DNA from: Fidelibacterota bacterium | Lineage (GTDB): Bacteria > Fidelibacterota > Marinisomatia > Marinisomatales > UBA1611 | Assembly (NCBI GenBank): GCA_028101095.1 | Contig: JAOHKG010000002.1 | Coordinates: 7,916-71,915 of the forward strand | Direction: 5' to 3' | Length of the DNA: 64,000 nucleotides | Shown here: in pieces, positions 1-64,000 of the stretch | How the letters are laid out: every line of letters starts with the position of its first letter | Numbering within the stretch: position 1 is the first letter of the stretch | The notes under the pieces: generated by a model | What the model saw: only the letters and a program-made list of their open reading frames with translations | Database searches by the model: none | What the model was told of the DNA's origin: nothing | Translations under genes and position numbers: made by a program

Positions 1-172
1 CCCAAGTTGATCGAATTATAACTAAGTCAAAATTATTCCAATCGACGTTTGAATCATCCCAAGCGACAAACTCGCACTCCCAGCCATTTTGATTCATTGG
101 TGAAATTAATTGATCATCGTAACACTCAAAGTCCGATAAATCTTTAATTGTAAGAAAAGCACATTTAGGCAT
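1..172 (-). CDS. ATP-grasp family ligase-like protein, N-terminal fragment running off the window edge
   Basis: Not in the ORF track because it is open at the edge. Reverse-strand ATG at 172-170 gives MPKCAFLTIKDLSDFECYDDQLISPMNQNGWECEFVAWDDSNVDWNNFDLVIIRSTW, which resembles the pre-ATP-grasp N-terminus of RimK/glutathione-synthetase-like proteins. By-eye recognition only. Confidence 0.35.
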   Translation of the reverse strand, partial: MPKCAFLTIKDLSDFECYDDQLISPMNQNGWECEFVAWDDSNVDWNNFDLVIIRSTW

Positions 173-333
173 AGATTGTAAAATCCTTTAAATTTTTAAA
201 ATAATTTATGTATCATATTATAACAACTTAAATAATTCTATTGTAAAAATTTGTTACACTTTTCTATTTTTTTTATTAATATTACAATAACGAGGTAGGA
301 AATTACCAGTTCAATGCTGGTAAAACTGATTAT

Positions 334-708
334 ATGTCAAAGAGTATACAGAAATCAATTCTCTTAATTGAGAGTGACGAATCTGTTTTAAGCAGTTTGC
401 AAGAAAAACTGAAGATAGCAGGTTATTTAGTCATAAGTGCAAAAGATGGATTCGAAGGGTATGAGCGAGTAAAAAGTGAAAACCCAAGTATAATAATATC
501 TGAACTTGCACTTCCCGTCATGAGTGGAGCAAAAGTAGCTAGACTATTAAAATATGATGAAAGATATAAAGAAATCCCATTTATTTTACTAGGGTCAGAT
601 AATGCTTTGTCAAAAATTAATAAAGAAGAGTACAATATTGAAAAAGTCTTACCAAAACCTTTTCGTTTGGGTGATTTAAAAGATGCGATTGAGACCCTTC
701 TAGGATGA
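334..708 (+). CDS. Stand-alone response-regulator receiver domain protein (CheY-like), with Glu at the phospho-acceptor position
   Basis: 124 aa. Receiver landmarks LLIESDES, IIISELALPVMSG and LPKPF. Confidence 0.85.
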   Translation: MSKSIQKSILLIESDESVLSSLQEKLKIAGYLVISAKDGFEGYERVKSENPSIIISELALPVMSGAKVARLLKYDERYKEIPFILLGSDNALSKINKEEYNIEKVLPKPFRLGDLKDAIETLLG

Positions 709-1499
709 TAGACCCAGTTATTCTTTTTACTTTGTTTGTTTTTGGGATTTCAATTGGAAGTTTCTTAAATGTGGTAATATTTCGACTGCCGAAAAACATG
801 AGTTTGTTTTTTCCTGGTTCTCATTGCTTTTCATGTAAGACACCGGTTCGATTTCGTGATAATATACCTGTTTTGGGTTATTTTATTCTAAAGGGGAAAT
901 GTCGTAGTTGTGAATCAACATTTTCATCTCGTTATGCTCTAGTTGAGTTATTCTCGGGATTAATCACATGCGTCCTTTTTGCCTTATATGGATTCAGCCA
1001 ATATTTTTTCATCTACTCATTTCTTACTTATGCTTTAATTGCGATAACATTTATTGATCTAGATCATTTTATTATTCCAAATGGATTTATAATCCTAGGT
1101 CTTATTAGTATAATGATAATTTACTATTTTGATTTTACACCAATTCACTGGGAGGACGGTGCAACTGGGGCTTTAATTTTTGGAGGTTTTCTTTTTTTCC
1201 TTGGAGTCTTTGGCGAATTTATCCTAAGAAAAGAAAGTATTGGTTTTGGAGATGTGAAACTTGGACTTGTGTTAGGAGGATTGATTGGGATTAAGTATTC
1301 TATTTTGGCACTTTACCTCAGTTTTTTTTCAGCGGGTATTGCAATAATTATTTTAATGGCTTTTAAAAAATTAAACACAGTATCAGGGCAGATACCTTTT
1401 GGTCCATACATTTCAGCAGGAACTCTTTTAACAATATTAACAAGTACTCCAAATGGTGATAATATAATTATTGATTGGTACTTAAGGACGATGTTTTAA
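705..1499 (+). CDS. pilD: Prepilin peptidase / N-methyltransferase (peptidase A24)
   Basis: CFSC...CRSC cysteine pairs, GFGDVKL and IPFGPY aspartyl-protease motifs, multiple TM segments. ATGA overlap with the upstream gene. Confidence 0.9.
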   Translation: MIDPVILFTLFVFGISIGSFLNVVIFRLPKNMSLFFPGSHCFSCKTPVRFRDNIPVLGYFILKGKCRSCESTFSSRYALVELFSGLITCVLFALYGFSQYFFIYSFLTYALIAITFIDLDHFIIPNGFIILGLISIMIIYYFDFTPIHWEDGATGALIFGGFLFFLGVFGEFILRKESIGFGDVKLGLVLGGLIGIKYSILALYLSFFSAGIAIIILMAFKKLNTVSGQIPFGPYISAGTLLTILTSTPNGDNIIIDWYLRTMF

Positions 1500-1500
1500 T

Positions 1501-3165
1501 ATGCCAGCACTAAATAAGTCCTCCATAGGGCAAATGATTATTACGAGTGGGAAAATTGATCAGTCTCAACTAAGAACTGCTCTAGATTATCAAGAAGATA
1601 ATAATGGCTATATCGGTCAAGCTCTTATTGAATGTGGTTTTTTGACATATGAAGAATTTTTACCTTATTTAGGGAAGCAATTAAAAGTCCCGTACTTACA
1701 GCTTGGTTATTATGAGATTGATCAAACTTTAGTTGATATTGTACCGGAAAAGAGTGTTCGAACATACAAAGTTTTTCCTCTTTTTAAGGTTAAAGAAGTT
1801 GTAAATCTTGCGGTTGTAGATCCGCTAGATCCAGAGCCAATAAATTTTGTAAGAGAGTTAACTGGAATGGCTGTTGAGCCAATCCTGTGTAGTGAAGAAG
1901 ATATTGTAAATGCAATTGATCTACATTACGGTATCTCAAGCTTTTTAGAAGCGGACTCAAACTTAGATGATGCTAAAGATATTACGGATTTGTATGATGA
2001 AAGTCAGATTGTTGAATTAGTAGATGGTATTATTACTCAGAGTCAACGCTACAGGTGTTCTGATATTCATATTGAACCAAGAGAAGAAGATATTCGAATT
2101 CGTTTTAGAATTGATGGAAAGTTGCAAGATTTTCAAGTATTTCCAAAATCAATACAAGATGCTCTTATCTCAAGGTTGAAAATTATGTCGAGTATGGATA
2201 TTGCAGAAACCAGACGTCCCCAAGATGGAAGAATACTTTTTCGATCAAAGGTTGGAAGAATCGATCTTCGGTTATCAACATATCCAACGTTGTTTGGTGA
2301 AAAAACAGTTTTACGTTTATTAAACTTACAAGAAGCTCTTTATTCGTTGTCAGATCTAGGTTTTAGAAAAGAAACAGAAGTTCATTTTAATTCAATGCTC
2401 CATGGTGGAGAGGGAATTGTTCTTGTTTCAGGTCCAACGGGAAGTGGTAAAACTACCACGCTTTATTCTACATTAAATAAGCTTGAAAAGCCTGAAGTGA
2501 ACATTGTGACAGTTGAGGATCCAATTGAGTTTGATCTTGCAAATATTAATCAGGCACAAGTAAATGCAAAATCAGGTGTGACTTTTGCAGCTGCACTTCG
2601 ATCAATATTGAGGCAAGATCCAGATGTTATCATGGTTGGAGAGGTTCGAGATGAGGAAACGGTGGACTTAGCTATAAGAGCTGCACTTACAGGTCATTTA
2701 GTCTTTAGTACTATTCATACAAATGATGCCGCTTCAGGATTTGCCCGTTTACTTAACTGGGGAATTGAACCCTTTTTAATTTCATCAACCGTTAAAGGAA
2801 TTTTAGCTCAAAGACTAGTTCGGAAAATTTGTGAAAATTGTAAAATTGAACATGAGATAACTGAAAGAGAAGTTAACTTGTTGAAAATCGATAAGAAAAA
2901 ATACAGAACTACCTATACAGGCAAGGGTTGCCTGTCTTGTCGGAATTCTGGTTACAGAGGAAGACTAGGTATCTATGAATTGTTAATGGTTAATGAAGAA
3001 ATTTCCGAGTTAGTATTAGATGCACAACCGGCGTACAAGATTAAAGAAAAAGCACGTGAGCATGGAATGATGACTCTTCTTGAAGATGGGCTTGCAAAAG
3101 TAAGAGAAGGCACCACTAGTTTGAATGAACTTATTGAAACATTAGGTGCTACAAGGGCAATCTAG
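1501..3165 (+). CDS. pilB: Type IV pilus / T2SS assembly ATPase (PilB/MshE/GspE family)
   Basis: Walker A GPTGSGKTTT, IMVGEVRD Walker B region, CENC...CLSC tetracysteine motif, and an N-terminal tandem MshEN-like 24-aa motif. Confidence 0.92.
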   Translation: MPALNKSSIGQMIITSGKIDQSQLRTALDYQEDNNGYIGQALIECGFLTYEEFLPYLGKQLKVPYLQLGYYEIDQTLVDIVPEKSVRTYKVFPLFKVKEVVNLAVVDPLDPEPINFVRELTGMAVEPILCSEEDIVNAIDLHYGISSFLEADSNLDDAKDITDLYDESQIVELVDGIITQSQRYRCSDIHIEPREEDIRIRFRIDGKLQDFQVFPKSIQDALISRLKIMSSMDIAETRRPQDGRILFRSKVGRIDLRLSTYPTLFGEKTVLRLLNLQEALYSLSDLGFRKETEVHFNSMLHGGEGIVLVSGPTGSGKTTTLYSTLNKLEKPEVNIVTVEDPIEFDLANINQAQVNAKSGVTFAAALRSILRQDPDVIMVGEVRDEETVDLAIRAALTGHLVFSTIHTNDAASGFARLLNWGIEPFLISSTVKGILAQRLVRKICENCKIEHEITEREVNLLKIDKKKYRTTYTGKGCLSCRNSGYRGRLGIYELLMVNEEISELVLDAQPAYKIKEKAREHGMMTLLEDGLAKVREGTTSLNELIETLGATRAI

Positions 3166-4603
3166 GATGATAAGTGTTTTATTCGTTGGTGGAAAAGAAA
3201 AAATTATTCCACAATTCAAAAACCTACCGGTAAAAGTAGACTACGTGCAAAATGGGATGATTGCATTGAATGCTTTGCAGACGTCTTCTTATGAAAGTGT
3301 AATTATTGCGAATAAGCTTCCAATGCTTACTCCATCTAGGTTGGTAAAAGAGGTTCGCAAAATAAACCTATATATTCCAATCTTTTGTTTTATTTCAGAT
3401 GATAAAAGACGATCAGAAATACTTAAAGATTTTGAAAATGGCATGACCTTTTATTTTGAGCCAGAAGCTCAAACAGCTGATGATTTACTGGAATTAGTGC
3501 TTTTAGGAAAACAGTTTATTGATTTTATTTATGATATACCTGAAATAGATAGGCGGTTTTTTGGTCCACAAGGAACAGGGAAAATTGTTGGAATTACTGA
3601 GCCAATGCTTGATCTGTACAGACTCCTTTTTCAAATAAGAAAAAAAACAGTTACTACCATATTATATGGAGAAAGTGGAACTGGAAAAAACTTAGTTGCT
3701 GAATCGCTACACCAAAATAGTTTGCGAAGAGAAAATCCTTTTGTTTCTGTGAATTGTCCAGCGATACCAAAAGAATTATTAGAGAGTGAATTATTTGGGC
3801 ATGTAAAGGGTTCATTCACTGGAGCAGATCAAGATAAAATAGGAAAATTTCAGGCCGCAAATAGTGGTACCATATTTTTAGATGAAATTGGTGATATGGA
3901 TCAAGGACTGCAGGCAAAAGTTCTCCGTGTTCTTGAGTCTAGTGAAATTGAAAAAGTTGGATCAAATGAAACGATAAAAGTGGATGTGAGAATCGTCTCA
4001 GCCACAAATCAAAATATAGAAGAAATGATTGAACAAAATCAATTTAGGCAAGATCTTTATCATAGAATTAATGTTTTTCCAATGACAATCCCTTCTTTAA
4101 TGGACCACCCAGGTGATATCCCTCTTATTGCATATAGGATTATTGATGGTTTGAAAAAAAAGCATGAATCGGAAGTGAATTATATTTCACCTGGTGCATT
4201 AAAATTAATGAAAAACTATCATTGGCCCGGTAATGTTAGGGAATTAGAAAACATACTTGAGCGAGCGGTTCTTCTCACAGATGAAAATGTAATCACCAGT
4301 GGAAATATTTTACCTCTTCTTACAAAGAAGAAAGAAGAAATAATTCAAGAAAAAGAATCGGAATTGAAATTAGATGCGCAAACAGATAATGAATTTGAAA
4401 AAGAGACCTTGCTCAAAACAAAAATAGATAAAAGGTCAGGTTCAACACCACCTAAGACATTAAAAGAGATTGAAAAAAATGCCATTGTAGATGCTTTAAG
4501 TTTCACTGAATGGAATATGAGCAAAGCTGCAAAAGTATTAGGGGTTAGTCGGATGACGCTTTACCGTAAAATTGACTCATATGGAATTCAAGAAAATGAG
4601 TAA
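3146..4603 (+). CDS. Sigma-54-dependent transcriptional activator (NtrC/PilR type) with a degenerate receiver domain
   Basis: GESGTGK Walker A, ESELFGH, GSFTGA (GAFTGA loop), VRELEN, C-terminal Fis-type HTH MSKAAKVLGVSRMTLYRKI. In-frame ATG at 3167, just after the pilB stop, is the more likely start. Confidence 0.88.
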   Translation: MLQGQSRMISVLFVGGKEKIIPQFKNLPVKVDYVQNGMIALNALQTSSYESVIIANKLPMLTPSRLVKEVRKINLYIPIFCFISDDKRRSEILKDFENGMTFYFEPEAQTADDLLELVLLGKQFIDFIYDIPEIDRRFFGPQGTGKIVGITEPMLDLYRLLFQIRKKTVTTILYGESGTGKNLVAESLHQNSLRRENPFVSVNCPAIPKELLESELFGHVKGSFTGADQDKIGKFQAANSGTIFLDEIGDMDQGLQAKVLRVLESSEIEKVGSNETIKVDVRIVSATNQNIEEMIEQNQFRQDLYHRINVFPMTIPSLMDHPGDIPLIAYRIIDGLKKKHESEVNYISPGALKLMKNYHWPGNVRELENILERAVLLTDENVITSGNILPLLTKKKEEIIQEKESELKLDAQTDNEFEKETLLKTKIDKRSGSTPPKTLKEIEKNAIVDALSFTEWNMSKAAKVLGVSRMTLYRKIDSYGIQENE

Positions 4604-5831
4604 AAAACTTCCACAGTTTTCTTACGTTGCCTTTAATAATGATACGGATACAGTAGTTAGGGATAAAGTAAAAGCCTCCAATGAAAAGGCTGCATTTTTA
4701 CAAATACAGCAATTGGGTCTTGAGCCTTTAAATGTAAAAAAAGAAACCACTTCAATACTCGATATAGAAGTTACTTTTTTTGAAAAAATAACTCCGACTC
4801 AAATTTATAATTTCACAAGACAGCTCTCTGTGATGCTTAAAGCAGGAGTTCCGCTAGTCGAGGCAATGGATTCTTTGCATAGTGAATCGGCAGGACCACT
4901 TGTCAACAGAATCATCGACACGATTGTCGAAGATATCTCGGGTGGGTCCGCGCTATCAAAAGCTTTAGAAAAGCACCCTAAAATGTTTGATAGTATGTAT
5001 GTAAATATTGTTCGAGCTGGAGAAAGTGCAGGTGTATTGGATAAAGTCTTATTTCAGTTAGCTGACTTTATTGCAAGTGATTTGAAATTAAGAATGGGGA
5101 TCAAACAAGCAATTAGATATCCATCAATCGTTGTCACTATCACAATTCTAGTAGGGATATTTGCGGTAACATATATCTTACCGAGGTTTTCAACCCTTTT
5201 TGCGAACTCTAATATTGCTTTGCCATTACCGACAAGAATATTGCTCGGGGTAGATACTTTTATCCAAGAATACTGGTATCTATTGATTTTTATTTTTGCT
5301 GCATTATTTGCATCAGTCACAGCTTTTATTCGTAGTAAAAAAGGAAGTTATATTTGGCATAAAACAAAAATTGGTCTTGGTATTATTGGTCCAATTTCGC
5401 TTAAAATGTCTATCTCTAGATTCATACACGTTTTGGAGACGTTAGACAGGACTGGGGTACCTATTTTGGATGCGCTTAAAATCGCGGGTAGAACAACTGG
5501 CAACAATTATATAGAACACAACCTTAATAAAGTTCACCAAGACGTCCGTATGGGGAAAAAATTAGCTTTTTCTTTAACAAAATTCACAACAGGGATATTC
5601 CCGAGTCAAACACTTAAGATGATACAAGTTGGTGAAAGCGCGGGAGCTTTGGGTGATATGCTAAGTGAAATTGGTGAGATGATGGATGCTGAGGTAAAAG
5701 ACCATGTTTTAAAGTTAACGGCAACACTAGAGCCATTGATAAGTGTTTTTATGGGTTTTATGATTTTAACATTAGCATTGTCAATTTTTTTACCAATATG
5801 GGATATGTACGAAGCGATGTCTGCATCCTAG
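4596..5831 (+). CDS. pilC: Type IV pilus platform protein (PilC/GspF family)
   Basis: Two GspF-type repeats with three TM segments. ATG 4596 overlaps the activator stop (ATGAGTAA); the track ORF begins at TTG 4572. Confidence 0.9.
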   Translation: MSKKLPQFSYVAFNNDTDTVVRDKVKASNEKAAFLQIQQLGLEPLNVKKETTSILDIEVTFFEKITPTQIYNFTRQLSVMLKAGVPLVEAMDSLHSESAGPLVNRIIDTIVEDISGGSALSKALEKHPKMFDSMYVNIVRAGESAGVLDKVLFQLADFIASDLKLRMGIKQAIRYPSIVVTITILVGIFAVTYILPRFSTLFANSNIALPLPTRILLGVDTFIQEYWYLLIFIFAALFASVTAFIRSKKGSYIWHKTKIGLGIIGPISLKMSISRFIHVLETLDRTGVPILDALKIAGRTTGNNYIEHNLNKVHQDVRMGKKLAFSLTKFTTGIFPSQTLKMIQVGESAGALGDMLSEIGEMMDAEVKDHVLKLTATLEPLISVFMGFMILTLALSIFLPIWDMYEAMSAS

Positions 5832-5836
5832 AAAGC

Positions 5837-5884
5837 TGTTACACTCTTTGTCCCTAAATGTTACAATTGTTATATAATGTTACA
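5837..5884 (+). promoter_or_regulatory. Three TGTTACA repeats, candidate upstream activating sites for the sigma-54 activator
   Basis: TGTTACA at 5837-5843, 5859-5865 and 5878-5884 (spacings 22 and 19 nt), about 80-125 nt upstream of the sigma-54-like promoter. Confidence 0.35.
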
Positions 5885-5962
5885 TCCTTCCTTAATTATA
5901 AATCGCAGTTTTAACATGTTTTAAGTTGTCTTTTTAAAATTTTTAGTAAAAAAGATATAGTT

Positions 5963-5978
5963 TGGCACAGAAGTTGTA
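5963..5978 (+). promoter_or_regulatory. Sigma-54 (-24/-12)-like promoter upstream of the pilin genes
   Basis: TGGCAC-agaag-TTGT compared with the consensus TGGCAC-N5-TTGC. It lies about 40 nt upstream of the ATG at 6015, and a sigma-54 activator is encoded just upstream. Confidence 0.5.
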
Positions 5979-6014
5979 TAATAGAGGTGTATTACAAAAT
6001 AACTAGGAAATAAG

Positions 6015-6644
6015 ATGAAATTATTTAAAAAACTAAAAAGCAGGAAAGGCCAGTCGCTTGCAGAATTTGCTGTAACAACAGCAATGATGGCAACACTAGC
6101 AACCACTGCTGCACCGAAGTTTTCTGGCGTTGGAGAAGGCGCGAAGGAAAAGAAGACGTATTCGAGTATTGATAAAATTATCAAGTCTGCAAACAATTTT
6201 TATAATGAGAAAGTGACAACAGAAGGACGTGGTCGTTTTCCAGGACAGCTCAAGTATGACTCCGCTGTTCCTGATGGTGGCGGATACAATGATCAGGCAT
6301 TATGCCTTACAAGTCTAGATCTGTTTGAAACGTATGAAAGTTCAGAAGCTTCTAAGTGGGCTTCCATATTTGGTACACAGAATGATGCAGCTCAGACCCC
6401 ATCAGGTAGTAGTGTTAATACTTCTGAAGATCCAGATAGTGATGGATCGTTTACTGAGACCGTAGGAGCAGAAGAGTTTTTAAATGAGTTTGGTGGCAAC
6501 GCAATTAAGAGTCCCTTTCAGGATGGTCACTACATTTATACAGTAATAGCTGGAGGTGGAGCAGGTCAGTCATCGTACTCACCCGTTTTATTTGTGGCTG
6601 ATTTAGAAAGTCCAAAGAACTTTAACAAAAAACTACAACCGTAG
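6015..6644 (+). CDS. Pilin-like protein with an atypical class III signal (G|QSLAEF)
   Basis: 209 aa. N-terminus is KSRKG|QSLAEFAVTTAMMATLATTAAP, with Glu at +5 and a hydrophobic helix. Confidence 0.6.
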   Translation: MKLFKKLKSRKGQSLAEFAVTTAMMATLATTAAPKFSGVGEGAKEKKTYSSIDKIIKSANNFYNEKVTTEGRGRFPGQLKYDSAVPDGGGYNDQALCLTSLDLFETYESSEASKWASIFGTQNDAAQTPSGSSVNTSEDPDSDGSFTETVGAEEFLNEFGGNAIKSPFQDGHYIYTVIAGGGAGQSSYSPVLFVADLESPKNFNKKLQP

Positions 6645-6656
6645 ACAACTAGGAGA

Positions 6657-7100
6657 ATGAAAATGAGAAACAATAATAAAGGTTTTACATTAATAGAATT
6701 GATCATGGTAACGATCATATTAGGAATTTTAGCAGCAGTAGCAGTTCCAAGATACATGGGAACAGTAAATAGAGCAGAAGCAGCAGCAGAAGACGCAGTT
6801 CTATCCGCTTTAGAAGCAAATGCAGAAGCATACGCAATGGAGAAGTTCATGGATACAGGTCGTAAGTCTTATCCTACAAACCCATTTGATGGTGCAAGTG
6901 TAGATGGATATACAACTGGTGCAACATCAGTAGCAAATTCTGGTGATTGGGCTTTTGATGGTACAGTTATTCTTCATAAACGTAATGATGATTCTGTATG
7001 GTCGTGGACTTATACCAGCACGAATGATGCTACAGGTCAAGCGGATGATAGAGGTTCTTTTGGAGCCCGTAGTACTTCATCTGTAAGTAATGTTGATTAA
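6657..7100 (+). CDS. Type IV pilin (probable major pilin)
   Basis: 147 aa. NNKG|FTLIELIMVTIILGILAAVAVP is a canonical prepilin signal. AGGAGA RBS upstream and a strong hairpin downstream. Confidence 0.88.
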   Translation: MKMRNNNKGFTLIELIMVTIILGILAAVAVPRYMGTVNRAEAAAEDAVLSALEANAEAYAMEKFMDTGRKSYPTNPFDGASVDGYTTGATSVANSGDWAFDGTVILHKRNDDSVWSWTYTSTNDATGQADDRGSFGARSTSSVSNVD

Positions 7101-7123
7101 TCATTAAAATATTTAGTTGAAAT

Positions 7124-7167
7124 AGGCTCTAATGCTTTTAACATTAGAGCCTTCATTAAATTTTTTT
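7124..7167 (+). terminator. Hairpin after the pilin gene (probable attenuator/terminator)
   Basis: Perfect 11-bp stem AGGCTCTAATG (7124-7134) / CATTAGAGCCT (7142-7152) with a 7-nt loop. The T7 run at 7161-7167 is not directly adjacent to the stem. Confidence 0.55.
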
Positions 7168-7184
7168 CAAATAGAGTTGAGTAC

Positions 7185-7673
7185 ATGAAATATTTATTAA
7201 AAAAAGGTAACAAAGGTTTTACGATAGCAGAGTTTGTTGTGACTATTGCCTTGATGGGTACGATGATGAGTGTAGTCCTGCCTTCTTTTGATAGTATTAC
7301 ACTAAATATGCAAGCAAGTCAAAATAAAACCAATATGGATATGATACGACAGGTGTTTTTTGGCTACTTTTATGATACACATATGAAGGGTATTGCTCAT
7401 TTACCTCCCTCTCCAACTAATGAAGAAGGATTAATGAGTGAGGAGTGGGCAAATGAAATTATAAATGAAGACATGTCTCTCTCCACTCCAAACGATTTAT
7501 TCTCAGCTGGTGCAGTCCCCAATAATGCAAATGGAAACCCCTTTTCATACGAAACATGGACTGACACTACCTACTTAGGGTCGGATGGTATGAAAGTTGA
7601 CTATTTTGTTCGTATTACTGATATTGATGAAGATAGTCCTTCTTTTGAAGTCTCTTTTACTTCTGCTATCTAA
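7185..7673 (+). CDS. Minor pilin / pseudopilin
   Basis: 162 aa. KKGNKG|FTIAEFVVTIALMG with Glu+5. Confidence 0.75.
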   Translation: MKYLLKKGNKGFTIAEFVVTIALMGTMMSVVLPSFDSITLNMQASQNKTNMDMIRQVFFGYFYDTHMKGIAHLPPSPTNEEGLMSEEWANEIINEDMSLSTPNDLFSAGAVPNNANGNPFSYETWTDTTYLGSDGMKVDYFVRITDIDEDSPSFEVSFTSAI

Positions 7674-7696
7674 TGTAAATATATTAAATTTGGCAA

Positions 7697-8227
7697 ATGG
7701 CCATGAAAATAAAAAATATTCTTAGTAGTATAAAACCCAGCACATTTGCTGGGTTTACTTTTATTGAGTTAGTTATTTTAACTTTAATAATAGGAATCCT
7801 TTCTGCGGTTGCATTAACTAAGTCGAGGGATGATACTAGTAATTTTACAACTAGCATAGCGGTTCAGCAGGTTACAGGAGATATTGATTACTGTAAGTCT
7901 TTATCTTTCTCCAAAAATGATACTATTACAATGGTTTTTGATCTTGAAAATGAATTTTATAAAGTATACACCGGTCATAATAGTACCAGAACACTGATAA
8001 CAGATTTTCCAAATTTTGTAGATAATAAAGTGACCTTTCCCAAGTTTGGGATTAATTCTGTAAATCTATCAAACCTTACATTTTATAGTTCACATTCAAA
8101 TACACAAATAGCGCAAAAAGAATTGCAGTTTCTTCCAGGAGGAATTCCTTTCGTTGGTGGTAATGTGCACGTCAATTCTAAAATAATAACTATAGCAAAC
8201 GAGACAGGAAAGTGGACAGTAAACTAA
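7697..8227 (+). CDS. Minor pilin (GspH/FimT-like)
   Basis: 176 aa. STFAG|FTFIELVILTLIIGILSAVAL. Confidence 0.72.
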   Translation: MAMKIKNILSSIKPSTFAGFTFIELVILTLIIGILSAVALTKSRDDTSNFTTSIAVQQVTGDIDYCKSLSFSKNDTITMVFDLENEFYKVYTGHNSTRTLITDFPNFVDNKVTFPKFGINSVNLSNLTFYSSHSNTQIAQKELQFLPGGIPFVGGNVHVNSKIITIANETGKWTVN

Positions 8228-8706
8228 ATCAAAAAGGATTTACTCTGATTGAAGTTCTCATAATGACAGTTCTCCTAGCTATGGCATTCTTGGTTTTTTT
8301 AGGGTCTCTAAACCTTGGTAGAGATCTACAGAACAAGTCAGAGATAAAAAGTGTGCAAGCAATACTTTTGCACGATTTACAAGAACAAATCAAATCAAGA
8401 AGGTTTGATGAAAATTTAAATACACCTTGGTCAAATAGTTTAGGTCCAGAGGGATCTCAGTCAGGCAGTTCTGAAAATAGTTTATCCGATTTTGATGATG
8501 TTGATGATTTTAAAAATTATCAAATAACGGCATATGCAGATCACCCAGCTTTTGGTGCACAAGTTCATGTTGAGTATGTTAATCGAGCTACAAAGTTCAG
8601 AGTTGTTTCTACAGCTCCCACAGAATATAAGAGAGTGGTTGTGAGCATCTCTCACTCTTCTTTTTCAACTTTAACAGATACCTTGATAATTGGTGCCGGG
8701 CTTTGA
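8212..8706 (+). CDS. Minor pilin (PilV/GspI-like)
   Basis: 164 aa, GTG start. NQKG|FTLIEVLIMTVLLAMAF. Overlaps the upstream gene by 16 nt. Confidence 0.72.
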   Translation: MDSKLNQKGFTLIEVLIMTVLLAMAFLVFLGSLNLGRDLQNKSEIKSVQAILLHDLQEQIKSRRFDENLNTPWSNSLGPEGSQSGSSENSLSDFDDVDDFKNYQITAYADHPAFGAQVHVEYVNRATKFRVVSTAPTEYKRVVVSISHSSFSTLTDTLIIGAGL

Positions 8707-9251
8707 AAAAAATACAATCTGGATTTACATTTATTGAAGTTGTCATCTCCTTGGCGATTGTAGGAGTGATCAGCGGGCTATCCATTTCCATGTTGTTGCA
8801 AGGAACTGAAATCTTTGTTGGCGCTAAGGACGATAGTCATTTAATGAATGAATCTAGAACTGCAATTTGGAGAATTTCTCGAGAAGTGCACAATCTAGCC
8901 AGTAATAACTTTCTAGAGTTATCGAAGAGTAACCGTATTTATCTTAAAGATGCCAAGGCGAGGCAAGTTGATTTCGTTCTCGTTGATGAAAATATAAATA
9001 TTAATAGGAATCAACAGCAGAATGTACTCACTGGATTCTTGGACAATACCCTAACTAATAACTTTAAATATATTAGTAGGGAAAGCATCGCCATAAATAG
9101 CTCAAGCGGGATAAGTGGTAGTGAAGCAAGTACCGTGAATCTTCTAAAGTTAGATTTACAATTTTCTAAAGATAGTCAGAAAATTAATTTAGGAACTCAT
9201 GTTTATCCTTATGGTTTCAAATTTGGAAAAAAAATGAGCTATCATGATTAA
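8703..9251 (+). CDS. Minor pilin (PilW/GspJ-like)
   Basis: 182 aa. TTG start overlaps the upstream stop. IQSG|FTFIEVVISLAIVGV. Confidence 0.72.
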   Translation: MKKIQSGFTFIEVVISLAIVGVISGLSISMLLQGTEIFVGAKDDSHLMNESRTAIWRISREVHNLASNNFLELSKSNRIYLKDAKARQVDFVLVDENININRNQQQNVLTGFLDNTLTNNFKYISRESIAINSSSGISGSEASTVNLLKLDLQFSKDSQKINLGTHVYPYGFKFGKKMSYHD

Positions 9252-10896
9252 TTTCTTTATGAAAAAAATCAAAGATGAATCTGGGATGGCATTGACAGCT
9301 TCTACCATGTTTGTTTTTGTTGTGCTAAGTATAATGGCTTTTTATCTAGCTCGGTTTTCTATACTTAGTAGCGAGAGCGCTGGTCATTATCTACAGAATG
9401 TGCGTGCAAGAAATTTAGTTCAAACAGGCCTTGAGATAGGTCTGCAAACAGTTAGTACCTCTTACTCTTCTTTGCAATCTTCAATTACTGGGAAACTGAA
9501 TAAAGGTACTTACACTGTTTCAGTTGATAATAGCAAAGATGAAGTTAATTCTAATTTAGCTTACAATCATTATTCGCTTTTGAAAAGCACAACGGTAGTT
9601 GGAGGAGTGCATAGGGCCGGACGTTTAATTATAAGTCCTTATCCAAATGCTTTTAATCTTTCTTTATTTTCAGATAATCAAAGCAATGGAACTTTTAATG
9701 CCAATTCTAATAGCTCTATTTCAGGCGACTTTTTTTTTAATGGTACGATTTCAAATGTGACGATGGGAAATAATAGTGTCGCATATTCTAGTTCGAGTTC
9801 TTCTTCTTCCCCCATTATTTTCCATGGATTACCAAAGCCATCCTTTCCTGTTTTAAATCATTCCATTTATACAAATATCTTAGCGACTGTTTCTGGCCAA
9901 TACAATCCCTCTTCTGGTGGAGGGCAAACAGGAAGTGCAACGGCTACGGTTTGGAACCCCAGTGGTGGTCATTGCAATGTTTGTCCTAATGATGCAAACA
10001 GTAATAATAGATATGCTTGCTCTAAAGGGTATGGTGGCTGGTCGAACAGTCATAGTTTTAATGATTTCATTCCAACAGGTAGTATTGCAAATAGAATTAA
10101 AATTAGATTTAAAGGTGCTACCCCTTGTGGTGGGACATGGAATATCTCTCCATCAGTGAATGGGCAAATCATAAACAATGATAGTTGGTATGGTTCGGGA
10201 TGCCAGTGTAATTCCTGTTCGACAAAAGATGTTGTAAGCGCATCTCACACAAATGGTTTTCCGGGATACAAATATGGGGCTAGTAATTCTTTAACTTTTA
10301 GTCATTCGGGTACTCAGACTTGTATTGGGTATGTCCAGGTTATAATAGACTATTCAGCTTCTTCTGTTCCTGGAGTTGCGGAGAATAAATCTATTAATCT
10401 ATCGAGTTTTACGAATAACACGCTAATGCATGATGGTAATTTGACCTTGACTAGTTGTAATATCTCTGGCTCTGGTTATATTCTAGCTTCTGGTAATATC
10501 ACAATCTCTGGAAATACAACCATAGGAGGGGGCGTCAAGATTATATCTGAAAAAGCCCTCACAATAAATGGCAGCAGTTCTATTGGATCTTCTATCTCTA
10601 ACTATTGTGTCCTATATGGGAAAGAGGGTGTTAGTATTCAAGGGAGTACTTTTTTTGGATTAATAATTTCGTTGGGAAATTCACTTTCCTTGACAAGCTC
10701 AACTTTAAATGGAGCAATACTAACTGAGTCTTCAGCGAATACTTTGAGTAATGCAACGATAAATGGGTCTATTGTATCAAAAAATAATTTAAGTTTGACC
10801 TCTAGTAATATAGTAAAAAGTAATTTACCCGATCTTTTTGGATTGAATCTTGGTTTTAAACCTTCAGTTCTCCCAGGGTCTTATTTAGAATATTAA
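9244..10896 (+). CDS. Large PilX/GspK-like pilus-associated protein with a Cys-rich module and a repeat-rich C-terminus
   Basis: 550 aa. DESG|MALTASTMFVFVVLSIM hydrophobic N-terminus without Glu+5. Eight Cys within about 125 aa. C-terminal NISGSGYILASGNITISGNTTIGGG-type repeats. Confidence 0.55.
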   Translation: MINFFMKKIKDESGMALTASTMFVFVVLSIMAFYLARFSILSSESAGHYLQNVRARNLVQTGLEIGLQTVSTSYSSLQSSITGKLNKGTYTVSVDNSKDEVNSNLAYNHYSLLKSTTVVGGVHRAGRLIISPYPNAFNLSLFSDNQSNGTFNANSNSSISGDFFFNGTISNVTMGNNSVAYSSSSSSSSPIIFHGLPKPSFPVLNHSIYTNILATVSGQYNPSSGGGQTGSATATVWNPSGGHCNVCPNDANSNNRYACSKGYGGWSNSHSFNDFIPTGSIANRIKIRFKGATPCGGTWNISPSVNGQIINNDSWYGSGCQCNSCSTKDVVSASHTNGFPGYKYGASNSLTFSHSGTQTCIGYVQVIIDYSASSVPGVAENKSINLSSFTNNTLMHDGNLTLTSCNISGSGYILASGNITISGNTTIGGGVKIISEKALTINGSSSIGSSISNYCVLYGKEGVSIQGSTFFGLIISLGNSLSLTSSTLNGAILTESSANTLSNATINGSIVSKNNLSLTSSNIVKSNLPDLFGLNLGFKPSVLPGSYLEY

Positions 10897-10909
10897 TCTA
10901 GGAGTGACT

Positions 10910-11245
10910 ATGTACAAGTTCTTTATAAAAAATATTTTATGTTTCATGGCTATTGCACCTCTTTTCTCTTCTGAGAGTGAATATACACTTTTTGGCGAAA
11001 GTCGTTATGCTCTATCTGATGGTGATTCTCTTGATGATGTTAGAATTATCTGTAAGAATGATGCCATTCGAAATATGAATCAAAATATTATGATGCTACC
11101 CCCTGATGCAATTAATATTGATTGTCTAGTAAGAAACTTGTTTGATTTGACTTTAGTAGAAGAAAGTATCAATGAAAACCTCCTCTATGTTAAATATGAA
11201 GCTAAAATAAATACAAGCGCCCTTTTTGATACGTGTTCTAAATAA
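10910..11245 (+). CDS. Small exported hypothetical protein
   Basis: AGGAG RBS then ATG 10910 (the track starts at GTG 10904). N-terminal signal-like FFIKNILCFMAIAPLFSS. Confidence 0.5.
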   Translation: MYKFFIKNILCFMAIAPLFSSESEYTLFGESRYALSDGDSLDDVRIICKNDAIRNMNQNIMMLPPDAINIDCLVRNLFDLTLVEESINENLLYVKYEAKINTSALFDTCSK

Positions 11246-11311
11246 AAAACCTCGTTAATTAAGGCGTAAAATAGATCTTATAGTTTTACTAATTTATTTG
11301 TAATATAAAAT

Positions 11312-11737
11312 GTGTATGAATTATCTATCATATTAGTTGCAATTGGAGTAATAACTCTTGTGTTCTCATTCATCTTAATTGTTTTTCCAGAAGCTATATT
11401 AAAATCAGATGAAACTGCGAGTCGCTTATTCCTAACAGATTCTTTTGTAATAAAAAATAGAATTTCTGTTGGGGTTTTTTCCTTTATTGCTTCATGCTTG
11501 ATGTTGTATACATATTTTAATACCAACCTAAATATTTATTTCCTCTCCATTGGAATTGTAGCTTTAATTTATTCTGTGACGTTAGTTTTCTTCCCAATGG
11601 GACTTTTAAAGGTCGAGAGGCATGCAAATAAAATTTATATGACAGATGATTTTTTTTACACTAATAAGAATATTGTTGGCGCAGTGCTGTGCGCTTTATC
11701 TTTCTTTATGATTTACACATTTATGACATTAATTTAA
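11312..11737 (+). CDS. Four-TM membrane protein made of two homologous halves
   Basis: 141 aa, GTG start. The halves align: FPEAILKSDETASRLFLTDSF with FPMGLLKVERHANKIYMTDDF. Confidence 0.55.
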   Translation: MYELSIILVAIGVITLVFSFILIVFPEAILKSDETASRLFLTDSFVIKNRISVGVFSFIASCLMLYTYFNTNLNIYFLSIGIVALIYSVTLVFFPMGLLKVERHANKIYMTDDFFYTNKNIVGAVLCALSFFMIYTFMTLI

Positions 11738-11756
11738 AGGTCTTTATTGACAAAGG

Positions 11757-14700
11757 ATGATTGAATTATTTAAAACGATAGGATTGGATTCCGATCCATT
11801 TACAACTTCTCCTAATGTTGAGAAGTTCTACCCTGCCACACAGCATCGTCAATGCTTAGAAGGGTTAGAGCTTGCAATACGTATGAGACGAGGTCTCTCC
11901 GTAATTCGTGGGGGTATTGGTGTTGGTAAAACGACGGTAAGTAGAAAGCTTATTGAGGTTTTTAAAAACGAGTCCAACACATACAATTTCCATCTTATCT
12001 TAGATCCAAAATTTGATTCGGAGCTGATATTCCTCAAACATATTATTGATCTTTTTGGGATTAAAACTACTGGTGTCGATGTACAAGGGTGCCGCAATAT
12101 AATTGAAAACTACTTACTTAAAACGGGTATTGATGAGAACAAGGTTACGGTTCTAATAGTAGATGAGGGTCAAAATCTTCCAGCAGAAATGATTGATGTT
12201 TTCAGGACGCTTCTTAACTTTGAAACAGATGAATACAAGCTTCTTCAGTTGATTATCTTTGGCCAGCCTGAGATGACAAAGCTTCTGAATGATTATCCGA
12301 ACTTTGAAGACAGGATTGCGTTCAACTTTGAATTAGGCCCAGTATCACTTGAAGATGCAAGGGGACTGGTAGATTATCGTATCGAAAATTCTGGTGGAAA
12401 AAAAGGCGCTTGGTTTAGCGATGAGTCCATTAAAATGATTCATGATGTAACCGATGGGTATCCCAGAAAAATTACTCAACTATGTCATCAATTATTATTG
12501 ACAATGATTGGAGACGAAAGAACGGCAATTGATGCAGAGATGGTCAATCGTGTGACGTCTGGTCAAACTCCAGATGCAGAAAATTTAAAGAAATTATCTC
12601 AAGGCAATAATTATGATGATATTGCTGTAAATAAGCTTTTGGACGTCCTCAGAAAAAAAGATCAAGAAGGAACCAACGCCAAGGAACCGGAAACTGTTGC
12701 AAAAGAGCCTGTGTCGCCAGTCGTTCCTAAAGCACCTGTTGCATCAGCCCCTCCTGCGGAACCTACTGAGGTTGAGAAGCCAAAAGAAATAATTCAGCCT
12801 GTCTTAGAAGAAGAAAGTACAGAGCCGACGGCTCCGCCTGAAGAACCCCCCGTCATAAATGAACCACCCTCTGTGGTTGAAAAGCCAGTTGATTTAGATG
12901 ATGAATGGATTGGGGGCTCTACTGAATCCTTAGCGGCTGAAGTAGAGAAGGATCAAGAGGTGAAACTTGAAGAAAACTCTTCCTTAATTGGAAGCGATAT
13001 TGAAGAGGAAGAGAATGAGGTCCCAGCGTATCAGCAAAAAAGTATTGTTGTTCCTCAAGATCCACTCAATGAGCCTGGTACATTTGATCAAGGGTTACAA
13101 TCATTAAATACTTTTTTTGATCCAGCATCTATTGGTGTGAATATTGATGGAGATCATTTGTCCTCTGTAATGATTAATAACACAAAAGGAGTTAAAACGT
13201 TAATCTCCTATGAATATCAGTTAGAAAAATCATCGGGGGAAGATTTTTTTAATGAGCCCGATAGTTTCTATGAAAAATTTAAAAGAAGTCTAAATCGTTT
13301 AAACGAAAAGTTCTTCCCTATTAAAGAATTACATGGAAGGTCGTTACAAACGATAAGCAACAAATCAAATATTTATTTTTCTCAGAATCATGAAAAAGTA
13401 ATGGTTAAGTTTGTTGAATTAGCTGGGGATGCAAAAAAAGATAAGAAAGAGATTGTTAAGTACACCCTTGGTAAGAAGTTGTCTTTTCCTGTAGATAATG
13501 CGATCTTAAACATCAAGCCGGATAAAGAAGATAAAATTTCAGTAGGTGTAGCAGATAAAAATTCATTACTTAAGGTGACGGATACTCTATCAGAAAATGG
13601 AGTTGATATTCGAGATTGGATGCCTACAGCACAATCTATTTTCAATGCGTATATATGGAACTACAAAGATATAAATATTAAAGGTCAAAATAATATTTTA
13701 TTCAATATTGGTCACACAGAGAGTACCGTTATTGCATGTGAAGGTGATAAAATTAGATCTGTCAATGTTTTGTACTTTGGATATAAAAATTTAATGGATG
13801 TTTTGATTGAAAATAAAATATCAGAGGATCCTGAAAAACTAGAATCTCTTGATGTCCCTTCTACTTTTTTATCGAATCAAGGCATAACAAGTAAGCCGAA
13901 TAAATTAGACAATACACTTAGGCCAACTTTTGATTTATGGAGCCAAGAAATTGAACGAGTAATAAATAGAACGAGAAGAGTAATTAATATCACTGAAAGT
14001 TCTAAAATTCTTGTTTCTGGCCTTGCGGGTAAAATTAAAAATATAGATCTTTTCATCGAAGGGGCAACTCAGATAAGATGTGGTGTCCTCAACCCAGTAA
14101 GAAACCTTACCTTTTCTCCTTTTGATAGTGAGAGGAATTCTATCCCCTTTCATCCAACGTTATTAACTCCTGCGATCGGCGCGGCATTAAGTATTCCTTC
14201 AGGGATAAGTGTTCTGCCAAAAGATCTAGTCAAAGGAAATTATTTTAGATGGGCAACGCGCGTTGTTTCTATGGTTGCTGTTGGTGTTATGTTCTTTGCC
14301 GCTCTCCAAACGTATCAGCTTTTTTCTAAGAACAATCAGCTTAATTTAGACCTACTTCCTGCCTCTATAGGTGCAAGAAAACTTAATAGTGTCAATGAAG
14401 AATTTTCTATTGCGGTTCAAAACCGTAATAATGTTAAGAATCAAATTGAGCTATTAGCCTATGATACGGATTATTTTGATAGGATCATTGCCATCACAAG
14501 ATTTTTAAGTAACCGCCTTCCATCTGAAATTACTTTAGAAAGAATGAGTTTTCAGCAAGGATGGGAAAAAAAGTTACTCCGTAAACAAGGTAGAGCTCTG
14601 CAATCCTTTATTGAAATGGAAGATGAAGACAAGCGGATTGTAAGAATGGTTGGAAACCTAACTGCAAATCCTGCATTAAAAGATCGCTACTTTAATAATT

Positions 14701-14816
14701 TTCTGGAAATTTTAGAAGATTCCAAACTTTTTAAATCTGTTGATGTCATGGAAAAAGGTTCAAAAGCAGATGATGGTCCCAATAATATTCAATATGATAT
14801 TAAGTGTGTTTTCTAA
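11757..14816 (+). CDS. Fusion protein: ExeA/MshM-type AAA ATPase + Pro-rich linker + PilM/MshI-like actin-fold domain + TM + PilN-like domain
   Basis: 1019 aa. GGIGVGKTT Walker A and LIVDEGQNL Walker B at the N-terminus. PEPT-rich linker (about nt 12670-12900). IGVNIDGDHL and LFNIGHTESTV PilM-like motifs. TM segment WATRVVSMVAVGVMFFAAL. Confidence 0.7.
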   Translation: MIELFKTIGLDSDPFTTSPNVEKFYPATQHRQCLEGLELAIRMRRGLSVIRGGIGVGKTTVSRKLIEVFKNESNTYNFHLILDPKFDSELIFLKHIIDLFGIKTTGVDVQGCRNIIENYLLKTGIDENKVTVLIVDEGQNLPAEMIDVFRTLLNFETDEYKLLQLIIFGQPEMTKLLNDYPNFEDRIAFNFELGPVSLEDARGLVDYRIENSGGKKGAWFSDESIKMIHDVTDGYPRKITQLCHQLLLTMIGDERTAIDAEMVNRVTSGQTPDAENLKKLSQGNNYDDIAVNKLLDVLRKKDQEGTNAKEPETVAKEPVSPVVPKAPVASAPPAEPTEVEKPKEIIQPVLEEESTEPTAPPEEPPVINEPPSVVEKPVDLDDEWIGGSTESLAAEVEKDQEVKLEENSSLIGSDIEEEENEVPAYQQKSIVVPQDPLNEPGTFDQGLQSLNTFFDPASIGVNIDGDHLSSVMINNTKGVKTLISYEYQLEKSSGEDFFNEPDSFYEKFKRSLNRLNEKFFPIKELHGRSLQTISNKSNIYFSQNHEKVMVKFVELAGDAKKDKKEIVKYTLGKKLSFPVDNAILNIKPDKEDKISVGVADKNSLLKVTDTLSENGVDIRDWMPTAQSIFNAYIWNYKDINIKGQNNILFNIGHTESTVIACEGDKIRSVNVLYFGYKNLMDVLIENKISEDPEKLESLDVPSTFLSNQGITSKPNKLDNTLRPTFDLWSQEIERVINRTRRVINITESSKILVSGLAGKIKNIDLFIEGATQIRCGVLNPVRNLTFSPFDSERNSIPFHPTLLTPAIGAALSIPSGISVLPKDLVKGNYFRWATRVVSMVAVGVMFFAALQTYQLFSKNNQLNLDLLPASIGARKLNSVNEEFSIAVQNRNNVKNQIELLAYDTDYFDRIIAITRFLSNRLPSEITLERMSFQQGWEKKLLRKQGRALQSFIEMEDEDKRIVRMVGNLTANPALKDRYFNNFLEILEDSKLFKSVDVMEKGSKADDGPNNIQYDIKCVF

Positions 14817-15415
14817 TGAATAAACTTTTTAATAATCATTACAATTTATTTATTTCCATCTCAACGGTGACAATTTTAGCGATAGGAATATGGTACCTGA
14901 CTTTATTTACTAGCCTTAAAACTGAAAATAATAAATTAGCGAGAGATTTAAAGTCTCAAAAATCTAAATCAACTCAAGCCGAAAAAACATTCAATGATTT
15001 AGCTTCAGTCAAAAGAGAATGGTCCGATTATAATTTAGATTTTGAAGATAAGATTAACAGGATTCCAGATATATCAAATCAAAAGAGAATCTTCAATGTT
15101 ATTTTTGACATAATAAAAAAATCTGAAATAAAAGTAGACTCTTGGTCGCCATCAAAATTCCCTGTCGAGGAAAAAACAATATTTATCCCTGATACAAATG
15201 AGGAAATTATGATTTCCAAGTATCCAATAGATATCCAAATTATATGTACCTTCCCTGACTTTGGAATACTTCTAGAAAAGTTGAGGTCTGAAGATACGCG
15301 GCTATCTGTTTCCAATGTAAATATCATAGAAAAAGGTGGCACGGAAAGACAAACAATAAGCTTTATTATTTATACTTATTTCCAAACTGCTTTAACATTA
15401 AAAGTTGTGAATTAG
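14816..15415 (+). CDS. PilO/MshJ-like pilus assembly protein
   Basis: ATG overlaps the upstream stop (TAATG). One N-terminal TM, a coiled-coil-like segment, and the expected position after PilMN. Confidence 0.5.
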   Translation: MNKLFNNHYNLFISISTVTILAIGIWYLTLFTSLKTENNKLARDLKSQKSKSTQAEKTFNDLASVKREWSDYNLDFEDKINRIPDISNQKRIFNVIFDIIKKSEIKVDSWSPSKFPVEEKTIFIPDTNEEIMISKYPIDIQIICTFPDFGILLEKLRSEDTRLSVSNVNIIEKGGTERQTISFIIYTYFQTALTLKVVN

Positions 15416-15426
15416 AATCAAATAAT

Positions 15427-15978
15427 ATGACGAATAGATTAAAATTACTTACAACCGGTCTAGTGCTTTCCTTAATCTTTGCGGTTAATGACTACTATCA
15501 AATGTCGCAGAAACGTCCAAAGCCTAGAGTGACAACAAGAAAGGCAAAACCGAGTATTCAAAAGATTCGAAAGAAATCAAATATTTCTCGTCAAAAGAAA
15601 GTAATTGAAGAAGCCGCTAAATCAAATTTGTCTGCAATGGACACTCATGGTGAATTTTTAGAAATACCTGAAGAAATCCTTCAAATGAGCCAATGGAACA
15701 GAAATCCTTTCATTCAGAAAAAGAATTTGAAGTTGGGTAGTGAGCCTGAAATAATTTCAAATAGAAATTTAAAAGAAGAACAGCCTCGCATGGCTGATTT
15801 TGAACTGCTAAAAATAGAGTCTGTTGCAAAGCTTGATGATAAGGTTTATGTCATCATAAATGGAAATAGATATGAAGAAGGGGATCGTATTGATCGCTAT
15901 ATGATTGAAGATATTTATGATGATAGAGTTGTTTTTCTACTGGGAGATACTCGTGTATTAAAGGGCGTTGGTAAATAA
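15427..15978 (+). CDS. PilP/MshK-like pilus assembly protein
   Basis: 183 aa. N-terminal TM, basic linker, C-terminal beta-rich segment KVYVIINGNRYEEGDRIDRYMIEDIYDDRVVF. Position immediately before the secretin. Confidence 0.45.
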   Translation: MTNRLKLLTTGLVLSLIFAVNDYYQMSQKRPKPRVTTRKAKPSIQKIRKKSNISRQKKVIEEAAKSNLSAMDTHGEFLEIPEEILQMSQWNRNPFIQKKNLKLGSEPEIISNRNLKEEQPRMADFELLKIESVAKLDDKVYVIINGNRYEEGDRIDRYMIEDIYDDRVVFLLGDTRVLKGVGK

Positions 15979-15982
15979 TAAA

Positions 15983-17287
15983 ATGAAGAATCTTTTAATA
16001 ATAATATTTCTTTTTTCTTCTTTTTCTTTTTCTCAAAATAATTTAAATGTTACTTCTATTACAGAGCAGAATGAAGCTGTAAATAGTTTAGATCAGAATA
16101 TGTCTATTAATATGGAAAACTCTGATATAAAAAATGTTCTAATGTTAATCGGTGAACTTACTGGATTAAATATTGTTATCAGTCCTGCTGTAAAAGATAC
16201 GATCACTGCTTCTCTAATTGATGTAACAGTAAAGGCTGCTCTTGATGCAATATTAAAACCAAATGGTTATAGCTACTTTTTCCAAGAAAATATTATTGTT
16301 GTGAAAGGTAGTGATACACAAATGGTTGGAGAGCTAGAAACGGTTGTAGTGAAATTAAATTATATTAATTCAAGTGATTTAATTGGCACTCTTAGTGCTG
16401 TTTTAACCCCTAGGGGAAAGGTGCAACCATTCACACCTCTTGTTTCAAAACAAAGTAATAGCGGATCATCAAATATTATTGTGATCTCTGATATCCAAGA
16501 AAATATTAATTCTGTATTGAAGATTATTGAAACTTTAGATGTTCCGATTCCAAACATAAATATTGCCATCCGGTTTATTGAAACTAATCTAGATACTCTG
16601 AGAGGCTTTGGAATTGATTGGAGTCGAACACCACTAAGCCCCGGAGAATATGGAATCCAAGATTCAAGCACTACTCTTGGAATTAGTCTGGACAATGTCA
16701 CAATTGCAACACTTAATCCACTCCAACTGACAAATGCGCTAAAAATTATGCAAGCTCGAGGCCAGTCAAAGCTTTTATCAAGCCCTCAGGTGACAACTTT
16801 GGATAATCATGAAGCTGAAACGGAAACGGTAACGACTGTATATATCGAAGGAAATATTAGCAACCAAAACCAGCTAGGACAGCAAGGATCTCAAAATCAG
16901 AGTAGCTCCAGCTTAGGTAGTAATATCTTAGTAAACCAAGTCCAGGAGAAAGATATTGGCATAAAGCTAAAAGTTACTCCTAGAATAAATAATGATTCAA
17001 AAATAACAATGCTTGTTGATGCGCAAGTAGAGGCTCTTTTATCTGCTGCAGAAATTGACACTGAAAAACCTAGATCTACAAAAAGAACTGTCAAAACTCA
17101 AGTAACGGTGGTAGATGGTAATACGGCTATCATTGGTGGATTGATTGCCGAAAACACTTTAGAGTCAAAAAAGTTTGTTCCAATATTAAGTTCGATTCCT
17201 TTGTTGGGAAATCTTTTTAAATCTTCTACTATTGAGAAGGAACAACGTGAATTATTAATCTTTATTACACCAACCATAGTTGACTAA
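15983..17287 (+). CDS. pilQ: Secretin (PilQ/MshL/GspD family), short form
   Basis: Signal peptide MKNLLIIIFLFSSFSFSQ. N-domain NIKNVLMLIGELTGLNIVISP. C-terminal secretin hallmark VPILSSIPLLGNLFKS...RELLIFITPTIV. Confidence 0.88.
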   Translation: MKNLLIIIFLFSSFSFSQNNLNVTSITEQNEAVNSLDQNMSINMENSDIKNVLMLIGELTGLNIVISPAVKDTITASLIDVTVKAALDAILKPNGYSYFFQENIIVVKGSDTQMVGELETVVVKLNYINSSDLIGTLSAVLTPRGKVQPFTPLVSKQSNSGSSNIIVISDIQENINSVLKIIETLDVPIPNINIAIRFIETNLDTLRGFGIDWSRTPLSPGEYGIQDSSTTLGISLDNVTIATLNPLQLTNALKIMQARGQSKLLSSPQVTTLDNHEAETETVTTVYIEGNISNQNQLGQQGSQNQSSSSLGSNILVNQVQEKDIGIKLKVTPRINNDSKITMLVDAQVEALLSAAEIDTEKPRSTKRTVKTQVTVVDGNTAIIGGLIAENTLESKKFVPILSSIPLLGNLFKSSTIEKEQRELLIFITPTIVD

Positions 17288-20159
17288 TAGTTTGAAAAAG
17301 CAATTACCTTATATTTCAATCGGTTTAGGTGTCGCTTTATTTGTGGCTTTTTTAGCAGTACTTGATATCTATGATACAATTGAGCATAAATTCTTGGATA
17401 TGCGGTTCAATTCAAGAGGTTTAATTGAAACGAGAGATGATATTGCAACTCTTGACATCGATGTAAGAGCTCTTCAAACAGAAGGGAAATGGGATCCATG
17501 GAGTAGAGAAAAACATATTCCTATGGTTGAGGCTGCGGGCCAACATGGGATGGATATTCTAGCTTTTGATATTTATTTTATCGAACACAGCGAAAGAGAA
17601 TTGAATTATAAATCCCTTCAAAATATTTCAGATTCAGTTGTCACGATTGAATCTGTAAAGAATCTATTCCCAAATCCAGACAATGACTTAGCAAGCGCGG
17701 CAAGTAGTGCTGGAAATGTTTATTTTGCACAAAGCTTTAAGCCTCAGCCCAAAAAAAGTGAAAAAGTAAAGATTCGAACTCCAGAACAAGAAAAACGTTT
17801 GGAAGCGATGACTCGTAAAAAACTTTACAGAGAAGTTGATCCGGATGAATACAAAACTATTTTTGACTTTTATGATGGTGAATTCCCACTGGCTTCTTTT
17901 GTTGATAGTTCAGCCGGTGTTTACTTTTTTCAGGCAAAATCAGATAAAGATGGTGTAATGAGAAAATATCCTCTTATTGGTTTGTACGAGGATAAATTAT
18001 TTCCATCCATATCATTATCAATTGCTTTAGATCATTATGGAACTTCTTTTAATGATGTTGAAATAGTTCCAGGAAAGTATCTTCGTTTTACCCCTGAAAA
18101 ACCAGATGGGTTTGGAAGAAAAATGATTACCATACCAATCAATGAAGAAGGAATGATGCAAGTCAATTGGGCTGGTAATTGGGAAGATGCAGATGGGAAT
18201 TTTGATTTAATGCATTACCCTTATAATGTTCTTAAAGACTTTCAAGAAACTGAATACAGTAATTATGTTCTTGCTGAGTTTAAAAGAATAACAAATATGG
18301 ATTATGATGGAAATGTAAGAGCTGCTTTTAAACCTGCGCTTGGTTTAATTAATGCTGGTAAAAAAGATATAATGGATGCAGCAAAAAGAGCGAATCAGGT
18401 TAGTTCTATTGAAAAATGGATTCTCCAGAACCCGAATGGTACTGCAAAAGAATTTGGGAAGGTTCCGGCATTTGTATTTAATGAAATTAAAAATAATAAC
18501 GTAATAGCCACAGCATTAATTGAAAATTCTGAACAGTCACTCGATGACCTTTTTCGTGAAAATAAAATAGAATTTGAAATTAGCTTAGCTGATTATTCAT
18601 TTGAATCCGTCCGAAAGTTAAAAGAGGATTTTGAAAAAGAAATTGATAACACAGAGGATATTTCAAAGAAAAAAAGTTTTAAAAAGTCCTTAGCCGGTAT
18701 TGCTTTAATCGAACGTAATTATCAAATAATAATTAACCTCAGTAAAAATAATTTAATTACTGAACAAAGACCGTTATTCTTCTATCCAAACTCTCAACAG
18801 CTTTATGCTGGGAGTGTTGCAAAAGGGAATGCTCGTTTAATTGTACCCTTTGAATTCTATGGGAAGAAGTTATACTACGGACTGACTGCTACTGGAACTC
18901 ATGACTTAAATCCGATGCCTTTTAATCCTAGGTACCCTATGGTAGGCCTACACGCAAATGCGTTGAATACTATTCTGAATAATGATTTAATACACGAAGT
19001 TGGAAAGGCTGTTATTGTAATAGTTATTCTTGCTATCGGATTTCTACTTGCTTTTGGCATCCCAGCTCTTACACCAGCTCAAGGGGGTATTGCTACGGGT
19101 GCAATTCTCATCGGATATTCTTATCTATCTTTCTGGCTATTTTCAAATCAAAATATATGGGTTGATTTATTTGGACCCATGTTAACGCTTGTTCTAGGTT
19201 ACTTGGGAATTACCGTTTATAACTATATCCAAGAAGAAAAAAATAAGCAATTTTTGAAAGAGTCTTTTGGTACATATGTTTCACCTGAATTAATTGATCA
19301 AATGTATGATAGTGGAGAGGAACCATCACTTGGAGGAGAAGAAGGGTACCACACGGCTTTCTTTACCGATATACAAAGTTTTTCTGCTTTCTCCGAAAAG
19401 TTATCTGCATCGGACTTAGTATCTTTATTAAATGAATATCTTACGGATATGACAGACGTTCTTTTAGAAAATAAAGGAACATTAGATAAATATATTGGTG
19501 ATGCAATTGTTGCATTTTATGGAGCACCAATTCCAATTGATCAGCATGAATTATGGGCTTGCAAGACCGCCATTAAAATGCAAGATAATCTTGCATTATT
19601 GAGAGAAAAATGGACAAGTGAAGGGGATCAATGGCCTGAAATTGTTCATAATATGCAAAATAGAATTGGAATCAGCTCTGGGCAAATGGTAACGGGTAAT
19701 ATGGGTTCAGAAGCTCGAATGAATTACACCATGATGGGCGATAATGTCAACACTGCAGCAAGATTAGAATCATCGGCAAAACAATATGGGGTTTATATTC
19801 AAATTGCAGATAGTACCTATCAGGCTGTTAAAGATAAAGTTGTAGTTCGAGACCTGGATAATGTGAAAGTTATGGGTAAGAACGAGCCTGTTAAAGTATG
19901 GGAATTGATTTCTGAAAAAGGAAAAGAACCTGACATCTATAAGAAAATACTACCTGCTTATCACGAAGCTCTAGATCTTTACAAAAATCAAGAATGGGCG
20001 AAAGCTATAGAAGCTTTTAAGGCTTCTGAGAAACTTGAAGATATGTTTGGGGGAAGGAAAACTAACCCTAGCCGTATTTATATTCCTCGTTGCGAACACT
20101 ACCTTGAGAACTCTCCAGGTGATGATTGGGATGGTGTTTGGACACTTACAAGCAAATAG
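17280..20159 (+). CDS. CHASE2-domain membrane sensor fused to a class III adenylate cyclase
   Basis: 959 aa. TTG start overlaps the secretin stop by 8 nt. N-terminal TM, long periplasmic region, 3 TM. Cyclase motifs FFTDIQSFSAFSE, KYIGDAIVAFYGAP, MGDNVNTAARLES. TPR-like tail. Confidence 0.85.
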   Translation: MTNSLKKQLPYISIGLGVALFVAFLAVLDIYDTIEHKFLDMRFNSRGLIETRDDIATLDIDVRALQTEGKWDPWSREKHIPMVEAAGQHGMDILAFDIYFIEHSERELNYKSLQNISDSVVTIESVKNLFPNPDNDLASAASSAGNVYFAQSFKPQPKKSEKVKIRTPEQEKRLEAMTRKKLYREVDPDEYKTIFDFYDGEFPLASFVDSSAGVYFFQAKSDKDGVMRKYPLIGLYEDKLFPSISLSIALDHYGTSFNDVEIVPGKYLRFTPEKPDGFGRKMITIPINEEGMMQVNWAGNWEDADGNFDLMHYPYNVLKDFQETEYSNYVLAEFKRITNMDYDGNVRAAFKPALGLINAGKKDIMDAAKRANQVSSIEKWILQNPNGTAKEFGKVPAFVFNEIKNNNVIATALIENSEQSLDDLFRENKIEFEISLADYSFESVRKLKEDFEKEIDNTEDISKKKSFKKSLAGIALIERNYQIIINLSKNNLITEQRPLFFYPNSQQLYAGSVAKGNARLIVPFEFYGKKLYYGLTATGTHDLNPMPFNPRYPMVGLHANALNTILNNDLIHEVGKAVIVIVILAIGFLLAFGIPALTPAQGGIATGAILIGYSYLSFWLFSNQNIWVDLFGPMLTLVLGYLGITVYNYIQEEKNKQFLKESFGTYVSPELIDQMYDSGEEPSLGGEEGYHTAFFTDIQSFSAFSEKLSASDLVSLLNEYLTDMTDVLLENKGTLDKYIGDAIVAFYGAPIPIDQHELWACKTAIKMQDNLALLREKWTSEGDQWPEIVHNMQNRIGISSGQMVTGNMGSEARMNYTMMGDNVNTAARLESSAKQYGVYIQIADSTYQAVKDKVVVRDLDNVKVMGKNEPVKVWELISEKGKEPDIYKKILPAYHEALDLYKNQEWAKAIEAFKASEKLEDMFGGRKTNPSRIYIPRCEHYLENSPGDDWDGVWTLTSK

Positions 20160-20170
20160 AATAAGCTATA

Positions 20171-23100
20171 ATGAGCAAAGGTTTTATACATAAGATTTAC
20201 ATCTTTCTATTTATTATATCTTTCAATGTATGTTTTGGGCAAACATTTGAATTTAGTCAAGCAGTAACCGATTCATTACCTCAAGTTAATGCTAATTCAT
20301 TACAAGTTGGTGACGTGAACAATGATGGCTTCAATGATTTATTTATTTCGGGTTATGATGAACGTCGGTTTGGATTATACTTTGATGTATTAATTGGTAC
20401 GGAATTAGGCGTTCTTTCTCCACTTTCAAATCTAGAAATAATTACTTACCCTGACACAATTGGCGAATTTATGGGAGGTTTAGGTAATATTGCTTTGGCG
20501 GATGTCAATAGAGATGGAAACATTGACACATATATTAACGGTTCTGCAGAATCATATTTATTGCTTAATGGATCAGATGGCTTTGAGTTTACAACTGGGC
20601 TAGAAAGCCGAAGTCTTACATACAGTCATGGGAGTTGGGGTGATGTAAATATGGATGGTACACCTGATTTATTTATGATGGGTGTTGACGAAACTCAAGA
20701 TATTATTTTAAATAAATTATATTTGAATAATGGAGATAGGCTAGAAGAAGATTTTACAACAATTTTTCCCAACTTATTCAATGGTTCAAGTGCGTGGTGT
20801 GATTATGATAACGATGGCGATCCAGATTTAATTATTTGTGGACAGACAGCCAGTTCAGCATCGAGTGTTACAAGATTTTATAAAAATGAACCAACAGGAA
20901 GATTAGTTGAAGATACGAATCAAGATTTCATTGGATTAAAAGCTGGATCTTTTAAATTTTCAGATTTAGATCAAGATGGAGATCAAGATCTAATTATGTC
21001 TGGTTGGAATGTTCTTTTAAACTCAAATGTAACAAAAATTTATAAAAATGAGCCATTAGGAACGTATACTGAAATTGAGTCAGGACTAGACTTTGGTGTT
21101 AGTTATGGATCAATAGAATCAGCTGATTTTGATTTAGATGGTGATATTGATTTTATTATCGCAGGTGCAGATTCTACAGAAAACTTAGCGACGGATGTTC
21201 TAAGACTTAATGCTACTCTTGTGCAGAATAACGGGAATTTTTCTTTTACAGTTCTTCAGAATTATCAAGATGTAAGGATTGCTAATTTCATAGATGTTAA
21301 TTCAGATTTAAAACCGGACCTTGTAACGAATGGTACAACTCAATTTGGTGATATTAATAGTTCATTTACTAAAGTTTATATAAATCAATCAAACTCTAAT
21401 AGTTCTTCTCCAATTGCACCATCAAGCCTAACTGCATTTGCAGTAAGTAATCGAGCTATTTTTACATGGGGTTCTGGTTCTGATGAATCTGATAATTCAA
21501 CTAGTTTAAGATATAATTTGAAAATTGGGAACACTGTAAGTAGATCGAGTCTGTTATCTCCTTCTATAATTTATAGAGGATCAAATGTTGGGCAACGACT
21601 TGTAAGAGAGTTCTCAAATATTCCGCATGGAACATATTATTGGTCTGTGCAGACTCTGGATGCCGCGGGAAATTTATCAGAATGGTCTGATGAAGACACT
21701 TTATTTATTTCAAGGCTTGTGACTTCAACTCAATCACTTCCAGGTGTTTATTTCTCTTCCGCAGGGTGGGCAGACTATAATAATGATAATAAGTTAGACC
21801 TAGCATTGACTGGGATTACTTTTTCAGGAAATAGTATTACAAGTTTATATCAGAACGAGGATGAACTTTTAAATCAAGATTTATCACAAAATATAGATGC
21901 TGTTTTTGGAGGACATCTTTCGTGGGTTGATTATACAAATGATGGGAATTTGGATATTTCTTTATCGGGTTTTCAAATTATAAATTTTAATGGATTTCCG
22001 GCAACCGCATTTTACAAATATCAAAATGGAACTTATGTTTTTGATGCTCAAAATAACGTTACTAATTCTATTTATGGGTACACAATGGGAATTAACGGCG
22101 GATCAAATAATCATTCTTGGGGTGACTTTGATAACGATGGAGATTTTGATTTTGTAATTGGTGGGACAGATTACTACGGACAAAGAAATCTTAAAATCTT
22201 TAAGAATGATGGTGGGAACCTTAGCCTTGATACCACTCAATTAAATTTAATTCCTCTTTTTCCATGTATGGTTAACTGGGTTGATTTAAATAATGACGGA
22301 TATTTAGATCTTGTTTCGGTTGGAGCTGACTCGAATGCGGTTATAAAAATAAACACATACATCAACGATTCATCTTATGTTTTAAAGTTCTCAGATAAAT
22401 GGTCATCAGAACAATATGGTGTAACAGCAGGGGCCTTTGATTTTGGCGATTATAATGATGATGGCTATATTGATTTCTCAATACTAGGCTTGAATAGTAA
22501 CAGCGAGCCCGTATGTAAAATAATAACGAATTCTATAGATGGTTTTTCTAAAGAAGAAGGTCATGAATTACGAGGTTTGTTTAATGGTCGGCCAACTTGG
22601 GGCGATTATGACAATGATGGTGATTTAGATTTGTTAATATCAGGCTTATCAAGTACAGCTGATGGAGGAAGAGATCCTTTTACATCTATCTACTATCAAC
22701 AAAACTCAGTCTTTTCAATTGATGAGACATTAAATATTGATTCTTTAGGATATAGTTTTACTCAGTTTGGCGATTATGATGATGATGGTGATATAGATTT
22801 ATTTGTTTCTGGTTTTAATTCCAGTTCTGATGTTGTTTCAAAGGTCTATGATAATCTAGAAGCGCTAGAAAATAAAAACAATGCTCCGAACAAGCCGTAT
22901 AGTTTGAATATTGACATCGATAAAAAAGATATTCATCTTTCTTGGAGTGCTCCACAAGACATTGGAACGGAAAAAGGCTTTTTTACAAAAGAAAGCGGTC
23001 TCAAATATCAAATTCAGATTGGAACTGAAAATACTAATAATCATAAAATTATTACGGGAAATTATGGGAATAATTCAATTGGTTCGATAAACCTAACTGA

Positions 23101-24262
23101 TAAAATAGTCAGAGGAGTTCCGGAAGGAAATTATTTTTGGAAAGTAAGAGCTTCAGACCATGGATCAAGAAAATCAGATTGGTCTAATGCTGATTACTTT
23201 TATATCGATACTACACCACCTAATGTAGATACAGTTCGAGCTAATTATATTTCAGCACGAGATGTTATTTTAGTTGTGAAATTTAAAGAACAATTTTTTC
23301 TTAATGTGAATATTGACCCTTATGTTTTCGTGACGCATCCTGAAACTCCGGATCTCGATGAGGATGGAGTCACAGATTCAATTGTAGTTACTAAAGAGAG
23401 TTATAATGGTGATGAATGGACAGGATCAGTTTCTTTACCAACTGGATACAATGGTAAAACATTAAATATAAATGTTTCATCTGCTGTTGATGAGAGAGGG
23501 AATCAAATGATTCCAGAATCAATTTATAAAACTCCTGAAACTGTAATCTCTTTAAGTGGTGGCACCTCTATTAGTGAAGATGGTAATGCCTTCTTAATGG
23601 TGCCGCAAAGTGCCATTAAAACTGATGCTGAAATAACGATAAATAATATTGAAACAAGTTTAGATCTAGGGGATTCAACGTATCAGTTGAGTAATCTTTA
23701 TAACATAAAGCCAAATAACTTAGAACTAGAAAAGCCAGTGGTTATTAGAATTGTACTAGGTGATTCACTAATAACAGGTTTAGATAGCATACCATTTATT
23801 GCTAGAGTTGAAGATTCAGGGGAGCTCTTATCTATAGGAGGCTCCAAGGTTACAATAAATAATCAATCTTTTTTACAGGTGCAAACTGATAAATTAGGTA
23901 TGTACGGTGTCTTTGCAGGGACAATCAATACCAAGATAGATAGTCTTTCGAATGATTTAATATGCCAGCCAAGAATCTTTTCTCCAGCAGGGTCAATTTT
24001 TGAGTTTAATAAAACAAATATTCTCTATACTGTGGATCCGGATGAAAACCAAAATAACATAACGGCTAGAATATTTAACCTAAGTGGTAGACTTAAAAGA
24101 GTAATTGAGCCAGAAGTCTCTAATAATATTTCTGGTAATCAAGTCTTGGCATGGGATGGAAGAGATTTTGATGGAAAAGTGGTTAAAAGTGGTCTTTATA
24201 TTGTGACGTTAGAAAAAGAAAGTACGATCTTAAAAACAACAGTAGGTGTTTTGAATAGATGA
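20171..24262 (+). CDS. Secreted FG-GAP/VCBS repeat protein (two seven-repeat sets) with an FlgD-Ig/T9SS-CTD-like C-terminus
   Basis: 1363 aa with a signal peptide. 14 DxNxDGxxDL-type repeats arranged 7+7, each set followed by an FN3-like segment. C-terminus is FNLSGRLKRVIEPE...LAWDGRDFDGKVVKSGLYIVTL. Confidence 0.85.
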   Translation: MSKGFIHKIYIFLFIISFNVCFGQTFEFSQAVTDSLPQVNANSLQVGDVNNDGFNDLFISGYDERRFGLYFDVLIGTELGVLSPLSNLEIITYPDTIGEFMGGLGNIALADVNRDGNIDTYINGSAESYLLLNGSDGFEFTTGLESRSLTYSHGSWGDVNMDGTPDLFMMGVDETQDIILNKLYLNNGDRLEEDFTTIFPNLFNGSSAWCDYDNDGDPDLIICGQTASSASSVTRFYKNEPTGRLVEDTNQDFIGLKAGSFKFSDLDQDGDQDLIMSGWNVLLNSNVTKIYKNEPLGTYTEIESGLDFGVSYGSIESADFDLDGDIDFIIAGADSTENLATDVLRLNATLVQNNGNFSFTVLQNYQDVRIANFIDVNSDLKPDLVTNGTTQFGDINSSFTKVYINQSNSNSSSPIAPSSLTAFAVSNRAIFTWGSGSDESDNSTSLRYNLKIGNTVSRSSLLSPSIIYRGSNVGQRLVREFSNIPHGTYYWSVQTLDAAGNLSEWSDEDTLFISRLVTSTQSLPGVYFSSAGWADYNNDNKLDLALTGITFSGNSITSLYQNEDELLNQDLSQNIDAVFGGHLSWVDYTNDGNLDISLSGFQIINFNGFPATAFYKYQNGTYVFDAQNNVTNSIYGYTMGINGGSNNHSWGDFDNDGDFDFVIGGTDYYGQRNLKIFKNDGGNLSLDTTQLNLIPLFPCMVNWVDLNNDGYLDLVSVGADSNAVIKINTYINDSSYVLKFSDKWSSEQYGVTAGAFDFGDYNDDGYIDFSILGLNSNSEPVCKIITNSIDGFSKEEGHELRGLFNGRPTWGDYDNDGDLDLLISGLSSTADGGRDPFTSIYYQQNSVFSIDETLNIDSLGYSFTQFGDYDDDGDIDLFVSGFNSSSDVVSKVYDNLEALENKNNAPNKPYSLNIDIDKKDIHLSWSAPQDIGTEKGFFTKESGLKYQIQIGTENTNNHKIITGNYGNNSIGSINLTDKIVRGVPEGNYFWKVRASDHGSRKSDWSNADYFYIDTTPPNVDTVRANYISARDVILVVKFKEQFFLNVNIDPYVFVTHPETPDLDEDGVTDSIVVTKESYNGDEWTGSVSLPTGYNGKTLNINVSSAVDERGNQMIPESIYKTPETVISLSGGTSISEDGNAFLMVPQSAIKTDAEITINNIETSLDLGDSTYQLSNLYNIKPNNLELEKPVVIRIVLGDSLITGLDSIPFIARVEDSGELLSIGGSKVTINNQSFLQVQTDKLGMYGVFAGTINTKIDSLSNDLICQPRIFSPAGSIFEFNKTNILYTVDPDENQNNITARIFNLSGRLKRVIEPEVSNNISGNQVLAWDGRDFDGKVVKSGLYIVTLEKESTILKTTVGVLNR

Positions 24263-26997
24263 AGTATTTTTTAATTGTTTCAACACTAATATGTGCTTTG
24301 AGCAGTCAATCATATGATCAGCTCTTTTTTGGAACAAGACCTTTTGGAATGGGTGGTGCTTTTGTTGCAATCGCGGATGATGCAAATGCGATTAGTTGGA
24401 ACCCCTCAGGACTACCTGGTCTACGAAGAAAAGAATTTACTTCTACTTACACAGATTTATATAACATGGGTATTTCTAAATCCTATATTGGTTTTGTTTA
24501 CCCTTTTTCAGATAAAATAGCTTTTGGTCTAGACTGGGGTAACATAGGGTTTGATGATAGTGAGCTACTTTATGGTGAAAATAAGATTGGCTTTGCCGTC
24601 GGATATCAACCTTTTTCAATGTTTTCTGTTGGTATCAATACAAAGTATTTATTCCGTGACATGCAACTAAATGGAACTTCTTATGGTAAAAGTTCAGGAA
24701 TTGGTTATGATCTAGGTTTTCTTTTACAGCCTCACAAAATGTTAAGACTTGGTTTCAGTCTTTATGATTTAGGTGGTACAAATGTTGACTATGAAGATAA
24801 TATATCGGAAACAGTTTTAGAACAGGCTTTAAAGGTAGGTGTCGCTATTCAACCTCTAGAAAATTTGAAATTTGCATTCGATAAAAGTGATAGAAACCAT
24901 TTTGGAGCTGAGTATGTTATTGCAAATAGACTCTCAATCAGGATGGGGTATCAACAAGAATCTTTTGGATCAGCAAATCTAAATATTCTTTCAGTAGGTA
25001 CATCTATTAAATTCAAAAGTATAGTCGTTGAATATGGCTATGAAACTCAAAAATATTTAGATCCAATACATAGAATTTCTTTTGCTCTCCAATTAAGCCC
25101 AGATGTTGTCAGCATTACAACAACTCAAATTTCTCATAATCCAATTTTTAGGTCGTTACATCGCTATTATGAGTCCGAGCCGTTTGCTAAAATTGGAATC
25201 AAAAATATTTCAGATGAAGATTTGCCAGTAGACGTATCTTTATTTGTTCCTACAATGATGGAGAATCCACATAATCAATCTGTTATCCTTCCACCAAAAT
25301 CAGATGATGAGTACGAAATTGACATTTCTTTTTCAAGTGATGTATTGTCCTCAAAAAAAGCAACATTTGATAATCTTGTTCAGCCAGAAGTTCAAGTGAC
25401 GTACAAGCAGGGTGGTGAAGAAAAGCTCGCTCTTAAAAAGTTAGAATCCTCTTACGTGTTAGGGAAAGGAAAATTAACTTGGAGTAATCCGGATATGATT
25501 GCCTGTTATGTTACCCCTGCAGATGCTGTCATTGATAAATTTGCCAGAAATAATATTCAATATTACACTCCTGTGTTAAATGATTACTTCGGACGAAGTA
25601 ACTTGGGAAGAGCTATTATTCTCTATGATGCTTTAGGGACTCACGGGCTGGTTTATAATATAGATTTAGAGACCCCTTTCTTAGATATTGCTGATGATAA
25701 GTCTGCATTTGACACTGTAAAATATCCTGGAGATATGTTAAGGGATAAAATTGGTGACTGCGATGATTTAACAGCCCTTTACGGATCATTATTAGCAAAT
25801 TTAGGAATTGAGACCATGTTCCTAGACGTTTTTAAACCTGGAGCAGGGCACATATTTCTTATGTTTGACAGTGGTGTAAAACCCGATGATGTAGAAAAAT
25901 ATTTTCTTGATGCTTCAGAAGTAGTTGTTTTAAATAATAAGGTGTGGATCCCGATTGAAGCAACACTTGTGGGAAAAAGTTTTTTCTCGGCGTGGAAGCA
26001 AGGCTCCTTAAAATATAATGAAATGAAATCAGAAAACTATGTCAATGAGATTTCAGTCAAAGAAGCCTCCGCAAAATACATAGCAGGTTCCCATATTACT
26101 CCAGATGTACCATTCCCTGAAATTGAAGGTATTAGCCCTTTACTTAAAGAAGATATTAAACAGTACGGGATGTGGCTTGAGCAGATTGTTTATAAATCAG
26201 TGGATAACAGGTTAGAATCTGCAGAGGACTATTATGATGCAGGTGTTAAGTATATGGAATTTGGTAGATACAAAGAAGCAACACAAATGCTTGAAACAAG
26301 TATTAACATGAAGCCAGTGTTCCCTGATGCGATAAATACATTGGGGGTTTGTTTCACTAAAAAAGAAGATTATATCCAAGCAATTTCTTTTTATGAAAAA
26401 GCAATTGATCAATCTGGAGAGCACGCTGGCTATCTATTGAATATTGCTATCGCTCATTTTATGATGGGTAATAAAGGAATGGCAAAGCAAAAATATGATG
26501 AAGTTGTCTTAATTGATCCCGTCTTTGCTGGGAAATTAGATAAAATATTTGGTGCCGCTAAAGCAACGCTTGCTGGAAGTGCTCCTATGCCTGGACAATT
26601 AAGTATCTCTACAGACTTGGAAGACGAGTTGCAAAAAGGTTCAAGCCAAGGTCTTGTAAGCCTAGATATAAAGCCTAAAAAAATTGAAGCTAAGGATATT
26701 CCTAAAGTTTCTCATCGAAAAAGAAGAGCACGGAGTGATAACACTGTAGGTGTTACTTTTGCGAGGTTAGGAAATTACTCTATGGCAATAGATTATTTTA
26801 GAAAAGCCGTTGAACATGACTCAGAGCAATTTGATTATAAAGAAAATTTAGCTGTAGCACTTTACAGAACATATAAATACGATGAAGCAAACAACCTTTA
26901 TAATGAAATAAAAAAGATTAAACCAGAAAAAACAGCGGAATTAAGTTTTATAGAAAGTATGGGGAAAATCACACCAAAGTATAATAAGTTTGATTAA
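24259..26997 (+). CDS. PorV/PorQ-like outer-membrane beta-barrel domain fused to a transglutaminase-like core and TPR repeats
   Basis: 912 aa. N-terminus FGTRPFGMGGAFVAIADDANAISWNPSGL. Mid-region GDCDDLTALYGSLLANLGIE...GHIFLMF...VWIPIEAT. C-terminal TPR-like repeats. Confidence 0.6.
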   Translation: MKYFLIVSTLICALSSQSYDQLFFGTRPFGMGGAFVAIADDANAISWNPSGLPGLRRKEFTSTYTDLYNMGISKSYIGFVYPFSDKIAFGLDWGNIGFDDSELLYGENKIGFAVGYQPFSMFSVGINTKYLFRDMQLNGTSYGKSSGIGYDLGFLLQPHKMLRLGFSLYDLGGTNVDYEDNISETVLEQALKVGVAIQPLENLKFAFDKSDRNHFGAEYVIANRLSIRMGYQQESFGSANLNILSVGTSIKFKSIVVEYGYETQKYLDPIHRISFALQLSPDVVSITTTQISHNPIFRSLHRYYESEPFAKIGIKNISDEDLPVDVSLFVPTMMENPHNQSVILPPKSDDEYEIDISFSSDVLSSKKATFDNLVQPEVQVTYKQGGEEKLALKKLESSYVLGKGKLTWSNPDMIACYVTPADAVIDKFARNNIQYYTPVLNDYFGRSNLGRAIILYDALGTHGLVYNIDLETPFLDIADDKSAFDTVKYPGDMLRDKIGDCDDLTALYGSLLANLGIETMFLDVFKPGAGHIFLMFDSGVKPDDVEKYFLDASEVVVLNNKVWIPIEATLVGKSFFSAWKQGSLKYNEMKSENYVNEISVKEASAKYIAGSHITPDVPFPEIEGISPLLKEDIKQYGMWLEQIVYKSVDNRLESAEDYYDAGVKYMEFGRYKEATQMLETSINMKPVFPDAINTLGVCFTKKEDYIQAISFYEKAIDQSGEHAGYLLNIAIAHFMMGNKGMAKQKYDEVVLIDPVFAGKLDKIFGAAKATLAGSAPMPGQLSISTDLEDELQKGSSQGLVSLDIKPKKIEAKDIPKVSHRKRRARSDNTVGVTFARLGNYSMAIDYFRKAVEHDSEQFDYKENLAVALYRTYKYDEANNLYNEIKKIKPEKTAELSFIESMGKITPKYNKFD

Positions 26998-27024
26998 ATT
27001 AAAACCTAAGCTAAAGGTATAGAT

Positions 27025-27471
27025 ATGAATAGATTAATATATATTATAAGTATTTTATCATTTGGATTTCTTTATTCGCAAGATGAAGAACTAGACATGG
27101 ATGCTATGTGGGATAATACTGTCTGGAATGAGATCGAAGAAGTCTCAACAAAAGAATATGAAGTAGAAAAGGTAACCACTGTCGCTGGAGTTCGTGGAGC
27201 AGAAGCAGAGGATGAAGCGCTTCATCATTTGTATTACAGACAATCCATGAAAGGGCCAAGCGAGATCCAACTCAATAAAGCTTTAGGCAAACTCTTAAAT
27301 ACTTTAGCTACTCTAAAAGAAAAAAAACCTGAAAATAGTAAGATTCCAGAAGTCACTCACTACGTTATTCAAATATATAAAAAATTAAATAATAATGAGA
27401 AAGCAATTGAATTTCAGACTGAGCTTTTAGCTTCCGCACCAGAATCAAAATGGGCGAAGTATTATAAATAA
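27025..27471 (+). CDS. Small secreted hypothetical protein
   Basis: 148 aa with signal-like N-terminus IYIISILSFGFLYSQ. Last gene before the terminator. Confidence 0.5.
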   Translation: MNRLIYIISILSFGFLYSQDEELDMDAMWDNTVWNEIEEVSTKEYEVEKVTTVAGVRGAEAEDEALHHLYYRQSMKGPSEIQLNKALGKLLNTLATLKEKKPENSKIPEVTHYVIQIYKKLNNNEKAIEFQTELLASAPESKWAKYYK

Positions 27472-27490
27472 TTATATTATGGAATTTATT

Positions 27491-27520
27491 AAAAGGGGTT
27501 TCTTAAACCCCTTTTTTTTT
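27491..27520 (+). terminator. Rho-independent terminator
   Basis: GGGGTTT (27495-27501), loop CTT, AAACCCC (27505-27511), followed by a T9 run (27512-27520). Confidence 0.85.
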
Positions 27521-27534
27521 ATCGGAAATCTTAA

Positions 27535-28416
27535 ATGAAAGACATAACATTACTTGTAATGGCCGCTGGAATGGGCTCTAGATATGGTGGCCTCAAGCAG
27601 TTAGAATCAATTGGACCAAACCAAGAAACTATAATTGATTATTCAATATTTGATGCTATCCGCGCTGGGTTCACCAAGGTTGTTTTCATTATAAGAAAAG
27701 ACTTTGAGATGGTTTTCAAAGAAAAAATAAGCAATAAATTTTCAGGAAAAATAAAAGTTGAATATGCTTTTCAAGATATAAATTTTCTACCAGAAGGCTA
27801 TTCTTGCCCTGAAAATAGAGAAAAACCATGGGGCACTGCTCATGCAATCCTTTCTGCGCAAAATCTTATCAATGAGCCATTTGTTGTTATCAATGGTGAT
27901 GATTTTTACGGAATGAATACCTTTAAAGTTGTTGCTGATTATTATAATAATGGATCGGATGGCTTCTCAATGGTCTCGTTTCAATTGGGAAATACATTAT
28001 CTTCAAACGGTTCTGTTAGTAGAGGCATTTGCAATATAATTAATGATAAATTAGAAACAGTAGTTGAAACTCACGGACTTAAAAGAAGCAATAATCAAAT
28101 TATTGGAGATAACCAAATAATAGTAGGCGATGCAGCTCCTGTATCGATGAACGTGTGGGGGTTTACTCCTAGGCTATTCAAATATCTTAATGTAATGTTT
28201 GTTGATTTTCTTGAAAGAGAAGGTACTCAATTAAAAAGCGAATACCTGATTCCAACCGTTGTTAATAATCTGATTCAATCTAAAAAAGAGGATGTTTTTG
28301 TTCTTAATAGTGATGAAGCGTGGTTTGGTGTTACCTACCAAGAAGATCGTGATTTTGTAATGAATGAAATTCTTAAGTTGATTAAAAATAATAGGTATCC
28401 TCAAAAAATATTTTAA
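27535..28416 (+). CDS. Sugar-phosphate nucleotidyltransferase family protein
   Basis: N-terminal LVMAAGMGSRYGGLKQLE (GxGxR NTP-transferase signature). Confidence 0.7.
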   Translation: MKDITLLVMAAGMGSRYGGLKQLESIGPNQETIIDYSIFDAIRAGFTKVVFIIRKDFEMVFKEKISNKFSGKIKVEYAFQDINFLPEGYSCPENREKPWGTAHAILSAQNLINEPFVVINGDDFYGMNTFKVVADYYNNGSDGFSMVSFQLGNTLSSNGSVSRGICNIINDKLETVVETHGLKRSNNQIIGDNQIIVGDAAPVSMNVWGFTPRLFKYLNVMFVDFLEREGTQLKSEYLIPTVVNNLIQSKKEDVFVLNSDEAWFGVTYQEDRDFVMNEILKLIKNNRYPQKIF

Positions 28417-28448
28417 CCTAATAAATTAATCATAATAGGTCGGTTTTT

Positions 28449-29276
28449 ATGAATATATCTGTTGTAATACCTTCTTTTAATAGAAAAAATACTCTCTCTA
28501 GGTCTATTGATTCAGTTCTCAAGCAAACCTATAAACCCTCCGAAATTATTCTAGTAGATGACGGGTCAACAGATGGTACAAGAGGTTTTATTCTCAGTTC
28601 GTATCCTAACATAAAATATTTCTTTCAACCAAAAAAAGGTGTTAGCTCTGCTAGAAACAAAGGAATCTTAGAATCATCCTCTGAATGGATTGCTTTTCTA
28701 GACTCAGATGATGAATGGATGCCCCAAAAGCTAGAAAAACAAAAAAAACAATTAGAAAAACATTCGGGAATATTTATTTCACATACCAACGAAATTTGGA
28801 TAAGAAACGGAGTACGAGTAAACCAAATGAAAAAGCATCAGAAATATGGTGGTTATATCTTTGATAAATGTCTTGACATTTGCAGGATGTCTCCTTCATC
28901 AGTTCTAATTCATAAAAGAGTGATAAGTGATATTGGTGTTTTTGATGAAACGCTTCAGGTCTGTGAAGACTATGATCTATGGCTAAGAATAACCTCTAAA
29001 TATTCTGTCCTTTTTGAAAAAGAACTTTTGATAATCAAATATGGAGGGCACAAAGACCAATTATCAAAAGTAAAAGAAGGAATTGAGCAATTTAGAATCC
29101 AATCTTTAGAAAAAATATTAACAACAAACTATTTAACGAAAGATCAATTTACAACTACAAAGAACATGCTAATTAGGAAGCTCTCCATATATTCAAAAGG
29201 TCTTGAAAAACGGAATAAATTTGATGAATTAGCATTGGTTAAAAAAAAGATTCTAAATTGGACTATTACCCAATAA
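28449..29276 (+). CDS. Family 2 glycosyltransferase
   Basis: SVVIPSFNR, VDDGSTDGT and a LDSDDEW DXD motif. Confidence 0.85.
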   Translation: MNISVVIPSFNRKNTLSRSIDSVLKQTYKPSEIILVDDGSTDGTRGFILSSYPNIKYFFQPKKGVSSARNKGILESSSEWIAFLDSDDEWMPQKLEKQKKQLEKHSGIFISHTNEIWIRNGVRVNQMKKHQKYGGYIFDKCLDICRMSPSSVLIHKRVISDIGVFDETLQVCEDYDLWLRITSKYSVLFEKELLIIKYGGHKDQLSKVKEGIEQFRIQSLEKILTTNYLTKDQFTTTKNMLIRKLSIYSKGLEKRNKFDELALVKKKILNWTITQ

Positions 29277-29384
29277 ATAAATTAGATTATAGATCCACTA
29301 TTTAAATAATAGTAGTGTGTTAGGACTTAATTGATCCTAGTTTTTTAAAAAAATATAAAAGTATAAACTATTTTTGGAGAGTAC

Positions 29385-32300
29385 ATGAAATCTATTATTA
29401 AAGCAATTAGCTGCGCTTTTTTAATTGTTCAATTGTTACCTGCTGCAGAATGGATATCGCTGGGTTCGGATAAACCAGTAGAACCTAGTTGGGTTGTCGA
29501 TAAATTGTCGGAAGACCTATTAAAAGTTTCTTTTAGTTTAGATGGTTACCATTTAGAAAATTTAAAAAATGGTAAAAATAAAATTTCATTCCCAAATAGT
29601 GTTTCAGATCTTAAGGCTGGAGCACCAGATCTTCCTCTGAATGCAAAATCAATTATTATACCAAACTTAACAAATATCAGTTTTTCAATTACAGAATCGG
29701 AATATATTGAAGTTGAGATAGATAATATTGTACCATCTAAAGGTAATCTTACCAGAAATATAGACCCTAACTCAATACCTATTTCCTACGGTAAAGAATA
29801 TGAGACAGACAATTGGTATCCGCAAGACATAGTCTTTATGAGAGAACCTTATATTATGAGGTCGGTAAGAGGACAAGCCATAGTGATGAAGCCTGTTCAA
29901 TATAACCCCATCAAAAAAATAGCTAGGATTTATACAAATATTACTATTTTATTAGAACCTAATAATGAAAGACCCGTTGACCCGCTCACGGATATTCCTG
30001 AAAAAGTTGCATCACGTGAATTTGAAGAAATGTACAAGAGGCATTTCATAAACTATGATGTAATGGAAAGATATGTGACTTTAAATGAACAGGGATCAAT
30101 GTTAGTTATAAGCCACGGTGATTTTATCGAAGAGATGGAAACATTTGTTAATTGGAAAAACTTTAAAGGTATCCAAACAGAATTAGTTGATGTTGCAGAA
30201 ATTGGAGATGTAGATCAGATTGCTCAATTTATTTCAGACCATTATTATGAAAATGGTACCGCTTTTGTCCTTCTAGTTGGAGACATTAACCAAATTGAAT
30301 CAATACGAAGATCGGAGGGAGCAGGGTCGAATAGTCCATCAGATAACACCTTCTCTTTTGTTGCTGGTAATGATTATTATCCTGACTTGATGATTGGTCG
30401 TTTTTCCGGAGAAACTCCAGCACATATTCAAACAATGGTAGATAGGACGATATCTTATGAAATGAATCCAGATCCAAATGCAAACTGGTATAAAAAAGGA
30501 AGTGGTTTTGCCTCGAATCAAGGGCCTGGTGATGATAATGAAAGTGATTTAGAGCATCTTAATAATATCAGAGATCTCTTATTGGATTATACATATGTTG
30601 AAATAGATCAAGTCTATGATCCGAGTGGTACAGTAGCAGATGGAGAACTTGCAATTAATGAGGGACGATCTATTATTAACTACACAGGTCATGGATCTAA
30701 TAGCTCGTGGGGTAATGGTTGCCCTATGAACAACACAAACGTTGATGGCCTAAATAATACTGGTAAATGGCCTTTTATTTGGTCAGTTGCATGTGTTAAT
30801 GGAGAGTTTCACTTGGGTACATGTTTTGCTGAAACGTGGTTACGTGCAACAGATTCAGACGGAAACCCGACAGGAGCAATTGCCACGTTAATGTCAACTG
30901 TCAATCAAGGATGGAATCCTCCGATGGAAGGGCAAGATGAAATGAATGCTATTTTCGTTGAATCTTACTCTGAAAATATCAAAAGAACATTTGGCGGAAT
31001 TTCTTTTAATGGAATGAATCAGATGAATGATAGTTATGGCTCTGCCGGCTATGATGAAACATTCTATTGGACTCTTTTTGGAGACCCTTCAGTTGTTTTA
31101 AGATCCGACATCCCAGAAGATTTAGAAGTCTCACATGATGAAGTCCTTTTGATAGGATCCTCTGAAATGAATGTTAATGTAAGCCAAAGTGGTGCTTTAG
31201 TTGCAGTATCTAATGATGGTCTTTTATTGGGCTCCGCATATACTAACGCCTCGGGTGATGTGAATATTTTATTTTCTAATAGCGTAGAAATCCCCGGTGA
31301 GCTTAGTATTCTTGTTACAGCGTATAATAAGATACCGTATGAATCTTCTGTGAATGTAATTGCGCCTGAGGGGGCATACATACTTGTGAATAACATAACC
31401 TTAACAAATTCAGAGCAAGAAGATCAATTATTTTTTGGTGAAACCGCACTTATTTATGCAACTATTCAAAACGTAGGGCAGGATACATCATCTGATTTAA
31501 ATATTATTTTGGGTCATGAGAATGGGATGGTTAATATTGTTAATAGTGAAATTTATAATACAAGTATACCCCCGGAGTCAGAGGTGGTTATTGGACCTTA
31601 CGAAGTCGAAGTTAATTGGAACTTAGAAAATGGCACCCAAGTAGACTTGGTTTTATCTGTTCAAGATGAATCTCAAACTTGGGAATATGAAACAGAGATG
31701 TTTGTTGCTGCACCTGTTTTTCAGACTCAAATGGTAAATATTATAGATAATGCGAATGGTGTTTTTGACCCAGGTGAAACGGTTACTTTAGAGCTGTCTT
31801 TAGAAAATATTGGTGGAGCACCCCTTCTAAACCCAACTTTCAATATATCAACATCTGATCCGTTTTTATCCTTAGGAGACCCTGTTTTCGACAATACATT
31901 GATATGGAATAATATTGATGGTGATAATAACATTGTTAATTTAACTATCGAAATTTTTGCTTCTTCGGATGCTCCATTAGGTCATACTTCAATTGCTGGT
32001 CTTATAATTGGATCTGTTGATAGCAATTATGAACATGTTTATCCTCTACCAATTACCTTGGGGTTGATGGTAGAAGATTTTGAAACTGCCAATTTTATGA
32101 CTTATTCTTGGATGCACTCGGGTGACTCTGATTGGGTTATCCACACGGACTCTTATTCAGGTAGTTTCTCTGCTATGTCTGGTGATGTTGGGCATAATCA
32201 AAGTTCACAATTATCTATTGACATGAATATTATTTTTGGAGGAGAGTTAACATTTTGGTCTAAAATTTCTTCTGAGCAAGAGGGTAACTCCAATGATTAT

Positions 32301-32684
32301 TTAGAATTTTTTATTGATGATCAGCCTCAAAACTTGTTAATTAGTGGAGAATCTGATTGGGCGGAATATAGTATTGATCTACCGATAGGAGAGCACTCTT
32401 TAAGCTGGGAATATACTAAAAATGATGCAACAACCTCTGGCCAAGATTGTGCTTGGATTGATAAAATACAATTTCCTCCAGGAGCTATTCCTCCTCTAAA
32501 CATTAGCTTTGGAGATGTGAACAATGATGATGTTGTTAATGTCCTAGATGTTATCGTTACCGTTAACTATTTGATTGGTTATCTTCAATTTGATCAGCAG
32601 CAAATACAAAATGCAGACATGAACCTTGATGGAGCAGTATCTATAAATGATATTTTAATGATAGTCGAAAGCGCTCTACAGTAA
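29385..32684 (+). CDS. Peptidase C25 (gingipain-like) with a C-terminal dockerin-like repeat pair
   Basis: 1099 aa with a signal peptide. Catalytic His NYTGHGSNSSWG and Cys WSVACVNGEF. CARDB/Ig-like segments. C-terminal GDVNNDDVVNVLDVIVTVNYLIG and ADMNLDGAVSINDILMIV. Confidence 0.8.
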   Translation: MKSIIKAISCAFLIVQLLPAAEWISLGSDKPVEPSWVVDKLSEDLLKVSFSLDGYHLENLKNGKNKISFPNSVSDLKAGAPDLPLNAKSIIIPNLTNISFSITESEYIEVEIDNIVPSKGNLTRNIDPNSIPISYGKEYETDNWYPQDIVFMREPYIMRSVRGQAIVMKPVQYNPIKKIARIYTNITILLEPNNERPVDPLTDIPEKVASREFEEMYKRHFINYDVMERYVTLNEQGSMLVISHGDFIEEMETFVNWKNFKGIQTELVDVAEIGDVDQIAQFISDHYYENGTAFVLLVGDINQIESIRRSEGAGSNSPSDNTFSFVAGNDYYPDLMIGRFSGETPAHIQTMVDRTISYEMNPDPNANWYKKGSGFASNQGPGDDNESDLEHLNNIRDLLLDYTYVEIDQVYDPSGTVADGELAINEGRSIINYTGHGSNSSWGNGCPMNNTNVDGLNNTGKWPFIWSVACVNGEFHLGTCFAETWLRATDSDGNPTGAIATLMSTVNQGWNPPMEGQDEMNAIFVESYSENIKRTFGGISFNGMNQMNDSYGSAGYDETFYWTLFGDPSVVLRSDIPEDLEVSHDEVLLIGSSEMNVNVSQSGALVAVSNDGLLLGSAYTNASGDVNILFSNSVEIPGELSILVTAYNKIPYESSVNVIAPEGAYILVNNITLTNSEQEDQLFFGETALIYATIQNVGQDTSSDLNIILGHENGMVNIVNSEIYNTSIPPESEVVIGPYEVEVNWNLENGTQVDLVLSVQDESQTWEYETEMFVAAPVFQTQMVNIIDNANGVFDPGETVTLELSLENIGGAPLLNPTFNISTSDPFLSLGDPVFDNTLIWNNIDGDNNIVNLTIEIFASSDAPLGHTSIAGLIIGSVDSNYEHVYPLPITLGLMVEDFETANFMTYSWMHSGDSDWVIHTDSYSGSFSAMSGDVGHNQSSQLSIDMNIIFGGELTFWSKISSEQEGNSNDYLEFFIDDQPQNLLISGESDWAEYSIDLPIGEHSLSWEYTKNDATTSGQDCAWIDKIQFPPGAIPPLNISFGDVNNDDVVNVLDVIVTVNYLIGYLQFDQQQIQNADMNLDGAVSINDILMIVESALQ

Positions 32685-32742
32685 TAAAGAATTTTATCAA
32701 TCCACCTTATCTTCTTTTAACTTAATTCTACAACTTTTTATT

Positions 32743-33417
32743 TTGAGTGACACCTTAACTACGACCTCAATTTTTATATTGGGTTGCCTACATGCCCTTG
32801 AACCAGGTCATGGTAAAACTTTTTTATTAGCCTATACTGTAGGAGGGAAGCTTGATTTTAATAAGATATTACTCCTAACACTTAGTTTATTAGTCTCTCA
32901 CTTTGTGGTTCTGAGTACAATTTCTTTAATTTTTAATATTCTATTAAGTGAGTTTAAGAATGAGTTCATTTATGAGTTCGCTCATTTAATTGGACCAGTA
33001 ATTATTATTCTTTTTGGCTCCTTTATTTTAGGGAAAGCCATCTATAAAAAGAATCACAATCATTCCGATGATTGTGGTCATCAGCATGGAAAAATTCCTA
33101 AGTCTACAATGGAGAGCCCAGTTGCGGTTGGCTTACTAACAGGTATGCTTCCTTGTGCTTCTTCGCTTGCCGTTGTAATGATGACAGGTATGAACGCTTC
33201 TTATGTGTCCATAATAAGCTTTATTTTTATTTATGTTTTAGGTATTGCGCTAGTTTTATTTATTGTGGTAATTGCTTTTAATTTCACAAAAAATATTTTT
33301 GCGCAAAGATTTGGATATTATTCTCAGCGTTTTAACCCAGAAATAGTAAGTGGTATTTTAATCGTACTAGTTGGTTTTATTTATTTAAGCTACAATTGGT
33401 TTGGACATGCGCATTAG
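32743..33417 (+). CDS. NicO/RcnA-type nickel-cobalt transporter family membrane protein
   Basis: TTG start. LHALEPGHGKT signature, His-rich loop HNHSDDCGHQHGK, multiple TM. Confidence 0.6.
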   Translation: MSDTLTTTSIFILGCLHALEPGHGKTFLLAYTVGGKLDFNKILLLTLSLLVSHFVVLSTISLIFNILLSEFKNEFIYEFAHLIGPVIIILFGSFILGKAIYKKNHNHSDDCGHQHGKIPKSTMESPVAVGLLTGMLPCASSLAVVMMTGMNASYVSIISFIFIYVLGIALVLFIVVIAFNFTKNIFAQRFGYYSQRFNPEIVSGILIVLVGFIYLSYNWFGHAH

Positions 33418-33423
33418 GTTTTA

Positions 33424-35820
33424 ATGGTGTTTTTCAAGTTTAATGCTTCTAAGGGCTTATTAAGTTTATTAATATGTTCCAATTTTTTATTTCCGAATCA
33501 GAAATATAAACCAATCAATAGTTCTTCTCTTAGGAGCAAAGCGATCATAGCTAACAGAATAATTAAGGCTCCAATTATTGATGGTATTTCAGAAACAGAG
33601 ATATGGGGCTCATTAAAAGAAACAACAGATTTTTATCAAATTAACCCAAATGAGCTCTCGGAACCTTCAGAGCGCACTTCGGCTAAGGTTGGTTACACAG
33701 ATAAAGCTCTATATATTTTATTGAAATCCTATGATCTTAAACCACAAAAAATAAAAAAAACTTTAGTTCGCAGAGATAGTTGGGTTGATGGGTTTCAAGA
33801 TAATTCTGATTGGGTTGGTGTTACAATTGATTCTCGGAATGATGACTATAATGGTTATTTTTTTGGAGTAAATGCATCTGGGGCAAAAATAGATGTAGCT
33901 TTATCAGGGGATGATGAATACGATACCACTTGGGATGTTGTTTGGAACGTTGCGGTCTCCATTAATGAAGATAGTTGGACCGCTGAATTTGAATTACCAT
34001 TTTCAATCTTTCAATACGGGAATTCAGATGATATGGAATGGGGTATAGAGTTTTTAAGAGGTCTCCATAGACTGCAAGAGACTATAAGTTGGCCTGGTAA
34101 GCCCAAAGTAGTAAGAGGTATAATACTTCCTTTAGGCCGTCTATTAGGACTAAATGGAATTTCCAATCAAAATCAATTAGAGCTCATGCCATATACTTTA
34201 GTTGGTATGAGTAATAAAACAAAATTTAATTTAGGTTTAGACGCACGATATAGTTTGACAACAAACTCTGTTTTAAAAGCAACGATAAACCCTGACTTTG
34301 GTCAAGTTGAAGCAGACCCCTCAGTTGTTAATTTGACTGCTTTTGAAACATTTTATGAAGAGAAGCGTCCATTTTTTTCAGAGGGTTCAGATTTTTTTAG
34401 TCAACGCATTAATTTATTTAATTCGAGGCGTATTGGAAAAACTCCAAATTTTGATGTTCCAGAAGAAGGTGATCTGAAGGATGTACCAGACTTTACAACA
34501 ATTTTAGGTGCGTCAAAGATAATGGGTACTTTTAATTCAGGTATTAATTATGGCGTTATTGGTGCTATAACATCAGAAGAAAAAGCTCTCTTAGTTGATT
34601 CAACAACTGAAAGAGAGCATTTAGTTGAGCCTGAAGCATACCATTCAATTGGTAGAATAGAATTCCCAATTTTTAATAATATATCGAGATTTGGTATAAT
34701 GGGAACGAATGTGTCCCGGAAAGATACTAGCGGTGCAACTGTCATAAGTGGAGATTGGGATCTTGGGTTTTTTGAAAATAAATTATTTTCAAATGGTCAG
34801 ATAGTCAAAACAAAATCAAATGATATTTTAGGTAATGCACTCAGGTTTAATGTGGGTTATTTAAATCCTGTCTGGTGGAGCTTTCGCTTTTGGTATGGAG
34901 ATCTAGATGATTCGTTTGAAATAAATGATTTAGGTTACTCAAGAAGGAATAATATTTCTTGGACTGGTATAATGGTAGATTTTCGGAATCAAGTTACTCG
35001 CGGAATTTTTATAAATAATAATATAAAATTTATTTATAATACTGCCAAGAATGGTCAGGGTATTAATCTAGAAAGGGAGTTAGAAGTAAAACAAAATAAT
35101 CTATTAAAAAATTATTGGAAAATCAGTTTTGGCGCAGGAATAGATCTAAAAGCATATAATGATAATGACCTCTATATAGATGAAGATGCTTGGACTTATG
35201 AAGCAGAAGAGATGAGACGTCTTGGATTTAATTTGCAAACAGATCGTAGAAAAAGTGTAGTTTTGAGTTATGGAGGTGGCATTGGATATGGGAAGAATCG
35301 AGGATTTGGTTATAGAAAAGAAATGGGACTGGTCATAAAACCTTTTGAATCTTTAAATATAGAAACAGAACTCATAGAGGATTTTAGCCCAAGTGCTATG
35401 CAATATGTTGATGTGATAAAGAGTGAGATTGACACCGCAAGAGTCTATGCGGAATCGAATCTTTTAACTCGAGATGTTGCATTGCGTCTAAATTGGACAT
35501 TTAGCCCAGAGATGACATTAGAGTGCTATGTTCAGCCATTTTATGCTGAGATGAATTATGAGCAGTTTTCACGTTTAACAAGTCCTCAGAGTTCGGACTT
35601 AGAAGACTATCCGTATCTAGAAGACAATGATAATCCAAATTTTAAATATTCAAACACAATTGGAACTTTTGTTTTCAGATGGGAATATAGATCTGGAAGT
35701 ACTATTTATGTAGTCTATAATCTCAATCAAGAAAATTCTTACTCTTTTACGGATAGAAAATGGTCTTTATCAAATAAGAATGCTATTTACTTTAAATTAA
35801 ACTACTGGTTTAAATACTAA
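33424..35820 (+). CDS. DUF5916 / CBM9-like domain outer-membrane-associated protein
   Basis: 798 aa. N-terminal IIDGISETEIW-type CBM9-like start, beta-rich sequence, aromatic C-terminus LNYWFKY. Confidence 0.45.
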   Translation: MVFFKFNASKGLLSLLICSNFLFPNQKYKPINSSSLRSKAIIANRIIKAPIIDGISETEIWGSLKETTDFYQINPNELSEPSERTSAKVGYTDKALYILLKSYDLKPQKIKKTLVRRDSWVDGFQDNSDWVGVTIDSRNDDYNGYFFGVNASGAKIDVALSGDDEYDTTWDVVWNVAVSINEDSWTAEFELPFSIFQYGNSDDMEWGIEFLRGLHRLQETISWPGKPKVVRGIILPLGRLLGLNGISNQNQLELMPYTLVGMSNKTKFNLGLDARYSLTTNSVLKATINPDFGQVEADPSVVNLTAFETFYEEKRPFFSEGSDFFSQRINLFNSRRIGKTPNFDVPEEGDLKDVPDFTTILGASKIMGTFNSGINYGVIGAITSEEKALLVDSTTEREHLVEPEAYHSIGRIEFPIFNNISRFGIMGTNVSRKDTSGATVISGDWDLGFFENKLFSNGQIVKTKSNDILGNALRFNVGYLNPVWWSFRFWYGDLDDSFEINDLGYSRRNNISWTGIMVDFRNQVTRGIFINNNIKFIYNTAKNGQGINLERELEVKQNNLLKNYWKISFGAGIDLKAYNDNDLYIDEDAWTYEAEEMRRLGFNLQTDRRKSVVLSYGGGIGYGKNRGFGYRKEMGLVIKPFESLNIETELIEDFSPSAMQYVDVIKSEIDTARVYAESNLLTRDVALRLNWTFSPEMTLECYVQPFYAEMNYEQFSRLTSPQSSDLEDYPYLEDNDNPNFKYSNTIGTFVFRWEYRSGSTIYVVYNLNQENSYSFTDRKWSLSNKNAIYFKLNYWFKY

Positions 35821-35826
35821 AATAAA

Positions 35827-36540
35827 ATGTTAGTCGAAATCCTTAAAATAATAAAAGCACTTCCTAGCCAGCATTTAATATATGGTGTTATAAGCACTGT
35901 ATTATGCATTGCTGCTGCATGGGTTTATAGCAAAAGCTCAGAAAAATTAAAAAAAATTATTATTCAAGCTGTCTCATATCTTGTTATCTTTAATGAAGTT
36001 GCATTCCAAATAAATATGGTTTTTTATGGTATTTGGTCAATAAAGACATCTCTTCCCTTAGAAATGTGTTACATCTCAGCTCTATTGATACCGTTTTACA
36101 GTATGAATAATCAATCAAGGACTCTTAAAAATTGGTTCTTTTTTGCTGGTTTTTGTGGTTCTCTTTTTGCTTTTATAAACACCAATCTATCTGAGTTTGA
36201 GCAAATATACATATCTATTCACTACTTCTTTGCGCACGGGCTTGTGATTTTCATAGCTTTTAGCATTATAGTCGATGGCTATAGGCCAGTTTGGAAAGAC
36301 TATTATAACGTAATAAAAAGGACTACCTTATTAGTCTTAATAATTATAATCCTAAATATTTTATTAGGTAGTAATTATATGTTCACGTTTGAAAAACCTG
36401 AAGGTATAAATTTTACTTTACTAATGCCCGAGTGGCCTTATTATTTTTTAATCATGTTGTTAGTTGGGCTGACTTCATATACCGTGATGATGCTATTTAT
36501 GTTTTTACCTAAAACAAATAACGCTCATAACGATCATTAG
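35827..36540 (+). CDS. Multi-pass integral membrane protein (possibly TIGR02206/YwaF-like)
   Basis: 237 aa with about 7 hydrophobic segments. The family call is tentative. Confidence 0.45.
   Translation: MLVEILKIIKALPSQHLIYGVISTVLCIAAAWVYSKSSEKLKKIIIQAVSYLVIFNEVAFQINMVFYGIWSIKTSLPLEMCYISALLIPFYSMNNQSRTLKNWFFFAGFCGSLFAFINTNLSEFEQIYISIHYFFAHGLVIFIAFSIIVDGYRPVWKDYYNVIKRTTLLVLIIIILNILLGSNYMFTFEKPEGINFTLLMPEWPYYFLIMLLVGLTSYTVMMLFMFLPKTNNAHNDH
36520..36537 (+). promoter_or_regulatory. Tandem 9-bp direct repeat (site A) upstream of the lipid-modification operon
   Basis: AACGCTCAT AACGATCAT, followed by TTGCAT/TTGACA (-35-like, 36544-36554) and the ATG at 36578. Confidence 0.5.
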
Positions 36541-36577
36541 AGATTGCATTGACAATCTTAAATTAATAGATTAGAAC

Positions 36578-37096
36578 ATGAATATAAATAACATTATAAA
36601 TATAATCGGATTTCAATTATGCTGGTGGTCTTGTGTTTTATTCGCAAAAACAGATTACTATTATACTGGCCCTTTTTTTATGGCTTGCTTCATTTTTTTC
36701 CATCTATGGAAGGTATCGAAAAAGAATTTTGAGATCAAGTTAATATTAATTTTTTCAATATTAGGTACTGTCATTGATAGTCTTATTATGCAAACAAAAA
36801 TTTTAAGTTATGAAGGGTTATATTCATCGGCTTTACCGATTGCTCCACTTTGGATAACTGCCATGTGGTGCGGCTTTGCTGCGACAGTAAACCATTCAAT
36901 GTCATGGTTGGATAAAAAATGGTTTCTCTCGGTTATTCTTGGTGCCGTATTTGGACCGTTATCCTACATTACCGCTGCAAAATTTGAAGCTATTAGTTTA
37001 TCTTCAGACATTACAATAGTTGTCGTTGTACTTGCTGTGGTATGGGGTTTGAGTATGCCTTTAATATTCTGGGTAAATGGTAAAATAAAGATTTGA
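36578..37096 (+). CDS. DUF2878-like membrane protein
   Basis: 172 aa, 4-5 TM, NIIGFQLCWWSCVLF start. Position at the head of a CFA-synthase cluster. Confidence 0.5.
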   Translation: MNINNIINIIGFQLCWWSCVLFAKTDYYYTGPFFMACFIFFHLWKVSKKNFEIKLILIFSILGTVIDSLIMQTKILSYEGLYSSALPIAPLWITAMWCGFAATVNHSMSWLDKKWFLSVILGAVFGPLSYITAAKFEAISLSSDITIVVVVLAVVWGLSMPLIFWVNGKIKI

Positions 37097-37097
37097 A

Positions 37098-37805
37098 ATG
37101 AAGCTTATACTTTTAAATAAACTTACTATTTTTATTTGTTTTCATGTCACTTGTTTATATGGAGAAATATCAAGTAATAAGTCTTATAATTTATTTAGTT
37201 CATTATTAGACGAAAAAGAATGGGTCTTGGATGAAAATATTGAAGATATAACTATAAGTAAAAAAGCTTTAAATAGTAAAAATATTTTTGCACTTAAAGT
37301 TGAGAAAAAAAGTTTTATTCCAATTCACACTATTCAAGAAGTTTTGAAAGATATAAATAGATATGATGAGTTTTTATCTAACTCAAAAACTGTGAAGTCA
37401 CTTAGGCTAAATCATTCTGATAATTGGGTTGACGCTTATCAATATATTTCAAGTAACATACCGTTTTTAAGTGACCGGAAATATTGTTTTAGAATATCAT
37501 CAGAACAAATCAATAAGGATGACTCGTTATCAATTGTACACTGGTTTCTCTTGGATCAAAATGAGTGTGATATTGTAGGTGAAATGTATGAAAATAATGC
37601 AATTTATCTTCATTTTGGAGCTGGATTATGGTTGGCCGAAAAACAAAGCGACGGTTCATCTATCATATCATATATTATTTATATCGACCCTGGAGGAGCT
37701 ATCCCAACTTTTGTAATTGACAAAGCAAATAGGATAAGCGTAACAACTATTTTAGAAGATGTTCTAACAGAAGCATCCAGACGAATTAAAAAAAGAGGTA
37801 AGTAA
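37098..37805 (+). CDS. START-domain lipid-binding protein (SRPBCC superfamily)
   Basis: 235 aa with a signal-like N-terminus. IQEVLKDINRYDEFL and IPFLSDRKYCFRI resemble START motifs. Confidence 0.55.
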   Translation: MKLILLNKLTIFICFHVTCLYGEISSNKSYNLFSSLLDEKEWVLDENIEDITISKKALNSKNIFALKVEKKSFIPIHTIQEVLKDINRYDEFLSNSKTVKSLRLNHSDNWVDAYQYISSNIPFLSDRKYCFRISSEQINKDDSLSIVHWFLLDQNECDIVGEMYENNAIYLHFGAGLWLAEKQSDGSSIISYIIYIDPGGAIPTFVIDKANRISVTTILEDVLTEASRRIKKRGK

Positions 37806-38353
37806 TGGGAAAAAAAATAAGCCGTACAACTTTCACTCTATTTCTTCTTTCTATATTTGGATGTTTGAATAGTAATCAGAATGGAGATAAAAGTATAATG
37901 AAAACAGTGGAATATGTAGATATTGAAAGATTTATGGGCGATTGGTACGTCATAGCCAACATTCCTACGTTTATTGAAAAGGAAGCTACTAATGCAATTG
38001 AATCGTATCGATTAGATAGTGATGGAAATATAGCCACAACTTTCACTTTTTTTAAAAAATCTTCTCCAGAAAAAAAAGTAAAATATACCCCCAAAGGTTT
38101 TATTGTCAATAAAAAAAGTAATGCAGAGTGGGCTATGCAATTCTTATGGCCTTTTAAATCAAAGTTTTTGATAATTAATTTAGATGAAAATTACCAAACT
38201 ACCGTTATTGGTCACCCAAGTAAGAAATATGTTTGGATTATGTCACGGAACCCCATAATTGAAGATAAAAAGTATAAATCTATATTGGATTTTCTCTCAT
38301 CTATAGGATATGATATTGCAGAAATAAAGGACGTCCCCCAAGATTGGGATTAA
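37805..38353 (+). CDS. blc: Bacterial lipocalin (Blc-like) lipoprotein
   Basis: Lipobox-like LLSIFGC. FMGDWYVIANIPTFIEKEATNAIESYRLDSDGNI lipocalin signature. Confidence 0.8.
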   Translation: MGKKISRTTFTLFLLSIFGCLNSNQNGDKSIMKTVEYVDIERFMGDWYVIANIPTFIEKEATNAIESYRLDSDGNIATTFTFFKKSSPEKKVKYTPKGFIVNKKSNAEWAMQFLWPFKSKFLIINLDENYQTTVIGHPSKKYVWIMSRNPIIEDKKYKSILDFLSSIGYDIAEIKDVPQDWD

Positions 38354-38381
38354 CCATTTCAAAGTCGTAAAGATATAAACT

Positions 38382-39632
38382 ATGAAAATTGCAATTATAG
38401 GTTCAGGTATTTCAGGGCTTACATCTGGGTACTTATTAAGTCGAAAAAACAATGTTACTGTATTTGAAAAAAATAATTACATAGGTGGACATACCCATAC
38501 TCATTCATTAGAATTTGAAAATAGAACTTATTCTGTAGACTCAGGGTTTATTGTTTACAATGAGAGAACTTATCCAAACTTTATTAAAATTTTGGATCAA
38601 TTGAATGTAAAACGCCAAATAACTAGAATGGGATTTAGTGTTAAGTCAGAAATACATGATTTAGAGTATGCCGGACATTCTTTAAATGGTCTTTTTGCTC
38701 AAAGATCTAATTTAGTAAAACCATCATATCTTAATATGCTTAGAAGTATGTTAAGGTTTAACAGGCAATCAAGAAAAGATTTAGCTATGTTAAGTCCGCA
38801 CTTAACACTCGGCCATTACCTAGAAAATAATAATTACCCTGAAACGTTTATAAAAAATTTCATTATCCCGATAGGAGCAGCGGTATGGTCAACTAAGCCT
38901 ACTGACATGATGGATATGTCTGCGATCTTTTTTATTAGGTTTTTTGAAAACCATGGAATGCTCCAAATAATTGACCGTCCTAAATGGTGGGTAATTAAAA
39001 ATGGTTCTAAATCTTATGTAAAAAGTATTACCAAAAATTTTTATAGTAAAATTAGATTATCTACTCCTGTTGTAAATGTTGAAAGAGTGGATGGTAAAGT
39101 TAGAATCAGTTCTGGAAGGAATAAGGTTACAGAAGAGTTTTTTGATGCAGTTATCTTTGCAACTCATAGTGATCAATCTTTAAAGTTATTAAAAGATCCT
39201 TCAAACCTTGAAAATGAAATTTTAAGCTCAATACCTTATCAAAATAACAAAGCTATTTTACATTATGATGATTCAATCTTACCTAAGAGAAAAAATGCAT
39301 GGTCAAGTTGGAATTATTTATTAGATAGAGATGAGAATCAGCCACTCTCACTTACCTACAATATGAATATTTTACAGGGAATAGATTGTAAAAGAACCTT
39401 CTGTGTTTCCCTTAATAGTGAGAAGTTAATTGACCCTAAAAAAATCCTAAAAACGCTTGATTATGATCATCCTTTATTCAATATTAAAGGTCTAGAAGCT
39501 CAAAAGCGAAAGCATGAGATCAGTGGGATTAATAATACTTATTATTGCGGTGCCTATTGGAGGAATGGTTTTCATGAAGATGGTGTTGTGAGTGCATTAG
39601 ATGTTTGCGCAGATTTTGGTGAATTTTTATGA
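38382..39632 (+). CDS. FAD/NAD-binding oxidoreductase (amine-oxidase/COG2907-like)
   Basis: KIAIIGSGISGLTSGY...VFEKNNYIGGHTHT dinucleotide-binding fold. Confidence 0.8.
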   Translation: MKIAIIGSGISGLTSGYLLSRKNNVTVFEKNNYIGGHTHTHSLEFENRTYSVDSGFIVYNERTYPNFIKILDQLNVKRQITRMGFSVKSEIHDLEYAGHSLNGLFAQRSNLVKPSYLNMLRSMLRFNRQSRKDLAMLSPHLTLGHYLENNNYPETFIKNFIIPIGAAVWSTKPTDMMDMSAIFFIRFFENHGMLQIIDRPKWWVIKNGSKSYVKSITKNFYSKIRLSTPVVNVERVDGKVRISSGRNKVTEEFFDAVIFATHSDQSLKLLKDPSNLENEILSSIPYQNNKAILHYDDSILPKRKNAWSSWNYLLDRDENQPLSLTYNMNILQGIDCKRTFCVSLNSEKLIDPKKILKTLDYDHPLFNIKGLEAQKRKHEISGINNTYYCGAYWRNGFHEDGVVSALDVCADFGEFL

Positions 39633-40405
39633 GTCTTTCATTAAAAAGTTATTTATATACAGGTACAATACAGCATAAAAGGTATACACCCGTCAAGCAT
39701 TTTTTTACTTATCCTTTATTTTTTGCTTATATAGACCTGGATTCTATCAGTTCAACATTAAAAAAATCATGGTTTTGGAATATTAATAAACCTGCAATTA
39801 TATCATTTAATCGAGAGGATTATCATGGAGATAAGAATACTGATTTATCATCATCTGTTCGTGATACAATTCTTGAAAAAACAGGAACCAGGCCAAATGG
39901 CCCCATTAGACTTTTAACCCACTTGAGGTATTTTGGTTATTGTTTTAATCCTGTTAGTTTTTATTATTGTTTTGACAGTGAAGATAAAGAGTTAGAAGTT
40001 ATTTTAGCAGAGGTTACAAATACTCCATGGAAAGAAAGACATGCCTATGTTATTGATAAAAAATCAAAAAAAGAGGCTCTGGCATTTGATATTGATTTAG
40101 AAAAAAAATTGCATGTAAGCCCTTTTTGGGGGATGGATCATCGTTATAAATGGATGTTCTCACCTCCGGAAAAAAAGCTATTAATAAATATGAAAAATTT
40201 TAAAGAAGAATCAAAAGTTTTTGATGCAACTTTAAAGCTAGACCGTCTACCCTTAACTAGAAAAATGCTTTTAAAACAGATAATTAAGTTTCCTTTTATA
40301 ACGATTGTAGTTGTAATGAGAATTCATTTAAATGCAATTTTACTGTGGGTTAAAAGAGTTCCTTTCCATGTACATCCAAATAAAATACAAAATGAGAATA
40401 AATAA
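39629..40405 (+). CDS. DUF1365 family protein
   Basis: YTGTIQHKRYTPVKHFFTYPLFFAYIDLD, typical of a DUF1365 N-terminus. ATGA overlap with the upstream gene. Confidence 0.75.
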   Translation: MSLSLKSYLYTGTIQHKRYTPVKHFFTYPLFFAYIDLDSISSTLKKSWFWNINKPAIISFNREDYHGDKNTDLSSSVRDTILEKTGTRPNGPIRLLTHLRYFGYCFNPVSFYYCFDSEDKELEVILAEVTNTPWKERHAYVIDKKSKKEALAFDIDLEKKLHVSPFWGMDHRYKWMFSPPEKKLLINMKNFKEESKVFDATLKLDRLPLTRKMLLKQIIKFPFITIVVVMRIHLNAILLWVKRVPFHVHPNKIQNENK

Positions 40406-40410
40406 GAATT

Positions 40411-41682
40411 ATGAACCAAAATTATCAAATAAAAGAATTAGCAGATTCAGTTAGCTCTTCGAAAAAGAGTACTTTATTATCTTCTGTTTTCAAAAAGGCT
40501 CTAATTAAAAAATTTAAAAATATTGAGATTGGGTTTATTGAGCTAATTGATAAAAATAATAAATATTATTTTGGAAAAAGTTCTGATAAGCTAAAAGCCT
40601 CTATTACTGTTAATTCCCAAGAATTTTATGTTTTTTTAGGTAGTGGTGGAACTCTTGGGGTTTCAGAATCTTATATGGCAGGATATTGGGAGTCCGACAA
40701 CTTGGTAGCTCTTTTGCAAATTGTTTTGAAAAACAGACCAGTTCTAGAATCTCTTGATTCAGGTATTGCCAAGCTAATTCAGCCAATAAACAAAAAAATT
40801 CATAAAAATCGACAAAATACTTTGAAAGGAAGTAAAAATAATATTCTAGCTCATTATGATTTGAGTAATGAGTTTTATAAACTTTGGTTGGATTCAACAA
40901 TGACTTATTCTTGTGGTTATTTCAAAAATACCCAATCTACGCTGAAAGAAGCTTCTATTGAAAAAATAGATAGAATTTGTCGGAAATTAGAGTTGTCTGA
41001 AAGTGATACCCTACTAGAGATCGGAACAGGTTGGGGCAGTTTTTCTGCTTATGCAGCGGAAAATTATGGTTGCAGTATTGTAACCACTACGATTTCGGAT
41101 GCTCAATATGAATACGCTGAATCACTTTTTAAAAAGAAAGGCTTAGAATCTAAAATTAAATTAATCAATATGGATTACCGTAAATTAGAAGGTCAATATG
41201 ATAAAATAGTTTCCGTAGAAATGATTGAAGCTGTTGGGTACCAATACATTCCAGAGTACTTAAAAAAAATTAACTTATTATTAAAACCAAACGGAAAAGC
41301 TGCGATACAAGCTATCACATATAATGACCAGAATTTTGATACTTATAAAAATTCGGTTGACTTTATTAAAAAATATATTTTCCCTGGTTCATGCCTAGTG
41401 TCACTTGCTCAAGTAATAGATGTATTAAAAGTTTACACCGACATGGCTCTAGTTGATATGGAAGATATTACTATTCATTATGCAGAAACCTTAAAACAAT
41501 GGCGAGGAAACTTCCTAGAGGTTATCCCAGAAGTTAAAAAATTAGGATTTTCAAATTCGTTTATTAAAATGTGGGAATTTTATTTTGTTTTCTGTGAGGC
41601 TGGCTTTCTAGAGCGTAATATAGGAGACATCCAAATGATTTTAGCAAAAAGTAACACAAGAGATATAAGGATTAATTATTAA
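40411..41682 (+). CDS. cfa: Cyclopropane-fatty-acyl-phospholipid synthase family methyltransferase
   Basis: HYDLSNEFYKLWLDSTMTYSCGYF and SAM motif LLEIGTGWG. Confidence 0.85.
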   Translation: MNQNYQIKELADSVSSSKKSTLLSSVFKKALIKKFKNIEIGFIELIDKNNKYYFGKSSDKLKASITVNSQEFYVFLGSGGTLGVSESYMAGYWESDNLVALLQIVLKNRPVLESLDSGIAKLIQPINKKIHKNRQNTLKGSKNNILAHYDLSNEFYKLWLDSTMTYSCGYFKNTQSTLKEASIEKIDRICRKLELSESDTLLEIGTGWGSFSAYAAENYGCSIVTTTISDAQYEYAESLFKKKGLESKIKLINMDYRKLEGQYDKIVSVEMIEAVGYQYIPEYLKKINLLLKPNGKAAIQAITYNDQNFDTYKNSVDFIKKYIFPGSCLVSLAQVIDVLKVYTDMALVDMEDITIHYAETLKQWRGNFLEVIPEVKKLGFSNSFIKMWEFYFVFCEAGFLERNIGDIQMILAKSNTRDIRINY

Positions 41683-41684
41683 TT

Positions 41685-42719
41685 ATGGTAAAAACGTTAA
41701 TTCAATTGGCTGAAAAAGGTTTAATTCCTGATTTTTTAATTAGAATTGGAATTAAAAAGTTATCCAAAGTTCGTCTTGATTGGGCTAAAAACTCTACTCC
41801 AGGTCAAGTTGCTAAAAGGCATCAAGATTGGGTTGAGACGCTTAAAAATAGTCCAATTGCACTGGTGCCAGAAAAAGCGAACGAACAACATTATGAGGTG
41901 CCTCCATCTTTTTTTAAGTATTGTTTAGGTCCTAATCTAAAATATAGCTCGGGCTATTGGCCTAAAAATGTTCATAGTCTAGAAGGCTCTGAGAATGCGA
42001 TGTTAGAACTAAGTTGTGAGAGAGCTGAAATTAGAAATGGTCATAAAATTTTAGAGTTAGGCTGTGGCTGGGGCTCACTTACATGTTTTATGGCTATGAA
42101 ATATCCTGAAAGTCATATCACAGCGGTTAGTAATTCGAAAGATCAAAAGAAGCATATTCTAAAAAGATGTGCAGAAAATCAAATTAAAAATGTTGAAGTG
42201 ATTACCGCTGATATGAATGATTTTGATATTAAAGAAAGTTTTGATAGAGTTGTTTCAATCGAAATGTTTGAGCACATGCGCAACTATAAAGTCTTATTGT
42301 CTAAGGTCGCTGGTTTTTTAAAAAGTGGAGGTAAGGTTTTTATTCATATCTTTACACATCAATTTTTAGCATACCCATTTGAAGATCAAGGTGATGGTGA
42401 CTGGATGGCTAGAGAGTTTTTCAGCGGTGGAATGATGCCATCACATAACCTTCTGTTGCACTTTCAAGAGGATGTAAAAATTGATTGTATTTGGAGATTA
42501 TCAGGGACTCATTATGAAAAAACCTCTTTAGCTTGGTTGAAAAAGATGGATAAGAATAAAAAACAAATAATTAAGATATTCAACAAAACTTATGGAGAAG
42601 ATCAGGCCCAACTTTGGTTTCAAAGATGGAGAATTTTTTATTTATCATGTGAGCAACTTTTTGGATATGAAAATGGAACTGAGTGGGGTGTTTCGCATTA
42701 CAGGTTTGTAAAAAAATAA
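41685..42719 (+). CDS. Second CFA-synthase/mycolic-acid-methyltransferase family SAM-dependent methyltransferase
   Basis: EQHYEVPPSFFKYCLGPNLKYSSGYW and SAM motif ILELGCGWG. Confidence 0.8.
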   Translation: MVKTLIQLAEKGLIPDFLIRIGIKKLSKVRLDWAKNSTPGQVAKRHQDWVETLKNSPIALVPEKANEQHYEVPPSFFKYCLGPNLKYSSGYWPKNVHSLEGSENAMLELSCERAEIRNGHKILELGCGWGSLTCFMAMKYPESHITAVSNSKDQKKHILKRCAENQIKNVEVITADMNDFDIKESFDRVVSIEMFEHMRNYKVLLSKVAGFLKSGGKVFIHIFTHQFLAYPFEDQGDGDWMAREFFSGGMMPSHNLLLHFQEDVKIDCIWRLSGTHYEKTSLAWLKKMDKNKKQIIKIFNKTYGEDQAQLWFQRWRIFYLSCEQLFGYENGTEWGVSHYRFVKK

Positions 42720-42734
42720 ATTGGATTAACATAT

Positions 42735-43451
42735 ATGTATATTTTACTTTTCATATTTTTTCATTGGTATTTCTCGCTGTTCTTTCAGACATTTTTTTTA
42801 CATAGGTATGCTTCTCATAATATGTTTAAAATGAATATGTTCTGGGAAAAAGTATTTTTCTTTTTTACTTTTATTTTTCAAGGATCCTCGTTCCTTAACC
42901 CTGCTGCATACGCGATAATGCATAGGCGTCACCACTCTTTTACAGATACAGAAAAAGACCCTCATTCACCTTTATTCATTAAAAACATTATTTTATTTAA
43001 TATTGCAACAGCGACGAGGTATAGAGAATTAGTTGAAAAGATCAATCAAGGAAGAATTAAAGAAAAAAATTTACCAAGATGGCCTTTCCTTGAAAAATTA
43101 GGGGAATCATTACTGATAAGAGCTCTTTTTATTCTTATTTATTTTAGCTTTTACTATTCATTTACGACTGCCTCCTGGCAATATATATTTTTACCTCTAA
43201 ATATTTTTATGGGGCCGCTTCATGGATTTATTGTGAACTGGTTTGGTCATAAGACGGGGTACAGAAATTTTCCTGAATTAGAAGATAATTCAAAAAACTC
43301 ATTGCCAATAGATTTTTTAATGATGGGGGAGTTATATCAGAATAATCATCACAAAAAGCCAAATGATATTAATTTTGCTAAACGTTTATTTGAAGTAGAC
43401 TTTGGATTTTTAATATCAGAATTATTTAAAAAGATGAGGATAATATATTGA
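42735..43451 (+). CDS. Membrane fatty-acid desaturase family protein (short)
   Basis: His boxes HRYASH, HRRHH and QNNHH, with hydrophobic segments. Confidence 0.7.
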   Translation: MYILLFIFFHWYFSLFFQTFFLHRYASHNMFKMNMFWEKVFFFFTFIFQGSSFLNPAAYAIMHRRHHSFTDTEKDPHSPLFIKNIILFNIATATRYRELVEKINQGRIKEKNLPRWPFLEKLGESLLIRALFILIYFSFYYSFTTASWQYIFLPLNIFMGPLHGFIVNWFGHKTGYRNFPELEDNSKNSLPIDFLMMGELYQNNHHKKPNDINFAKRLFEVDFGFLISELFKKMRIIY

Positions 43452-44338
43452 AAGTAATTAATCATAACCCTAAAGACTATTTAGCTATAAGTTTCATTTT
43501 TTTTATTTCTTGCTTACTCTCTTACGGAGTAGGATTTGAAATGCCGACATATTCTGGGTTTCCCATTATTTTCATCTGTATGGTGTTTAGTTTTTTAGTT
43601 CATTGGATTGCTTTTATCCCCTCATATTTTTTTAAGACTGAAAAATTTTATGATATTTCAGGAACATTAGCATATTTGATTGTCATAGGTTCCGCAACAC
43701 TTTTAACAAAAAAATTATCGGGAGAACAATTTTTTCTTCGATCGTATATTATCTCAATATTAGTAATTATTTGGGCCTTGAGATTAGGGCTATTTTTATT
43801 TATTCGCGTTTTAAAGAATGGCGAAGACCGTCGTTTTAGAGAGCCAATGAAATCATTTTCTAAATTTCTTCTATGGTGGAGTATGTCAGCATTATGGGTC
43901 TTTCTCACAACGCTTAATGCGGTTACTCTTATAATTAATAATTATAAAATAACTTATGATTATTTTTTCTTTATTGGTATTTCACTCTGGATTTCAGGTT
44001 TCATTATTGAATTAATCTCAGATGAGCAAAAAAGAAGGTTTAAAAAAGACGATAAAAATAAAGAATTATTTATTTCTTCAGGCTTGTGGAGCTTATCTAG
44101 GCATCCAAATTATTTTGGAGAGATAGTGATTTGGATAGGTGTTTTCGTCATATCAATACCAGCATTACATGGAATGCAATTCTTAAGTATTCTATCACCT
44201 ATTTTTGTCTACTTTTTGTTAACCCGAATCAGTGGTGTCAACCTACTTGAAGAAAGAGCGGATCTCAAATGGGGAAATTTGGAAGGTTATAAGCGTTATA
44301 AAAAAAATACCTCCATACTCTTCCCGTATAAATCATAG
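43448..44338 (+). CDS. DUF1295 / steroid-5-alpha-reductase-like membrane protein
   Basis: SRHPNYFGEI motif, multi-TM. 4-nt overlap with the upstream gene. Confidence 0.75.
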   Translation: MKVINHNPKDYLAISFIFFISCLLSYGVGFEMPTYSGFPIIFICMVFSFLVHWIAFIPSYFFKTEKFYDISGTLAYLIVIGSATLLTKKLSGEQFFLRSYIISILVIIWALRLGLFLFIRVLKNGEDRRFREPMKSFSKFLLWWSMSALWVFLTTLNAVTLIINNYKITYDYFFFIGISLWISGFIIELISDEQKRRFKKDDKNKELFISSGLWSLSRHPNYFGEIVIWIGVFVISIPALHGMQFLSILSPIFVYFLLTRISGVNLLEERADLKWGNLEGYKRYKKNTSILFPYKS

Positions 44339-44341
44339 TAT

Positions 44342-44923
44342 ATGTCAAAAAATTTAAAGTTAATATTAAATTTTTTTATTTTTACAAACTTATCACTTAA
44401 CCATCTTATGGCAATTGAAACACCGAAATATAGGTTACTAAAAAAAGATAATAAAATTCAAATAAGAGATTACGAATCAGCTATCGTAGCTAAGACTTAT
44501 GTAACTGATAATTTTAAAGAAGCATCGTCTACTGGTTTTAGGCGAATTGCTAATTACATTTTTGGTGGAAACAGTAAGGGCAAAAGCATTTCAATGACTG
44601 CGCCAGTTCTAGTCTCTAAAGATAATGATACTAATAAACATGAAATCCTCTTTTTTATGCCTCGTGAATATAAAATTGAAACATTACCCAAGCCTTCTCT
44701 AGAAAGCGTAGTCGTTGAAGATAGGTCTCTAGGGAAAGTAGCATCTATAAGTTTTGGGGGCTGGGCAACTGAAAAGAATATTCTCTACAATAAGGAAATA
44801 TTAAAAAAATATCTAAAGAAAAATAGTTATGAGATTTTAGATAATTTTATGGTGGCACAGTATAACTCTCCTTGGGCTATTCCTCCTTTTAGGAGAAATG
44901 AAATCCTTGTGAAAATTAATTAA
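44342..44923 (+). CDS. SOUL heme-binding-family protein
   Basis: IETPKYRLL, FRRIANYIFGGN and ISMTAPV motifs. Confidence 0.75.
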   Translation: MSKNLKLILNFFIFTNLSLNHLMAIETPKYRLLKKDNKIQIRDYESAIVAKTYVTDNFKEASSTGFRRIANYIFGGNSKGKSISMTAPVLVSKDNDTNKHEILFFMPREYKIETLPKPSLESVVVEDRSLGKVASISFGGWATEKNILYNKEILKKYLKKNSYEILDNFMVAQYNSPWAIPPFRRNEILVKIN

Positions 44924-44963
44924 ACTCAATTAAACTTATCACCTAATTAAAAGGATAATTAAA

Positions 44964-45305
44964 ATGCTAATAAAAATAGAAATCCTAATTGAAGCATTAA
45001 AAATAGTAGCTGCAGTCGCTGTTTTTTTTGTTTGGGTTGTTAGATATGATAATATAAAAAAAGAGTTTGAGAAGTTTGGTTTTCCAAGCTGGTTTAGAGA
45101 TATGATAGGTATCCTTAAAATATCATTTACATTTATGCTGCATTCAGCTAATAATTATACTGTCTTATTAGGCTCTTTTGGGATTGTATCTCTGATGATT
45201 GGAGCAATTCTTACACATGTTAAAATAAAAAATCCAATAACAGAAATGTTTCCTGCAATATCAATGTTGTCCATAGGGATCCTTATATTATACTCGAGCC
45301 TATAA
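44964..45305 (+). CDS. Small DoxX-like membrane protein
   Basis: 113 aa, 3-4 TM. Tentative family call. Confidence 0.4.
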   Translation: MLIKIEILIEALKIVAAVAVFFVWVVRYDNIKKEFEKFGFPSWFRDMIGILKISFTFMLHSANNYTVLLGSFGIVSLMIGAILTHVKIKNPITEMFPAISMLSIGILILYSSL

Positions 45306-45315
45306 TTTAGAATAA

Positions 45316-45333
45316 ATCGCTCAAATCGCTCAA
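45316..45333 (+). promoter_or_regulatory. Tandem 9-bp direct repeat (site B)
   Basis: ATCGCTCAA ATCGCTCAA. Followed by TTGCTT (45341-45346), a 17-nt spacer and TATATT (45364-45369), then the ATG at 45395. Confidence 0.5.
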
Positions 45334-45394
45334 ATTTTATTTGCTTACTTTCTCTAGCTTTTATATATTTTTATATTAATAATTAAGATAAAAT

Positions 45395-45868
45395 ATGACT
45401 TTTCAACAAAAAGTAGTACTAAATAATATTCAGCCCTTAGACGTAATTAGATCTTTTCATAATCATAATTTTGTGGAATTTTTAATCAGTGGGCAACCGG
45501 TAAAAATTAACTCTTGGAAAGGCATTGACGATAATAAAAAAGCCTCTTTTTCATTCTGGTTTTTTGGTTGGAGAAAGATGAATGTTATTCATAAAAATTA
45601 TCATGTCTCTAGGGATAACCTCAGTTTTGAGGACTGTGGTACTGACTTACCTTTTGGGCTCTTAGAATGGAAACATGAACATGTTGTTAGGCCTTACGGA
45701 AATGGGTCAATTATCGAGGACAATGTTACGATGGATAGGTCTTCATTTGTTAAAAGAGTCTTTATTTACCCAATTATGTTGTTCCCAATTTTTATTAGGC
45801 GCATCACTTACAAGATTTGGTTTTATTTTTTAGAAGGAAAAAAATGGAGTTCATTTAAAACATCATGA
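45395..45868 (+). CDS. SRPBCC-fold ligand-binding protein (COG4276-like), tentative
   Basis: 157 aa. LLEWKHEHVV resembles the W-x-H-x-H motif of that family. Confidence 0.4.
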   Translation: MTFQQKVVLNNIQPLDVIRSFHNHNFVEFLISGQPVKINSWKGIDDNKKASFSFWFFGWRKMNVIHKNYHVSRDNLSFEDCGTDLPFGLLEWKHEHVVRPYGNGSIIEDNVTMDRSSFVKRVFIYPIMLFPIFIRRITYKIWFYFLEGKKWSSFKTS

Positions 45869-46353
45869 GACTAACACTTAAAATTTTCACTTATCTTATA
45901 TTTATAGTCCAGATATTCTCGAAGCCTGAGTCAGGAGAAGGAGTCTTGAATGATACTTGGAGATCTGAAAATAATTCTAAATACAAAGTCTGGTTTCAAA
46001 ATTGGTCAAGTTACACAAGATTATTCATTACTATTAATGAAGATACTTTATCAGTTCAAGCTAACAAATATGCGGTTACCAATAAAGAAAAGCCTTACTT
46101 ATTTCCGGCAACTTTCAGTCAAATACTTAAAAGGCAGATTATAGGTAACATAGATTGGGAGGACAACATTTCTTGGGAAGACGGACACGTTAATACCTTT
46201 ACCTACATAGTTGATCGGTCAAATCCTAAAATAGCTCTACCTGTTAAGTTTGAAGGTATTGCAGTCCTTGAAAATGGAAAGCTACGTCTAGAGCTTATCT
46301 CGAGCCGTGATTTAAAATACCACATGCAACTAGTTCCAACATCTGTAGAATAA
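45865..46353 (+). CDS. Exported hypothetical protein
   Basis: 162 aa with a signal-like N-terminus. ATGA overlap with the upstream gene. Confidence 0.45.
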   Translation: MRLTLKIFTYLIFIVQIFSKPESGEGVLNDTWRSENNSKYKVWFQNWSSYTRLFITINEDTLSVQANKYAVTNKEKPYLFPATFSQILKRQIIGNIDWEDNISWEDGHVNTFTYIVDRSNPKIALPVKFEGIAVLENGKLRLELISSRDLKYHMQLVPTSVE

Positions 46354-46367
46354 ATTTGTAGTTTCTA

Positions 46368-46874
46368 TTGAAAAAAAAATATTATAGTAGTCCTATTGTT
46401 ACACTTTCTGAAGAAAATCTCAAAACCAAAAATAATAAAAGTAAAAATGTTGTAACACTAGATGCTCCTGATTGGGTCAACATAATACCGATCACGGCTT
46501 TTAATGAAGTTGTTTTTGTTGAGCAGTTAAGGTATGGAACGGGAAAAGTTACTTTAGAAATCCCTGGGGGAATGGTAGACAGTGGTGAAACAAATCAAAT
46601 GGCCGCAGAAAGAGAGTTGCTCGAAGAAACTGGTTTCCAGGTAGAAAATGTTATTGAACTTGGTAGCTTATCTCCAAATCCCGCCTTATTCACAAACAAA
46701 GTAACTAGTTATGTAGGACATAGTGCCAAAAAAAATAAAGATATTTCTTCTAATGATAAAAATATTAAGGTACATCTAATTCCAATAAAAGATGTTAATC
46801 TATTAATAAATAATGGTGAAATAGATCACGCCCTAGTCGTTGCAGCCTTTTTCCTGTTTAGGAATAGAGGGTAA
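46368..46874 (+). CDS. NUDIX hydrolase
   Basis: Nudix box GGMVDSGETNQMAAERELLEETGF. TTG start. Confidence 0.8.
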   Translation: MKKKYYSSPIVTLSEENLKTKNNKSKNVVTLDAPDWVNIIPITAFNEVVFVEQLRYGTGKVTLEIPGGMVDSGETNQMAAERELLEETGFQVENVIELGSLSPNPALFTNKVTSYVGHSAKKNKDISSNDKNIKVHLIPIKDVNLLINNGEIDHALVVAAFFLFRNRG

Positions 46875-46892
46875 AACGCTCAAAACGCTTAA
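46875..46892 (+). promoter_or_regulatory. Tandem 9-bp direct repeat (site C)
   Basis: AACGCTCAA AACGCTTAA, immediately after the NUDIX stop codon. Confidence 0.5.
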
Positions 46893-46898
46893 AAATCC

Positions 46899-46928
46899 TT
46901 GACACTTATGTCCCTTATCTATTATATT
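46899..46928 (+). promoter_or_regulatory. Sigma-70-type promoter
   Basis: TTGACA (46899-46904), an 18-nt spacer, TATATT (46923-46928). AAGGAG RBS at 46940-46945 before the ATG at 46951. Confidence 0.55.
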
Positions 46929-46950
46929 TGATCAAGATAAAGGAGTTCTT

Positions 46951-47232
46951 ATGAATATTTTACAAGCAGTATCAGAAGGTGCAGATTTAAAACATGCCAA
47001 TGAGAGGCGTGAGGTTAAAAATAACTTTGACGCACGGAAAGCAGATCAAGATTTAAGAGCTTGTCCTTCGTGCAAAGCAGTCTGGGAGATTATGGTTTTT
47101 AATCAAACAATTGATTATAAATATTATCACAATTTTCCAAGATATGGTAAAAAGAGAGGCGTCTGTCCAAGCTGTGCAATTAGAACTAAGAATAAATATT
47201 ATCACAATTCAGAAGTGCTAGATCCTTCATGA
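46951..47232 (+). CDS. Small zinc-ribbon-like protein (two CPSC motifs)
   Basis: 93 aa with CPSCKAVWE and CPSCAIRT. Good RBS. Confidence 0.55.
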   Translation: MNILQAVSEGADLKHANERREVKNNFDARKADQDLRACPSCKAVWEIMVFNQTIDYKYYHNFPRYGKKRGVCPSCAIRTKNKYYHNSEVLDPS

Positions 47233-47531
47233 GCTTATCTTTCATAGATCATATTGCAATAGAGTCTACCGACATTCCGAAATCAGTTGCATGGTATTCC
47301 AATAAATTTGATTGTGAAATAAAGCATCAAGATACTACTTGGGCACTTTTATCGTTTCAAAATATATCCGTAGCTCTTGTAACTCCCGGTGATCATCCTC
47401 CACATTTTGCAGTATATGATAAGAAACTCGGAGCATCAAAAAATTTACAAATTCACAGAGATGGAATAGGGTATAAATATGATAAAGACCCTGACAAAAA
47501 TGTAGTAGAATTGATTGATAGGAAAACATAA
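47229..47531 (+). CDS. Glyoxalase/VOC-family small protein
   Basis: 100 aa. IDHIAIESTDI start typical of the VOC fold, and HFAV. Confidence 0.55.
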   Translation: MSLSFIDHIAIESTDIPKSVAWYSNKFDCEIKHQDTTWALLSFQNISVALVTPGDHPPHFAVYDKKLGASKNLQIHRDGIGYKYDKDPDKNVVELIDRKT

Positions 47532-47554
47532 TTGTGGCAAGCGTTCAAGTGGTG

Positions 47555-47710
47555 ATGGAAAAAAATTATTGTATTGTTTCTGCCTTCGATGAAGATGCAA
47601 ACGATTTAGCTGAAAAAGTTCAACATTTGCTTTCGGATGGTTGGTCAATCTCAGGTGGAATAGCCTCCCTGAATAGTAAGCTGTATCAAACATTAGTAAA
47701 GGGTATCTAA
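47555..47710 (+). CDS. Small DUF1737-like protein (below the ORF-track size cutoff)
   Basis: 51 aa: MEKNYCIVSAFDEDANDLAEKVQHLLSDGWSISGGIASLNSKLYQTLVKGI. Its stop overlaps the next start (TAATG). Confidence 0.45.
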   Translation: MEKNYCIVSAFDEDANDLAEKVQHLLSDGWSISGGIASLNSKLYQTLVKGI

Positions 47711-48408
47711 TGAATGTATTAATTATTGGTGCTTCTGGTGGCATTGGAACTGTACTAGTTGATGACTTAGTAGACCTTTCCTTCAATCTCCTCCTTGGTT
47801 ACCGGTCAAATAAGCCGGTAATCAAATCTACTGAGTCACAGCTAGTCAATGCTGAAAGTTTTCAAGACGTCCACAATTTCGTTCAGAGTGGATTAGAAAA
47901 ATTTGGTAGGGTTGACGCAATTGTTAACTTGCCTGGAAATTTAATATTAAAACCCGCGCACCTCTGTTCAGAAGAAGAATTTTATGATACGGTCAATAAA
48001 AATTTGAAATCAGCTTTTGCTGTTGTGAGAGCTGCTGGGTCCCTCTTGAAAGACTGTTCAGTAGTTTTATTATCTACCGCTGCAACAAATATAGGTTTAG
48101 CGAATCATGAACTAATATCGAGTGCGAAAGCCGGAGTAGAAGGCCTAGCTAAATCTGCTGCAAAAACTTACGCACGCAAAAATCTTAGGTTTAATTGTGT
48201 AGCTCCGGGTTTAGTAGACACTCCGCTGTCTTCTAGAATTACAAGTAATCCCATCGCACTCAAATCAAGTCAAAAAATGCATGCTCTTGGTAGGATAGGT
48301 AAACCTAGTCATGTAAGCAACATGATAAAATTTTTAATTAAATCCGAAAATGATTGGATAACAGGCCAGAACTTCGTTGTTGATGGTGGATTATCTTCTA
48401 CAAAATAA
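47710..48408 (+). CDS. Short-chain dehydrogenase/reductase family protein (divergent)
   Basis: VLIIGASGGIG cofactor motif and NCVAPGLVDTP. The YxxxK position reads ISSAK. Confidence 0.7.
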   Translation: MNVLIIGASGGIGTVLVDDLVDLSFNLLLGYRSNKPVIKSTESQLVNAESFQDVHNFVQSGLEKFGRVDAIVNLPGNLILKPAHLCSEEEFYDTVNKNLKSAFAVVRAAGSLLKDCSVVLLSTAATNIGLANHELISSAKAGVEGLAKSAAKTYARKNLRFNCVAPGLVDTPLSSRITSNPIALKSSQKMHALGRIGKPSHVSNMIKFLIKSENDWITGQNFVVDGGLSSTK

Positions 48409-48426
48409 TAAGTAAAGGAAAATAAG

Positions 48427-48750
48427 ATGAAAAAAGTAGCACTAAGAAAGAACAGGTTTGAAAAGTCAGAGTTCAAAGAGACCGAATGGACAAAAAAGTC
48501 TAAAAATCTGGGTGAATATGTATTTAGAAGAATTTCACTTGACCAGTCAGACAAATCTCTGCAGGAAGTAAGACCAAGACATATACTAAGCAAGCTCATA
48601 ATTGGCAGTGGTGAAATACAGAATTACGTTTGTGACTACCTTGCAATGGTTGAGCAACAAACTGCGGGAAGTGCTAACTATTTAAATATGGATAATGCAC
48701 CAAAAGATTTCAAAAATCTCCAAAAGAGTATAGTTGTTCCACTTTCATAG
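48427..48750 (+). CDS. Hypothetical protein
   Basis: 107-aa ORF with an AAGGAAAATAAG ATG context. No motif recognised. Confidence 0.4.
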   Translation: MKKVALRKNRFEKSEFKETEWTKKSKNLGEYVFRRISLDQSDKSLQEVRPRHILSKLIIGSGEIQNYVCDYLAMVEQQTAGSANYLNMDNAPKDFKNLQKSIVVPLS

Positions 48751-49352
48751 TGAACATTAATTCATTCTATCACAATTACATCAAAAGGTATATTATGTTA
48801 GCCTCTATAGCCACTATGGCTTCAGGTGCGGTCTCACTTTTATTTTCTAAAAGTACTATTGTTGCTGAACCAGGGAAAATATCACAAGCCTCATTTTATG
48901 ATATAGATATTGAGTTAAATAACGGAGAAAATTTTTCTCTAAGCAATTTAAAAGGGAAAAAAATAATGATAGTTAATGTTGCCTCGAAGTGTGGTTTTAC
49001 GTCACAATATTCAAAGCTCCAAGAGCTATACAAAAAAATGGATGGTGAACTTGAAATTATAGCAATACCTTGTAATGATTTTGGAAGACAAGAGCCTGGA
49101 TCTGCCGAGCAAATTAAAACTTTCTGTGACCTAAACTATAATATAACATTTCCAATTGCTGCAAAACAAAGTACGAGAGCAGACAGTCAGTTGTATGATT
49201 GGCTTTCAAAACCTTCAAAAAATGGTTGGAATGATAAACTACCTTCTTGGAATTTTTGTAAGTATCTCATTGACGAAAAAGGTGAGCTCACACATTTTTT
49301 CAAGAGCAGTGTCAGCCCTTCAGGAAAAGAAATTTTATCAGCATTAAAATAA
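48750..49352 (+). CDS. Glutathione peroxidase family protein (Cys type)
   Basis: VNVASKCGFT with a TGT Cys codon, and a WNFCKYLI motif. The true start may be the internal ATG at 48795. Confidence 0.85.
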   Translation: MNINSFYHNYIKRYIMLASIATMASGAVSLLFSKSTIVAEPGKISQASFYDIDIELNNGENFSLSNLKGKKIMIVNVASKCGFTSQYSKLQELYKKMDGELEIIAIPCNDFGRQEPGSAEQIKTFCDLNYNITFPIAAKQSTRADSQLYDWLSKPSKNGWNDKLPSWNFCKYLIDEKGELTHFFKSSVSPSGKEILSALK

Positions 49353-49376
49353 ATTAATTCTTATTATAGATAAATA

Positions 49377-49508
49377 TTGAAAAAGCAGTTCCTTCCAGAA
49401 AAAAAATGCCCAGTTTGTGGCTTTAATTTTACTTGGAGAAAGAAATGGAAACTGAATTGGGAATCAGTTAGATATTGTAGTAAAAAGTGTAGTTCAAATA
49501 GAAATTAA
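49377..49508 (+). CDS. DUF2256-like zinc-ribbon mini-protein (not in the ORF track)
   Basis: TTG start, 43 aa: (M)[42 protein letters not shown]. CxxC...CxxxC with an RKKW motif. Sits 8 nt upstream of the cryptochrome/photolyase-family gene. Confidence 0.55.
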
Positions 49509-49516
49509 ATTTTACA

Positions 49517-51001
49517 ATGAAATTTACTTTAATCTATCCAAATCAATTATTCTATAATCACCCTGCTATTAGCAAAAATCAGCAAATTGTTCTAGTTGAA
49601 GATCCTCTTTTTTTTGGAGATACTCAATATCCTCTTAAGTTTCATAAAAAAAAAATAGTGCTTCATCTCGCTTCGATTGAATCGTTTAAAAAAGAATTAA
49701 TTGATAGAGGCTATAGTGTAATAAAATATAATTATTCTGATTTAATTGAGAAAAATCACAACATAAAATTATTAAAATCTCTGAAAGCAACAGAGATCTC
49801 CCTAGCCAGAGTAGTGGACTATACCCTAGAAAAAAGACTAGTCAAAGCAGCAAAATATCTCAAGATTAAAATTAATTGGTTTGAAACTCCAGGCTTTTTT
49901 CTAAATGCTGAAGAAGTAGTCGAAAATTTTGGTAAGAAGAAAAAATACTTAATGAACAGTTTCTATATCAATCAACGTAAAAAACTAAATATTTTACTAG
50001 ACGATAATTATAATCCAATTGGAGGAAAGTGGAGTTTTGATTTAGAAAATAGAAAAAAGCTTCCAAAGAATATTGTTATTCCAAAAATATCACAAATCTG
50101 TTACAAAAAAAATGAAATTGAAAAATCTATCAAAACTGTAGAAGATATTTTTTCTTCAAACTTAGGTACTGTAAAGAATTTTAACTTTCCAATTTCTAGG
50201 TTACAAGCTCAAAAATCATTTAGAGAATTTTTAGAAAAGAGGCTTCATTTATTCGGCGTGTATGAAGATGCCATCGCAAAAGAAAATAATTTTGTTTTTC
50301 ATAGTATTATTACCCCGTACTTAAATATTGGCTTGATTACTCCAGATGAAATAGTTAGTGAAACTTTAGAATATGCGAATCAAAACGAAATTCCTTTGAA
50401 CTCTTTGGAAGGTTTTATACGTCAAATTATTGGTTGGAGAGAATTTATAAGAGGTATTTACACTACAGATGGAGTAAGACAACGTAACGGTAATTTTTGG
50501 AAATTTAATAGAGAAATTCCCAATGCTTTTTATACTGGAGATACAGGGCTCGATCCTCTGGATAATACTATTAAACATTGCCTTGAAAGTGGATATACAC
50601 ATCATATAGAAAGACTTATGATATTAGGTAACATTATGGTTTTGTTGGGGATTAAGCCGGAATCAGTCTACAATTGGTTTATGGAGATTTTCATTGATTC
50701 TTATGACTGGGTAATGGTTCCCAATATATTTGGTATGAGCCAATACGCAGATGGAGGGCTCATGTCTACTAAGCCGTATATTAGCGGAAGTAATTATATT
50801 TTAAAAATGAGTAACTATAAAAAAGGTGAATGGAGTGAAACATGGGATGCTTTATACTGGAATTTTATTAATAAGAACAGAGAGTTTTTCAAAAAAAATC
50901 CGCGAATGAGCATGATGGTTTCTATGTATGATAGGCAAAAACTAGATAAAAAAAATCGAGATGCTTATATCGTAAAAACTTTTATAAATTCACTTTTCTA
51001 G
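49517..51001 (+). CDS. Cryptochrome/photolyase-family protein (COG3046 / CryPro-FeS-BCP-related)
   Basis: 494 aa. GWREFIRGIY, GYTHHIERLMILGN and STKPYISGSNYILKMSNY are typical of the photolyase-related COG3046 group. Confidence 0.8.
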   Translation: MKFTLIYPNQLFYNHPAISKNQQIVLVEDPLFFGDTQYPLKFHKKKIVLHLASIESFKKELIDRGYSVIKYNYSDLIEKNHNIKLLKSLKATEISLARVVDYTLEKRLVKAAKYLKIKINWFETPGFFLNAEEVVENFGKKKKYLMNSFYINQRKKLNILLDDNYNPIGGKWSFDLENRKKLPKNIVIPKISQICYKKNEIEKSIKTVEDIFSSNLGTVKNFNFPISRLQAQKSFREFLEKRLHLFGVYEDAIAKENNFVFHSIITPYLNIGLITPDEIVSETLEYANQNEIPLNSLEGFIRQIIGWREFIRGIYTTDGVRQRNGNFWKFNREIPNAFYTGDTGLDPLDNTIKHCLESGYTHHIERLMILGNIMVLLGIKPESVYNWFMEIFIDSYDWVMVPNIFGMSQYADGGLMSTKPYISGSNYILKMSNYKKGEWSETWDALYWNFINKNREFFKKNPRMSMMVSMYDRQKLDKKNRDAYIVKTFINSLF

Positions 51002-51051
51002 AGTTGATATCAAAGAATTTCTATGAATAGATTTTCGTCACCTACAACAAG

Positions 51052-51069
51052 AAAGTTCAAAACGCTCAT
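51052..51069 (+). promoter_or_regulatory. Tandem 9-bp direct repeat (site D, one degenerate copy) upstream of the regulator gene
   Basis: AAAGTTCAA AACGCTCAT, followed by TTGCAT (51071-51076) and the ATG at 51112. Confidence 0.4.
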
Positions 51070-51111
51070 TTTGCATTTTAATTATAATTATTTTATACGT
51101 ATATTTATATA

Positions 51112-52008
51112 ATGAGATATCTTAATTCAAATGATGTTGCCGAAATCCTCGGAGTAAATATATCCACACTAAAAAGATGGACTGAAAACAAAACTATTCA
51201 GTGCACTAAAACTGCTGGAGGTCATAGAAAATTCACAATGCAGCATATTAGAGATTTTTATAAGTCAAATAAAGATTCTTCTAAAAATCTTGGTCTTGGT
51301 CTAGAAAAACTCAAGCATAAAAGAATTTATGATTTAATAAATAGGGCTAAATATAAAGATTTATCAGAAATATTAGCGGATTCAAGCATTGAGTCCGATG
51401 AGTTAAGTGTCAATACCATCATTAATGGGCTCTTTATGAAAGGAGTTGCTGTCGAAATTATATGCGATGAAATTGTAGAACCCGGTAGTATAATTGTTGA
51501 AAATGCCCTTAGGAATGATTATTTAAGTCATGCAGAAGCCTTTATTAGTAGAAAACTAATTACTCGAAGTGTAGAAATTTTGAATATTAGCAAACCAAAT
51601 AACACAGATAATACTCGTTCTGTATTATGTATTAACTTCGAAGACAACCTTCCTGATTTAGGTGTAGTTATGTCGGAAGCCGTTCTCCGGCATTCTGGAT
51701 TTAATGTTTTTAATACTGGTTCCCATGCTGAATTAGGAAATTTAGAAAAAGTAGTAGAGAATAAATCAATAGATTTAATTCTATTTTATTTGTGTAACAT
51801 GCAATGTTGCATGGCGACCGTTGAGCAAAATATGAGTAAAACTGAAGATCAAATCCTTAATATATTCTCACTTGTTAATAGTATGAAAAACACCAAAGTT
51901 ATATTTGGAGGCTCAGGATTGAGTCTTATGCCAAGCCTTCATGGAAAAATCGATTTAACTTTTGATACTTTTTTAGATCTTAAGTCGCTAGTCAAGAGCG
52001 TTTCCTAG
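51112..52008 (+). CDS. MerR-type HTH regulator with a C-terminal cobalamin-binding-like domain (LitR/CarH architecture)
   Basis: N-terminus YLNSNDVAEILGVNISTLKRWTE...GGHRKF. C-terminal Rossmann-like VLCINFEDNLPDLGVVMSEAVL...IDLILF...VIFGGSG. Confidence 0.65.
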   Translation: MRYLNSNDVAEILGVNISTLKRWTENKTIQCTKTAGGHRKFTMQHIRDFYKSNKDSSKNLGLGLEKLKHKRIYDLINRAKYKDLSEILADSSIESDELSVNTIINGLFMKGVAVEIICDEIVEPGSIIVENALRNDYLSHAEAFISRKLITRSVEILNISKPNNTDNTRSVLCINFEDNLPDLGVVMSEAVLRHSGFNVFNTGSHAELGNLEKVVENKSIDLILFYLCNMQCCMATVEQNMSKTEDQILNIFSLVNSMKNTKVIFGGSGLSLMPSLHGKIDLTFDTFLDLKSLVKSVS

Positions 52009-52027
52009 AAAACTTTATTATCTATTT

Positions 52028-53359
52028 TTGAGCAGGATTAGATTACTTAAAAGTGGCCAGCACTCGGGGCAAGCAGTCTTATACTGGATGGTCCGAGATA
52101 AAAGAGCCTCGGATAATCATGCTTTAATCACTGCCCAAAAAATAGCACTGAAAAATAAAGCCTCGTTAATTGTATGTTTCCAGTATGTAGGTGAATTTAA
52201 AAAAGCAAATCTAAGACAATATGAATTCTTATTTAAAGGTCTAGAGGAGACTTCTAATAATCTATCTAATTTGAATATAGACTTTCATTTATTGCAAGGA
52301 GCTGCAGAAGATGTAATTCCAAAAATAATAAACCAACTGTCTGTTGGCTCCATAGTTACAGATTACAGTCCTCTTAAAGTTTATAAAAAACGGTTAAAAA
52401 AAGTACTTGATAAAATTACTATTCCTATATGTCAAGTAGACTCCCATAATATTGTTCCAGTATGGGTTGCCTCTGAAAAAAAAGAGTTTGCAGCTCACAC
52501 AATCCGAAAAAAGATTCATAAAAGACTAGACGAATATTTGACAGATATACCAGAGTTAGTAACCCATCCTTATAATCCAAAAAATAAATCTGAACCTATT
52601 TCATGGTCTTCATTGTACAAAAATTTAACAATTGATTCCAAGATTACTTCAGTCAGTTGGATGCAACCAGGGGAAGAAAAAGCAAAAGAAAGGTTGAACT
52701 ACTTATTAAAGTCATTAAAGGATTACCATATAAATAGAAATAACCCAAATTTGAATGCACTAAGTAATTTAAGTCCATACTTTCATTTTGGGCATTTATC
52801 ACCACAAAAGGTTGCTTTCGAAATTAAAAGTTCTTCTCTACCTGAAGAAGATAAAAATGTATTCCTTGAAGAAATGATAATTCGAAGAGAATTAGCAGAT
52901 AACTTTTGTGAATATGAAAGTAAATATGATTTCTTCGAAGGGTTCCATCCTTGGGCTCAAAAAACATTGAATGAACACAGAAACGATGAAAGAGAGTATC
53001 TTTATCCGGCAGAGCAATTTGAGGAGGGCGAGACGCATGATCCTTTATGGAATGCAGCTCAACTCCAAATGGTTAAACTTGGTAAGATGCATGGTTATAT
53101 GAGGATGTACTGGGCAAAAAAAATATTAGAATGGACACCAAGCCCAGAAATTGCTATGCAAATAGCAATTGACCTCAATGATAAGTACGAATTAGATGGA
53201 AGAGATCCCAGCGGATACACTGGAATAGCATGGAGTATTGGAGGTATTCATGATAGAGCATGGTTTGAGAGACCTGTTTTTGGTAAAATACGATTTATGA
53301 ATTTTAATGGATGCAAATCAAAATTTAATGTAAAGCAATATATTGAAATGCATAGTTGA
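52028..53359 (+). CDS. phr: Class II CPD deoxyribodipyrimidine photolyase
   Basis: TTG start. VLYWMVRDKRASDNHAL, LSPYFHFGHLSPQ and MRMYWAKKILEW, as in class II enzymes. Confidence 0.85.
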   Translation: MSRIRLLKSGQHSGQAVLYWMVRDKRASDNHALITAQKIALKNKASLIVCFQYVGEFKKANLRQYEFLFKGLEETSNNLSNLNIDFHLLQGAAEDVIPKIINQLSVGSIVTDYSPLKVYKKRLKKVLDKITIPICQVDSHNIVPVWVASEKKEFAAHTIRKKIHKRLDEYLTDIPELVTHPYNPKNKSEPISWSSLYKNLTIDSKITSVSWMQPGEEKAKERLNYLLKSLKDYHINRNNPNLNALSNLSPYFHFGHLSPQKVAFEIKSSSLPEEDKNVFLEEMIIRRELADNFCEYESKYDFFEGFHPWAQKTLNEHRNDEREYLYPAEQFEEGETHDPLWNAAQLQMVKLGKMHGYMRMYWAKKILEWTPSPEIAMQIAIDLNDKYELDGRDPSGYTGIAWSIGGIHDRAWFERPVFGKIRFMNFNGCKSKFNVKQYIEMHS

Positions 53360-53394
53360 AGATTAGACTCCAATATAAAACATAACGGTTCATT

Positions 53395-53997
53395 GTGGAA
53401 AAAAAAGAAGACTCAATTAAATTTTGGGAGAATAAATACGCTCTTGATAATACAGGTTGGGATTTGAATGGTCCAACTCCTGTTTTTGATAATATTTCAA
53501 AAAATATAAAGAAAGGTAAAGTTTGTATTCTTGGATGTGGGCGTGGTTATGATGCTGTCATGTTTGCAGAAAGAGGTTTTTCTGTTACTGCAGTAGACTT
53601 TGCGCCTAGTGCTGTGGAAGCACTGAATAACTTAGTTAACAAGAAACCAAAAAATTTAACAGTACTCCAGAAAGATATATTTAGTCTTGAAAATAACTAT
53701 TTTGAATATTTTGATTATATAATAGAGCAAACTTGCTTCTGCGCAATACATCCAAAACGAAGACCTGACTATGCGAGGCTCGTTACTAATATTATTAAGA
53801 AAAATGGATACTTAATTGGTCTTTGGCTTCCTCTAAATAAAAAAATAAAAGAAGGAGGTCCCCCCTATGGAACCACAATTAAAGAGGTTAAAGCCCATTT
53901 TACTAAAAAGTGGATTGTTGATAGAGAAGAATTTTCTGAGTTCTCAATTCCTTCAAGAAAAAATAATGAAAAACTAATTATATTTAAGAAAATATGA
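53395..53997 (+). CDS. TPMT/HOL-type SAM-dependent methyltransferase
   Basis: GTG start. WENKYALDNTGWDLNGPTPVF then VCILGCGRGYDAVMFAERGFSVTAVDFAPSAV. Confidence 0.65.
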   Translation: MEKKEDSIKFWENKYALDNTGWDLNGPTPVFDNISKNIKKGKVCILGCGRGYDAVMFAERGFSVTAVDFAPSAVEALNNLVNKKPKNLTVLQKDIFSLENNYFEYFDYIIEQTCFCAIHPKRRPDYARLVTNIIKKNGYLIGLWLPLNKKIKEGGPPYGTTIKEVKAHFTKKWIVDREEFSEFSIPSRKNNEKLIIFKKI

Positions 53998-54022
53998 CCA
54001 ATAATTTTTCTTAATTTTATTT

Positions 54023-54799
54023 ATGAATCAGGATTTAATTTTAGCAAAAAAGGCTGCGATAGAAGCTGGAAAAGTAATTCTGAAATATTACAAAGCTGAT
54101 TATGATATTAAAGAAAAAAGTTATCATAATCCTGTAACTACTGCTGATCATGCTTCAGATAAAATACTTAAGTTAATATTAACGACTGAAAGACCTAATT
54201 ATGGTTGGCTTTCTGAAGAAACAGTTGACTCACCAGCGCGTCTTTCAAAAGAAAAAGTTTGGGTTGTTGATCCAATTGATGGAACAAAAGAATTTATTGA
54301 AGGAGTCCCTAATTTTGTAGTTAGTATAGGATTAGTCAAAAATGGGTACCCTATATTAGGTATTTTGTATAATCCGGTAACAAAAGAACTCTTTTCAGGA
54401 AGTTTAGCAGAGGGTGCTTATTTAAACGGAGATAGGATAAATTGTGTTGAAAAGTCTAAGCTCTCTGAAATGGTTATTCTTAATAGCCGTTCTGAAACAC
54501 GAAGAGGTCTCTGGGAACCATATAAAAATATTTTTAGTGATTTAAAAGCTGTTGGGTCTGTAGCTTATAAGTTAGGTTTAACCGCTGCGGGAAAATCTGA
54601 TATTTTTGCATCTTTAAGGCCCAAAAATGAATGGGATATATGCGCCGGCAATTGCATAATAAATGAAGCGAAAGGTAAACTTATTGATTTGCATGGTAAT
54701 ACTAGAGTCTATAACCAACCGAATACATTAATTACGCCAGGGCTTATTGCAGGTGAGATTTCATCCGTAGATAGAACATTAAAAGTACTGAAAGTATAA
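54023..54799 (+). CDS. Inositol monophosphatase / CysQ family phosphatase
   Basis: WLSEE, WVVDPIDGTKEF and WDICAG motifs. Confidence 0.85.
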   Translation: MNQDLILAKKAAIEAGKVILKYYKADYDIKEKSYHNPVTTADHASDKILKLILTTERPNYGWLSEETVDSPARLSKEKVWVVDPIDGTKEFIEGVPNFVVSIGLVKNGYPILGILYNPVTKELFSGSLAEGAYLNGDRINCVEKSKLSEMVILNSRSETRRGLWEPYKNIFSDLKAVGSVAYKLGLTAAGKSDIFASLRPKNEWDICAGNCIINEAKGKLIDLHGNTRVYNQPNTLITPGLIAGEISSVDRTLKVLKV

Positions 54800-54927
54800 C
54801 GATCTTAGCTTTCAATGCTATCAGAGAAATTGTAACATTAATTAAAAATAACCCTAATTTAGGACCATTATTATTACCTATTCTTAATAGTGTATTGATT
54901 TTTATTAAAATAAGATAGTGAGAAATC

Positions 54928-55887
54928 ATGTTAGATAATTCAGATAATTCGATTAAATGTTTAGATAACGGCTTTGTCAGGCTTGTTGATTCAATGGGTG
55001 GAGATGATGCAATTGTCCAAGCGGCAAGAGTAAGCTACGGAAAAGGAACAAGCAAAGTATCCCAAGATAGAGGCTTAATTAGATATTTAATGAGGCATAG
55101 GCATACTACCCCATTTGAGATGGTGGAGTTTAAATTTCATTGTAAGATGCCGATTTTTGTAGCCAGACAATGGGTTAGACATAGAACAGCGAACATAAAT
55201 GAGTACTCTCTAAGATATTCTGAGGCTAGAGATGATTTCTATATACCTAAAAAAGAACATATTCAATTCCAGAGTGCATTAAATAAACAAGGAAGAATGG
55301 GTGAAGTCTCAGATGAGTTAAAAAAGAAGGTTCAGTCTTATTTTGAAGAAATTTCTGACAGAAGTTTTGAAATATATTCGGAGTTAAACCAAGCTGGAGT
55401 TGCAAGGGAGTTAGCAAGAGCGGTTTTACCTGTAAATTTGTATACAGAATGGTACTGGAAAAATGATTTACATAATTTACTACATTTTGTAGGCCTTCGC
55501 TCTGATAGTCATGCTCAATATGAGATTCGAGTTTTTTCAGATGCTATGGCAGAGTCAATTAAAGCAGTTGCTCCATTCGCATGGGAAGCATACCAAGATT
55601 ATGCTGTGAAAGGCCTAAGGTTCTCAAGAATTGAACAGGGTATACTTGAACAAAATTTACCAAATAGAGTAATTGATGATATTGTTGGTGATGTGGATTA
55701 TCAAATTACTGCGACCCTCCATAGCAATAAACCTCGAAAAGAGGAAGATTTGTTTCCATTATACCAACAGCAAGGAGGAAAAGATACTGTTGAGGACTTT
55801 AATCTTAAATGGGAATCGGGTGAAATAAAAACAGGAAACGTCAGAGAATTACGTGAGTTTAAAGGAAAACTGACTTCTTTAAAGTGA
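54928..55887 (+). CDS. thyX: Flavin-dependent thymidylate synthase
   Basis: RHRHTTPFE and WVRHRTANINEYSLRYS (ThyX motif region). 319-aa long form. Confidence 0.88.
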   Translation: MLDNSDNSIKCLDNGFVRLVDSMGGDDAIVQAARVSYGKGTSKVSQDRGLIRYLMRHRHTTPFEMVEFKFHCKMPIFVARQWVRHRTANINEYSLRYSEARDDFYIPKKEHIQFQSALNKQGRMGEVSDELKKKVQSYFEEISDRSFEIYSELNQAGVARELARAVLPVNLYTEWYWKNDLHNLLHFVGLRSDSHAQYEIRVFSDAMAESIKAVAPFAWEAYQDYAVKGLRFSRIEQGILEQNLPNRVIDDIVGDVDYQITATLHSNKPRKEEDLFPLYQQQGGKDTVEDFNLKWESGEIKTGNVRELREFKGKLTSLK

Positions 55888-55920
55888 TATTCTAAAATAT
55901 AAAACATAACTAATAGATTT

Positions 55921-58128
55921 TTGTTTAATCGCACAGAGATTATAGATAAGAACTTTACTTTTAGAGTGAGTTCTGGTGAGTTTCCAAAATCTCATTTAAA
56001 CTATAAGTTTGATTATTTGGATGTTAATAAACACAAATTAATCCAAATTTTCGAATCACAGGTTTCCAGTCGTCACATAGATATAAAAGCTCGTTTATTA
56101 AAAGACAAAGGAAGATGTTTTTATACTATTGGTAGTTCGGGTCATGAAGGTAATGCAGTATTTGGAAATATATTCCCATATACAGATATGGCATTTTTGC
56201 ATTACAGAAGTGGACCTTTTTTTATAGAAAGATCAAAACAAATAAACAAAACTACCCCTATATATGATTTGGCTTTATCTTTTATGGCTTCTTCAGATGA
56301 TCCTATTAGTGGAGGGCGTCATAAAGTCTTTGGAAGTAAGGACTTAAATATTCCCCCTCAAACAAGCACTATAGCCAGTCACCTACCGAAAGCGGTAGGT
56401 GCTGCATTTTCAATCGATAGAAGTGTTAATCTGGACTTAGTAGAAAAGAAATTAGAACACAATAGCATAGTCCTATGTAGTTTTGGTGATGCAAGTTCAA
56501 ATCATGCATCGGCTTTAAGTGCAATAAATACAGCTTCATGGATAAGAGCTAAAGGAGGCCATGTTCCAATTATCTTTATTTGTGAAGATAATGGTCTTGG
56601 TATTTCAGTAAAGACAGAAGAGCATTGGATACAGCAAAATTTTTCAAATAGACCATATTTAAACTATATTAGCGTCGATGGATTAAACTTATTTGACCTA
56701 ATCAAAAAGTCAAAAAAAGCTGAAAAAATTTCAAGATTGGAGAGAAAACCTGTTTTTTTACATATGAAGACTGTTCGATTAATGGGTCATGCAGGATCAG
56801 ATGTAGAATCTGGATATCAAACTTTGAAACAAATTGAAGATGCCGAGTTTAATGATCCTCTATTACATTCAGCTAGAATACTCATCGAAAATAAGTTACT
56901 GGATAAAGAAAGTATCTTAAATATTTACGAAAATACTCGTAACCAAGTTAAGCATGTTTTTAACTATTCTATAAATAGACCAAAATTAGAAACTGCGGCC
57001 CAAGTAATGACTTCGATCACTCAGAATAAAAATCCATATTCAATACCTAAAAAACCTAGTGAAGAAATTCGAAGTCAAATATTTGGTAAAGAATATCGTA
57101 GAATAGATATGCCACAACATATGGCTAAATTAATTAATTATGCATTATGTGATCTTTTGTTGCGTTATCCTAACACATTGATCTTTGGAGAAGATGTGGC
57201 TAAAAAAGGAGGTGTCTATCACGTAACTGCAGATTTACATAAAAAATTCGGCTCTCGACGAGTATTTGATAGTCCCTTAGATGAAACTTCTATAATAGGG
57301 TTTGGAATAGGATTTGGGCATAACGGATTTATTCCTATACCCGAAATTCAGTTTTTAGCATATTTTCATAATGCGGAAGATCAGCTAAGAGGAGAGGCTG
57401 CAACACTAGCATTTTTTTCTGAAGGACAATTTTCAAATCCAATGGTACTACGTATACCAGGGCTTGCGTATCAAAAAGGTTTTGGTGGACATTTTCATAA
57501 TGATAATTCATTAACTATTTTTAGAGATATGCCAGGAGTCATTCTTGCTGTTCCTTCTAATGGTTTAGATGCGGTAAAAATGTTGAGGTCTGCTGTAAGA
57601 GAAGCTTCAATAAGTGGGAGAGTTATAGTTTTTATTGAACCGATTGCTTTGTATATGATAAAGGATCTACACACTGAAAAAGATGGTAAATGGAGCTTTA
57701 ATTATCCGAATCAAGATGAAGAAATATCGATAGGTAAATTCAAATCTTATGGTTCAGGGAATGCATTGATAATAATAACTTATGGGAATGGTTTATATTT
57801 ATCGCTTCAAGCAAAAAAAATTATTGAGAAAAAAACAAAAAAAAGTATAAAAGTTGTTGACCTGAGATGGCTTTCTGATATTAATTACGTGGCACTAGTT
57901 AATGAAATAAATTCTTGTAAGAAAATCTTAATTGTAGATGAGTGCAGAAAAATTGGTTGCCATGGTGAAGGTGTCTTTTATGAATTGAGTAAGAAATTAA
58001 CATCTAAAGTTAAAATTAAGTTACACGCAGCAAAAAATAGTTATATATCATTAGGAGTAGCTGCAACCGCAACATTACCAAGCAAAGAATCAATATCTAA
58101 AAAGGGTATTGAGTTTATTAATGAGTAA
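55921..58128 (+). CDS. Fused 2-oxoacid dehydrogenase E1 component (alpha + beta halves, TPP-dependent)
   Basis: 735 aa, TTG start. GSSGHEGNAV and GDASSNHASALSAINTASW in the TPP-binding half. The E1-beta/transketolase-like half has FGEDVAKKGGVYHVT and SPLDETSIIGFGIG. Confidence 0.8.
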   Translation: MFNRTEIIDKNFTFRVSSGEFPKSHLNYKFDYLDVNKHKLIQIFESQVSSRHIDIKARLLKDKGRCFYTIGSSGHEGNAVFGNIFPYTDMAFLHYRSGPFFIERSKQINKTTPIYDLALSFMASSDDPISGGRHKVFGSKDLNIPPQTSTIASHLPKAVGAAFSIDRSVNLDLVEKKLEHNSIVLCSFGDASSNHASALSAINTASWIRAKGGHVPIIFICEDNGLGISVKTEEHWIQQNFSNRPYLNYISVDGLNLFDLIKKSKKAEKISRLERKPVFLHMKTVRLMGHAGSDVESGYQTLKQIEDAEFNDPLLHSARILIENKLLDKESILNIYENTRNQVKHVFNYSINRPKLETAAQVMTSITQNKNPYSIPKKPSEEIRSQIFGKEYRRIDMPQHMAKLINYALCDLLLRYPNTLIFGEDVAKKGGVYHVTADLHKKFGSRRVFDSPLDETSIIGFGIGFGHNGFIPIPEIQFLAYFHNAEDQLRGEAATLAFFSEGQFSNPMVLRIPGLAYQKGFGGHFHNDNSLTIFRDMPGVILAVPSNGLDAVKMLRSAVREASISGRVIVFIEPIALYMIKDLHTEKDGKWSFNYPNQDEEISIGKFKSYGSGNALIIITYGNGLYLSLQAKKIIEKKTKKSIKVVDLRWLSDINYVALVNEINSCKKILIVDECRKIGCHGEGVFYELSKKLTSKVKIKLHAAKNSYISLGVAATATLPSKESISKKGIEFINE

Positions 58129-59134
58129 GAAAAGAATTATTGTTGTTTCTCCAGGTCGTGGTACATATACAAGAGAAACCTCAGGTTATTTAAAAAGCTG
58201 TAATGCTCTTGCTAAATATCACATTAGTTGGATGGATGAGATGAGGCTAAAAAAAGGATATAAAACTCTAACAGAGCTTGATAATTCGATTTTTAAAACT
58301 AACATTCATATGCGTGGAGAAAATGCATCAACTCTTATTTATGGATGCAGTATTTCAGACTTCTTATCTATTGATCAATCAAAGTATCAAATTGTTGGTG
58401 TTGCGGGAAATTCCATGGGTTGGTATACTGCTCTTGCTTTAAGTGGTGCTGTTACAATAGAAAATAGTTATAGAATAATCCATCAAATGGGTGCGATGAT
58501 GGAAAAAGAAATTATTGGTGGGCAAATAATTTATCCATTCATGAATAAAGATTGGAGCCTAGATAAATTAAAAAAAATAGAGATTTTAAAGAAAATTGAA
58601 GAAGTCAGTGCACATGTTTCGATAAATCTAGGAGGTTATCTCGTGATTGGGGGTAGTCAGAATTCGTTAAACAAATTACTTAAGGAACTTCCAAAAATAG
58701 AGAAATTTCCATTTCAGATTCCATTTCATGCTGCATTTCATACTCCATTGATGAAAGAAGTTTCCAAGAGAGCCTTTAAACAAATATCTGTTTCTTTCTT
58801 CAATAAACCAAAAATTCCTCTTATCGATGGGAGAGGTCATATTTGGTCACCTTTTAGTACAAATGAAAAAGAGCTTCAAGATTATACTCTAGAGGATCAA
58901 GTATTGAATACTTTTGATTTCACAAGGACTCTCGAAGTTGCACTTAAGGAATACTGTCCAGATCATATAGTTTTACTCGGGCCAGGAAATACATTAGGTG
59001 GATCAATTGGGCAAATAATGATTAAAAATGATTGGCTTAAAATTAATTCAAAAGATAGTTTTATTAAATTTCAAAAAAAAGACCCTTATCTTATTTCAAT
59101 GGGTGAACCTTCACAAAGGAGCTATTTATTCTAG
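58121..59134 (+). CDS. Malonyl-CoA:ACP transacylase-like acyltransferase
   Basis: VVSPGRGTY, nucleophile elbow GNSMGWYTA, and FHAAFHTPLM. ATG 58121 overlaps the E1 stop (ATGAGTAA); the track starts at TTG 58109. Confidence 0.7.
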   Translation: MSKKRIIVVSPGRGTYTRETSGYLKSCNALAKYHISWMDEMRLKKGYKTLTELDNSIFKTNIHMRGENASTLIYGCSISDFLSIDQSKYQIVGVAGNSMGWYTALALSGAVTIENSYRIIHQMGAMMEKEIIGGQIIYPFMNKDWSLDKLKKIEILKKIEEVSAHVSINLGGYLVIGGSQNSLNKLLKELPKIEKFPFQIPFHAAFHTPLMKEVSKRAFKQISVSFFNKPKIPLIDGRGHIWSPFSTNEKELQDYTLEDQVLNTFDFTRTLEVALKEYCPDHIVLLGPGNTLGGSIGQIMIKNDWLKINSKDSFIKFQKKDPYLISMGEPSQRSYLF

Positions 59135-60255
59135 AGGGTAAAAACATAGAAGTACTTGATTCTACATTAAGAGAGGGCGAGCAGACACCAGGAGTTTTTT
59201 TTACTATTGATCAAAAATTAAGCCTTGCAAAAAAATTAGATTTATTTGGGATTGATTTTATAGAGATAGGTCATCCTGCAGTAGCGCCAGACATTTATGA
59301 AGCTGTTGAAGCCCTTAACTCACTTGAACTTAAAGCAAAAAAAATAGTCCATGGCAGAAGCTCAAAATCAGACATAAATGACGCTAGAGTTTTAGGAGTT
59401 GAATGGATCGGAATATTTTATGGTACTTCACCATTAAGTCGGAAATATAAATTTAATGTAAACAAGGTAACGTGCCTTAGTCAGATTGAAAAAGCTATTA
59501 AATATGCTAAAGACCAGGGTTTAAAATTAAGATTTACTGCTGAAGATGCAAGTCGAACAGAAGAAAGCTTTCTAATTAAGGTGGCTACTTTAGCTCAAAA
59601 GTCAGGTGCAGATAGATTTAGCTTTGCTGATACAGTTGGCTGTTTGACTCCATCAAAAAGTAAAAGAATTATTTCAAAAATTGTACGTGAAATTGATATT
59701 CCAGTTCATGTTCATTTTCATAATGATTTTGGAATGGGAACAGCAAATTCGCTTTCAGCTTTAGAGGGAGGAGCTCAATGCGTTGATTTAACTATAAATG
59801 GGCTTGGTGAAAGATGTGGCCTCGCACCTCTTGCAGAAGTTATCACCGCTTTAGTCAGCATATATAGCAGAAGAAAAGATTGCTGGAACTTAGAACTGAT
59901 ACCTACCTTAACAGATCTTGTAAATAAAATATGTAACTTTAATTCAAAAGTTAACCAGCCAATAATTGGTGAAAATGCATTCACACATAAAGCTGGAATT
60001 CATTCAAAAGGGATTTTAAAAAATCCTGTGACATATGAAGCTTTTTCACCACAAATAGTTAAAAGAGATAGAAAGATTTTGATCAATAAATTTTCTGGTG
60101 TATCTACCCTTGAAGGTAAATTGAAAAGTCTCAACTTAAAATTAACAAAAAAGGAATTAGGTCGAGCAATAACTAAAATAAAGTCTTTCAAGACTAAAAA
60201 TGATTGGTCTGAAAAAGAACTTCACCTACTTGTTGAGAATATTAAAGAGAGTTAA
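59128..60255 (+). CDS. Homocitrate/citramalate/isopropylmalate synthase-like (HMGL-like, short form); proposed ATT start
   Basis: The frame is open from 59107 and encodes EVLDSTLREGEQTPGV...IEIGHPA upstream of the track start GTG 59581. HFHNDFGMGTAN lies downstream. AAGGAG (59116-59121) sits 6 nt before ATT 59128. Confidence 0.6.
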   Translation: MLEGKNIEVLDSTLREGEQTPGVFFTIDQKLSLAKKLDLFGIDFIEIGHPAVAPDIYEAVEALNSLELKAKKIVHGRSSKSDINDARVLGVEWIGIFYGTSPLSRKYKFNVNKVTCLSQIEKAIKYAKDQGLKLRFTAEDASRTEESFLIKVATLAQKSGADRFSFADTVGCLTPSKSKRIISKIVREIDIPVHVHFHNDFGMGTANSLSALEGGAQCVDLTINGLGERCGLAPLAEVITALVSIYSRRKDCWNLELIPTLTDLVNKICNFNSKVNQPIIGENAFTHKAGIHSKGILKNPVTYEAFSPQIVKRDRKILINKFSGVSTLEGKLKSLNLKLTKKELGRAITKIKSFKTKNDWSEKELHLLVENIKES

Positions 60256-60664
60256 AATTTTCTATTTGCTCTATAGCTGCTAACCCAACTTCGTAACCTT
60301 TATTTCCTCGATTATCTAAAGATCTTGAAAGAGCTAACTCCTTATTCTGACAAGTCAGAACCCCAAAAAGGATTGGTAGAGTGTTCATAATGGTAACATC
60401 CATCATACCTTTTGAAACGGCTTCGCAAATAAAATTATAGTGATCTGTTTCTCCTTTTATTACGCAACCAAGTGAAATAATAGCATCAAGACTATTTTTC
60501 TTTGCTAATATGTTTACGAGAGCAGGAATCTCAAATGCTCCAGGAACCCTATAAATCTGGATTTCTTTTTTCTCGATTCCTTTTTCTGACAGTGCTTTAA
60601 GGCAACCATCCAATAGACCTTTTGTTACAGGTTTATTAAAAGTGCTGATAACTATTCCAATCAT
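60242..60664 (-). CDS. ribH: 6,7-dimethyl-8-ribityllumazine synthase
   Basis: 140 aa. VPGAFEIP and LGCVIKGETDHY motifs. Last gene of the rib operon. Confidence 0.9.
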   Translation of the reverse strand: MIGIVISTFNKPVTKGLLDGCLKALSEKGIEKKEIQIYRVPGAFEIPALVNILAKKNSLDAIISLGCVIKGETDHYNFICEAVSKGMMDVTIMNTLPILFGVLTCQNKELALSRSLDNRGNKGYEVGLAAIEQIENFNSL

Positions 60665-61860
60665 GAGTCTAACAAATGTCCCAGTTTATTTTTTTTTGTA
60701 TTAAGATAGTTTTTATTATTTTCACCTGCTTTAACCTCTATTGGTTCTCGATTGACTATTTCTAAACCATGGCCTTTTAAACCAATTAATTTTTTTGGAT
60801 TATTTGTCAAAACTGTAATTTTAGTAGCTCCGAGGTCTTTAAGAATTTGTGCTCCTACTCCATAATCCCGTAAATCTGGTTTGAAGCCAAGTTTTTCATT
60901 TGCCTCAACAGTATCAAGTCCTTCTTCTTGTAACTTATATGCTTTAATTTTATGCTTTAACCCAATCCCCCGTCCTTCTTGTTTAAGATAAACAATAATC
61001 CCTGACCCATTACTATTAATTGCAGTCATTGCAGCATTTAATTGCTCTCCACAGTCACATCGAAGTGAATGAAAAACATCTCCAGTTAAACATTCTGAAT
61101 GCATCCTAACCAGAACTGAATCAGCAGATAAGTAATCCCCTTTTGTTAAAGCAAGATGGGAGTGACTATCAAAAATATCTTCATAAAGATGTAATTTGAA
61201 ATCGCCCATTTTAGTTGGAAGTTTTATTTCCTCTACTTTTTCAACAAGTTTTTGCTTTTTCCTGCGAAAGTGAATAAGGTCGTCAATTGAAATAATTTTT
61301 AAATTATGTTTTTCAGAAAATTTTTGTAAAGATTCGCCGCGGGACATAGATCCGTCATCATCCATTATTTCACAAATAACTCCGCTTGGTTTGAGACCGG
61401 ACAATATAGATAAGTCAATACTTGCTTCAGTATGCCCGGCTCTCCTCAATACTCCACCATCTTTTCCAACAATTGGGAAAAGATGACCAGGTCTTGCTAG
61501 ATCTTTTGCTTTTGATTTATTATGTAATAAAACTCGAATAGTTTCTGATCTGTCGAAAGCGGAGATACCAGTTGTCGTATTATTTTTAGCATCAACACTT
61601 ACTGTAAAATTAGTTTCATGTAAGCTAGTATTCTTATTCTGAACTATTTCTAGATCTAACTCTAAGGCTCTCTCTTTAGTTAAAGATACACAAATTAAGC
61701 CCCGACCCTCTTTTGCCATAAAATTAATTTTTTCAGGTGTTACTAATTCAGAAGCCATTACTAAGTCTCCTTCATTTTCTCGATCTTTACTATCAACAAC
61801 AATAATTTGTTTACCGTTTCTTATATCTTCAACCGCCGATTCTATAGTACTGAACTTCAT
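60661..61860 (-). CDS. ribBA: Bifunctional 3,4-dihydroxy-2-butanone-4-phosphate synthase / GTP cyclohydrolase II
   Basis: DRENEGDLV and GHTEA in the DHBP synthase half. CLTGDVFHSLRCDCG zinc site in the cyclohydrolase half. Confidence 0.92.
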   Translation of the reverse strand: MKFSTIESAVEDIRNGKQIIVVDSKDRENEGDLVMASELVTPEKINFMAKEGRGLICVSLTKERALELDLEIVQNKNTSLHETNFTVSVDAKNNTTTGISAFDRSETIRVLLHNKSKAKDLARPGHLFPIVGKDGGVLRRAGHTEASIDLSILSGLKPSGVICEIMDDDGSMSRGESLQKFSEKHNLKIISIDDLIHFRRKKQKLVEKVEEIKLPTKMGDFKLHLYEDIFDSHSHLALTKGDYLSADSVLVRMHSECLTGDVFHSLRCDCGEQLNAAMTAINSNGSGIIVYLKQEGRGIGLKHKIKAYKLQEEGLDTVEANEKLGFKPDLRDYGVGAQILKDLGATKITVLTNNPKKLIGLKGHGLEIVNREPIEVKAGENNKNYLNTKKNKLGHLLDS

Positions 61861-61861
61861 T

Positions 61862-62449
61862 TTAGACCCCTGTTAAACTTTCTAAGTATTTACCTAGAAT
61901 ATCTACTTCAACATTTATAGTATCATTAATTTTTTTATTACTCCAACTTGTGACTTCTAAAGTGTGCGGAATGAGTGCTACTGAAAAATCAGTTTCTGTT
62001 TTATCTGCGATTGTTAAGCTTATTCCATCTAAGCAGATAGACCCTTTCTTAACTAAATATCTTTTTATATCCTTTTTTAACTCAAATCTCCATACTGCTG
62101 ATTTATCATCAAATGTCATATCCTTAATTTTTACTACTGTATCGATATGACCCTGTACAATATGGCCGCCCATTCTCGATGTAGGTAATAATGCTCTTTC
62201 TAAATTGATAGAATAGCCAGGAACCCAATTTTTTGCATTTGTTTTTTTTAAAGTCTCTTGTACAAGCTGTACTTTAAAGGACTTTTTTTCTAACATAGTA
62301 ACGGTAAGGCATATTCCTGAGCATGATATACTATCATTAACTTTTAAATCTGATAAAACCAGAGATGCATCTATTTCAATCTCCAACCCATCTAGGTTAG
62401 TTAGGATTTCTCTGATGACACCAACTTCTTCAATTATTCCTGTAAACAT
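61862..62449 (-). CDS. ribE: Riboflavin synthase alpha chain
   Basis: MFTGIIEEVG start and an internal duplication with GHIVQGHID. Confidence 0.9.
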   Translation of the reverse strand: MFTGIIEEVGVIREILTNLDGLEIEIDASLVLSDLKVNDSISCSGICLTVTMLEKKSFKVQLVQETLKKTNAKNWVPGYSINLERALLPTSRMGGHIVQGHIDTVVKIKDMTFDDKSAVWRFELKKDIKRYLVKKGSICLDGISLTIADKTETDFSVALIPHTLEVTSWSNKKINDTINVEVDILGKYLESLTGV

Positions 62450-63461
62450 GTTCCTTCTTCAAGTATGTAATCTTAATATCATTATCAAATTGTTCTATTT
62501 TATCTAAATGCAGATCTAATGTATCATTTATTTTCTTTAAGCCATCATAAAGCGGTTTCCCACTAGCCGTTAATTTTGGTGCATAATATATGTGCAATTC
62601 ATCAAATAGATTAGTATCTATGAAACGAGATAGTGTTTTACCTCCGCCTTCAACAAACAAAGATTGAAAAGACATATCAAAAAGTTTTTTTAGAATAATT
62701 TCAATGTTTTTAGAATGATTAAGGCTTAAAATATCATTTGAAAATACAATTGGATTATGCTTAAAAACATTTGCTTTATTATCTAATTTATTTTTTAAAT
62801 CTATCAAAATAATTTTAGGGTCTTTTTTTCCAAGTCCATGGCTAGTTAAGGAAGGGTTATCATTAATAATTGTATTGGTCCCAACCATAATCGCATCGCA
62901 ATTAGCCCTCATTTGGTAGCTTGAAGACCTTGATTTTTCATTAGTTATCCACTTTGATTGACCATCTTTTTCAGCAATAAAACCATTGAGCGTTGAGGCT
63001 ATTTTTAAAATAACATATGGTCTTTTTTTCTCATAAAATGTAAAAAAGCGTTTATTTATTTTTTTTGCATTTTGAGAACACACTCCTTCAGTGATAGAGA
63101 TCCCTTTTTCGGATATCAGTTTTGCGCCACCGCCTGCTTTAGGATTGATTTCTAAATTAGCAATAACTACTCTTTTAAATATCTTATTGTCAATTAAATC
63201 TGTGCAAGCACCGGTTTTCCCTTTATGGGCGCAAGGTTCTAACGTTACAAAAAGAGTACAGTTTTTATATTTCTTATTCAGGTTTTTTATTGCTACAACT
63301 TCTGCATGATCACCTCCATACTCTTGAGTATGACCTCTTGAAATAATTTCTCCATTAAAAACAATTATCGCACCAACTTTAGGGTTTGGATATACCTCAG
63401 GTCCTGCTTTTTCTGCTTCTAAAAGAGCAGCGCTCATATATTTCTCATCATTTTCATACAT
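62430..63461 (-). CDS. ribD: Bifunctional diaminohydroxyphosphoribosylaminopyrimidine deaminase / 5-amino-6-(5-phosphoribosylamino)uracil reductase
   Basis: HAEVVAI ... TLEPCAHKGKTGAC deaminase zinc motif, plus a C-terminal reductase domain. Confidence 0.9.
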   Translation of the reverse strand: MYENDEKYMSAALLEAEKAGPEVYPNPKVGAIIVFNGEIISRGHTQEYGGDHAEVVAIKNLNKKYKNCTLFVTLEPCAHKGKTGACTDLIDNKIFKRVVIANLEINPKAGGGAKLISEKGISITEGVCSQNAKKINKRFFTFYEKKRPYVILKIASTLNGFIAEKDGQSKWITNEKSRSSSYQMRANCDAIMVGTNTIINDNPSLTSHGLGKKDPKIILIDLKNKLDNKANVFKHNPIVFSNDILSLNHSKNIEIILKKLFDMSFQSLFVEGGGKTLSRFIDTNLFDELHIYYAPKLTASGKPLYDGLKKINDTLDLHLDKIEQFDNDIKITYLKKEHVYRNN

Positions 63462-63540
63462 TTTTTTGCCTTGAAATGAATAAACGTTGATTTTTCAACT
63501 ACATTTTGGTCTTAATATTAACAAATAAATTTGGACAATT

Positions 63541-64000
63541 ATGAAAGCTTACGGACCTGATTTTTACAATATTACAGATTTACTCTCATCTGAAGAATTA
63601 CTTGTACAGAAAACAGCATATGAATTTGTAAAAAATGAATTTATGCCAACTATCCAAGAGCATCATGATAAAGGAACCTTCCCATTTGAATTAATACCTA
63701 AATTAGGTGAGCTGGGGTTTATTGGGTCAGCCCTTCCTGAAGAATCTGGTGGTTCAGGTGTTAGTAATGTTGCTTATGGCTTAATTTTGCATGAATTAGA
63801 AAGAGGGGATACTGGACTTCGATCATTTGCGAGCGTTCAAGGTGCACTAGTAATGTACCCCATACACGAATATGGTTCGGTTGAACAAAAGAAAAAATGG
63901 CTAACGAGTTTAGGATCTGGAGAGAAGATAGGGTGTTTTGGATTAACTGAACCCAATTATGGCTCTAATCCTGGAGGTATGGTAACTAGGTGTGTGAAAG
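63541..64000 (+). CDS. Acyl-CoA dehydrogenase (glutaryl-CoA dehydrogenase-like), 5' part running off the window
   Basis: Not in the track because it is open-ended. ATG 63541 gives MKAYGPDFYNITDLLSSEE...RSFASVQGALVMYPIHEYGSVEQKKKWL...GCFGLTEPNYGSNP. Confidence 0.8.
   Translation, partial: MKAYGPDFYNITDLLSSEELLVQKTAYEFVKNEFMPTIQEHHDKGTFPFELIPKLGELGFIGSALPEESGGSGVSNVAYGLILHELERGDTGLRSFASVQGALVMYPIHEYGSVEQKKKWLTSLGSGEKIGCFGLTEPNYGSNPGGMVTRCVK

Follow-up and report, generated by a model that had tools for sequence, protein, structure and literature searches.

Gene content and conservation of the island

The window analyzed here, a 64-kb stretch of DNA from an abundant uncultured marine bacterium of the Marinimicrobia/SAR406 that is described as epipelagic, contains a 17.5-kb island (positions 36,520–53,997) organized into four transcription units, A–D, with all genes on the + strand (Table 1). 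Open reading frames and Pfam matches recovered the genes named in the original prediction, in place and co-directional; absent from its list were unk162 and four small ORFs (the 93-aa zinc ribbon, the 58- and 107-aa proteins, and the 43-aa DUF2256 protein).

Because every gene from ~0.3 to 60 kb of the window lies on the + strand, co-directionality by itself carries little weight. This, along with generic promoter and terminator scans whose results were not above chance, is what would speak for unrelated neighbors, their common strand reflecting only the long co-directional stretches of this genome. However, an identical island was found on at least 24 marine contigs, synteny was retained at ~70% protein identity in four relatives (L007, L016, L017, and L027) and at ~55% in a compact version from a Neomarinimicrobiota MAG (L008), and the linkage of ten gene families is kept across three proteobacterial classes. 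The counter-case named in the original prediction, unrelated neighbors without conserved synteny, thus gave way to synteny down to ~55% protein identity. Conserved synteny and a common, phylogenetically conserved upstream motif, with four sites in the island and none elsewhere in the window, indicate a non-random gene set. Together with the proteobacterial cluster homologues, they refute the unrelated-neighbor reading, which retains almost no probability: the island genes are one unit.

Table 1 Features of the island, with positions in the 64-kb window; UfaD, UfaO, UfaM, and FufM types are predicted assignments.
Feature	Position	Strand	Evidence and remarks
Operator-like site A	36520–36537	+	AACGCTCAT AACGATCAT, then -35-like TTG; 58 nt ahead of DUF2878 start codon; PWM 25.6
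DUF2878 membrane protein, unit A gene 1	36578–37096	+	Pfam 147 bits
START-like exported lipid-binding protein	37098–37805	+	Pfam START 23.7 bits, cutoff 22 (weak); signal-like N-terminal segment
Blc-type lipocalin lipoprotein	37805–38353	+	Lipocalin_2 120 bits; lipobox LLSIFGC
UfaD-type FAD-dependent acyl desaturase	38382–39632	+	Amino_oxidase (FAD amine-oxidase-like, 71 bits); NAD_binding_8
UfaO-type DUF1365 protein (O2-dependent furan ring formation, by homology)	39629–40405	+	DUF1365 263 bits
MT1, CFA-synthase-like methyltransferase with N-terminal domain, UfaM-type	40411–41682	+	CMAS 263 bits
MT2, short CMAS-family methyltransferase, FufM/CNMT-like	41685–42719	+	CMAS 142 bits
Short acyl-CoA/acyl-lipid desaturase, stearoyl-CoA desaturase type	42735–43451	+	FA_desaturase 55 bits
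DUF1295 membrane protein, steroid-5-alpha-reductase/ICMT-like superfamily	43448–44338	+	DUF1295 190 bits; Steroid_dh 41 bits
SOUL-family exported ligand-binding protein	44342–44923	+	SOUL 159 bits; signal-like N-terminus
Small DoxX-like membrane protein, final gene of unit A	44964–45305	+	DoxX_2 44 bits
Operator-like site B	45316–45333	+	ATCGCTCAA ATCGCTCAA; PWM 22.8
unk157, SRPBCC/Bet v 1-fold protein, unit B gene 1	45395–45868	+	AlphaFold model pLDDT 90.8
unk162, exported protein	45865–46353	+	Signal-like N-terminus; kept in L007, L017, L059, L066
NUDIX hydrolase, NudE/ADP-ribose type	46368–46874	+	NUDIX 49 bits; NudE 63 bits, under its cutoff
Operator-like site C	46875–46892	+	AACGCTCAA AACGCTTAA; PWM 26.0
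unk93, CPxC...CPSC zinc-ribbon protein, 93 aa, unit C gene 1	46951–47232	+	Cys residues conserved
VOC/glyoxalase-like protein, only 100 aa	47229–47531	+	Glyoxalase 22 bits, cutoff 20.6 (weak)
58-aa protein, weak DUF1737	47534–47710	+	Pfam 21 bits, under cutoff; kept in L007, L008
SDR oxidoreductase	47710–48408	+	adh_short_C2 136 bits
unk107, 107 aa	48427–48750	+	Kept in L007, L017
Glutathione-peroxidase-family protein	48750–49352	+	GSHPx 103 bits; N-terminal membrane or signal segment
DUF2256 zinc-ribbon mini-protein, 43 aa	49377–49508	+	DUF2256 63 bits
CryPro/FeS-BCP-family (6-4)-photolyase-like protein	49517–51001	+	DPRP/CryPro 168 bits; PhrB 4dja E 9e-82
Operator-like site D	51052–51069	+	AAAGTTCAA AACGCTCAT; 60 nt ahead of regulator gene; PWM 23.7
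CarH/LitR-family regulator, MerR HTH and degenerate B12-binding module	51112–52008	+	HTH_17/MerR_1 matches
Class II CPD photolyase	52028–53359	+	DNA_photolyase 94 bits; TIGR00591 595 bits, cutoff 550
SAM methyltransferase of the TPMT family, final gene placed in unit D	53395–53997	+	TPMT 90 bits

An operator-like repeat ahead of each unit

A tandem 9-bp direct repeat (AWCGCTCAW, twice) lies ahead of each of the four units, beside a -35-like TTG and 58–79 nt upstream of the first gene. We scanned the 64-kb window with a position weight matrix (PWM) trained only on the sites of relatives (L007 and L008), using 50 shuffles as a control: exactly four sites were recovered, with scores of 22.8–26.0 against a shuffle maximum of 19.5, and the window held no further site. 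Site A is also occupied in L007, L016, and L017, and site B in L007 and L017, with the motif also ahead of an unk157 homologue in L066; sites C and D are both kept in L007, L008, L016, and L017. Site C is followed by TTGACA-18-TATATT (46,899–46,928), which at 11/12 in the promoter scan was the best sigma-70-like promoter in the region. At other loci in marine metagenomes, the motif precedes photolyase-family, SRPBCC, SOUL, DoxX, DUF2878, and unk93 homologues as well as a canonical B12-type CarH/LitR gene; one further copy is flanked by genes for a proteorhodopsin and a DUF2237 protein. The motif is new, and co-regulation, as originally proposed, is supported by its conservation ahead of all four units; its first copy begins at 36,520, the very start that had been given for the island.

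Lipid genes of unit A and their proteobacterial counterparts

Furan-fatty-acid synthesis by UfaD, UfaO, and UfaM rests on demonstrated enzyme activities, with the gene order RPA2571-2569 and a published DUF1365 function for both RSP1090 and RPA2570 (PMC7380195). In the island, the FAD oxidoreductase, the DUF1365 protein, and the CFA-like methyltransferase correspond to ufaD-ufaO-ufaM both by family and by gene order, the first occupying the position of RPA2571, which upholds the proposed link to this pathway. Identity to cluster-linked proteobacterial homologues is 29–48% over the three proteins (37–48% for the UfaD type), and UfaO-type DUF1365 homologues occur in 96 plasmid/chromid records. 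The UfaD, UfaO, UfaM, and FufM types are assigned here by indirect means: protein family, order of the genes, homologues in linked clusters, and identities given in the literature.

For MT1, location after ufaO does not establish UfaM function, because the CFA-like RSP1089 of R. sphaeroides, encoded directly after ufaO, is dispensable for furan fatty acids, the real UfaM being encoded elsewhere (PMC7380195). MT1 might accordingly be an ordinary CFA synthase or a dispensable RSP1089-like paralogue, with membranes hardened by cyclopropanation and desaturation and no furan rings formed. Its best solved structures are indeed CFA synthases and its top NCBIfam match is cyclopropane fatty acyl phospholipid synthase, but at 267 bits this is far under the equivalog cutoff of 400. 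MT1 also groups with the cluster-linked homologues (34–45% identity) rather than with E. coli Cfa (32%), and the position of His266, which is the bicarbonate ligand in Cfa, is occupied by Gln in all MT1-type proteins compared. Moreover, the only known role of UfaD and UfaO is to act on the UfaM product, and in R. palustris the gene following ufaO is the functional ufaM (PMC7380195). We consider the cyclopropane alternative very unlikely and regard MT1 as a putative UfaM.

MT2 forms a second clean orthogroup beside MT1. Among solved structures it is closest to coclaurine N-methyltransferase (6gkv, E 5e-72), with E. coli Cfa well behind (E 5e-28), and FufM has likewise been published as coclaurine-N-methyltransferase-like (37.9% identity to Arabidopsis LIME1, 26% to UfaM), the latter value paralleled by the 26% between MT2 and MT1. 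The clusters of Acinetobacter, Ralstonia, and Rhizobium contain an MT2 orthologue, DUF1295, DUF2878, a lipocalin, an acyl-CoA desaturase, NUDIX, DUF2256, and CryPro. In Acinetobacter, R. tropici, and Ralstonia, DUF1295 is paired with the MT2 orthologues, which are 45–47% identical to MT2. The Acinetobacter and Ralstonia cluster lipocalins share 27–34% identity with that of the island, and DUF2878 is also present in Salinivibrio, Pseudoalteromonas, and Ralstonia clusters.

The original prediction had taken this enlargement to indicate a possibly novel pathway, i.e., an undescribed acyl modification, made and trafficked by the enlarged toolkit, that is distinct from mono- and dimethyl furan fatty acids. 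Three features would fit. First, unit A includes a dedicated desaturase (His boxes HRYASH, HRRHH, and QNNHH) of a type that stands alone in Leptospira and Fulvitalea (46–50% identity to their “acyl-CoA desaturase”) and that could set a different double-bond position. Second, the published pathway has no known role for DUF1295, a member of a reductase/methyltransferase-like membrane superfamily. Third, the five proteobacterial clusters examined contain nothing that corresponds to START-like, SOUL, DoxX, unk157, unk162, unk93, or unk107. However, Acinetobacter, Ralstonia, and Rhizobium already carry MT2, DUF1295, DUF2878, a lipocalin, and a desaturase together with ufaD-ufaO-MT1, MT2 is of the reported FufM type, and in R. 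sphaeroides fufM alone was enough for dimethyl furan fatty acid (PMC7380195). The sequence can be read throughout without invoking new chemistry. We judge an undescribed modification unlikely; the simplest reading is that MT2 represents the known dimethyl-furan-fatty-acid branch.

Photolyases, regulator, and accessory genes

Units B–D combine putative detoxification and DNA photorepair genes with several small proteins. For unk157, which has no Pfam match, Foldseek paired the AlphaFold model with Bet v 1/PR-10/SRPBCC structures (probability 1.0, TM 0.5–0.6), in agreement with the earlier SRPBCC-like call; an identical protein is deposited at NCBI under “Candidatus Marinimicrobia bacterium.” No family was matched by unk162 in Pfam or NCBIfam, nor significantly by unk107 in profile searches of the same databases. 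The zinc ribbon unk93 is 92% identical in L007, vs. ~70% for neighboring genes, and has only 29 clusters among 5.8 billion proteins. The VOC/glyoxalase-like gene is retained in the compact L008 version, the SDR is also a member of Rhodobacter, Pseudomonas, and Vibrio-type clusters, and DUF2256 adjoins CryPro in Acinetobacter as it does here.

The CryPro protein lacks the four Fe–S cysteines and carries a 10-residue deletion in 4/4 SAR406 orthologues, unlike the Acinetobacter and Ralstonia proteins, in which the Fe–S Cys residues are retained; as judged from these alignments, a CryPro without iron–sulfur cysteines is a new feature. The class II photolyase call also held, with 2xry, the class II enzyme of M. 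mazei, as the best solved structure (E 3e-138), and photolyase acquisition has been reported for epipelagic Marinimicrobia. In both L007 and L016, the TPMT-family gene comes after that for the photolyase, and in L016 a sulfatase separates it from an inositol monophosphatase gene.

The B12-binding match of the regulator scored 28.7 bits, under the cutoff of 32.1, and the protein matched PDB 8jbs with E 1.5e-11. Like its nearest relatives, the regulator has lost Wx9EH as well as the axial His, and all of them carry a common Cys-rich insert, FYLC[ND]xQCC (FYLCNMQCC in the island), which points to a new regulator, derived from CarH/LitR by loss of the B12 ligands and gain of this insert. Since the residues needed for B12 photochemistry are missing, light responsiveness of the regulator is an assumption.

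A proposed photo-oxidative-stress regulon

The original prediction had linked the island core to RpoE-ChrR and LitR light or singlet-oxygen regulons, and published systems agree (PMC7380195, PMC9758184, PMC5241685): phrB and ufaM of Pseudomonas are light-induced 25- to 33-fold (PMC9758184), and the homologous V. cholerae cluster is light-induced (PMC5241685). We propose that the four operons of the island make up a photo-oxidative-stress regulon, with the tandem 9-bp operator common to their promoters and a regulator that most likely binds the -35-adjacent repeats, including those of its own gene. Given the loss of the B12 ligands, two signals would be candidates: light, relayed by a partner protein, and an oxidant generated by light that acts on the conserved cysteines.

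The second of these, a switch by photo-oxidants (singlet oxygen, peroxide, or lipid electrophiles) rather than by direct photoreception, bears on regulation alone and would leave the proposed furan pathway as it is. It would be consistent with the lost B12 ligands and shared cysteine insert, with the control of homologous Rhodobacter, Rhizobium, and Pseudoalteromonas clusters by singlet-oxygen-responsive sigma-E/ChrR, and with the ROS-mediated control via MerR and ChrR proposed for V. cholerae (PMC5241685). On the other hand, the regulator is of B12-photoreceptor descent and a canonical B12-type CarH/LitR gene has the same operator, light sensing by class II and class III LitR is B12-independent and goes through a LOV partner or an unidentified chromophore (PMC9758184), and either of the two photolyase-family flavoproteins encoded beside the regulator could serve as photoreceptor. 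We consider an oxidant switch possible, though less likely than not.

Within the proposed regulon, unit A would convert membrane acyl chains into furan fatty acids, scavengers of singlet oxygen and radicals. The stearoyl-CoA-desaturase-type enzyme, placed at this step only by family membership and operon position, would supply cis-monoenoic chains. Four further steps are suggested by family membership, gene order, and published Rhodobacter and Rhodopseudomonas genetics: MT1 (UfaM-type) would methylate the double bond, UfaD (FAD-dependent) would form a conjugated methyl-diene, UfaO (DUF1365) would insert O2 and close the furan ring, and MT2 (FufM-type) would add the second ring methyl. As a counterpoint, a delta-9 desaturase would yield ring positions that differ from the characterized 9M5/9D5 products. 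DUF1295, DUF2878, and the START-like, lipocalin, SOUL, and SRPBCC-fold proteins probably handle or carry modified or oxidized lipids, a trafficking role made plausible by several lipid-binding folds with signal or lipoprotein sequences. Units B–D would contribute detoxification (glutathione peroxidase, SDR, VOC, and NUDIX) and DNA photorepair (the class II CPD photolyase and the Fe–S-less CryPro (6-4)-photolyase-like protein with DUF2256).

Taken together, the island probably makes mono- and dimethyl furan fatty acids under the control of light or a photo-oxidant, alongside DNA photorepair and detoxification. With the predicted furan-fatty-acid pathway, itself known, and two DNA photolyases side by side, it is a known light-stress module in a new form rather than a new pathway, and what is new is the lineage, the operator motif, the regulator, and the Fe–S-less CryPro.

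Gene content and genomic setting of the island

The island, on the + strand, packs 28 ORFs tightly into 36.5-54.0 kb, a 43-aa DUF2256 gene included, in a window where the + strand carries nearly all genes up to 60 kb. Pfam and related family searches returned the families listed in the original prediction, and its labels for two individual proteins also held: class II for the photolyase at 52028 (see below) and SRPBCC-like for the protein at 45395, which lacks a Pfam match and for which an AlphaFold model (pLDDT 90.8) gave a Bet v 1/SRPBCC fold. For unk162, unk107 and the 58-aa ORF unk58, Pfam/NCBIfam searches gave no family match. The small protein unk93 has a poor AlphaFold model (pLDDT 65.5) and is represented by only 29 clusters among 5.8 billion proteins; it is 92% identical in L007, an uncultured metagenome-assembled genome (MAG), versus ~70% for the neighboring genes.

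Upstream, the island is flanked by genes for a TPR protein, glycosyltransferases, a C25 peptidase, a DsbD-like protein, DUF5916 and a TMEM164-type acyltransferase, the last of which lies directly next to it in all related Marinimicrobia contigs. Downstream lie inositol monophosphatase, ThyX, a 2-oxoacid dehydrogenase E1 and, on the opposite strand, a riboflavin operon. This operon makes precursors for FAD and for the lumazine that serves CryPro proteins as an antenna, and the weight-matrix scan described below placed no motif site with it. An Rfam search gave no match within the window, so no riboswitch appears to be involved.

A tandem repeat precedes four transcription units

In four of the island intergenic gaps of at least 37 nt, or just before them, lies a 9-bp direct repeat in tandem (consensus AWCGCTCAW AACGCTYAW). 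We built a position weight matrix (PWM) solely from the sites of L007 and of L008, a Neomarinimicrobiota MAG, with 50 shuffles as background. The 64-kb window contains exactly four matches, with scores of 22.8-26.0, while the shuffles peaked at 19.5, their maxima averaging 13.4. These four sites (A-D) lie 58-79 nt upstream of the start codons of the DUF2878, SRPBCC, unk93 and regulator genes, and the orthologous positions are occupied in L007, L008 and two related Marinimicrobia contigs, L016 and L017. Since conserved sites precede each unit start, we interpret the island as four transcription units (A-D) that share one cis element. Site A starts at position 36520, where the island had been predicted to begin; it falls inside the 3' end of the TMEM164-related gene, which thus stands outside the motif-defined units.

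Table. Coordinates of the island features, of orthologous genes and of motif-associated loci in other contigs.
Feature	Sequence	Position	Strand	Remark
TMEM164-related integral-membrane acyltransferase	window	35827-36540		TIGR02206 89.7 bits vs cutoff 75
Repeat site A	window	36520	+	PWM match
Repeat site B	window	45316	+	PWM match
Repeat site C	window	46875	+	PWM match
Repeat site D	window	51052	+	PWM match
unk93	window	46951-47232		CPxC...CPSC zinc-ribbon, 93 aa; first gene of unit C
Fe-S-less CryPro	window	49517-51001		
Fe-S-less CryPro	L007	16097-17581		
Fe-S-less CryPro	L008	9196-10623		
Fe-S-less CryPro	L017	17726-19216		
Riboflavin operon (ribD, riboflavin synthase, ribBA)	window	60661-63461	-	7 kb downstream of island
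Canonical CarH/LitR gene	L037	69-1005		motif upstream, then TTGCAC-17-TATATT
Proteorhodopsin/DUF2237 divergent gap	L032	2029-3302		17-bp motif within 119-bp gap; low-GC marine contig
ECF sigma-70 factor gene	L083	115-720		31 nt downstream of motif; unrelated 38% GC contig

At sites A-C, 5-7 nt separate the repeat from a -35-like TTG, beyond which lies a TATATT-like box; at site D, TTT(G) comes directly after the repeat. The best sigma-70-like promoter match of the region lies behind site C. Thermus CarH is known to bind direct repeats in tandem that extend as far as the -35 element. Site D, 60 nt before the regulator start codon, is kept in five lineages and provides the regulator gene with a putative operator of its own, the arrangement expected of an autoregulated member of the CarH/LitR family. 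Two lone 8-mer matches, at 26449 and 62987, scored below the PWM threshold and were treated as chance. A generic promoter scan did no better than chance in this AT-rich DNA, with 103 promoter-like sites versus 92 expected, and a terminator scan of the region yielded nothing useful.

Conserved synteny and distribution

At ~70% protein identity, L007 and the related Marinimicrobia contigs L017 and L027 retain the whole island in an unchanged chromosomal setting, with TMEM164 on one side and inositol monophosphatase on the other; L016 holds a reduced version. At ~55% identity, L008 carries a compact version composed of UfaD, UfaO, two methyltransferases (MT1 and MT2, see below), the desaturase, DUF1295, SOUL, VOC, the 58-aa ORF, SDR, photolyase, CryPro and the regulator. 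Together with the four shared upstream motif sites, which weigh more heavily, this conserved synteny bears out the proposal that the genes form one unit. An identical island occurs on at least 24 metagenomic contigs, with two of six inspected ones coming from marine projects, and in the index of the metagenome collection the protein appears in 163 blocks. A protein identical to the SRPBCC-fold one at 45395 has been deposited under "Candidatus Marinimicrobia bacterium". A species-level genome scan with DUF1295 as the single query returned only two loci, in L007 and L008.

The window is AT-rich, with a GC content of ~33% that drops to ~30.5% across the island. Over positions 36000-46000, i.e., units A and B, it is ~30.5% versus 33-37% in most of the window. 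Such a composition might suggest recent transfer as a mobile element, but the conserved flanks in relatives argue against it: comparing C25 peptidase, DUF5916 and TMEM164 upstream and inositol monophosphatase and ThyX downstream, we found the same flanks in all related contigs and no mobility genes, and rejected this reading. For epipelagic Marinimicrobia, the acquisition of photolyases and of proteorhodopsin has already been described (PMC6143742).

A predicted furan-fatty-acid pathway

In the published furan-fatty-acid pathway, UfaM methylates cis-vaccenate, the FAD enzyme UfaD converts the UfaM product to a methyl-diene, UfaO (DUF1365) closes the furan ring with O2, and FufM adds a second methyl group (Lemke et al. 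2020, PMC7380195). The window holds the ufaD-ufaO-ufaM families in the gene order of Rhodopseudomonas palustris (RPA2571-2569; PMC7380195), followed by a second CMAS-family methyltransferase. The UfaD-type protein (Amino_oxidase 71 bits, NAD_binding_8 51 bits) falls within the UfaD family and is 37-48% identical to cluster-linked homologues; the UfaO-type protein, whose gene overlaps the ufaD stop by 4 nt, matches DUF1365, the family of UfaO, over its full length (263 bits).

We compared the two methyltransferases with those of plasmid/chromid clusters of Salinivibrio, Pseudoalteromonas, Acinetobacter, Rhizobium tropici and Ralstonia, and obtained two clean orthogroups, named after the CFA-synthase-like MT1 and the short CMAS-family MT2 of the window. 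MT1-type proteins are encoded directly after DUF1365 and share 33-50% identity among themselves and 32-36% with E. coli Cfa, while MT2-type genes adjoin DUF1295 and their products show 42-49% mutual identity and 22-31% identity to the MT1-type. MT1 itself, encoded at 40411-41682, is a candidate UfaM by its family and its position after ufaO, and groups with the cluster-linked homologues in a comparison that covered these clusters and E. coli Cfa; as the case of RSP1089 illustrates, position after ufaO is alone no proof of UfaM function (PMC7380195). Where E. coli Cfa has its bicarbonate ligand His266 (LHTIG), all six cluster-linked MT1-type proteins, i.e., those of L009-L015 and of the window, have Gln (IQAIT), and all six read EAVG for the EHVG of Cfa. 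The exchange of His266 for Gln is only a sign that the MT1-type is a separate subfamily. We consider plain cyclopropanation by MT1 very unlikely.

MT2 is 26% identical to MT1, just as FufM is to UfaM (PMC7380195). Its closest solved structure is plant coclaurine N-methyltransferase (CNMT), at E 5e-72 versus 5e-28 for Cfa. This likeness fits the published identity values of FufM (RPA0924), among them 37.9% to Arabidopsis LIME1, which we take to be CNMT-like. A literature search on FufM or RPA0923 found nothing further. The desaturase is a short protein of the stearoyl-CoA-desaturase type (boxes HRYASH, HRRHH and QNNHH), and its homologues stand alone in Leptospira and Fulvitalea, so that those loci are uninformative on its function. 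Going by published work on the homologues, the desaturase would supply MT1, followed by UfaD, UfaO and MT2, giving mono- and dimethyl furan fatty acids.

A class II photolyase and a CryPro protein without Fe-S ligands

The photolyase at 52028 matches TIGR00591 (phr2) with 595 bits (cutoff 550), 2xry at E 3e-138 and the rice enzyme 3umv at E 2e-128, and can be assigned by these matches to the class II CPD photolyases. The CryPro protein (DPRP 168 bits) aligns in full length with PhrB 4dja (E 9e-82 over residues 35-479), yet the versions of the window, L007, L008 and L017 lack all four [4Fe-4S] cysteines, whereas the homologues of an Acinetobacter plasmid (L011) and a Ralstonia megaplasmid (L015) have them. 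A 10-residue deletion at the Cys-rich loop was seen in 4/4 Marinimicrobia orthologues.

A CarH/LitR-type regulator predicted to lack B12 ligands

The regulator is encoded at 51112-52008, and its N-terminus matches HTH_17 (34 bits) and MerR_1 (29 bits) in Pfam. The remainder matches more weakly, with B12-binding at 28.7 bits, below the cutoff of 32.1, and NCBIfam CarH at 19.9 bits, far below the cutoff of 400; the best solved relative is PDB 8jbs, a "putative cobalamin binding protein" (E 1.5e-11). HMMER retrieved only 643 relatives from 1.84 billion representatives, mostly canonical CarH-like, and most of the full-length ones carry Wx9EH and the axial His. This class I B12 signature is absent from the window regulator, which reads VENALRNDYLSHAEAF and FEDNLPDLG where its relatives have ..W.........EH. 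and ..H... The Trp of Wx9EH and the axial His are likewise lost in the representatives closest to it, 4 of the 89 full-length ones (P0254, P0255, P0263 and P0266), with P0263 retaining the EH pair. An 8-residue insert, FYLC[ND]xQCC, is found in the window regulator, its SAR406 (Marinimicrobia) orthologues and all of the closest representatives except P0266, and FEDNLPD[IL]G replaces the ligand region in the subclade of the window regulator and in the SAR406 orthologues.

Given CarH-type relatives and the missing Wx9EH and His, the regulator is, as judged from its sequence, a derived CarH/LitR protein that lacks the B12 ligands. With class I CarH/LitR of Thermus, Myxococcus, Bacillus and Streptomyces, it appears to share the domain order of MerR HTH, helical bundle and Rossmann-like B12 domain, but it differs from them in the lost Trp and axial His, as do its four closest representatives, and in the Cys-rich insert. 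Class II and class III LitR of Pseudomonas and Burkholderia also function without B12 (PMC9758184). However, class II LitR consists of the helical bundle only, and the C-terminus of class III has no similarity to any known functional domain (PMC9758184), whereas the window regulator appears to keep the whole two-domain CarH architecture, with ligands substituted and the Cys-rich insert added. Among the Pfam-scanned predicted proteins at 24-64 kb, no sigma-70 or ChrR-type family match pointed to ECF sigma/ChrR genes.

Comparison with known light and photo-oxidant regulons

Like the pathway of Rhodobacter (Cereibacter) sphaeroides and R. palustris, the island combines a CMAS methyltransferase, an FAD amine-oxidase-like desaturase, DUF1365, a second and distant CMAS-family methyltransferase, and an associated SDR, the counterpart of RSP1087 (PMC7380195). 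Unlike there, a single operon brings the lipid genes together, among them those for the FufM-type methyltransferase, a desaturase and DUF1295, under the presumed control of a CarH/LitR-type regulator instead of sigma-E/ChrR, in a non-phototrophic FCB-group host. Light-inducible clusters under LitR control, of class II in Pseudomonas putida and P. mendocina and of class III in Burkholderia multivorans, also place a MerR-type LitR-family gene beside photolyase, SDR, FAD oxidoreductase, ufaM and cryB (CryPro), with the regulator gene in its own regulon (here predicted from the upstream motif) and a regulator without B12-binding capacity (here predicted from sequence) (PMC9758184). The island differs from these clusters in its operator-like 2 x 9-bp direct repeat, in a photolyase of class II rather than PhrB class I, and in having neither a LOV partner nor a folE gene.

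In Vibrionaceae and Alteromonadales, including the Salinivibrio and Pseudoalteromonas clusters (L009, L010), the operon reads (MerR or sigma-E/ChrR)-DUF523/DUF1722-phrB-NTF2-SDR-FAD oxidoreductase-DUF1365-CFA-DUF2878-(CHI-like)-DUF3833 (PMC5241685). It likewise has a photolyase and ufaD-ufaO-MT1 co-directional with DUF2878, SDR and small lipid-binding folds, but lacks MT2, DUF1295 and the desaturase, and its accessory folds are NTF2, chalcone-isomerase-like and DUF3833 as opposed to START, lipocalin, SOUL and SRPBCC. The clusters of the Acinetobacter plasmid (L011), the Ralstonia megaplasmid (L015) and a Rhizobium tropici plasmid (L014) share lipocalin, acyl-CoA desaturase, FAD oxidoreductase, DUF1365, MT1, DUF1295, MT2 (45-47% identical), DUF2878, NUDIX, DUF2256 and CryPro. 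They place DUF1295 before MT2, whereas the window order is MT2-desaturase-DUF1295; they use a MerR regulator with FolE, sigma-E/ChrR or a two-component system, and lack SOUL, START, DoxX and SRPBCC. Photolyases and a MerR-type regulator or sigma-E/ChrR were also found in the five proteobacterial clusters examined.

As for induction, light raises phrB and ufaM expression 25- to 33-fold in P. mendocina (PMC9758184), the homologous V. cholerae cluster is induced by blue light (PMC5241685) and that of Rhodobacter is part of the singlet-oxygen sigma-E regulon (PMC7380195). By extension from these homologues, the island would respond to light or a photo-oxidant. Our literature search on SAR406 diel expression of island genes and on flavobacterial parallels found nothing usable.

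The original prediction had read the enlarged lipid toolkit as pointing to a possibly new pathway. Since DUF2878, lipocalin, desaturase, NUDIX, DUF2256, CryPro and photolyases also occur in proteobacterial clusters, this "expanded" set is a widespread, conserved one. Particular to the SAR406 version are the short desaturase, START-like, SOUL, DoxX, SRPBCC, unk162, unk93, unk107, peroxidase, class II photolyase and TPMT-like methyltransferase, several of the SAR406-specific proteins carrying signal or lipoprotein sequences. Truly new acyl chemistry seems unlikely. The gene families and, through synteny and motif sites, their co-regulation stood; the island is a variant of a known photoprotection module rather than a new kind of system. 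Taken together, we regard the island as probably a light- or photo-oxidant-controlled regulon for furan fatty acids and photorepair.

The repeat motif outside the window

An exact-pattern scan of metagenomes recovered 80 loci, 49 of them low-GC; many high-GC matches lie inside coding sequence and look like chance. In low-GC marine contigs, the motif stands repeatedly upstream of homologues of unk93, SRPBCC, SOUL, DoxX and DUF2878, and also upstream of two other photolyase-family ORFs and of another SRPBCC gene directly 3' of a class II photolyase. It further precedes a canonical CarH/LitR gene (L037) whose product has B12-binding_2 and B12-binding domains with Wx9EH and His, and shares with the window regulator 25% identity and a well-conserved HTH. 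In L032, the motif occupies a divergent gap next to a proteorhodopsin gene (Bac_rhodopsin E 1e-44). Because of its positions before a CarH/LitR gene and in a proteorhodopsin gap, sequence context ties the motif to light physiology and CarH-type regulators; its binding protein is a separate matter. The motif-ECF sigma arrangement of L083 recalls the LitR-LitS cascade of Streptomyces.

In four contigs (L028, L052, L075 and L078), the motif was seen upstream of small proteins (82-102 aa) ending ..KVS[IV]N[IV].K, and in L089 upstream of a 425-aa ORF, phage-terminase-like by eye. The matches in these five contigs may be chance.

Implications for SAR406

The interest of the island rests on an abundant uncultured host, a trackable putative operator and unusual predicted cofactor losses in regulator and CryPro. 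The conserved 2 x 9-bp operator-like repeat makes the regulon trackable in metatranscriptomes without cultivation, and 38382-44338 is a concrete block for expression. A B12-ligand-less CarH derivative beside an Fe-S-less CryPro suggests cofactor economy, i.e., no cobalamin and less iron, in an oligotrophic lineage. We also entertain a more far-reaching but doubtful scenario, in which this CarH-type subclade swapped B12 photochemistry for new sensing, through the C-x3-CC insert or a photolyase-family partner, and drives one operon making furan or further modified fatty acids from the chains of its own desaturase. If true, ring positions or derivatives so far undescribed would be expected.

Furan fatty acids potently scavenge radicals and singlet oxygen, build up in fish and are under discussion for their relevance to health. 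So far, the bacteria known to produce them are cultured Proteobacteria. The entire gene set, its putative dimethyl branch included, recurs identically on at least 24 contigs of marine metagenome assemblies and so points to an overlooked planktonic source of furan fatty acids. If the scenario of new sensing and modified acyl chains were true, SAR406 would be a quantitatively important source of these lipids in marine food webs.

Follow-up and report, generated by a model that had tools for sequence, protein, structure and literature searches.

In the window analyzed here, a 64-kb stretch of DNA taken as a whole from an uncultured marine bacterium (Marinimicrobia/SAR406), four operons with predicted roles in UV repair and photo-oxidative protection each have a promoter preceded by two tandem copies of a 9-bp repeat, and comparison with about 40 relatives, all of them metagenome-assembled or single-cell genomes, indicates that this repeat pair is the predicted binding site of a CarH-like regulator encoded in the same island. 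The system would be a LitR/CarH-type light regulon, the light/UV function being read from gene content. We consider it probable that the pair is the operator of the 51112–52008 product, which would act on four units as a dark-state repressor released by a light-linked signal. Sites, promoters and genes are as follows.

36520–36537, + strand: site A, pair AACGCTCAT AACGATCAT; inferred promoter TTGCAT 36544–36549, 17 nt, TAGATT 36567–36572, ATG 36578 (leaderless, inferred)
45316–45333, + strand: site B, pair ATCGCTCAA ATCGCTCAA, a perfect repeat; inferred promoter TTGCTT 45341–45346, 17 nt, TATATT 45364–45369
46875–46892, + strand: site C, pair AACGCTCAA AACGCTTAA; promoter TTGACA 46899–46904, TATATT ending at 46928
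51052–51069, + strand: site D, pair AAAGTTCAA AACGCTCAT, the autoregulatory site before the regulator gene; inferred promoter TTTAAT 51077–51082, 17 nt, TATATT 51100–51105, ATG 51112 (leaderless, inferred)
36578–45305, + strand: unit A, 11 genes by Pfam, encoding DUF2878, START-like, lipocalin, amine oxidase, DUF1365, two CFA-synthase-like methyltransferases, fatty-acid desaturase, DUF1295, SOUL and DoxX proteins
45395–46874, + strand: unit B, 157-aa and 162-aa proteins without family match and a NUDIX hydrolase
46951–51001, + strand: unit C, encoding a 93-aa Zn-ribbon protein, a glyoxalase-like protein, a small DUF1737-like protein (47534–47710), an SDR, a 107-aa protein without family match, glutathione peroxidase, a DUF2256 protein (49377–49508) and DPRP
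49517–51001, + strand: DPRP, a photolyase-related/cryptochrome-like protein
51112–52008, + strand: regulator gene (298 aa), start of unit D
52028–53359, + strand: class II CPD photolyase, unit D
53395–53997, + strand: TPMT-like methyltransferase, unit D

Unit A is a lipid-modification and photo-oxidative-stress cluster. Neither Pfam nor NCBIfam gives a match for the 93-aa Zn-ribbon, 157-, 162- and 107-aa proteins or for a 165-aa SRPBCC-like protein.

The pair has the consensus A-W-C-G-C-T-C-A-W in two copies, with a spacing of exactly 9. A search with AWCGCTCAWAWCGCTCAW, allowing up to three mismatches, recovers sites A–D, each on the + strand, and nothing else in the 64 kb, bearing out the claim of the initial annotation that the four tandem 18-mers, whose positions and sequences we confirm, have no other tandem copy in the window. 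Shuffled windows give an expectation of 0.40 matches versus the 4 observed, and four or more were reached in 0 of 100 shuffles. The start codons assigned to the four promoters, 36578, 45395, 46951 and 51112, are genuine ORF starts and lie 40, 61, 58 and 42 nt from the ends of sites A, B, C and D, respectively. Site A is not purely intergenic, as it covers the last codons of an upstream ORF (35827–36540). With respect to the isolated half-sites also reported, ATCGCTCAT at 26449 is real, but none was found at 43866.

The layout is uniform: the pair, 6–7 nt, the −35 element, 17 nt and the −10 element. Good TTGAC and TAnnnT elements, 17 bp apart, mark the promoters that adjoin the pair, and the promoter of site C is the top sigma-70-like match within the 19 kb scanned. 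The geometry conserved in relatives matches the −35 hexamers named earlier for sites A (TTGCAT, offset 6), B (TTGCTT, offset 7) and C (TTGACA, offset 6), but not the one named for site D, where TTGCAT at offset 1 is conserved in no relative and the conserved −35-like element is TTTAAT at 51077–51082. The pair does not overlap the −35 element in the way known for CarH-type regulators; in the window it lies upstream, at about −60 to −43. Additional degenerate repeats (a third or a fourth) covering the −35 element, in the style of CarH pseudo-repeats, were considered and rejected: the position matrix is without signal past position 18 except at the −35 and −10 elements, and a weak third repeat is present at loci L002, L031 and L005 only. 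The motif is not itself an ECF-type promoter, because it lies outside the sigma-70-type −35 and −10 elements, which are found a constant distance downstream. Scanning generically for promoters and terminators was uninformative (102 found versus 92.6 expected), core elements being hard to call at 33% GC.

The signal is far stronger once relatives are included. In the window and 34 Marinimicrobia loci, 584 kb in all, the pair occurs 84 times with up to two mismatches, and 82 of these sites are on the gene strand; Markov simulations contain 0–1 sites each, with about 0.2 expected. Of 42 cases, 34 show a core spacing of 9 bp. Phylogenetic footprinting upstream of the regulator gene leaves the pair as the sole conserved block, with flanks that are not conserved, and it ends 40–42 nt before the regulator ATG in 33 loci, at protein identities down to 53%. 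Both elements of the original proposal, a shared operator of a light/UV regulon and a pair before the regulator gene, are kept in all 33 of the 33 relatives for which upstream sequence is available. The locus of relative P0131, L035, was left as uninformative, with only 81 nt upstream and a gene that follows another gene. Because the regulator gene is itself preceded by the pair, autoregulation is implied. The first repeat of site D is systematically weaker in all relatives, with C3 replaced by A or T.

Sites are also kept at orthologous operons, namely the Zn-ribbon operon, unk157, DoxX, DUF2878 and the SRPBCC gene. Orthologues of site A lie upstream of DUF2878 (L005, L048 and L078), those of site B before unk157 or DoxX (L001, L003, L006, L030, L002, L031, L108 and L106) and those of site C before the Zn-ribbon gene in at least 20 loci. 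Proteorhodopsin, photolyase-type genes, a pyrimidine-dimer glycosylase and DUF2237 are additional regulon members in relatives. A single metagenomic site, L129, precedes an ECF sigma-factor gene. Among the papers searched on the motif, on Marinimicrobia photolyase/MerR and on CarH sites in Flavobacteria, no prior description was found.

The regulator combines an N-terminal HTH_17/BldC-like winged helix with a CarH-like four-helix bundle and a Rossmann domain. Its MerR-type winged helix scores above cutoff in both PF13411 MerR_1 (29.1 bits; cutoff 21.6) and PF12728 HTH_17 (34.2 bits; cutoff 27). An AF2 model (pLDDT 81) predicts the four-helix bundle and the Rossmann B12-binding fold; its best Foldseek matches are full-length TtCarH (5c8e, 5c8d and 5c8f), and it superposes on the B12 domain of CtMerR with a TM score of 0.80. 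PF02310 scores 28.7 bits, under its cutoff of 32.1, and PF02607 gives no match. Judged by sequence, the DNA-binding domain appears closest to BldC, not to canonical CarH: HTH_BldC is its best NCBIfam match (30.9 bits, below the cutoff of 77), and its PDB matches include BldC 6amk (E 6e-4) and 6ama (E 1e-3). The family keeps R22, W23, T34, G36, H38 and R39 without exception, within an HTH_17-type domain carrying GGHR(K/R)F. The closest solved relative by sequence is CtMerR 8jbs (E 1.2e-18), over residues 5–268, which span the DNA-binding and B12 domains.

The initial annotation had likened the product to CarH-type regulators, but it is not a canonical CarH. The curated NCBIfam CarH equivalog NF052513 reaches 19.9 bits where its cutoff is 400, the repeats are 9 rather than 11 bp, and all four motifs of the AdoCbl light signature, GxxW, EH, GxxH (with the lower-ligand His) and GxxxP, are absent; the corresponding positions read ENAL, EAF, NLPD(L) and GSHAE in the window protein and in all 14 close homologues. 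Absence of this canonical adenosylcobalamin signature means that sensing probably does not follow the classical CarH mechanism. The protein also carries a conserved 8-residue Cys-rich insert with an invariant LCxMQCC at 227–233, and C118, C173, C228 and LCxMQCC form an invariant Cys cluster in the Marinimicrobia branch.

Distant relatives of the regulator (L060, L152, L156, L157, L159 and L160/L161), at about 20–29% identity and 36–62% GC, retain the AdoCbl signature motifs, and the same pair lies beside the regulator gene in each. Their sites adjoin carotenoid, photolyase and SRPBCC genes; L152 has a second site on the divergent promoter of lycopene cyclase/phytoene desaturase, L160 has a polyprenyl synthetase in the vicinity, and the pair stands upstream of the gene for a CtMerR-like protein, P0227 (L160/L161). 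A tandem AWCGCTCAW by the regulator gene, proposed as the operator shared by CtMerR-type proteins, is found in the distant loci as well as in 33 Marinimicrobia loci. The pair co-occurs with this regulator family across phyla, and because it flanks such distant relatives, it is most likely a family-wide operator of this regulator type.

For binding, the direction of regulation, oligomerization and the signal itself, we infer the following. By joining a BldC-like winged helix to a CarH-like oligomerization/sensor module, the regulator could place two DNA-binding domains head-to-tail on the two repeats. While the system is uninduced (in the dark), the bound oligomer would bar RNA polymerase from the adjacent promoter; a light-linked signal would then free the regulator from DNA, turning on the four units (36578–53997) with their photolyases, cryptochrome-like protein, glutathione peroxidase, fatty-acid-modifying cluster and the regulator itself. 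Repression is favored because, in several other genomes, the pair overlaps the −10 element or the transcription start: for example, it lies over the −10/start site or in the 5′ UTR at L022, L025, L033, L029 and L067 (16–18 nt before the ATG), and at further such positions at L019, L152 (minus strand), L107 (7 nt) and L160 (18 nt). Against a repressor, most sites, those of the window included, are centered on the region from about −60 to −43, which is typical of activators rather than of classical occlusion. As no third or fourth repeat gives a signal over the −35 element, repression from there would have to rely on DNA distortion or on contacts that are weak or non-specific.

The same site and protein could instead work in the opposite direction, with the regulator recruiting RNA polymerase in the light from −60 to −43 in a PhoB/OmpR-like fashion. 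The fixed distance of 6–7 nt between the pair and the −35 element in most sites and the poor −35 of the regulator's own promoter would suit an activator, but we regard this reading as unlikely, given about a dozen independent cases in which the pair lies over the −10/start or 7–18 nt before the ATG, which would be unworkable for an activator. Moreover, most target promoters are near-consensus (TTGAC(A/T) with 17-bp spacing), and the characterized LitR/CarH members are repressors.

The L129 site implies that other regulators are wired into the network. The motif might belong to a different transcription factor, with the CarH-like gene merely a regulon member. We think this improbable: the motif travels with the regulator family through lineages of 33–62% GC while other neighbor genes differ, and its 9-bp head-to-tail period fits a BldC-type domain. 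That the sites resemble one another by chance, or are a non-regulatory repeat left, for instance, by duplication of promoter regions, deserves almost no credence. Exact copies of the 18-mer do turn up by chance in high-GC coding DNA of the metagenome collection, where GC content, ORF span and flank composition served to tell the many chance matches of our scan from real sites, and simple ATCGCTCAA arrays occur elsewhere (L099 and L135). Nevertheless, the footprint, the 84-site count and the simulations effectively refute this explanation; strand and position are constrained, the pair is kept where its flanks are not, and it persists at orthologous promoters in genomes with 53% protein identity.

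Returning to the proposed dark-state repressor, how it would sense light may have changed within the family. Tentatively, and with odds that we place somewhat below even, the Marinimicrobia branch gave up cobalamin, gained its Cys cluster and senses light stress otherwise, while keeping the ancestral 9-bp operator. The lower-ligand His, the Trp and the Glu-His cap would have been lost from the CarH-like module, and sensing could pass through a different cofactor, for instance heme, the case of the structurally similar AppA SCHIC domain. Other routes would be an Fe–S cluster, thiols oxidized by singlet oxygen, or a photoreceptor acting as partner, for example the co-regulated cryptochrome-like protein. 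If true, cobalamin loss together with a family-wide operator would define a second DNA-recognition mode, BldC-like and 9 bp, for B12-type photoreceptor regulators in several phyla, and the branch would be a natural lineage in which a B12 sensor module was rebuilt around cysteines.

More broadly, SAR406/Marinimicrobia are among the most abundant uncultured bacterial groups of the ocean, and almost nothing is known of their gene regulation. The predicted system offers a concrete regulon for SAR406, with an operator, a regulator and about 25 genes that include photolyases, lipid modification and a peroxidase, joined in some relatives by proteorhodopsin. It would also provide a DNA target, lacking until now, for cobalamin photoreceptors of the CtMerR-type branch, which are of interest as optogenetic parts.

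Among known systems, CarH and class I LitR of Thermus thermophilus, Bacillus megaterium and Myxococcus xanthus are AdoCbl-dependent photoreceptor repressors, and CarH forms a dark tetramer that dissociates in light and leaves DNA. The window system shares the winged helix, four-helix bundle and Rossmann domain, the tandem direct repeats at a promoter and, as predicted here, control of the regulator's own gene and of photoprotective genes. By contrast, CarH operators consist of three or four 11-bp repeats, nnnnTnnACAn, overlapping the −35 or −10 element, whereas the window has two 9-bp repeats of another sequence and a regulator without the AdoCbl signature residues; the triple TnnACA repeat is absent from its promoters, with one chance-level match inside a coding region. 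Class II LitR of Pseudomonas (PplR1 and PmlR2) is a LitR-type protein without canonical B12 binding that depends on another sensor, a LOV protein, and its regulon is strikingly similar in including a photolyase, cryptochrome-like CryB, CFA-synthase-like UfaM and the regulator. No LOV gene is seen in the island, however; the Pseudomonas operator is an inverted repeat, TGTACA-N12-TGTACA, and T(G/A)TACA-N12-TGTA(C/T)A has 0 matches in the window with up to one mismatch.

CarA of Myxococcus xanthus, a B12-independent CarH paralogue, is a derivative of a CarH-type repressor. Its high-affinity site upstream of the −35 element nucleates binding at a weaker one that covers the −35, providing a precedent for repression from the position of the pair in the window, although CarA binds palindromes as two dimers and requires the antirepressor CarS, and no CarS-like gene was identified here. 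BldC of Streptomyces, the best-scoring named family for the N-terminal domain, binds 9-bp direct repeats, AATTxxxxC, head-to-tail and cooperatively (PMC5859096), with the period and arrangement of the repeats here. BldC, however, is a stand-alone domain of 68 residues acting on a variable number of repeats, whereas the window protein has 298 aa, a C-terminal sensor/oligomerization module and AWCGCTCAW as its predicted target. CtMerR of Chloracidobacterium thermophilum (8jbs/8jbt) binds AdoCbl via His204 and GxxW/EH/GxxH/GxxxP, where the window protein has replacements and its Cys-rich insert. Nonetheless, CtMerR is the nearest solved relative by sequence and fold; its authors reasoned that it must have ‘an alternative DNA-binding site’, left unnamed there, and its relative P0227 has the same pair.

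Four tandem pairs of a 9-bp direct repeat (AWCGCTCAW) lie in the window (33% GC), where each points in the direction of its gene (4/4) and heads one of four gap-free transcription units that together tile 36578-53997. The 18-mers of the initial annotation proved exact in coordinates and sequence, as did its statement that no other tandem copy is present: sites A to D are the sole matches to AWCGCTCAWAWCGCTCAW on either strand of the 64 kb at up to three mismatches, versus 0.40 matches expected by shuffling, with none of 100 shuffles reaching four. On a larger scale, the + strand carries nearly all genes of the window and, in positions 1-60000, nearly every ORF of more than 100 aa, an unusually long co-directional run.

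Repeat pairs of the window and the units that they head
36520, +: site A, AACGCTCATAACGATCAT, 40 nt before start codon 36578, overlapping the last codons of ORF 35827-36540
Unit A: DUF2878, START-like protein, lipocalin, amine oxidase, DUF1365, two CFA-synthase-like methyltransferases, desaturase, DUF1295, SOUL, DoxX
45316, +: site B, ATCGCTCAAATCGCTCAA, 61 nt before start codon 45395
Unit B: NUDIX hydrolase and two proteins without a family match
46875, +: site C, AACGCTCAAAACGCTTAA, 58 nt before start codon 46951
Unit C: 93-aa Zn-ribbon protein, glyoxalase-like, DUF1737-like, SDR, 107-aa protein without a family match, glutathione peroxidase, DUF2256, photolyase-related protein
47534-47710: 58-aa DUF1737-like protein, filling an apparent gap in unit C
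49377-49508: 43-aa DUF2256 zinc-ribbon protein (match 3e-17), filling a unit C gap directly before the photolyase-related gene
51052, +: site D, AAAGTTCAAAACGCTCAT, 42 nt before start codon 51112
Unit D: regulator, class II CPD photolyase (TIGR00591, 595 bits), TPMT-like methyltransferase

The pair is conserved well beyond the window. Homologues of the CarH-like regulator belong to Candidatus Neomarinimicrobiota (Marinimicrobia / SAR406), and a regulator-alignment scan with one genome per species yielded 34 loci at 53-78% protein identity. Phylogenetic footprinting of these loci, which the initial annotation had proposed, bore out the motif: in every locus with upstream sequence, the pair ends 40-42 nt before the regulator ATG, whereas the AT-rich DNA around it is not conserved. 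The window and 34 loci (584 kb) contain 84 sites at up to two mismatches, 82 of them on the gene strand, versus 0 or 1 site per run in ten first-order Markov simulations; a similar density in random or shuffled DNA, which had been named as grounds for dismissing the motif, was thus seen neither here nor in the window. Core-to-core spacing is 9 bp in 34 of 42 cases. The Zn-ribbon operon keeps an orthologous site in at least 20 loci, and such sites are also kept at unk157 or DoxX, at DUF2878 (L005, L048 and L078) and at the regulator, while the DUF1737-like gene has its own pair in some relatives (for example, L017 and L018).

Relatives also extend the predicted regulon, adding an SRPBCC-like gene with an NAD(P)-binding protein gene, after the photolyase, and an SDR with a pyrimidine-dimer glycosylase. 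Metagenomic contigs add pair-linked FAD_binding_7 and photolyase genes, DUF2237 and an ECF sigma factor. In two loci, a pair precedes a proteorhodopsin gene (PF01036, 5e-38; L023 6088 and L024 6102), and in L053 (2803) one is flanked by a rhodopsin gene on one side and a divergent DUF2237 gene on the other. Proteorhodopsin, a light-driven pump, may therefore share the control of the regulon in some Marinimicrobia. On a marine contig of 38% GC (L129, 115-132), an ECF sigma-factor gene (Sigma70_r2/r4) begins 30 nt after a perfect pair, a hint that some lineages have a regulatory cascade.

Which protein would recognize the pair? The N-terminal domain of the regulator matches HTH_17 and MerR_1, its best named family is HTH_BldC, and its PDB sequence matches include BldC and RacA. 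BldC binds cooperatively and head-to-tail to 9-bp direct repeats, AATTxxxxC (PMC5859096). The whole regulator is homologous to CtMerR (8jbs, E 1.2e-18), an AdoCbl photoreceptor that forms tetramers in the dark and monomers in the light and whose DNA site was not identified in that work (PMC11796333). An AlphaFold model (pLDDT 81) matches full-length TtCarH and, at TM 0.8, the CtMerR B12 domain. The same pair adjoins genes of distant regulator relatives that retain the B12 signature. For example, L060 has the layout pair, 5 nt, TTGCAC, 17 nt, TATATT; L152 has one site before the regulator and another immediately past the -10 of a divergent operon for lycopene cyclase and phytoene desaturase; and in L156 the regulator is preceded by one site and an SRPBCC/NAD-binding gene pair by another, perfect one. 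The pair is likewise next to a regulator-family gene in L157 (51% GC) and L159, and in the CtMerR-like L160/L161 (62% GC) the start codon is 18 nt downstream of a site, with a polyprenyl synthetase close by. The motif thus accompanies the protein family in genomes that differ widely, and this co-travel is the strongest of the computational grounds for binding of the pair by the family.

In L156, L157 and L159, where the B12 signature is intact, the gene directly after the regulator encodes a TonB-dependent receptor (CarboxypepD_reg + Plug), a possible link between the photoreceptor and corrinoid uptake. The Marinimicrobia clade, without the B12 signature, has no receptor gene of this kind after its regulator.

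The AdoCbl light signature (GxxW, EH, GxxH, GxxxP; PMC11796333), kept in more distant relatives, is lost from the window protein and all close homologues, which read ENAL, EAF, NLPD and GSHAE at these positions. An 8-residue insert containing an invariant LCxMQCC is a further feature of the Marinimicrobia clade, and the window regulator no longer gives a match to PF02607. Together, these features make canonical cobalamin sensing unlikely, as judged from sequence. Cobalamin may instead have a non-canonical ligand, such as the invariant H140 or H205. Cysteines 118, 173, 228, 232 and 233 are invariant in 15 aligned Marinimicrobia homologues, three of them within LCxMQCC, and the AlphaFold model also matches AerR and the SCHIC domain of AppA, which takes heme instead of cobalamin.

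A position matrix built from 83 sites confines information to -1 to 18 (the pair), 26-28 (TTG), 49-54 (TAnnnT) and, in one class, 61-63 (ATG), with no signal for a third repeat. These positions define a layout of pair, 6-7 nt, -35, 17 nt, -10, with the pair at about -60 to -43. The -35 hexamers first proposed at sites A, B and C agree with it; that at site D (TTGCAT) is off the layout and not conserved in relatives. The elements in the window and L001-L034, TAAnTT(t) at -10 and (t)TTg at -35, are reminiscent of the Bacteroidetes-type -7/-33 promoter. At the regulator, DUF2878 and SRPBCC promoters, the ATG is 40-42 nt beyond the pair, and we infer leaderless mRNAs from promoters of this class. 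From the conserved spacing, transcription of these genes is predicted to begin at the A of the ATG (seen at window 51100-51112 and 36567-36578 and in loci L001-L034), which suggests that leaderless mRNAs occur in Marinimicrobia. Promoters with 57-61 nt from pair to ATG carry a Shine-Dalgarno sequence.

Taken by itself, a location at -60 to -43 would fit an activator of the target promoters. In roughly a dozen independent instances, however, the pair covers part of the -10 or the start site, or falls within the 5'UTR. At the Zn-ribbon gene of L022, L025, L033, L029 and L067, for example, it follows TTGTAA-17 nt-TAATAT and stands 16-18 nt ahead of the ATG; L019, the carotenoid promoter of L152, L107 (7 nt upstream of a photolyase ATG) and L160 belong here as well. 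Moreover, the target promoters have good core elements, and characterized family members are repressors. In Myxococcus, a strong CarA site upstream of the -35 nucleates filling of a weak site over the -35. BldC similarly spreads from consensus repeats onto poor ones (PMC5859096). Given these placements, promoters and precedents, we clearly favor repression and consider activation improbable.

Pairs also occur in other settings. Two phage-like metagenome contigs (L056 4055-4138 and L054 5386-5469) carry three perfect intergenic pairs 33 bp apart, adjoining a terminase-small-subunit-like gene (phrog_2538, 4e-11) whose helix-turn-helix reads GVNVSTIRRW versus GVNISTLKRW in the regulator; a similar gene lies 170 nt downstream of a site in L111. 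These pairs could be a packaging or regulatory site for a related helix, or the phage could be tapping the host regulator. Head-to-tail 9-mer arrays of at least five copies, ATCGCTCAA or AACGCTCAA, lie inside long open reading frames of unrelated contigs of 38-54% GC (L099 128-181, L135 340-375 and L114 1359-1403) and are probably coding tandem repeats with no relation to the operator.

The searchable literature yielded no account of the motif, nor of a light regulon in Marinimicrobia. The new elements are a predicted family-wide 9-bp operator and a Cys-rich sensor without the B12 signature. The window system would work like a LitR/CarH light regulon yet departs from CarH in its defining features: the protein is without the CarH signature residues and falls outside the CarH equivalog model, and its sites match neither the 11-bp TnnACA repeats of CarH nor the Pseudomonas class II LitR operator. 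By contrast with the regulator, BldC is a stand-alone protein. The gene set of the window resembles the regulon that light induces under class II LitR in Pseudomonas, whose members include PhrB, CryB and the CFA-synthase-like UfaM (PMC9758184).
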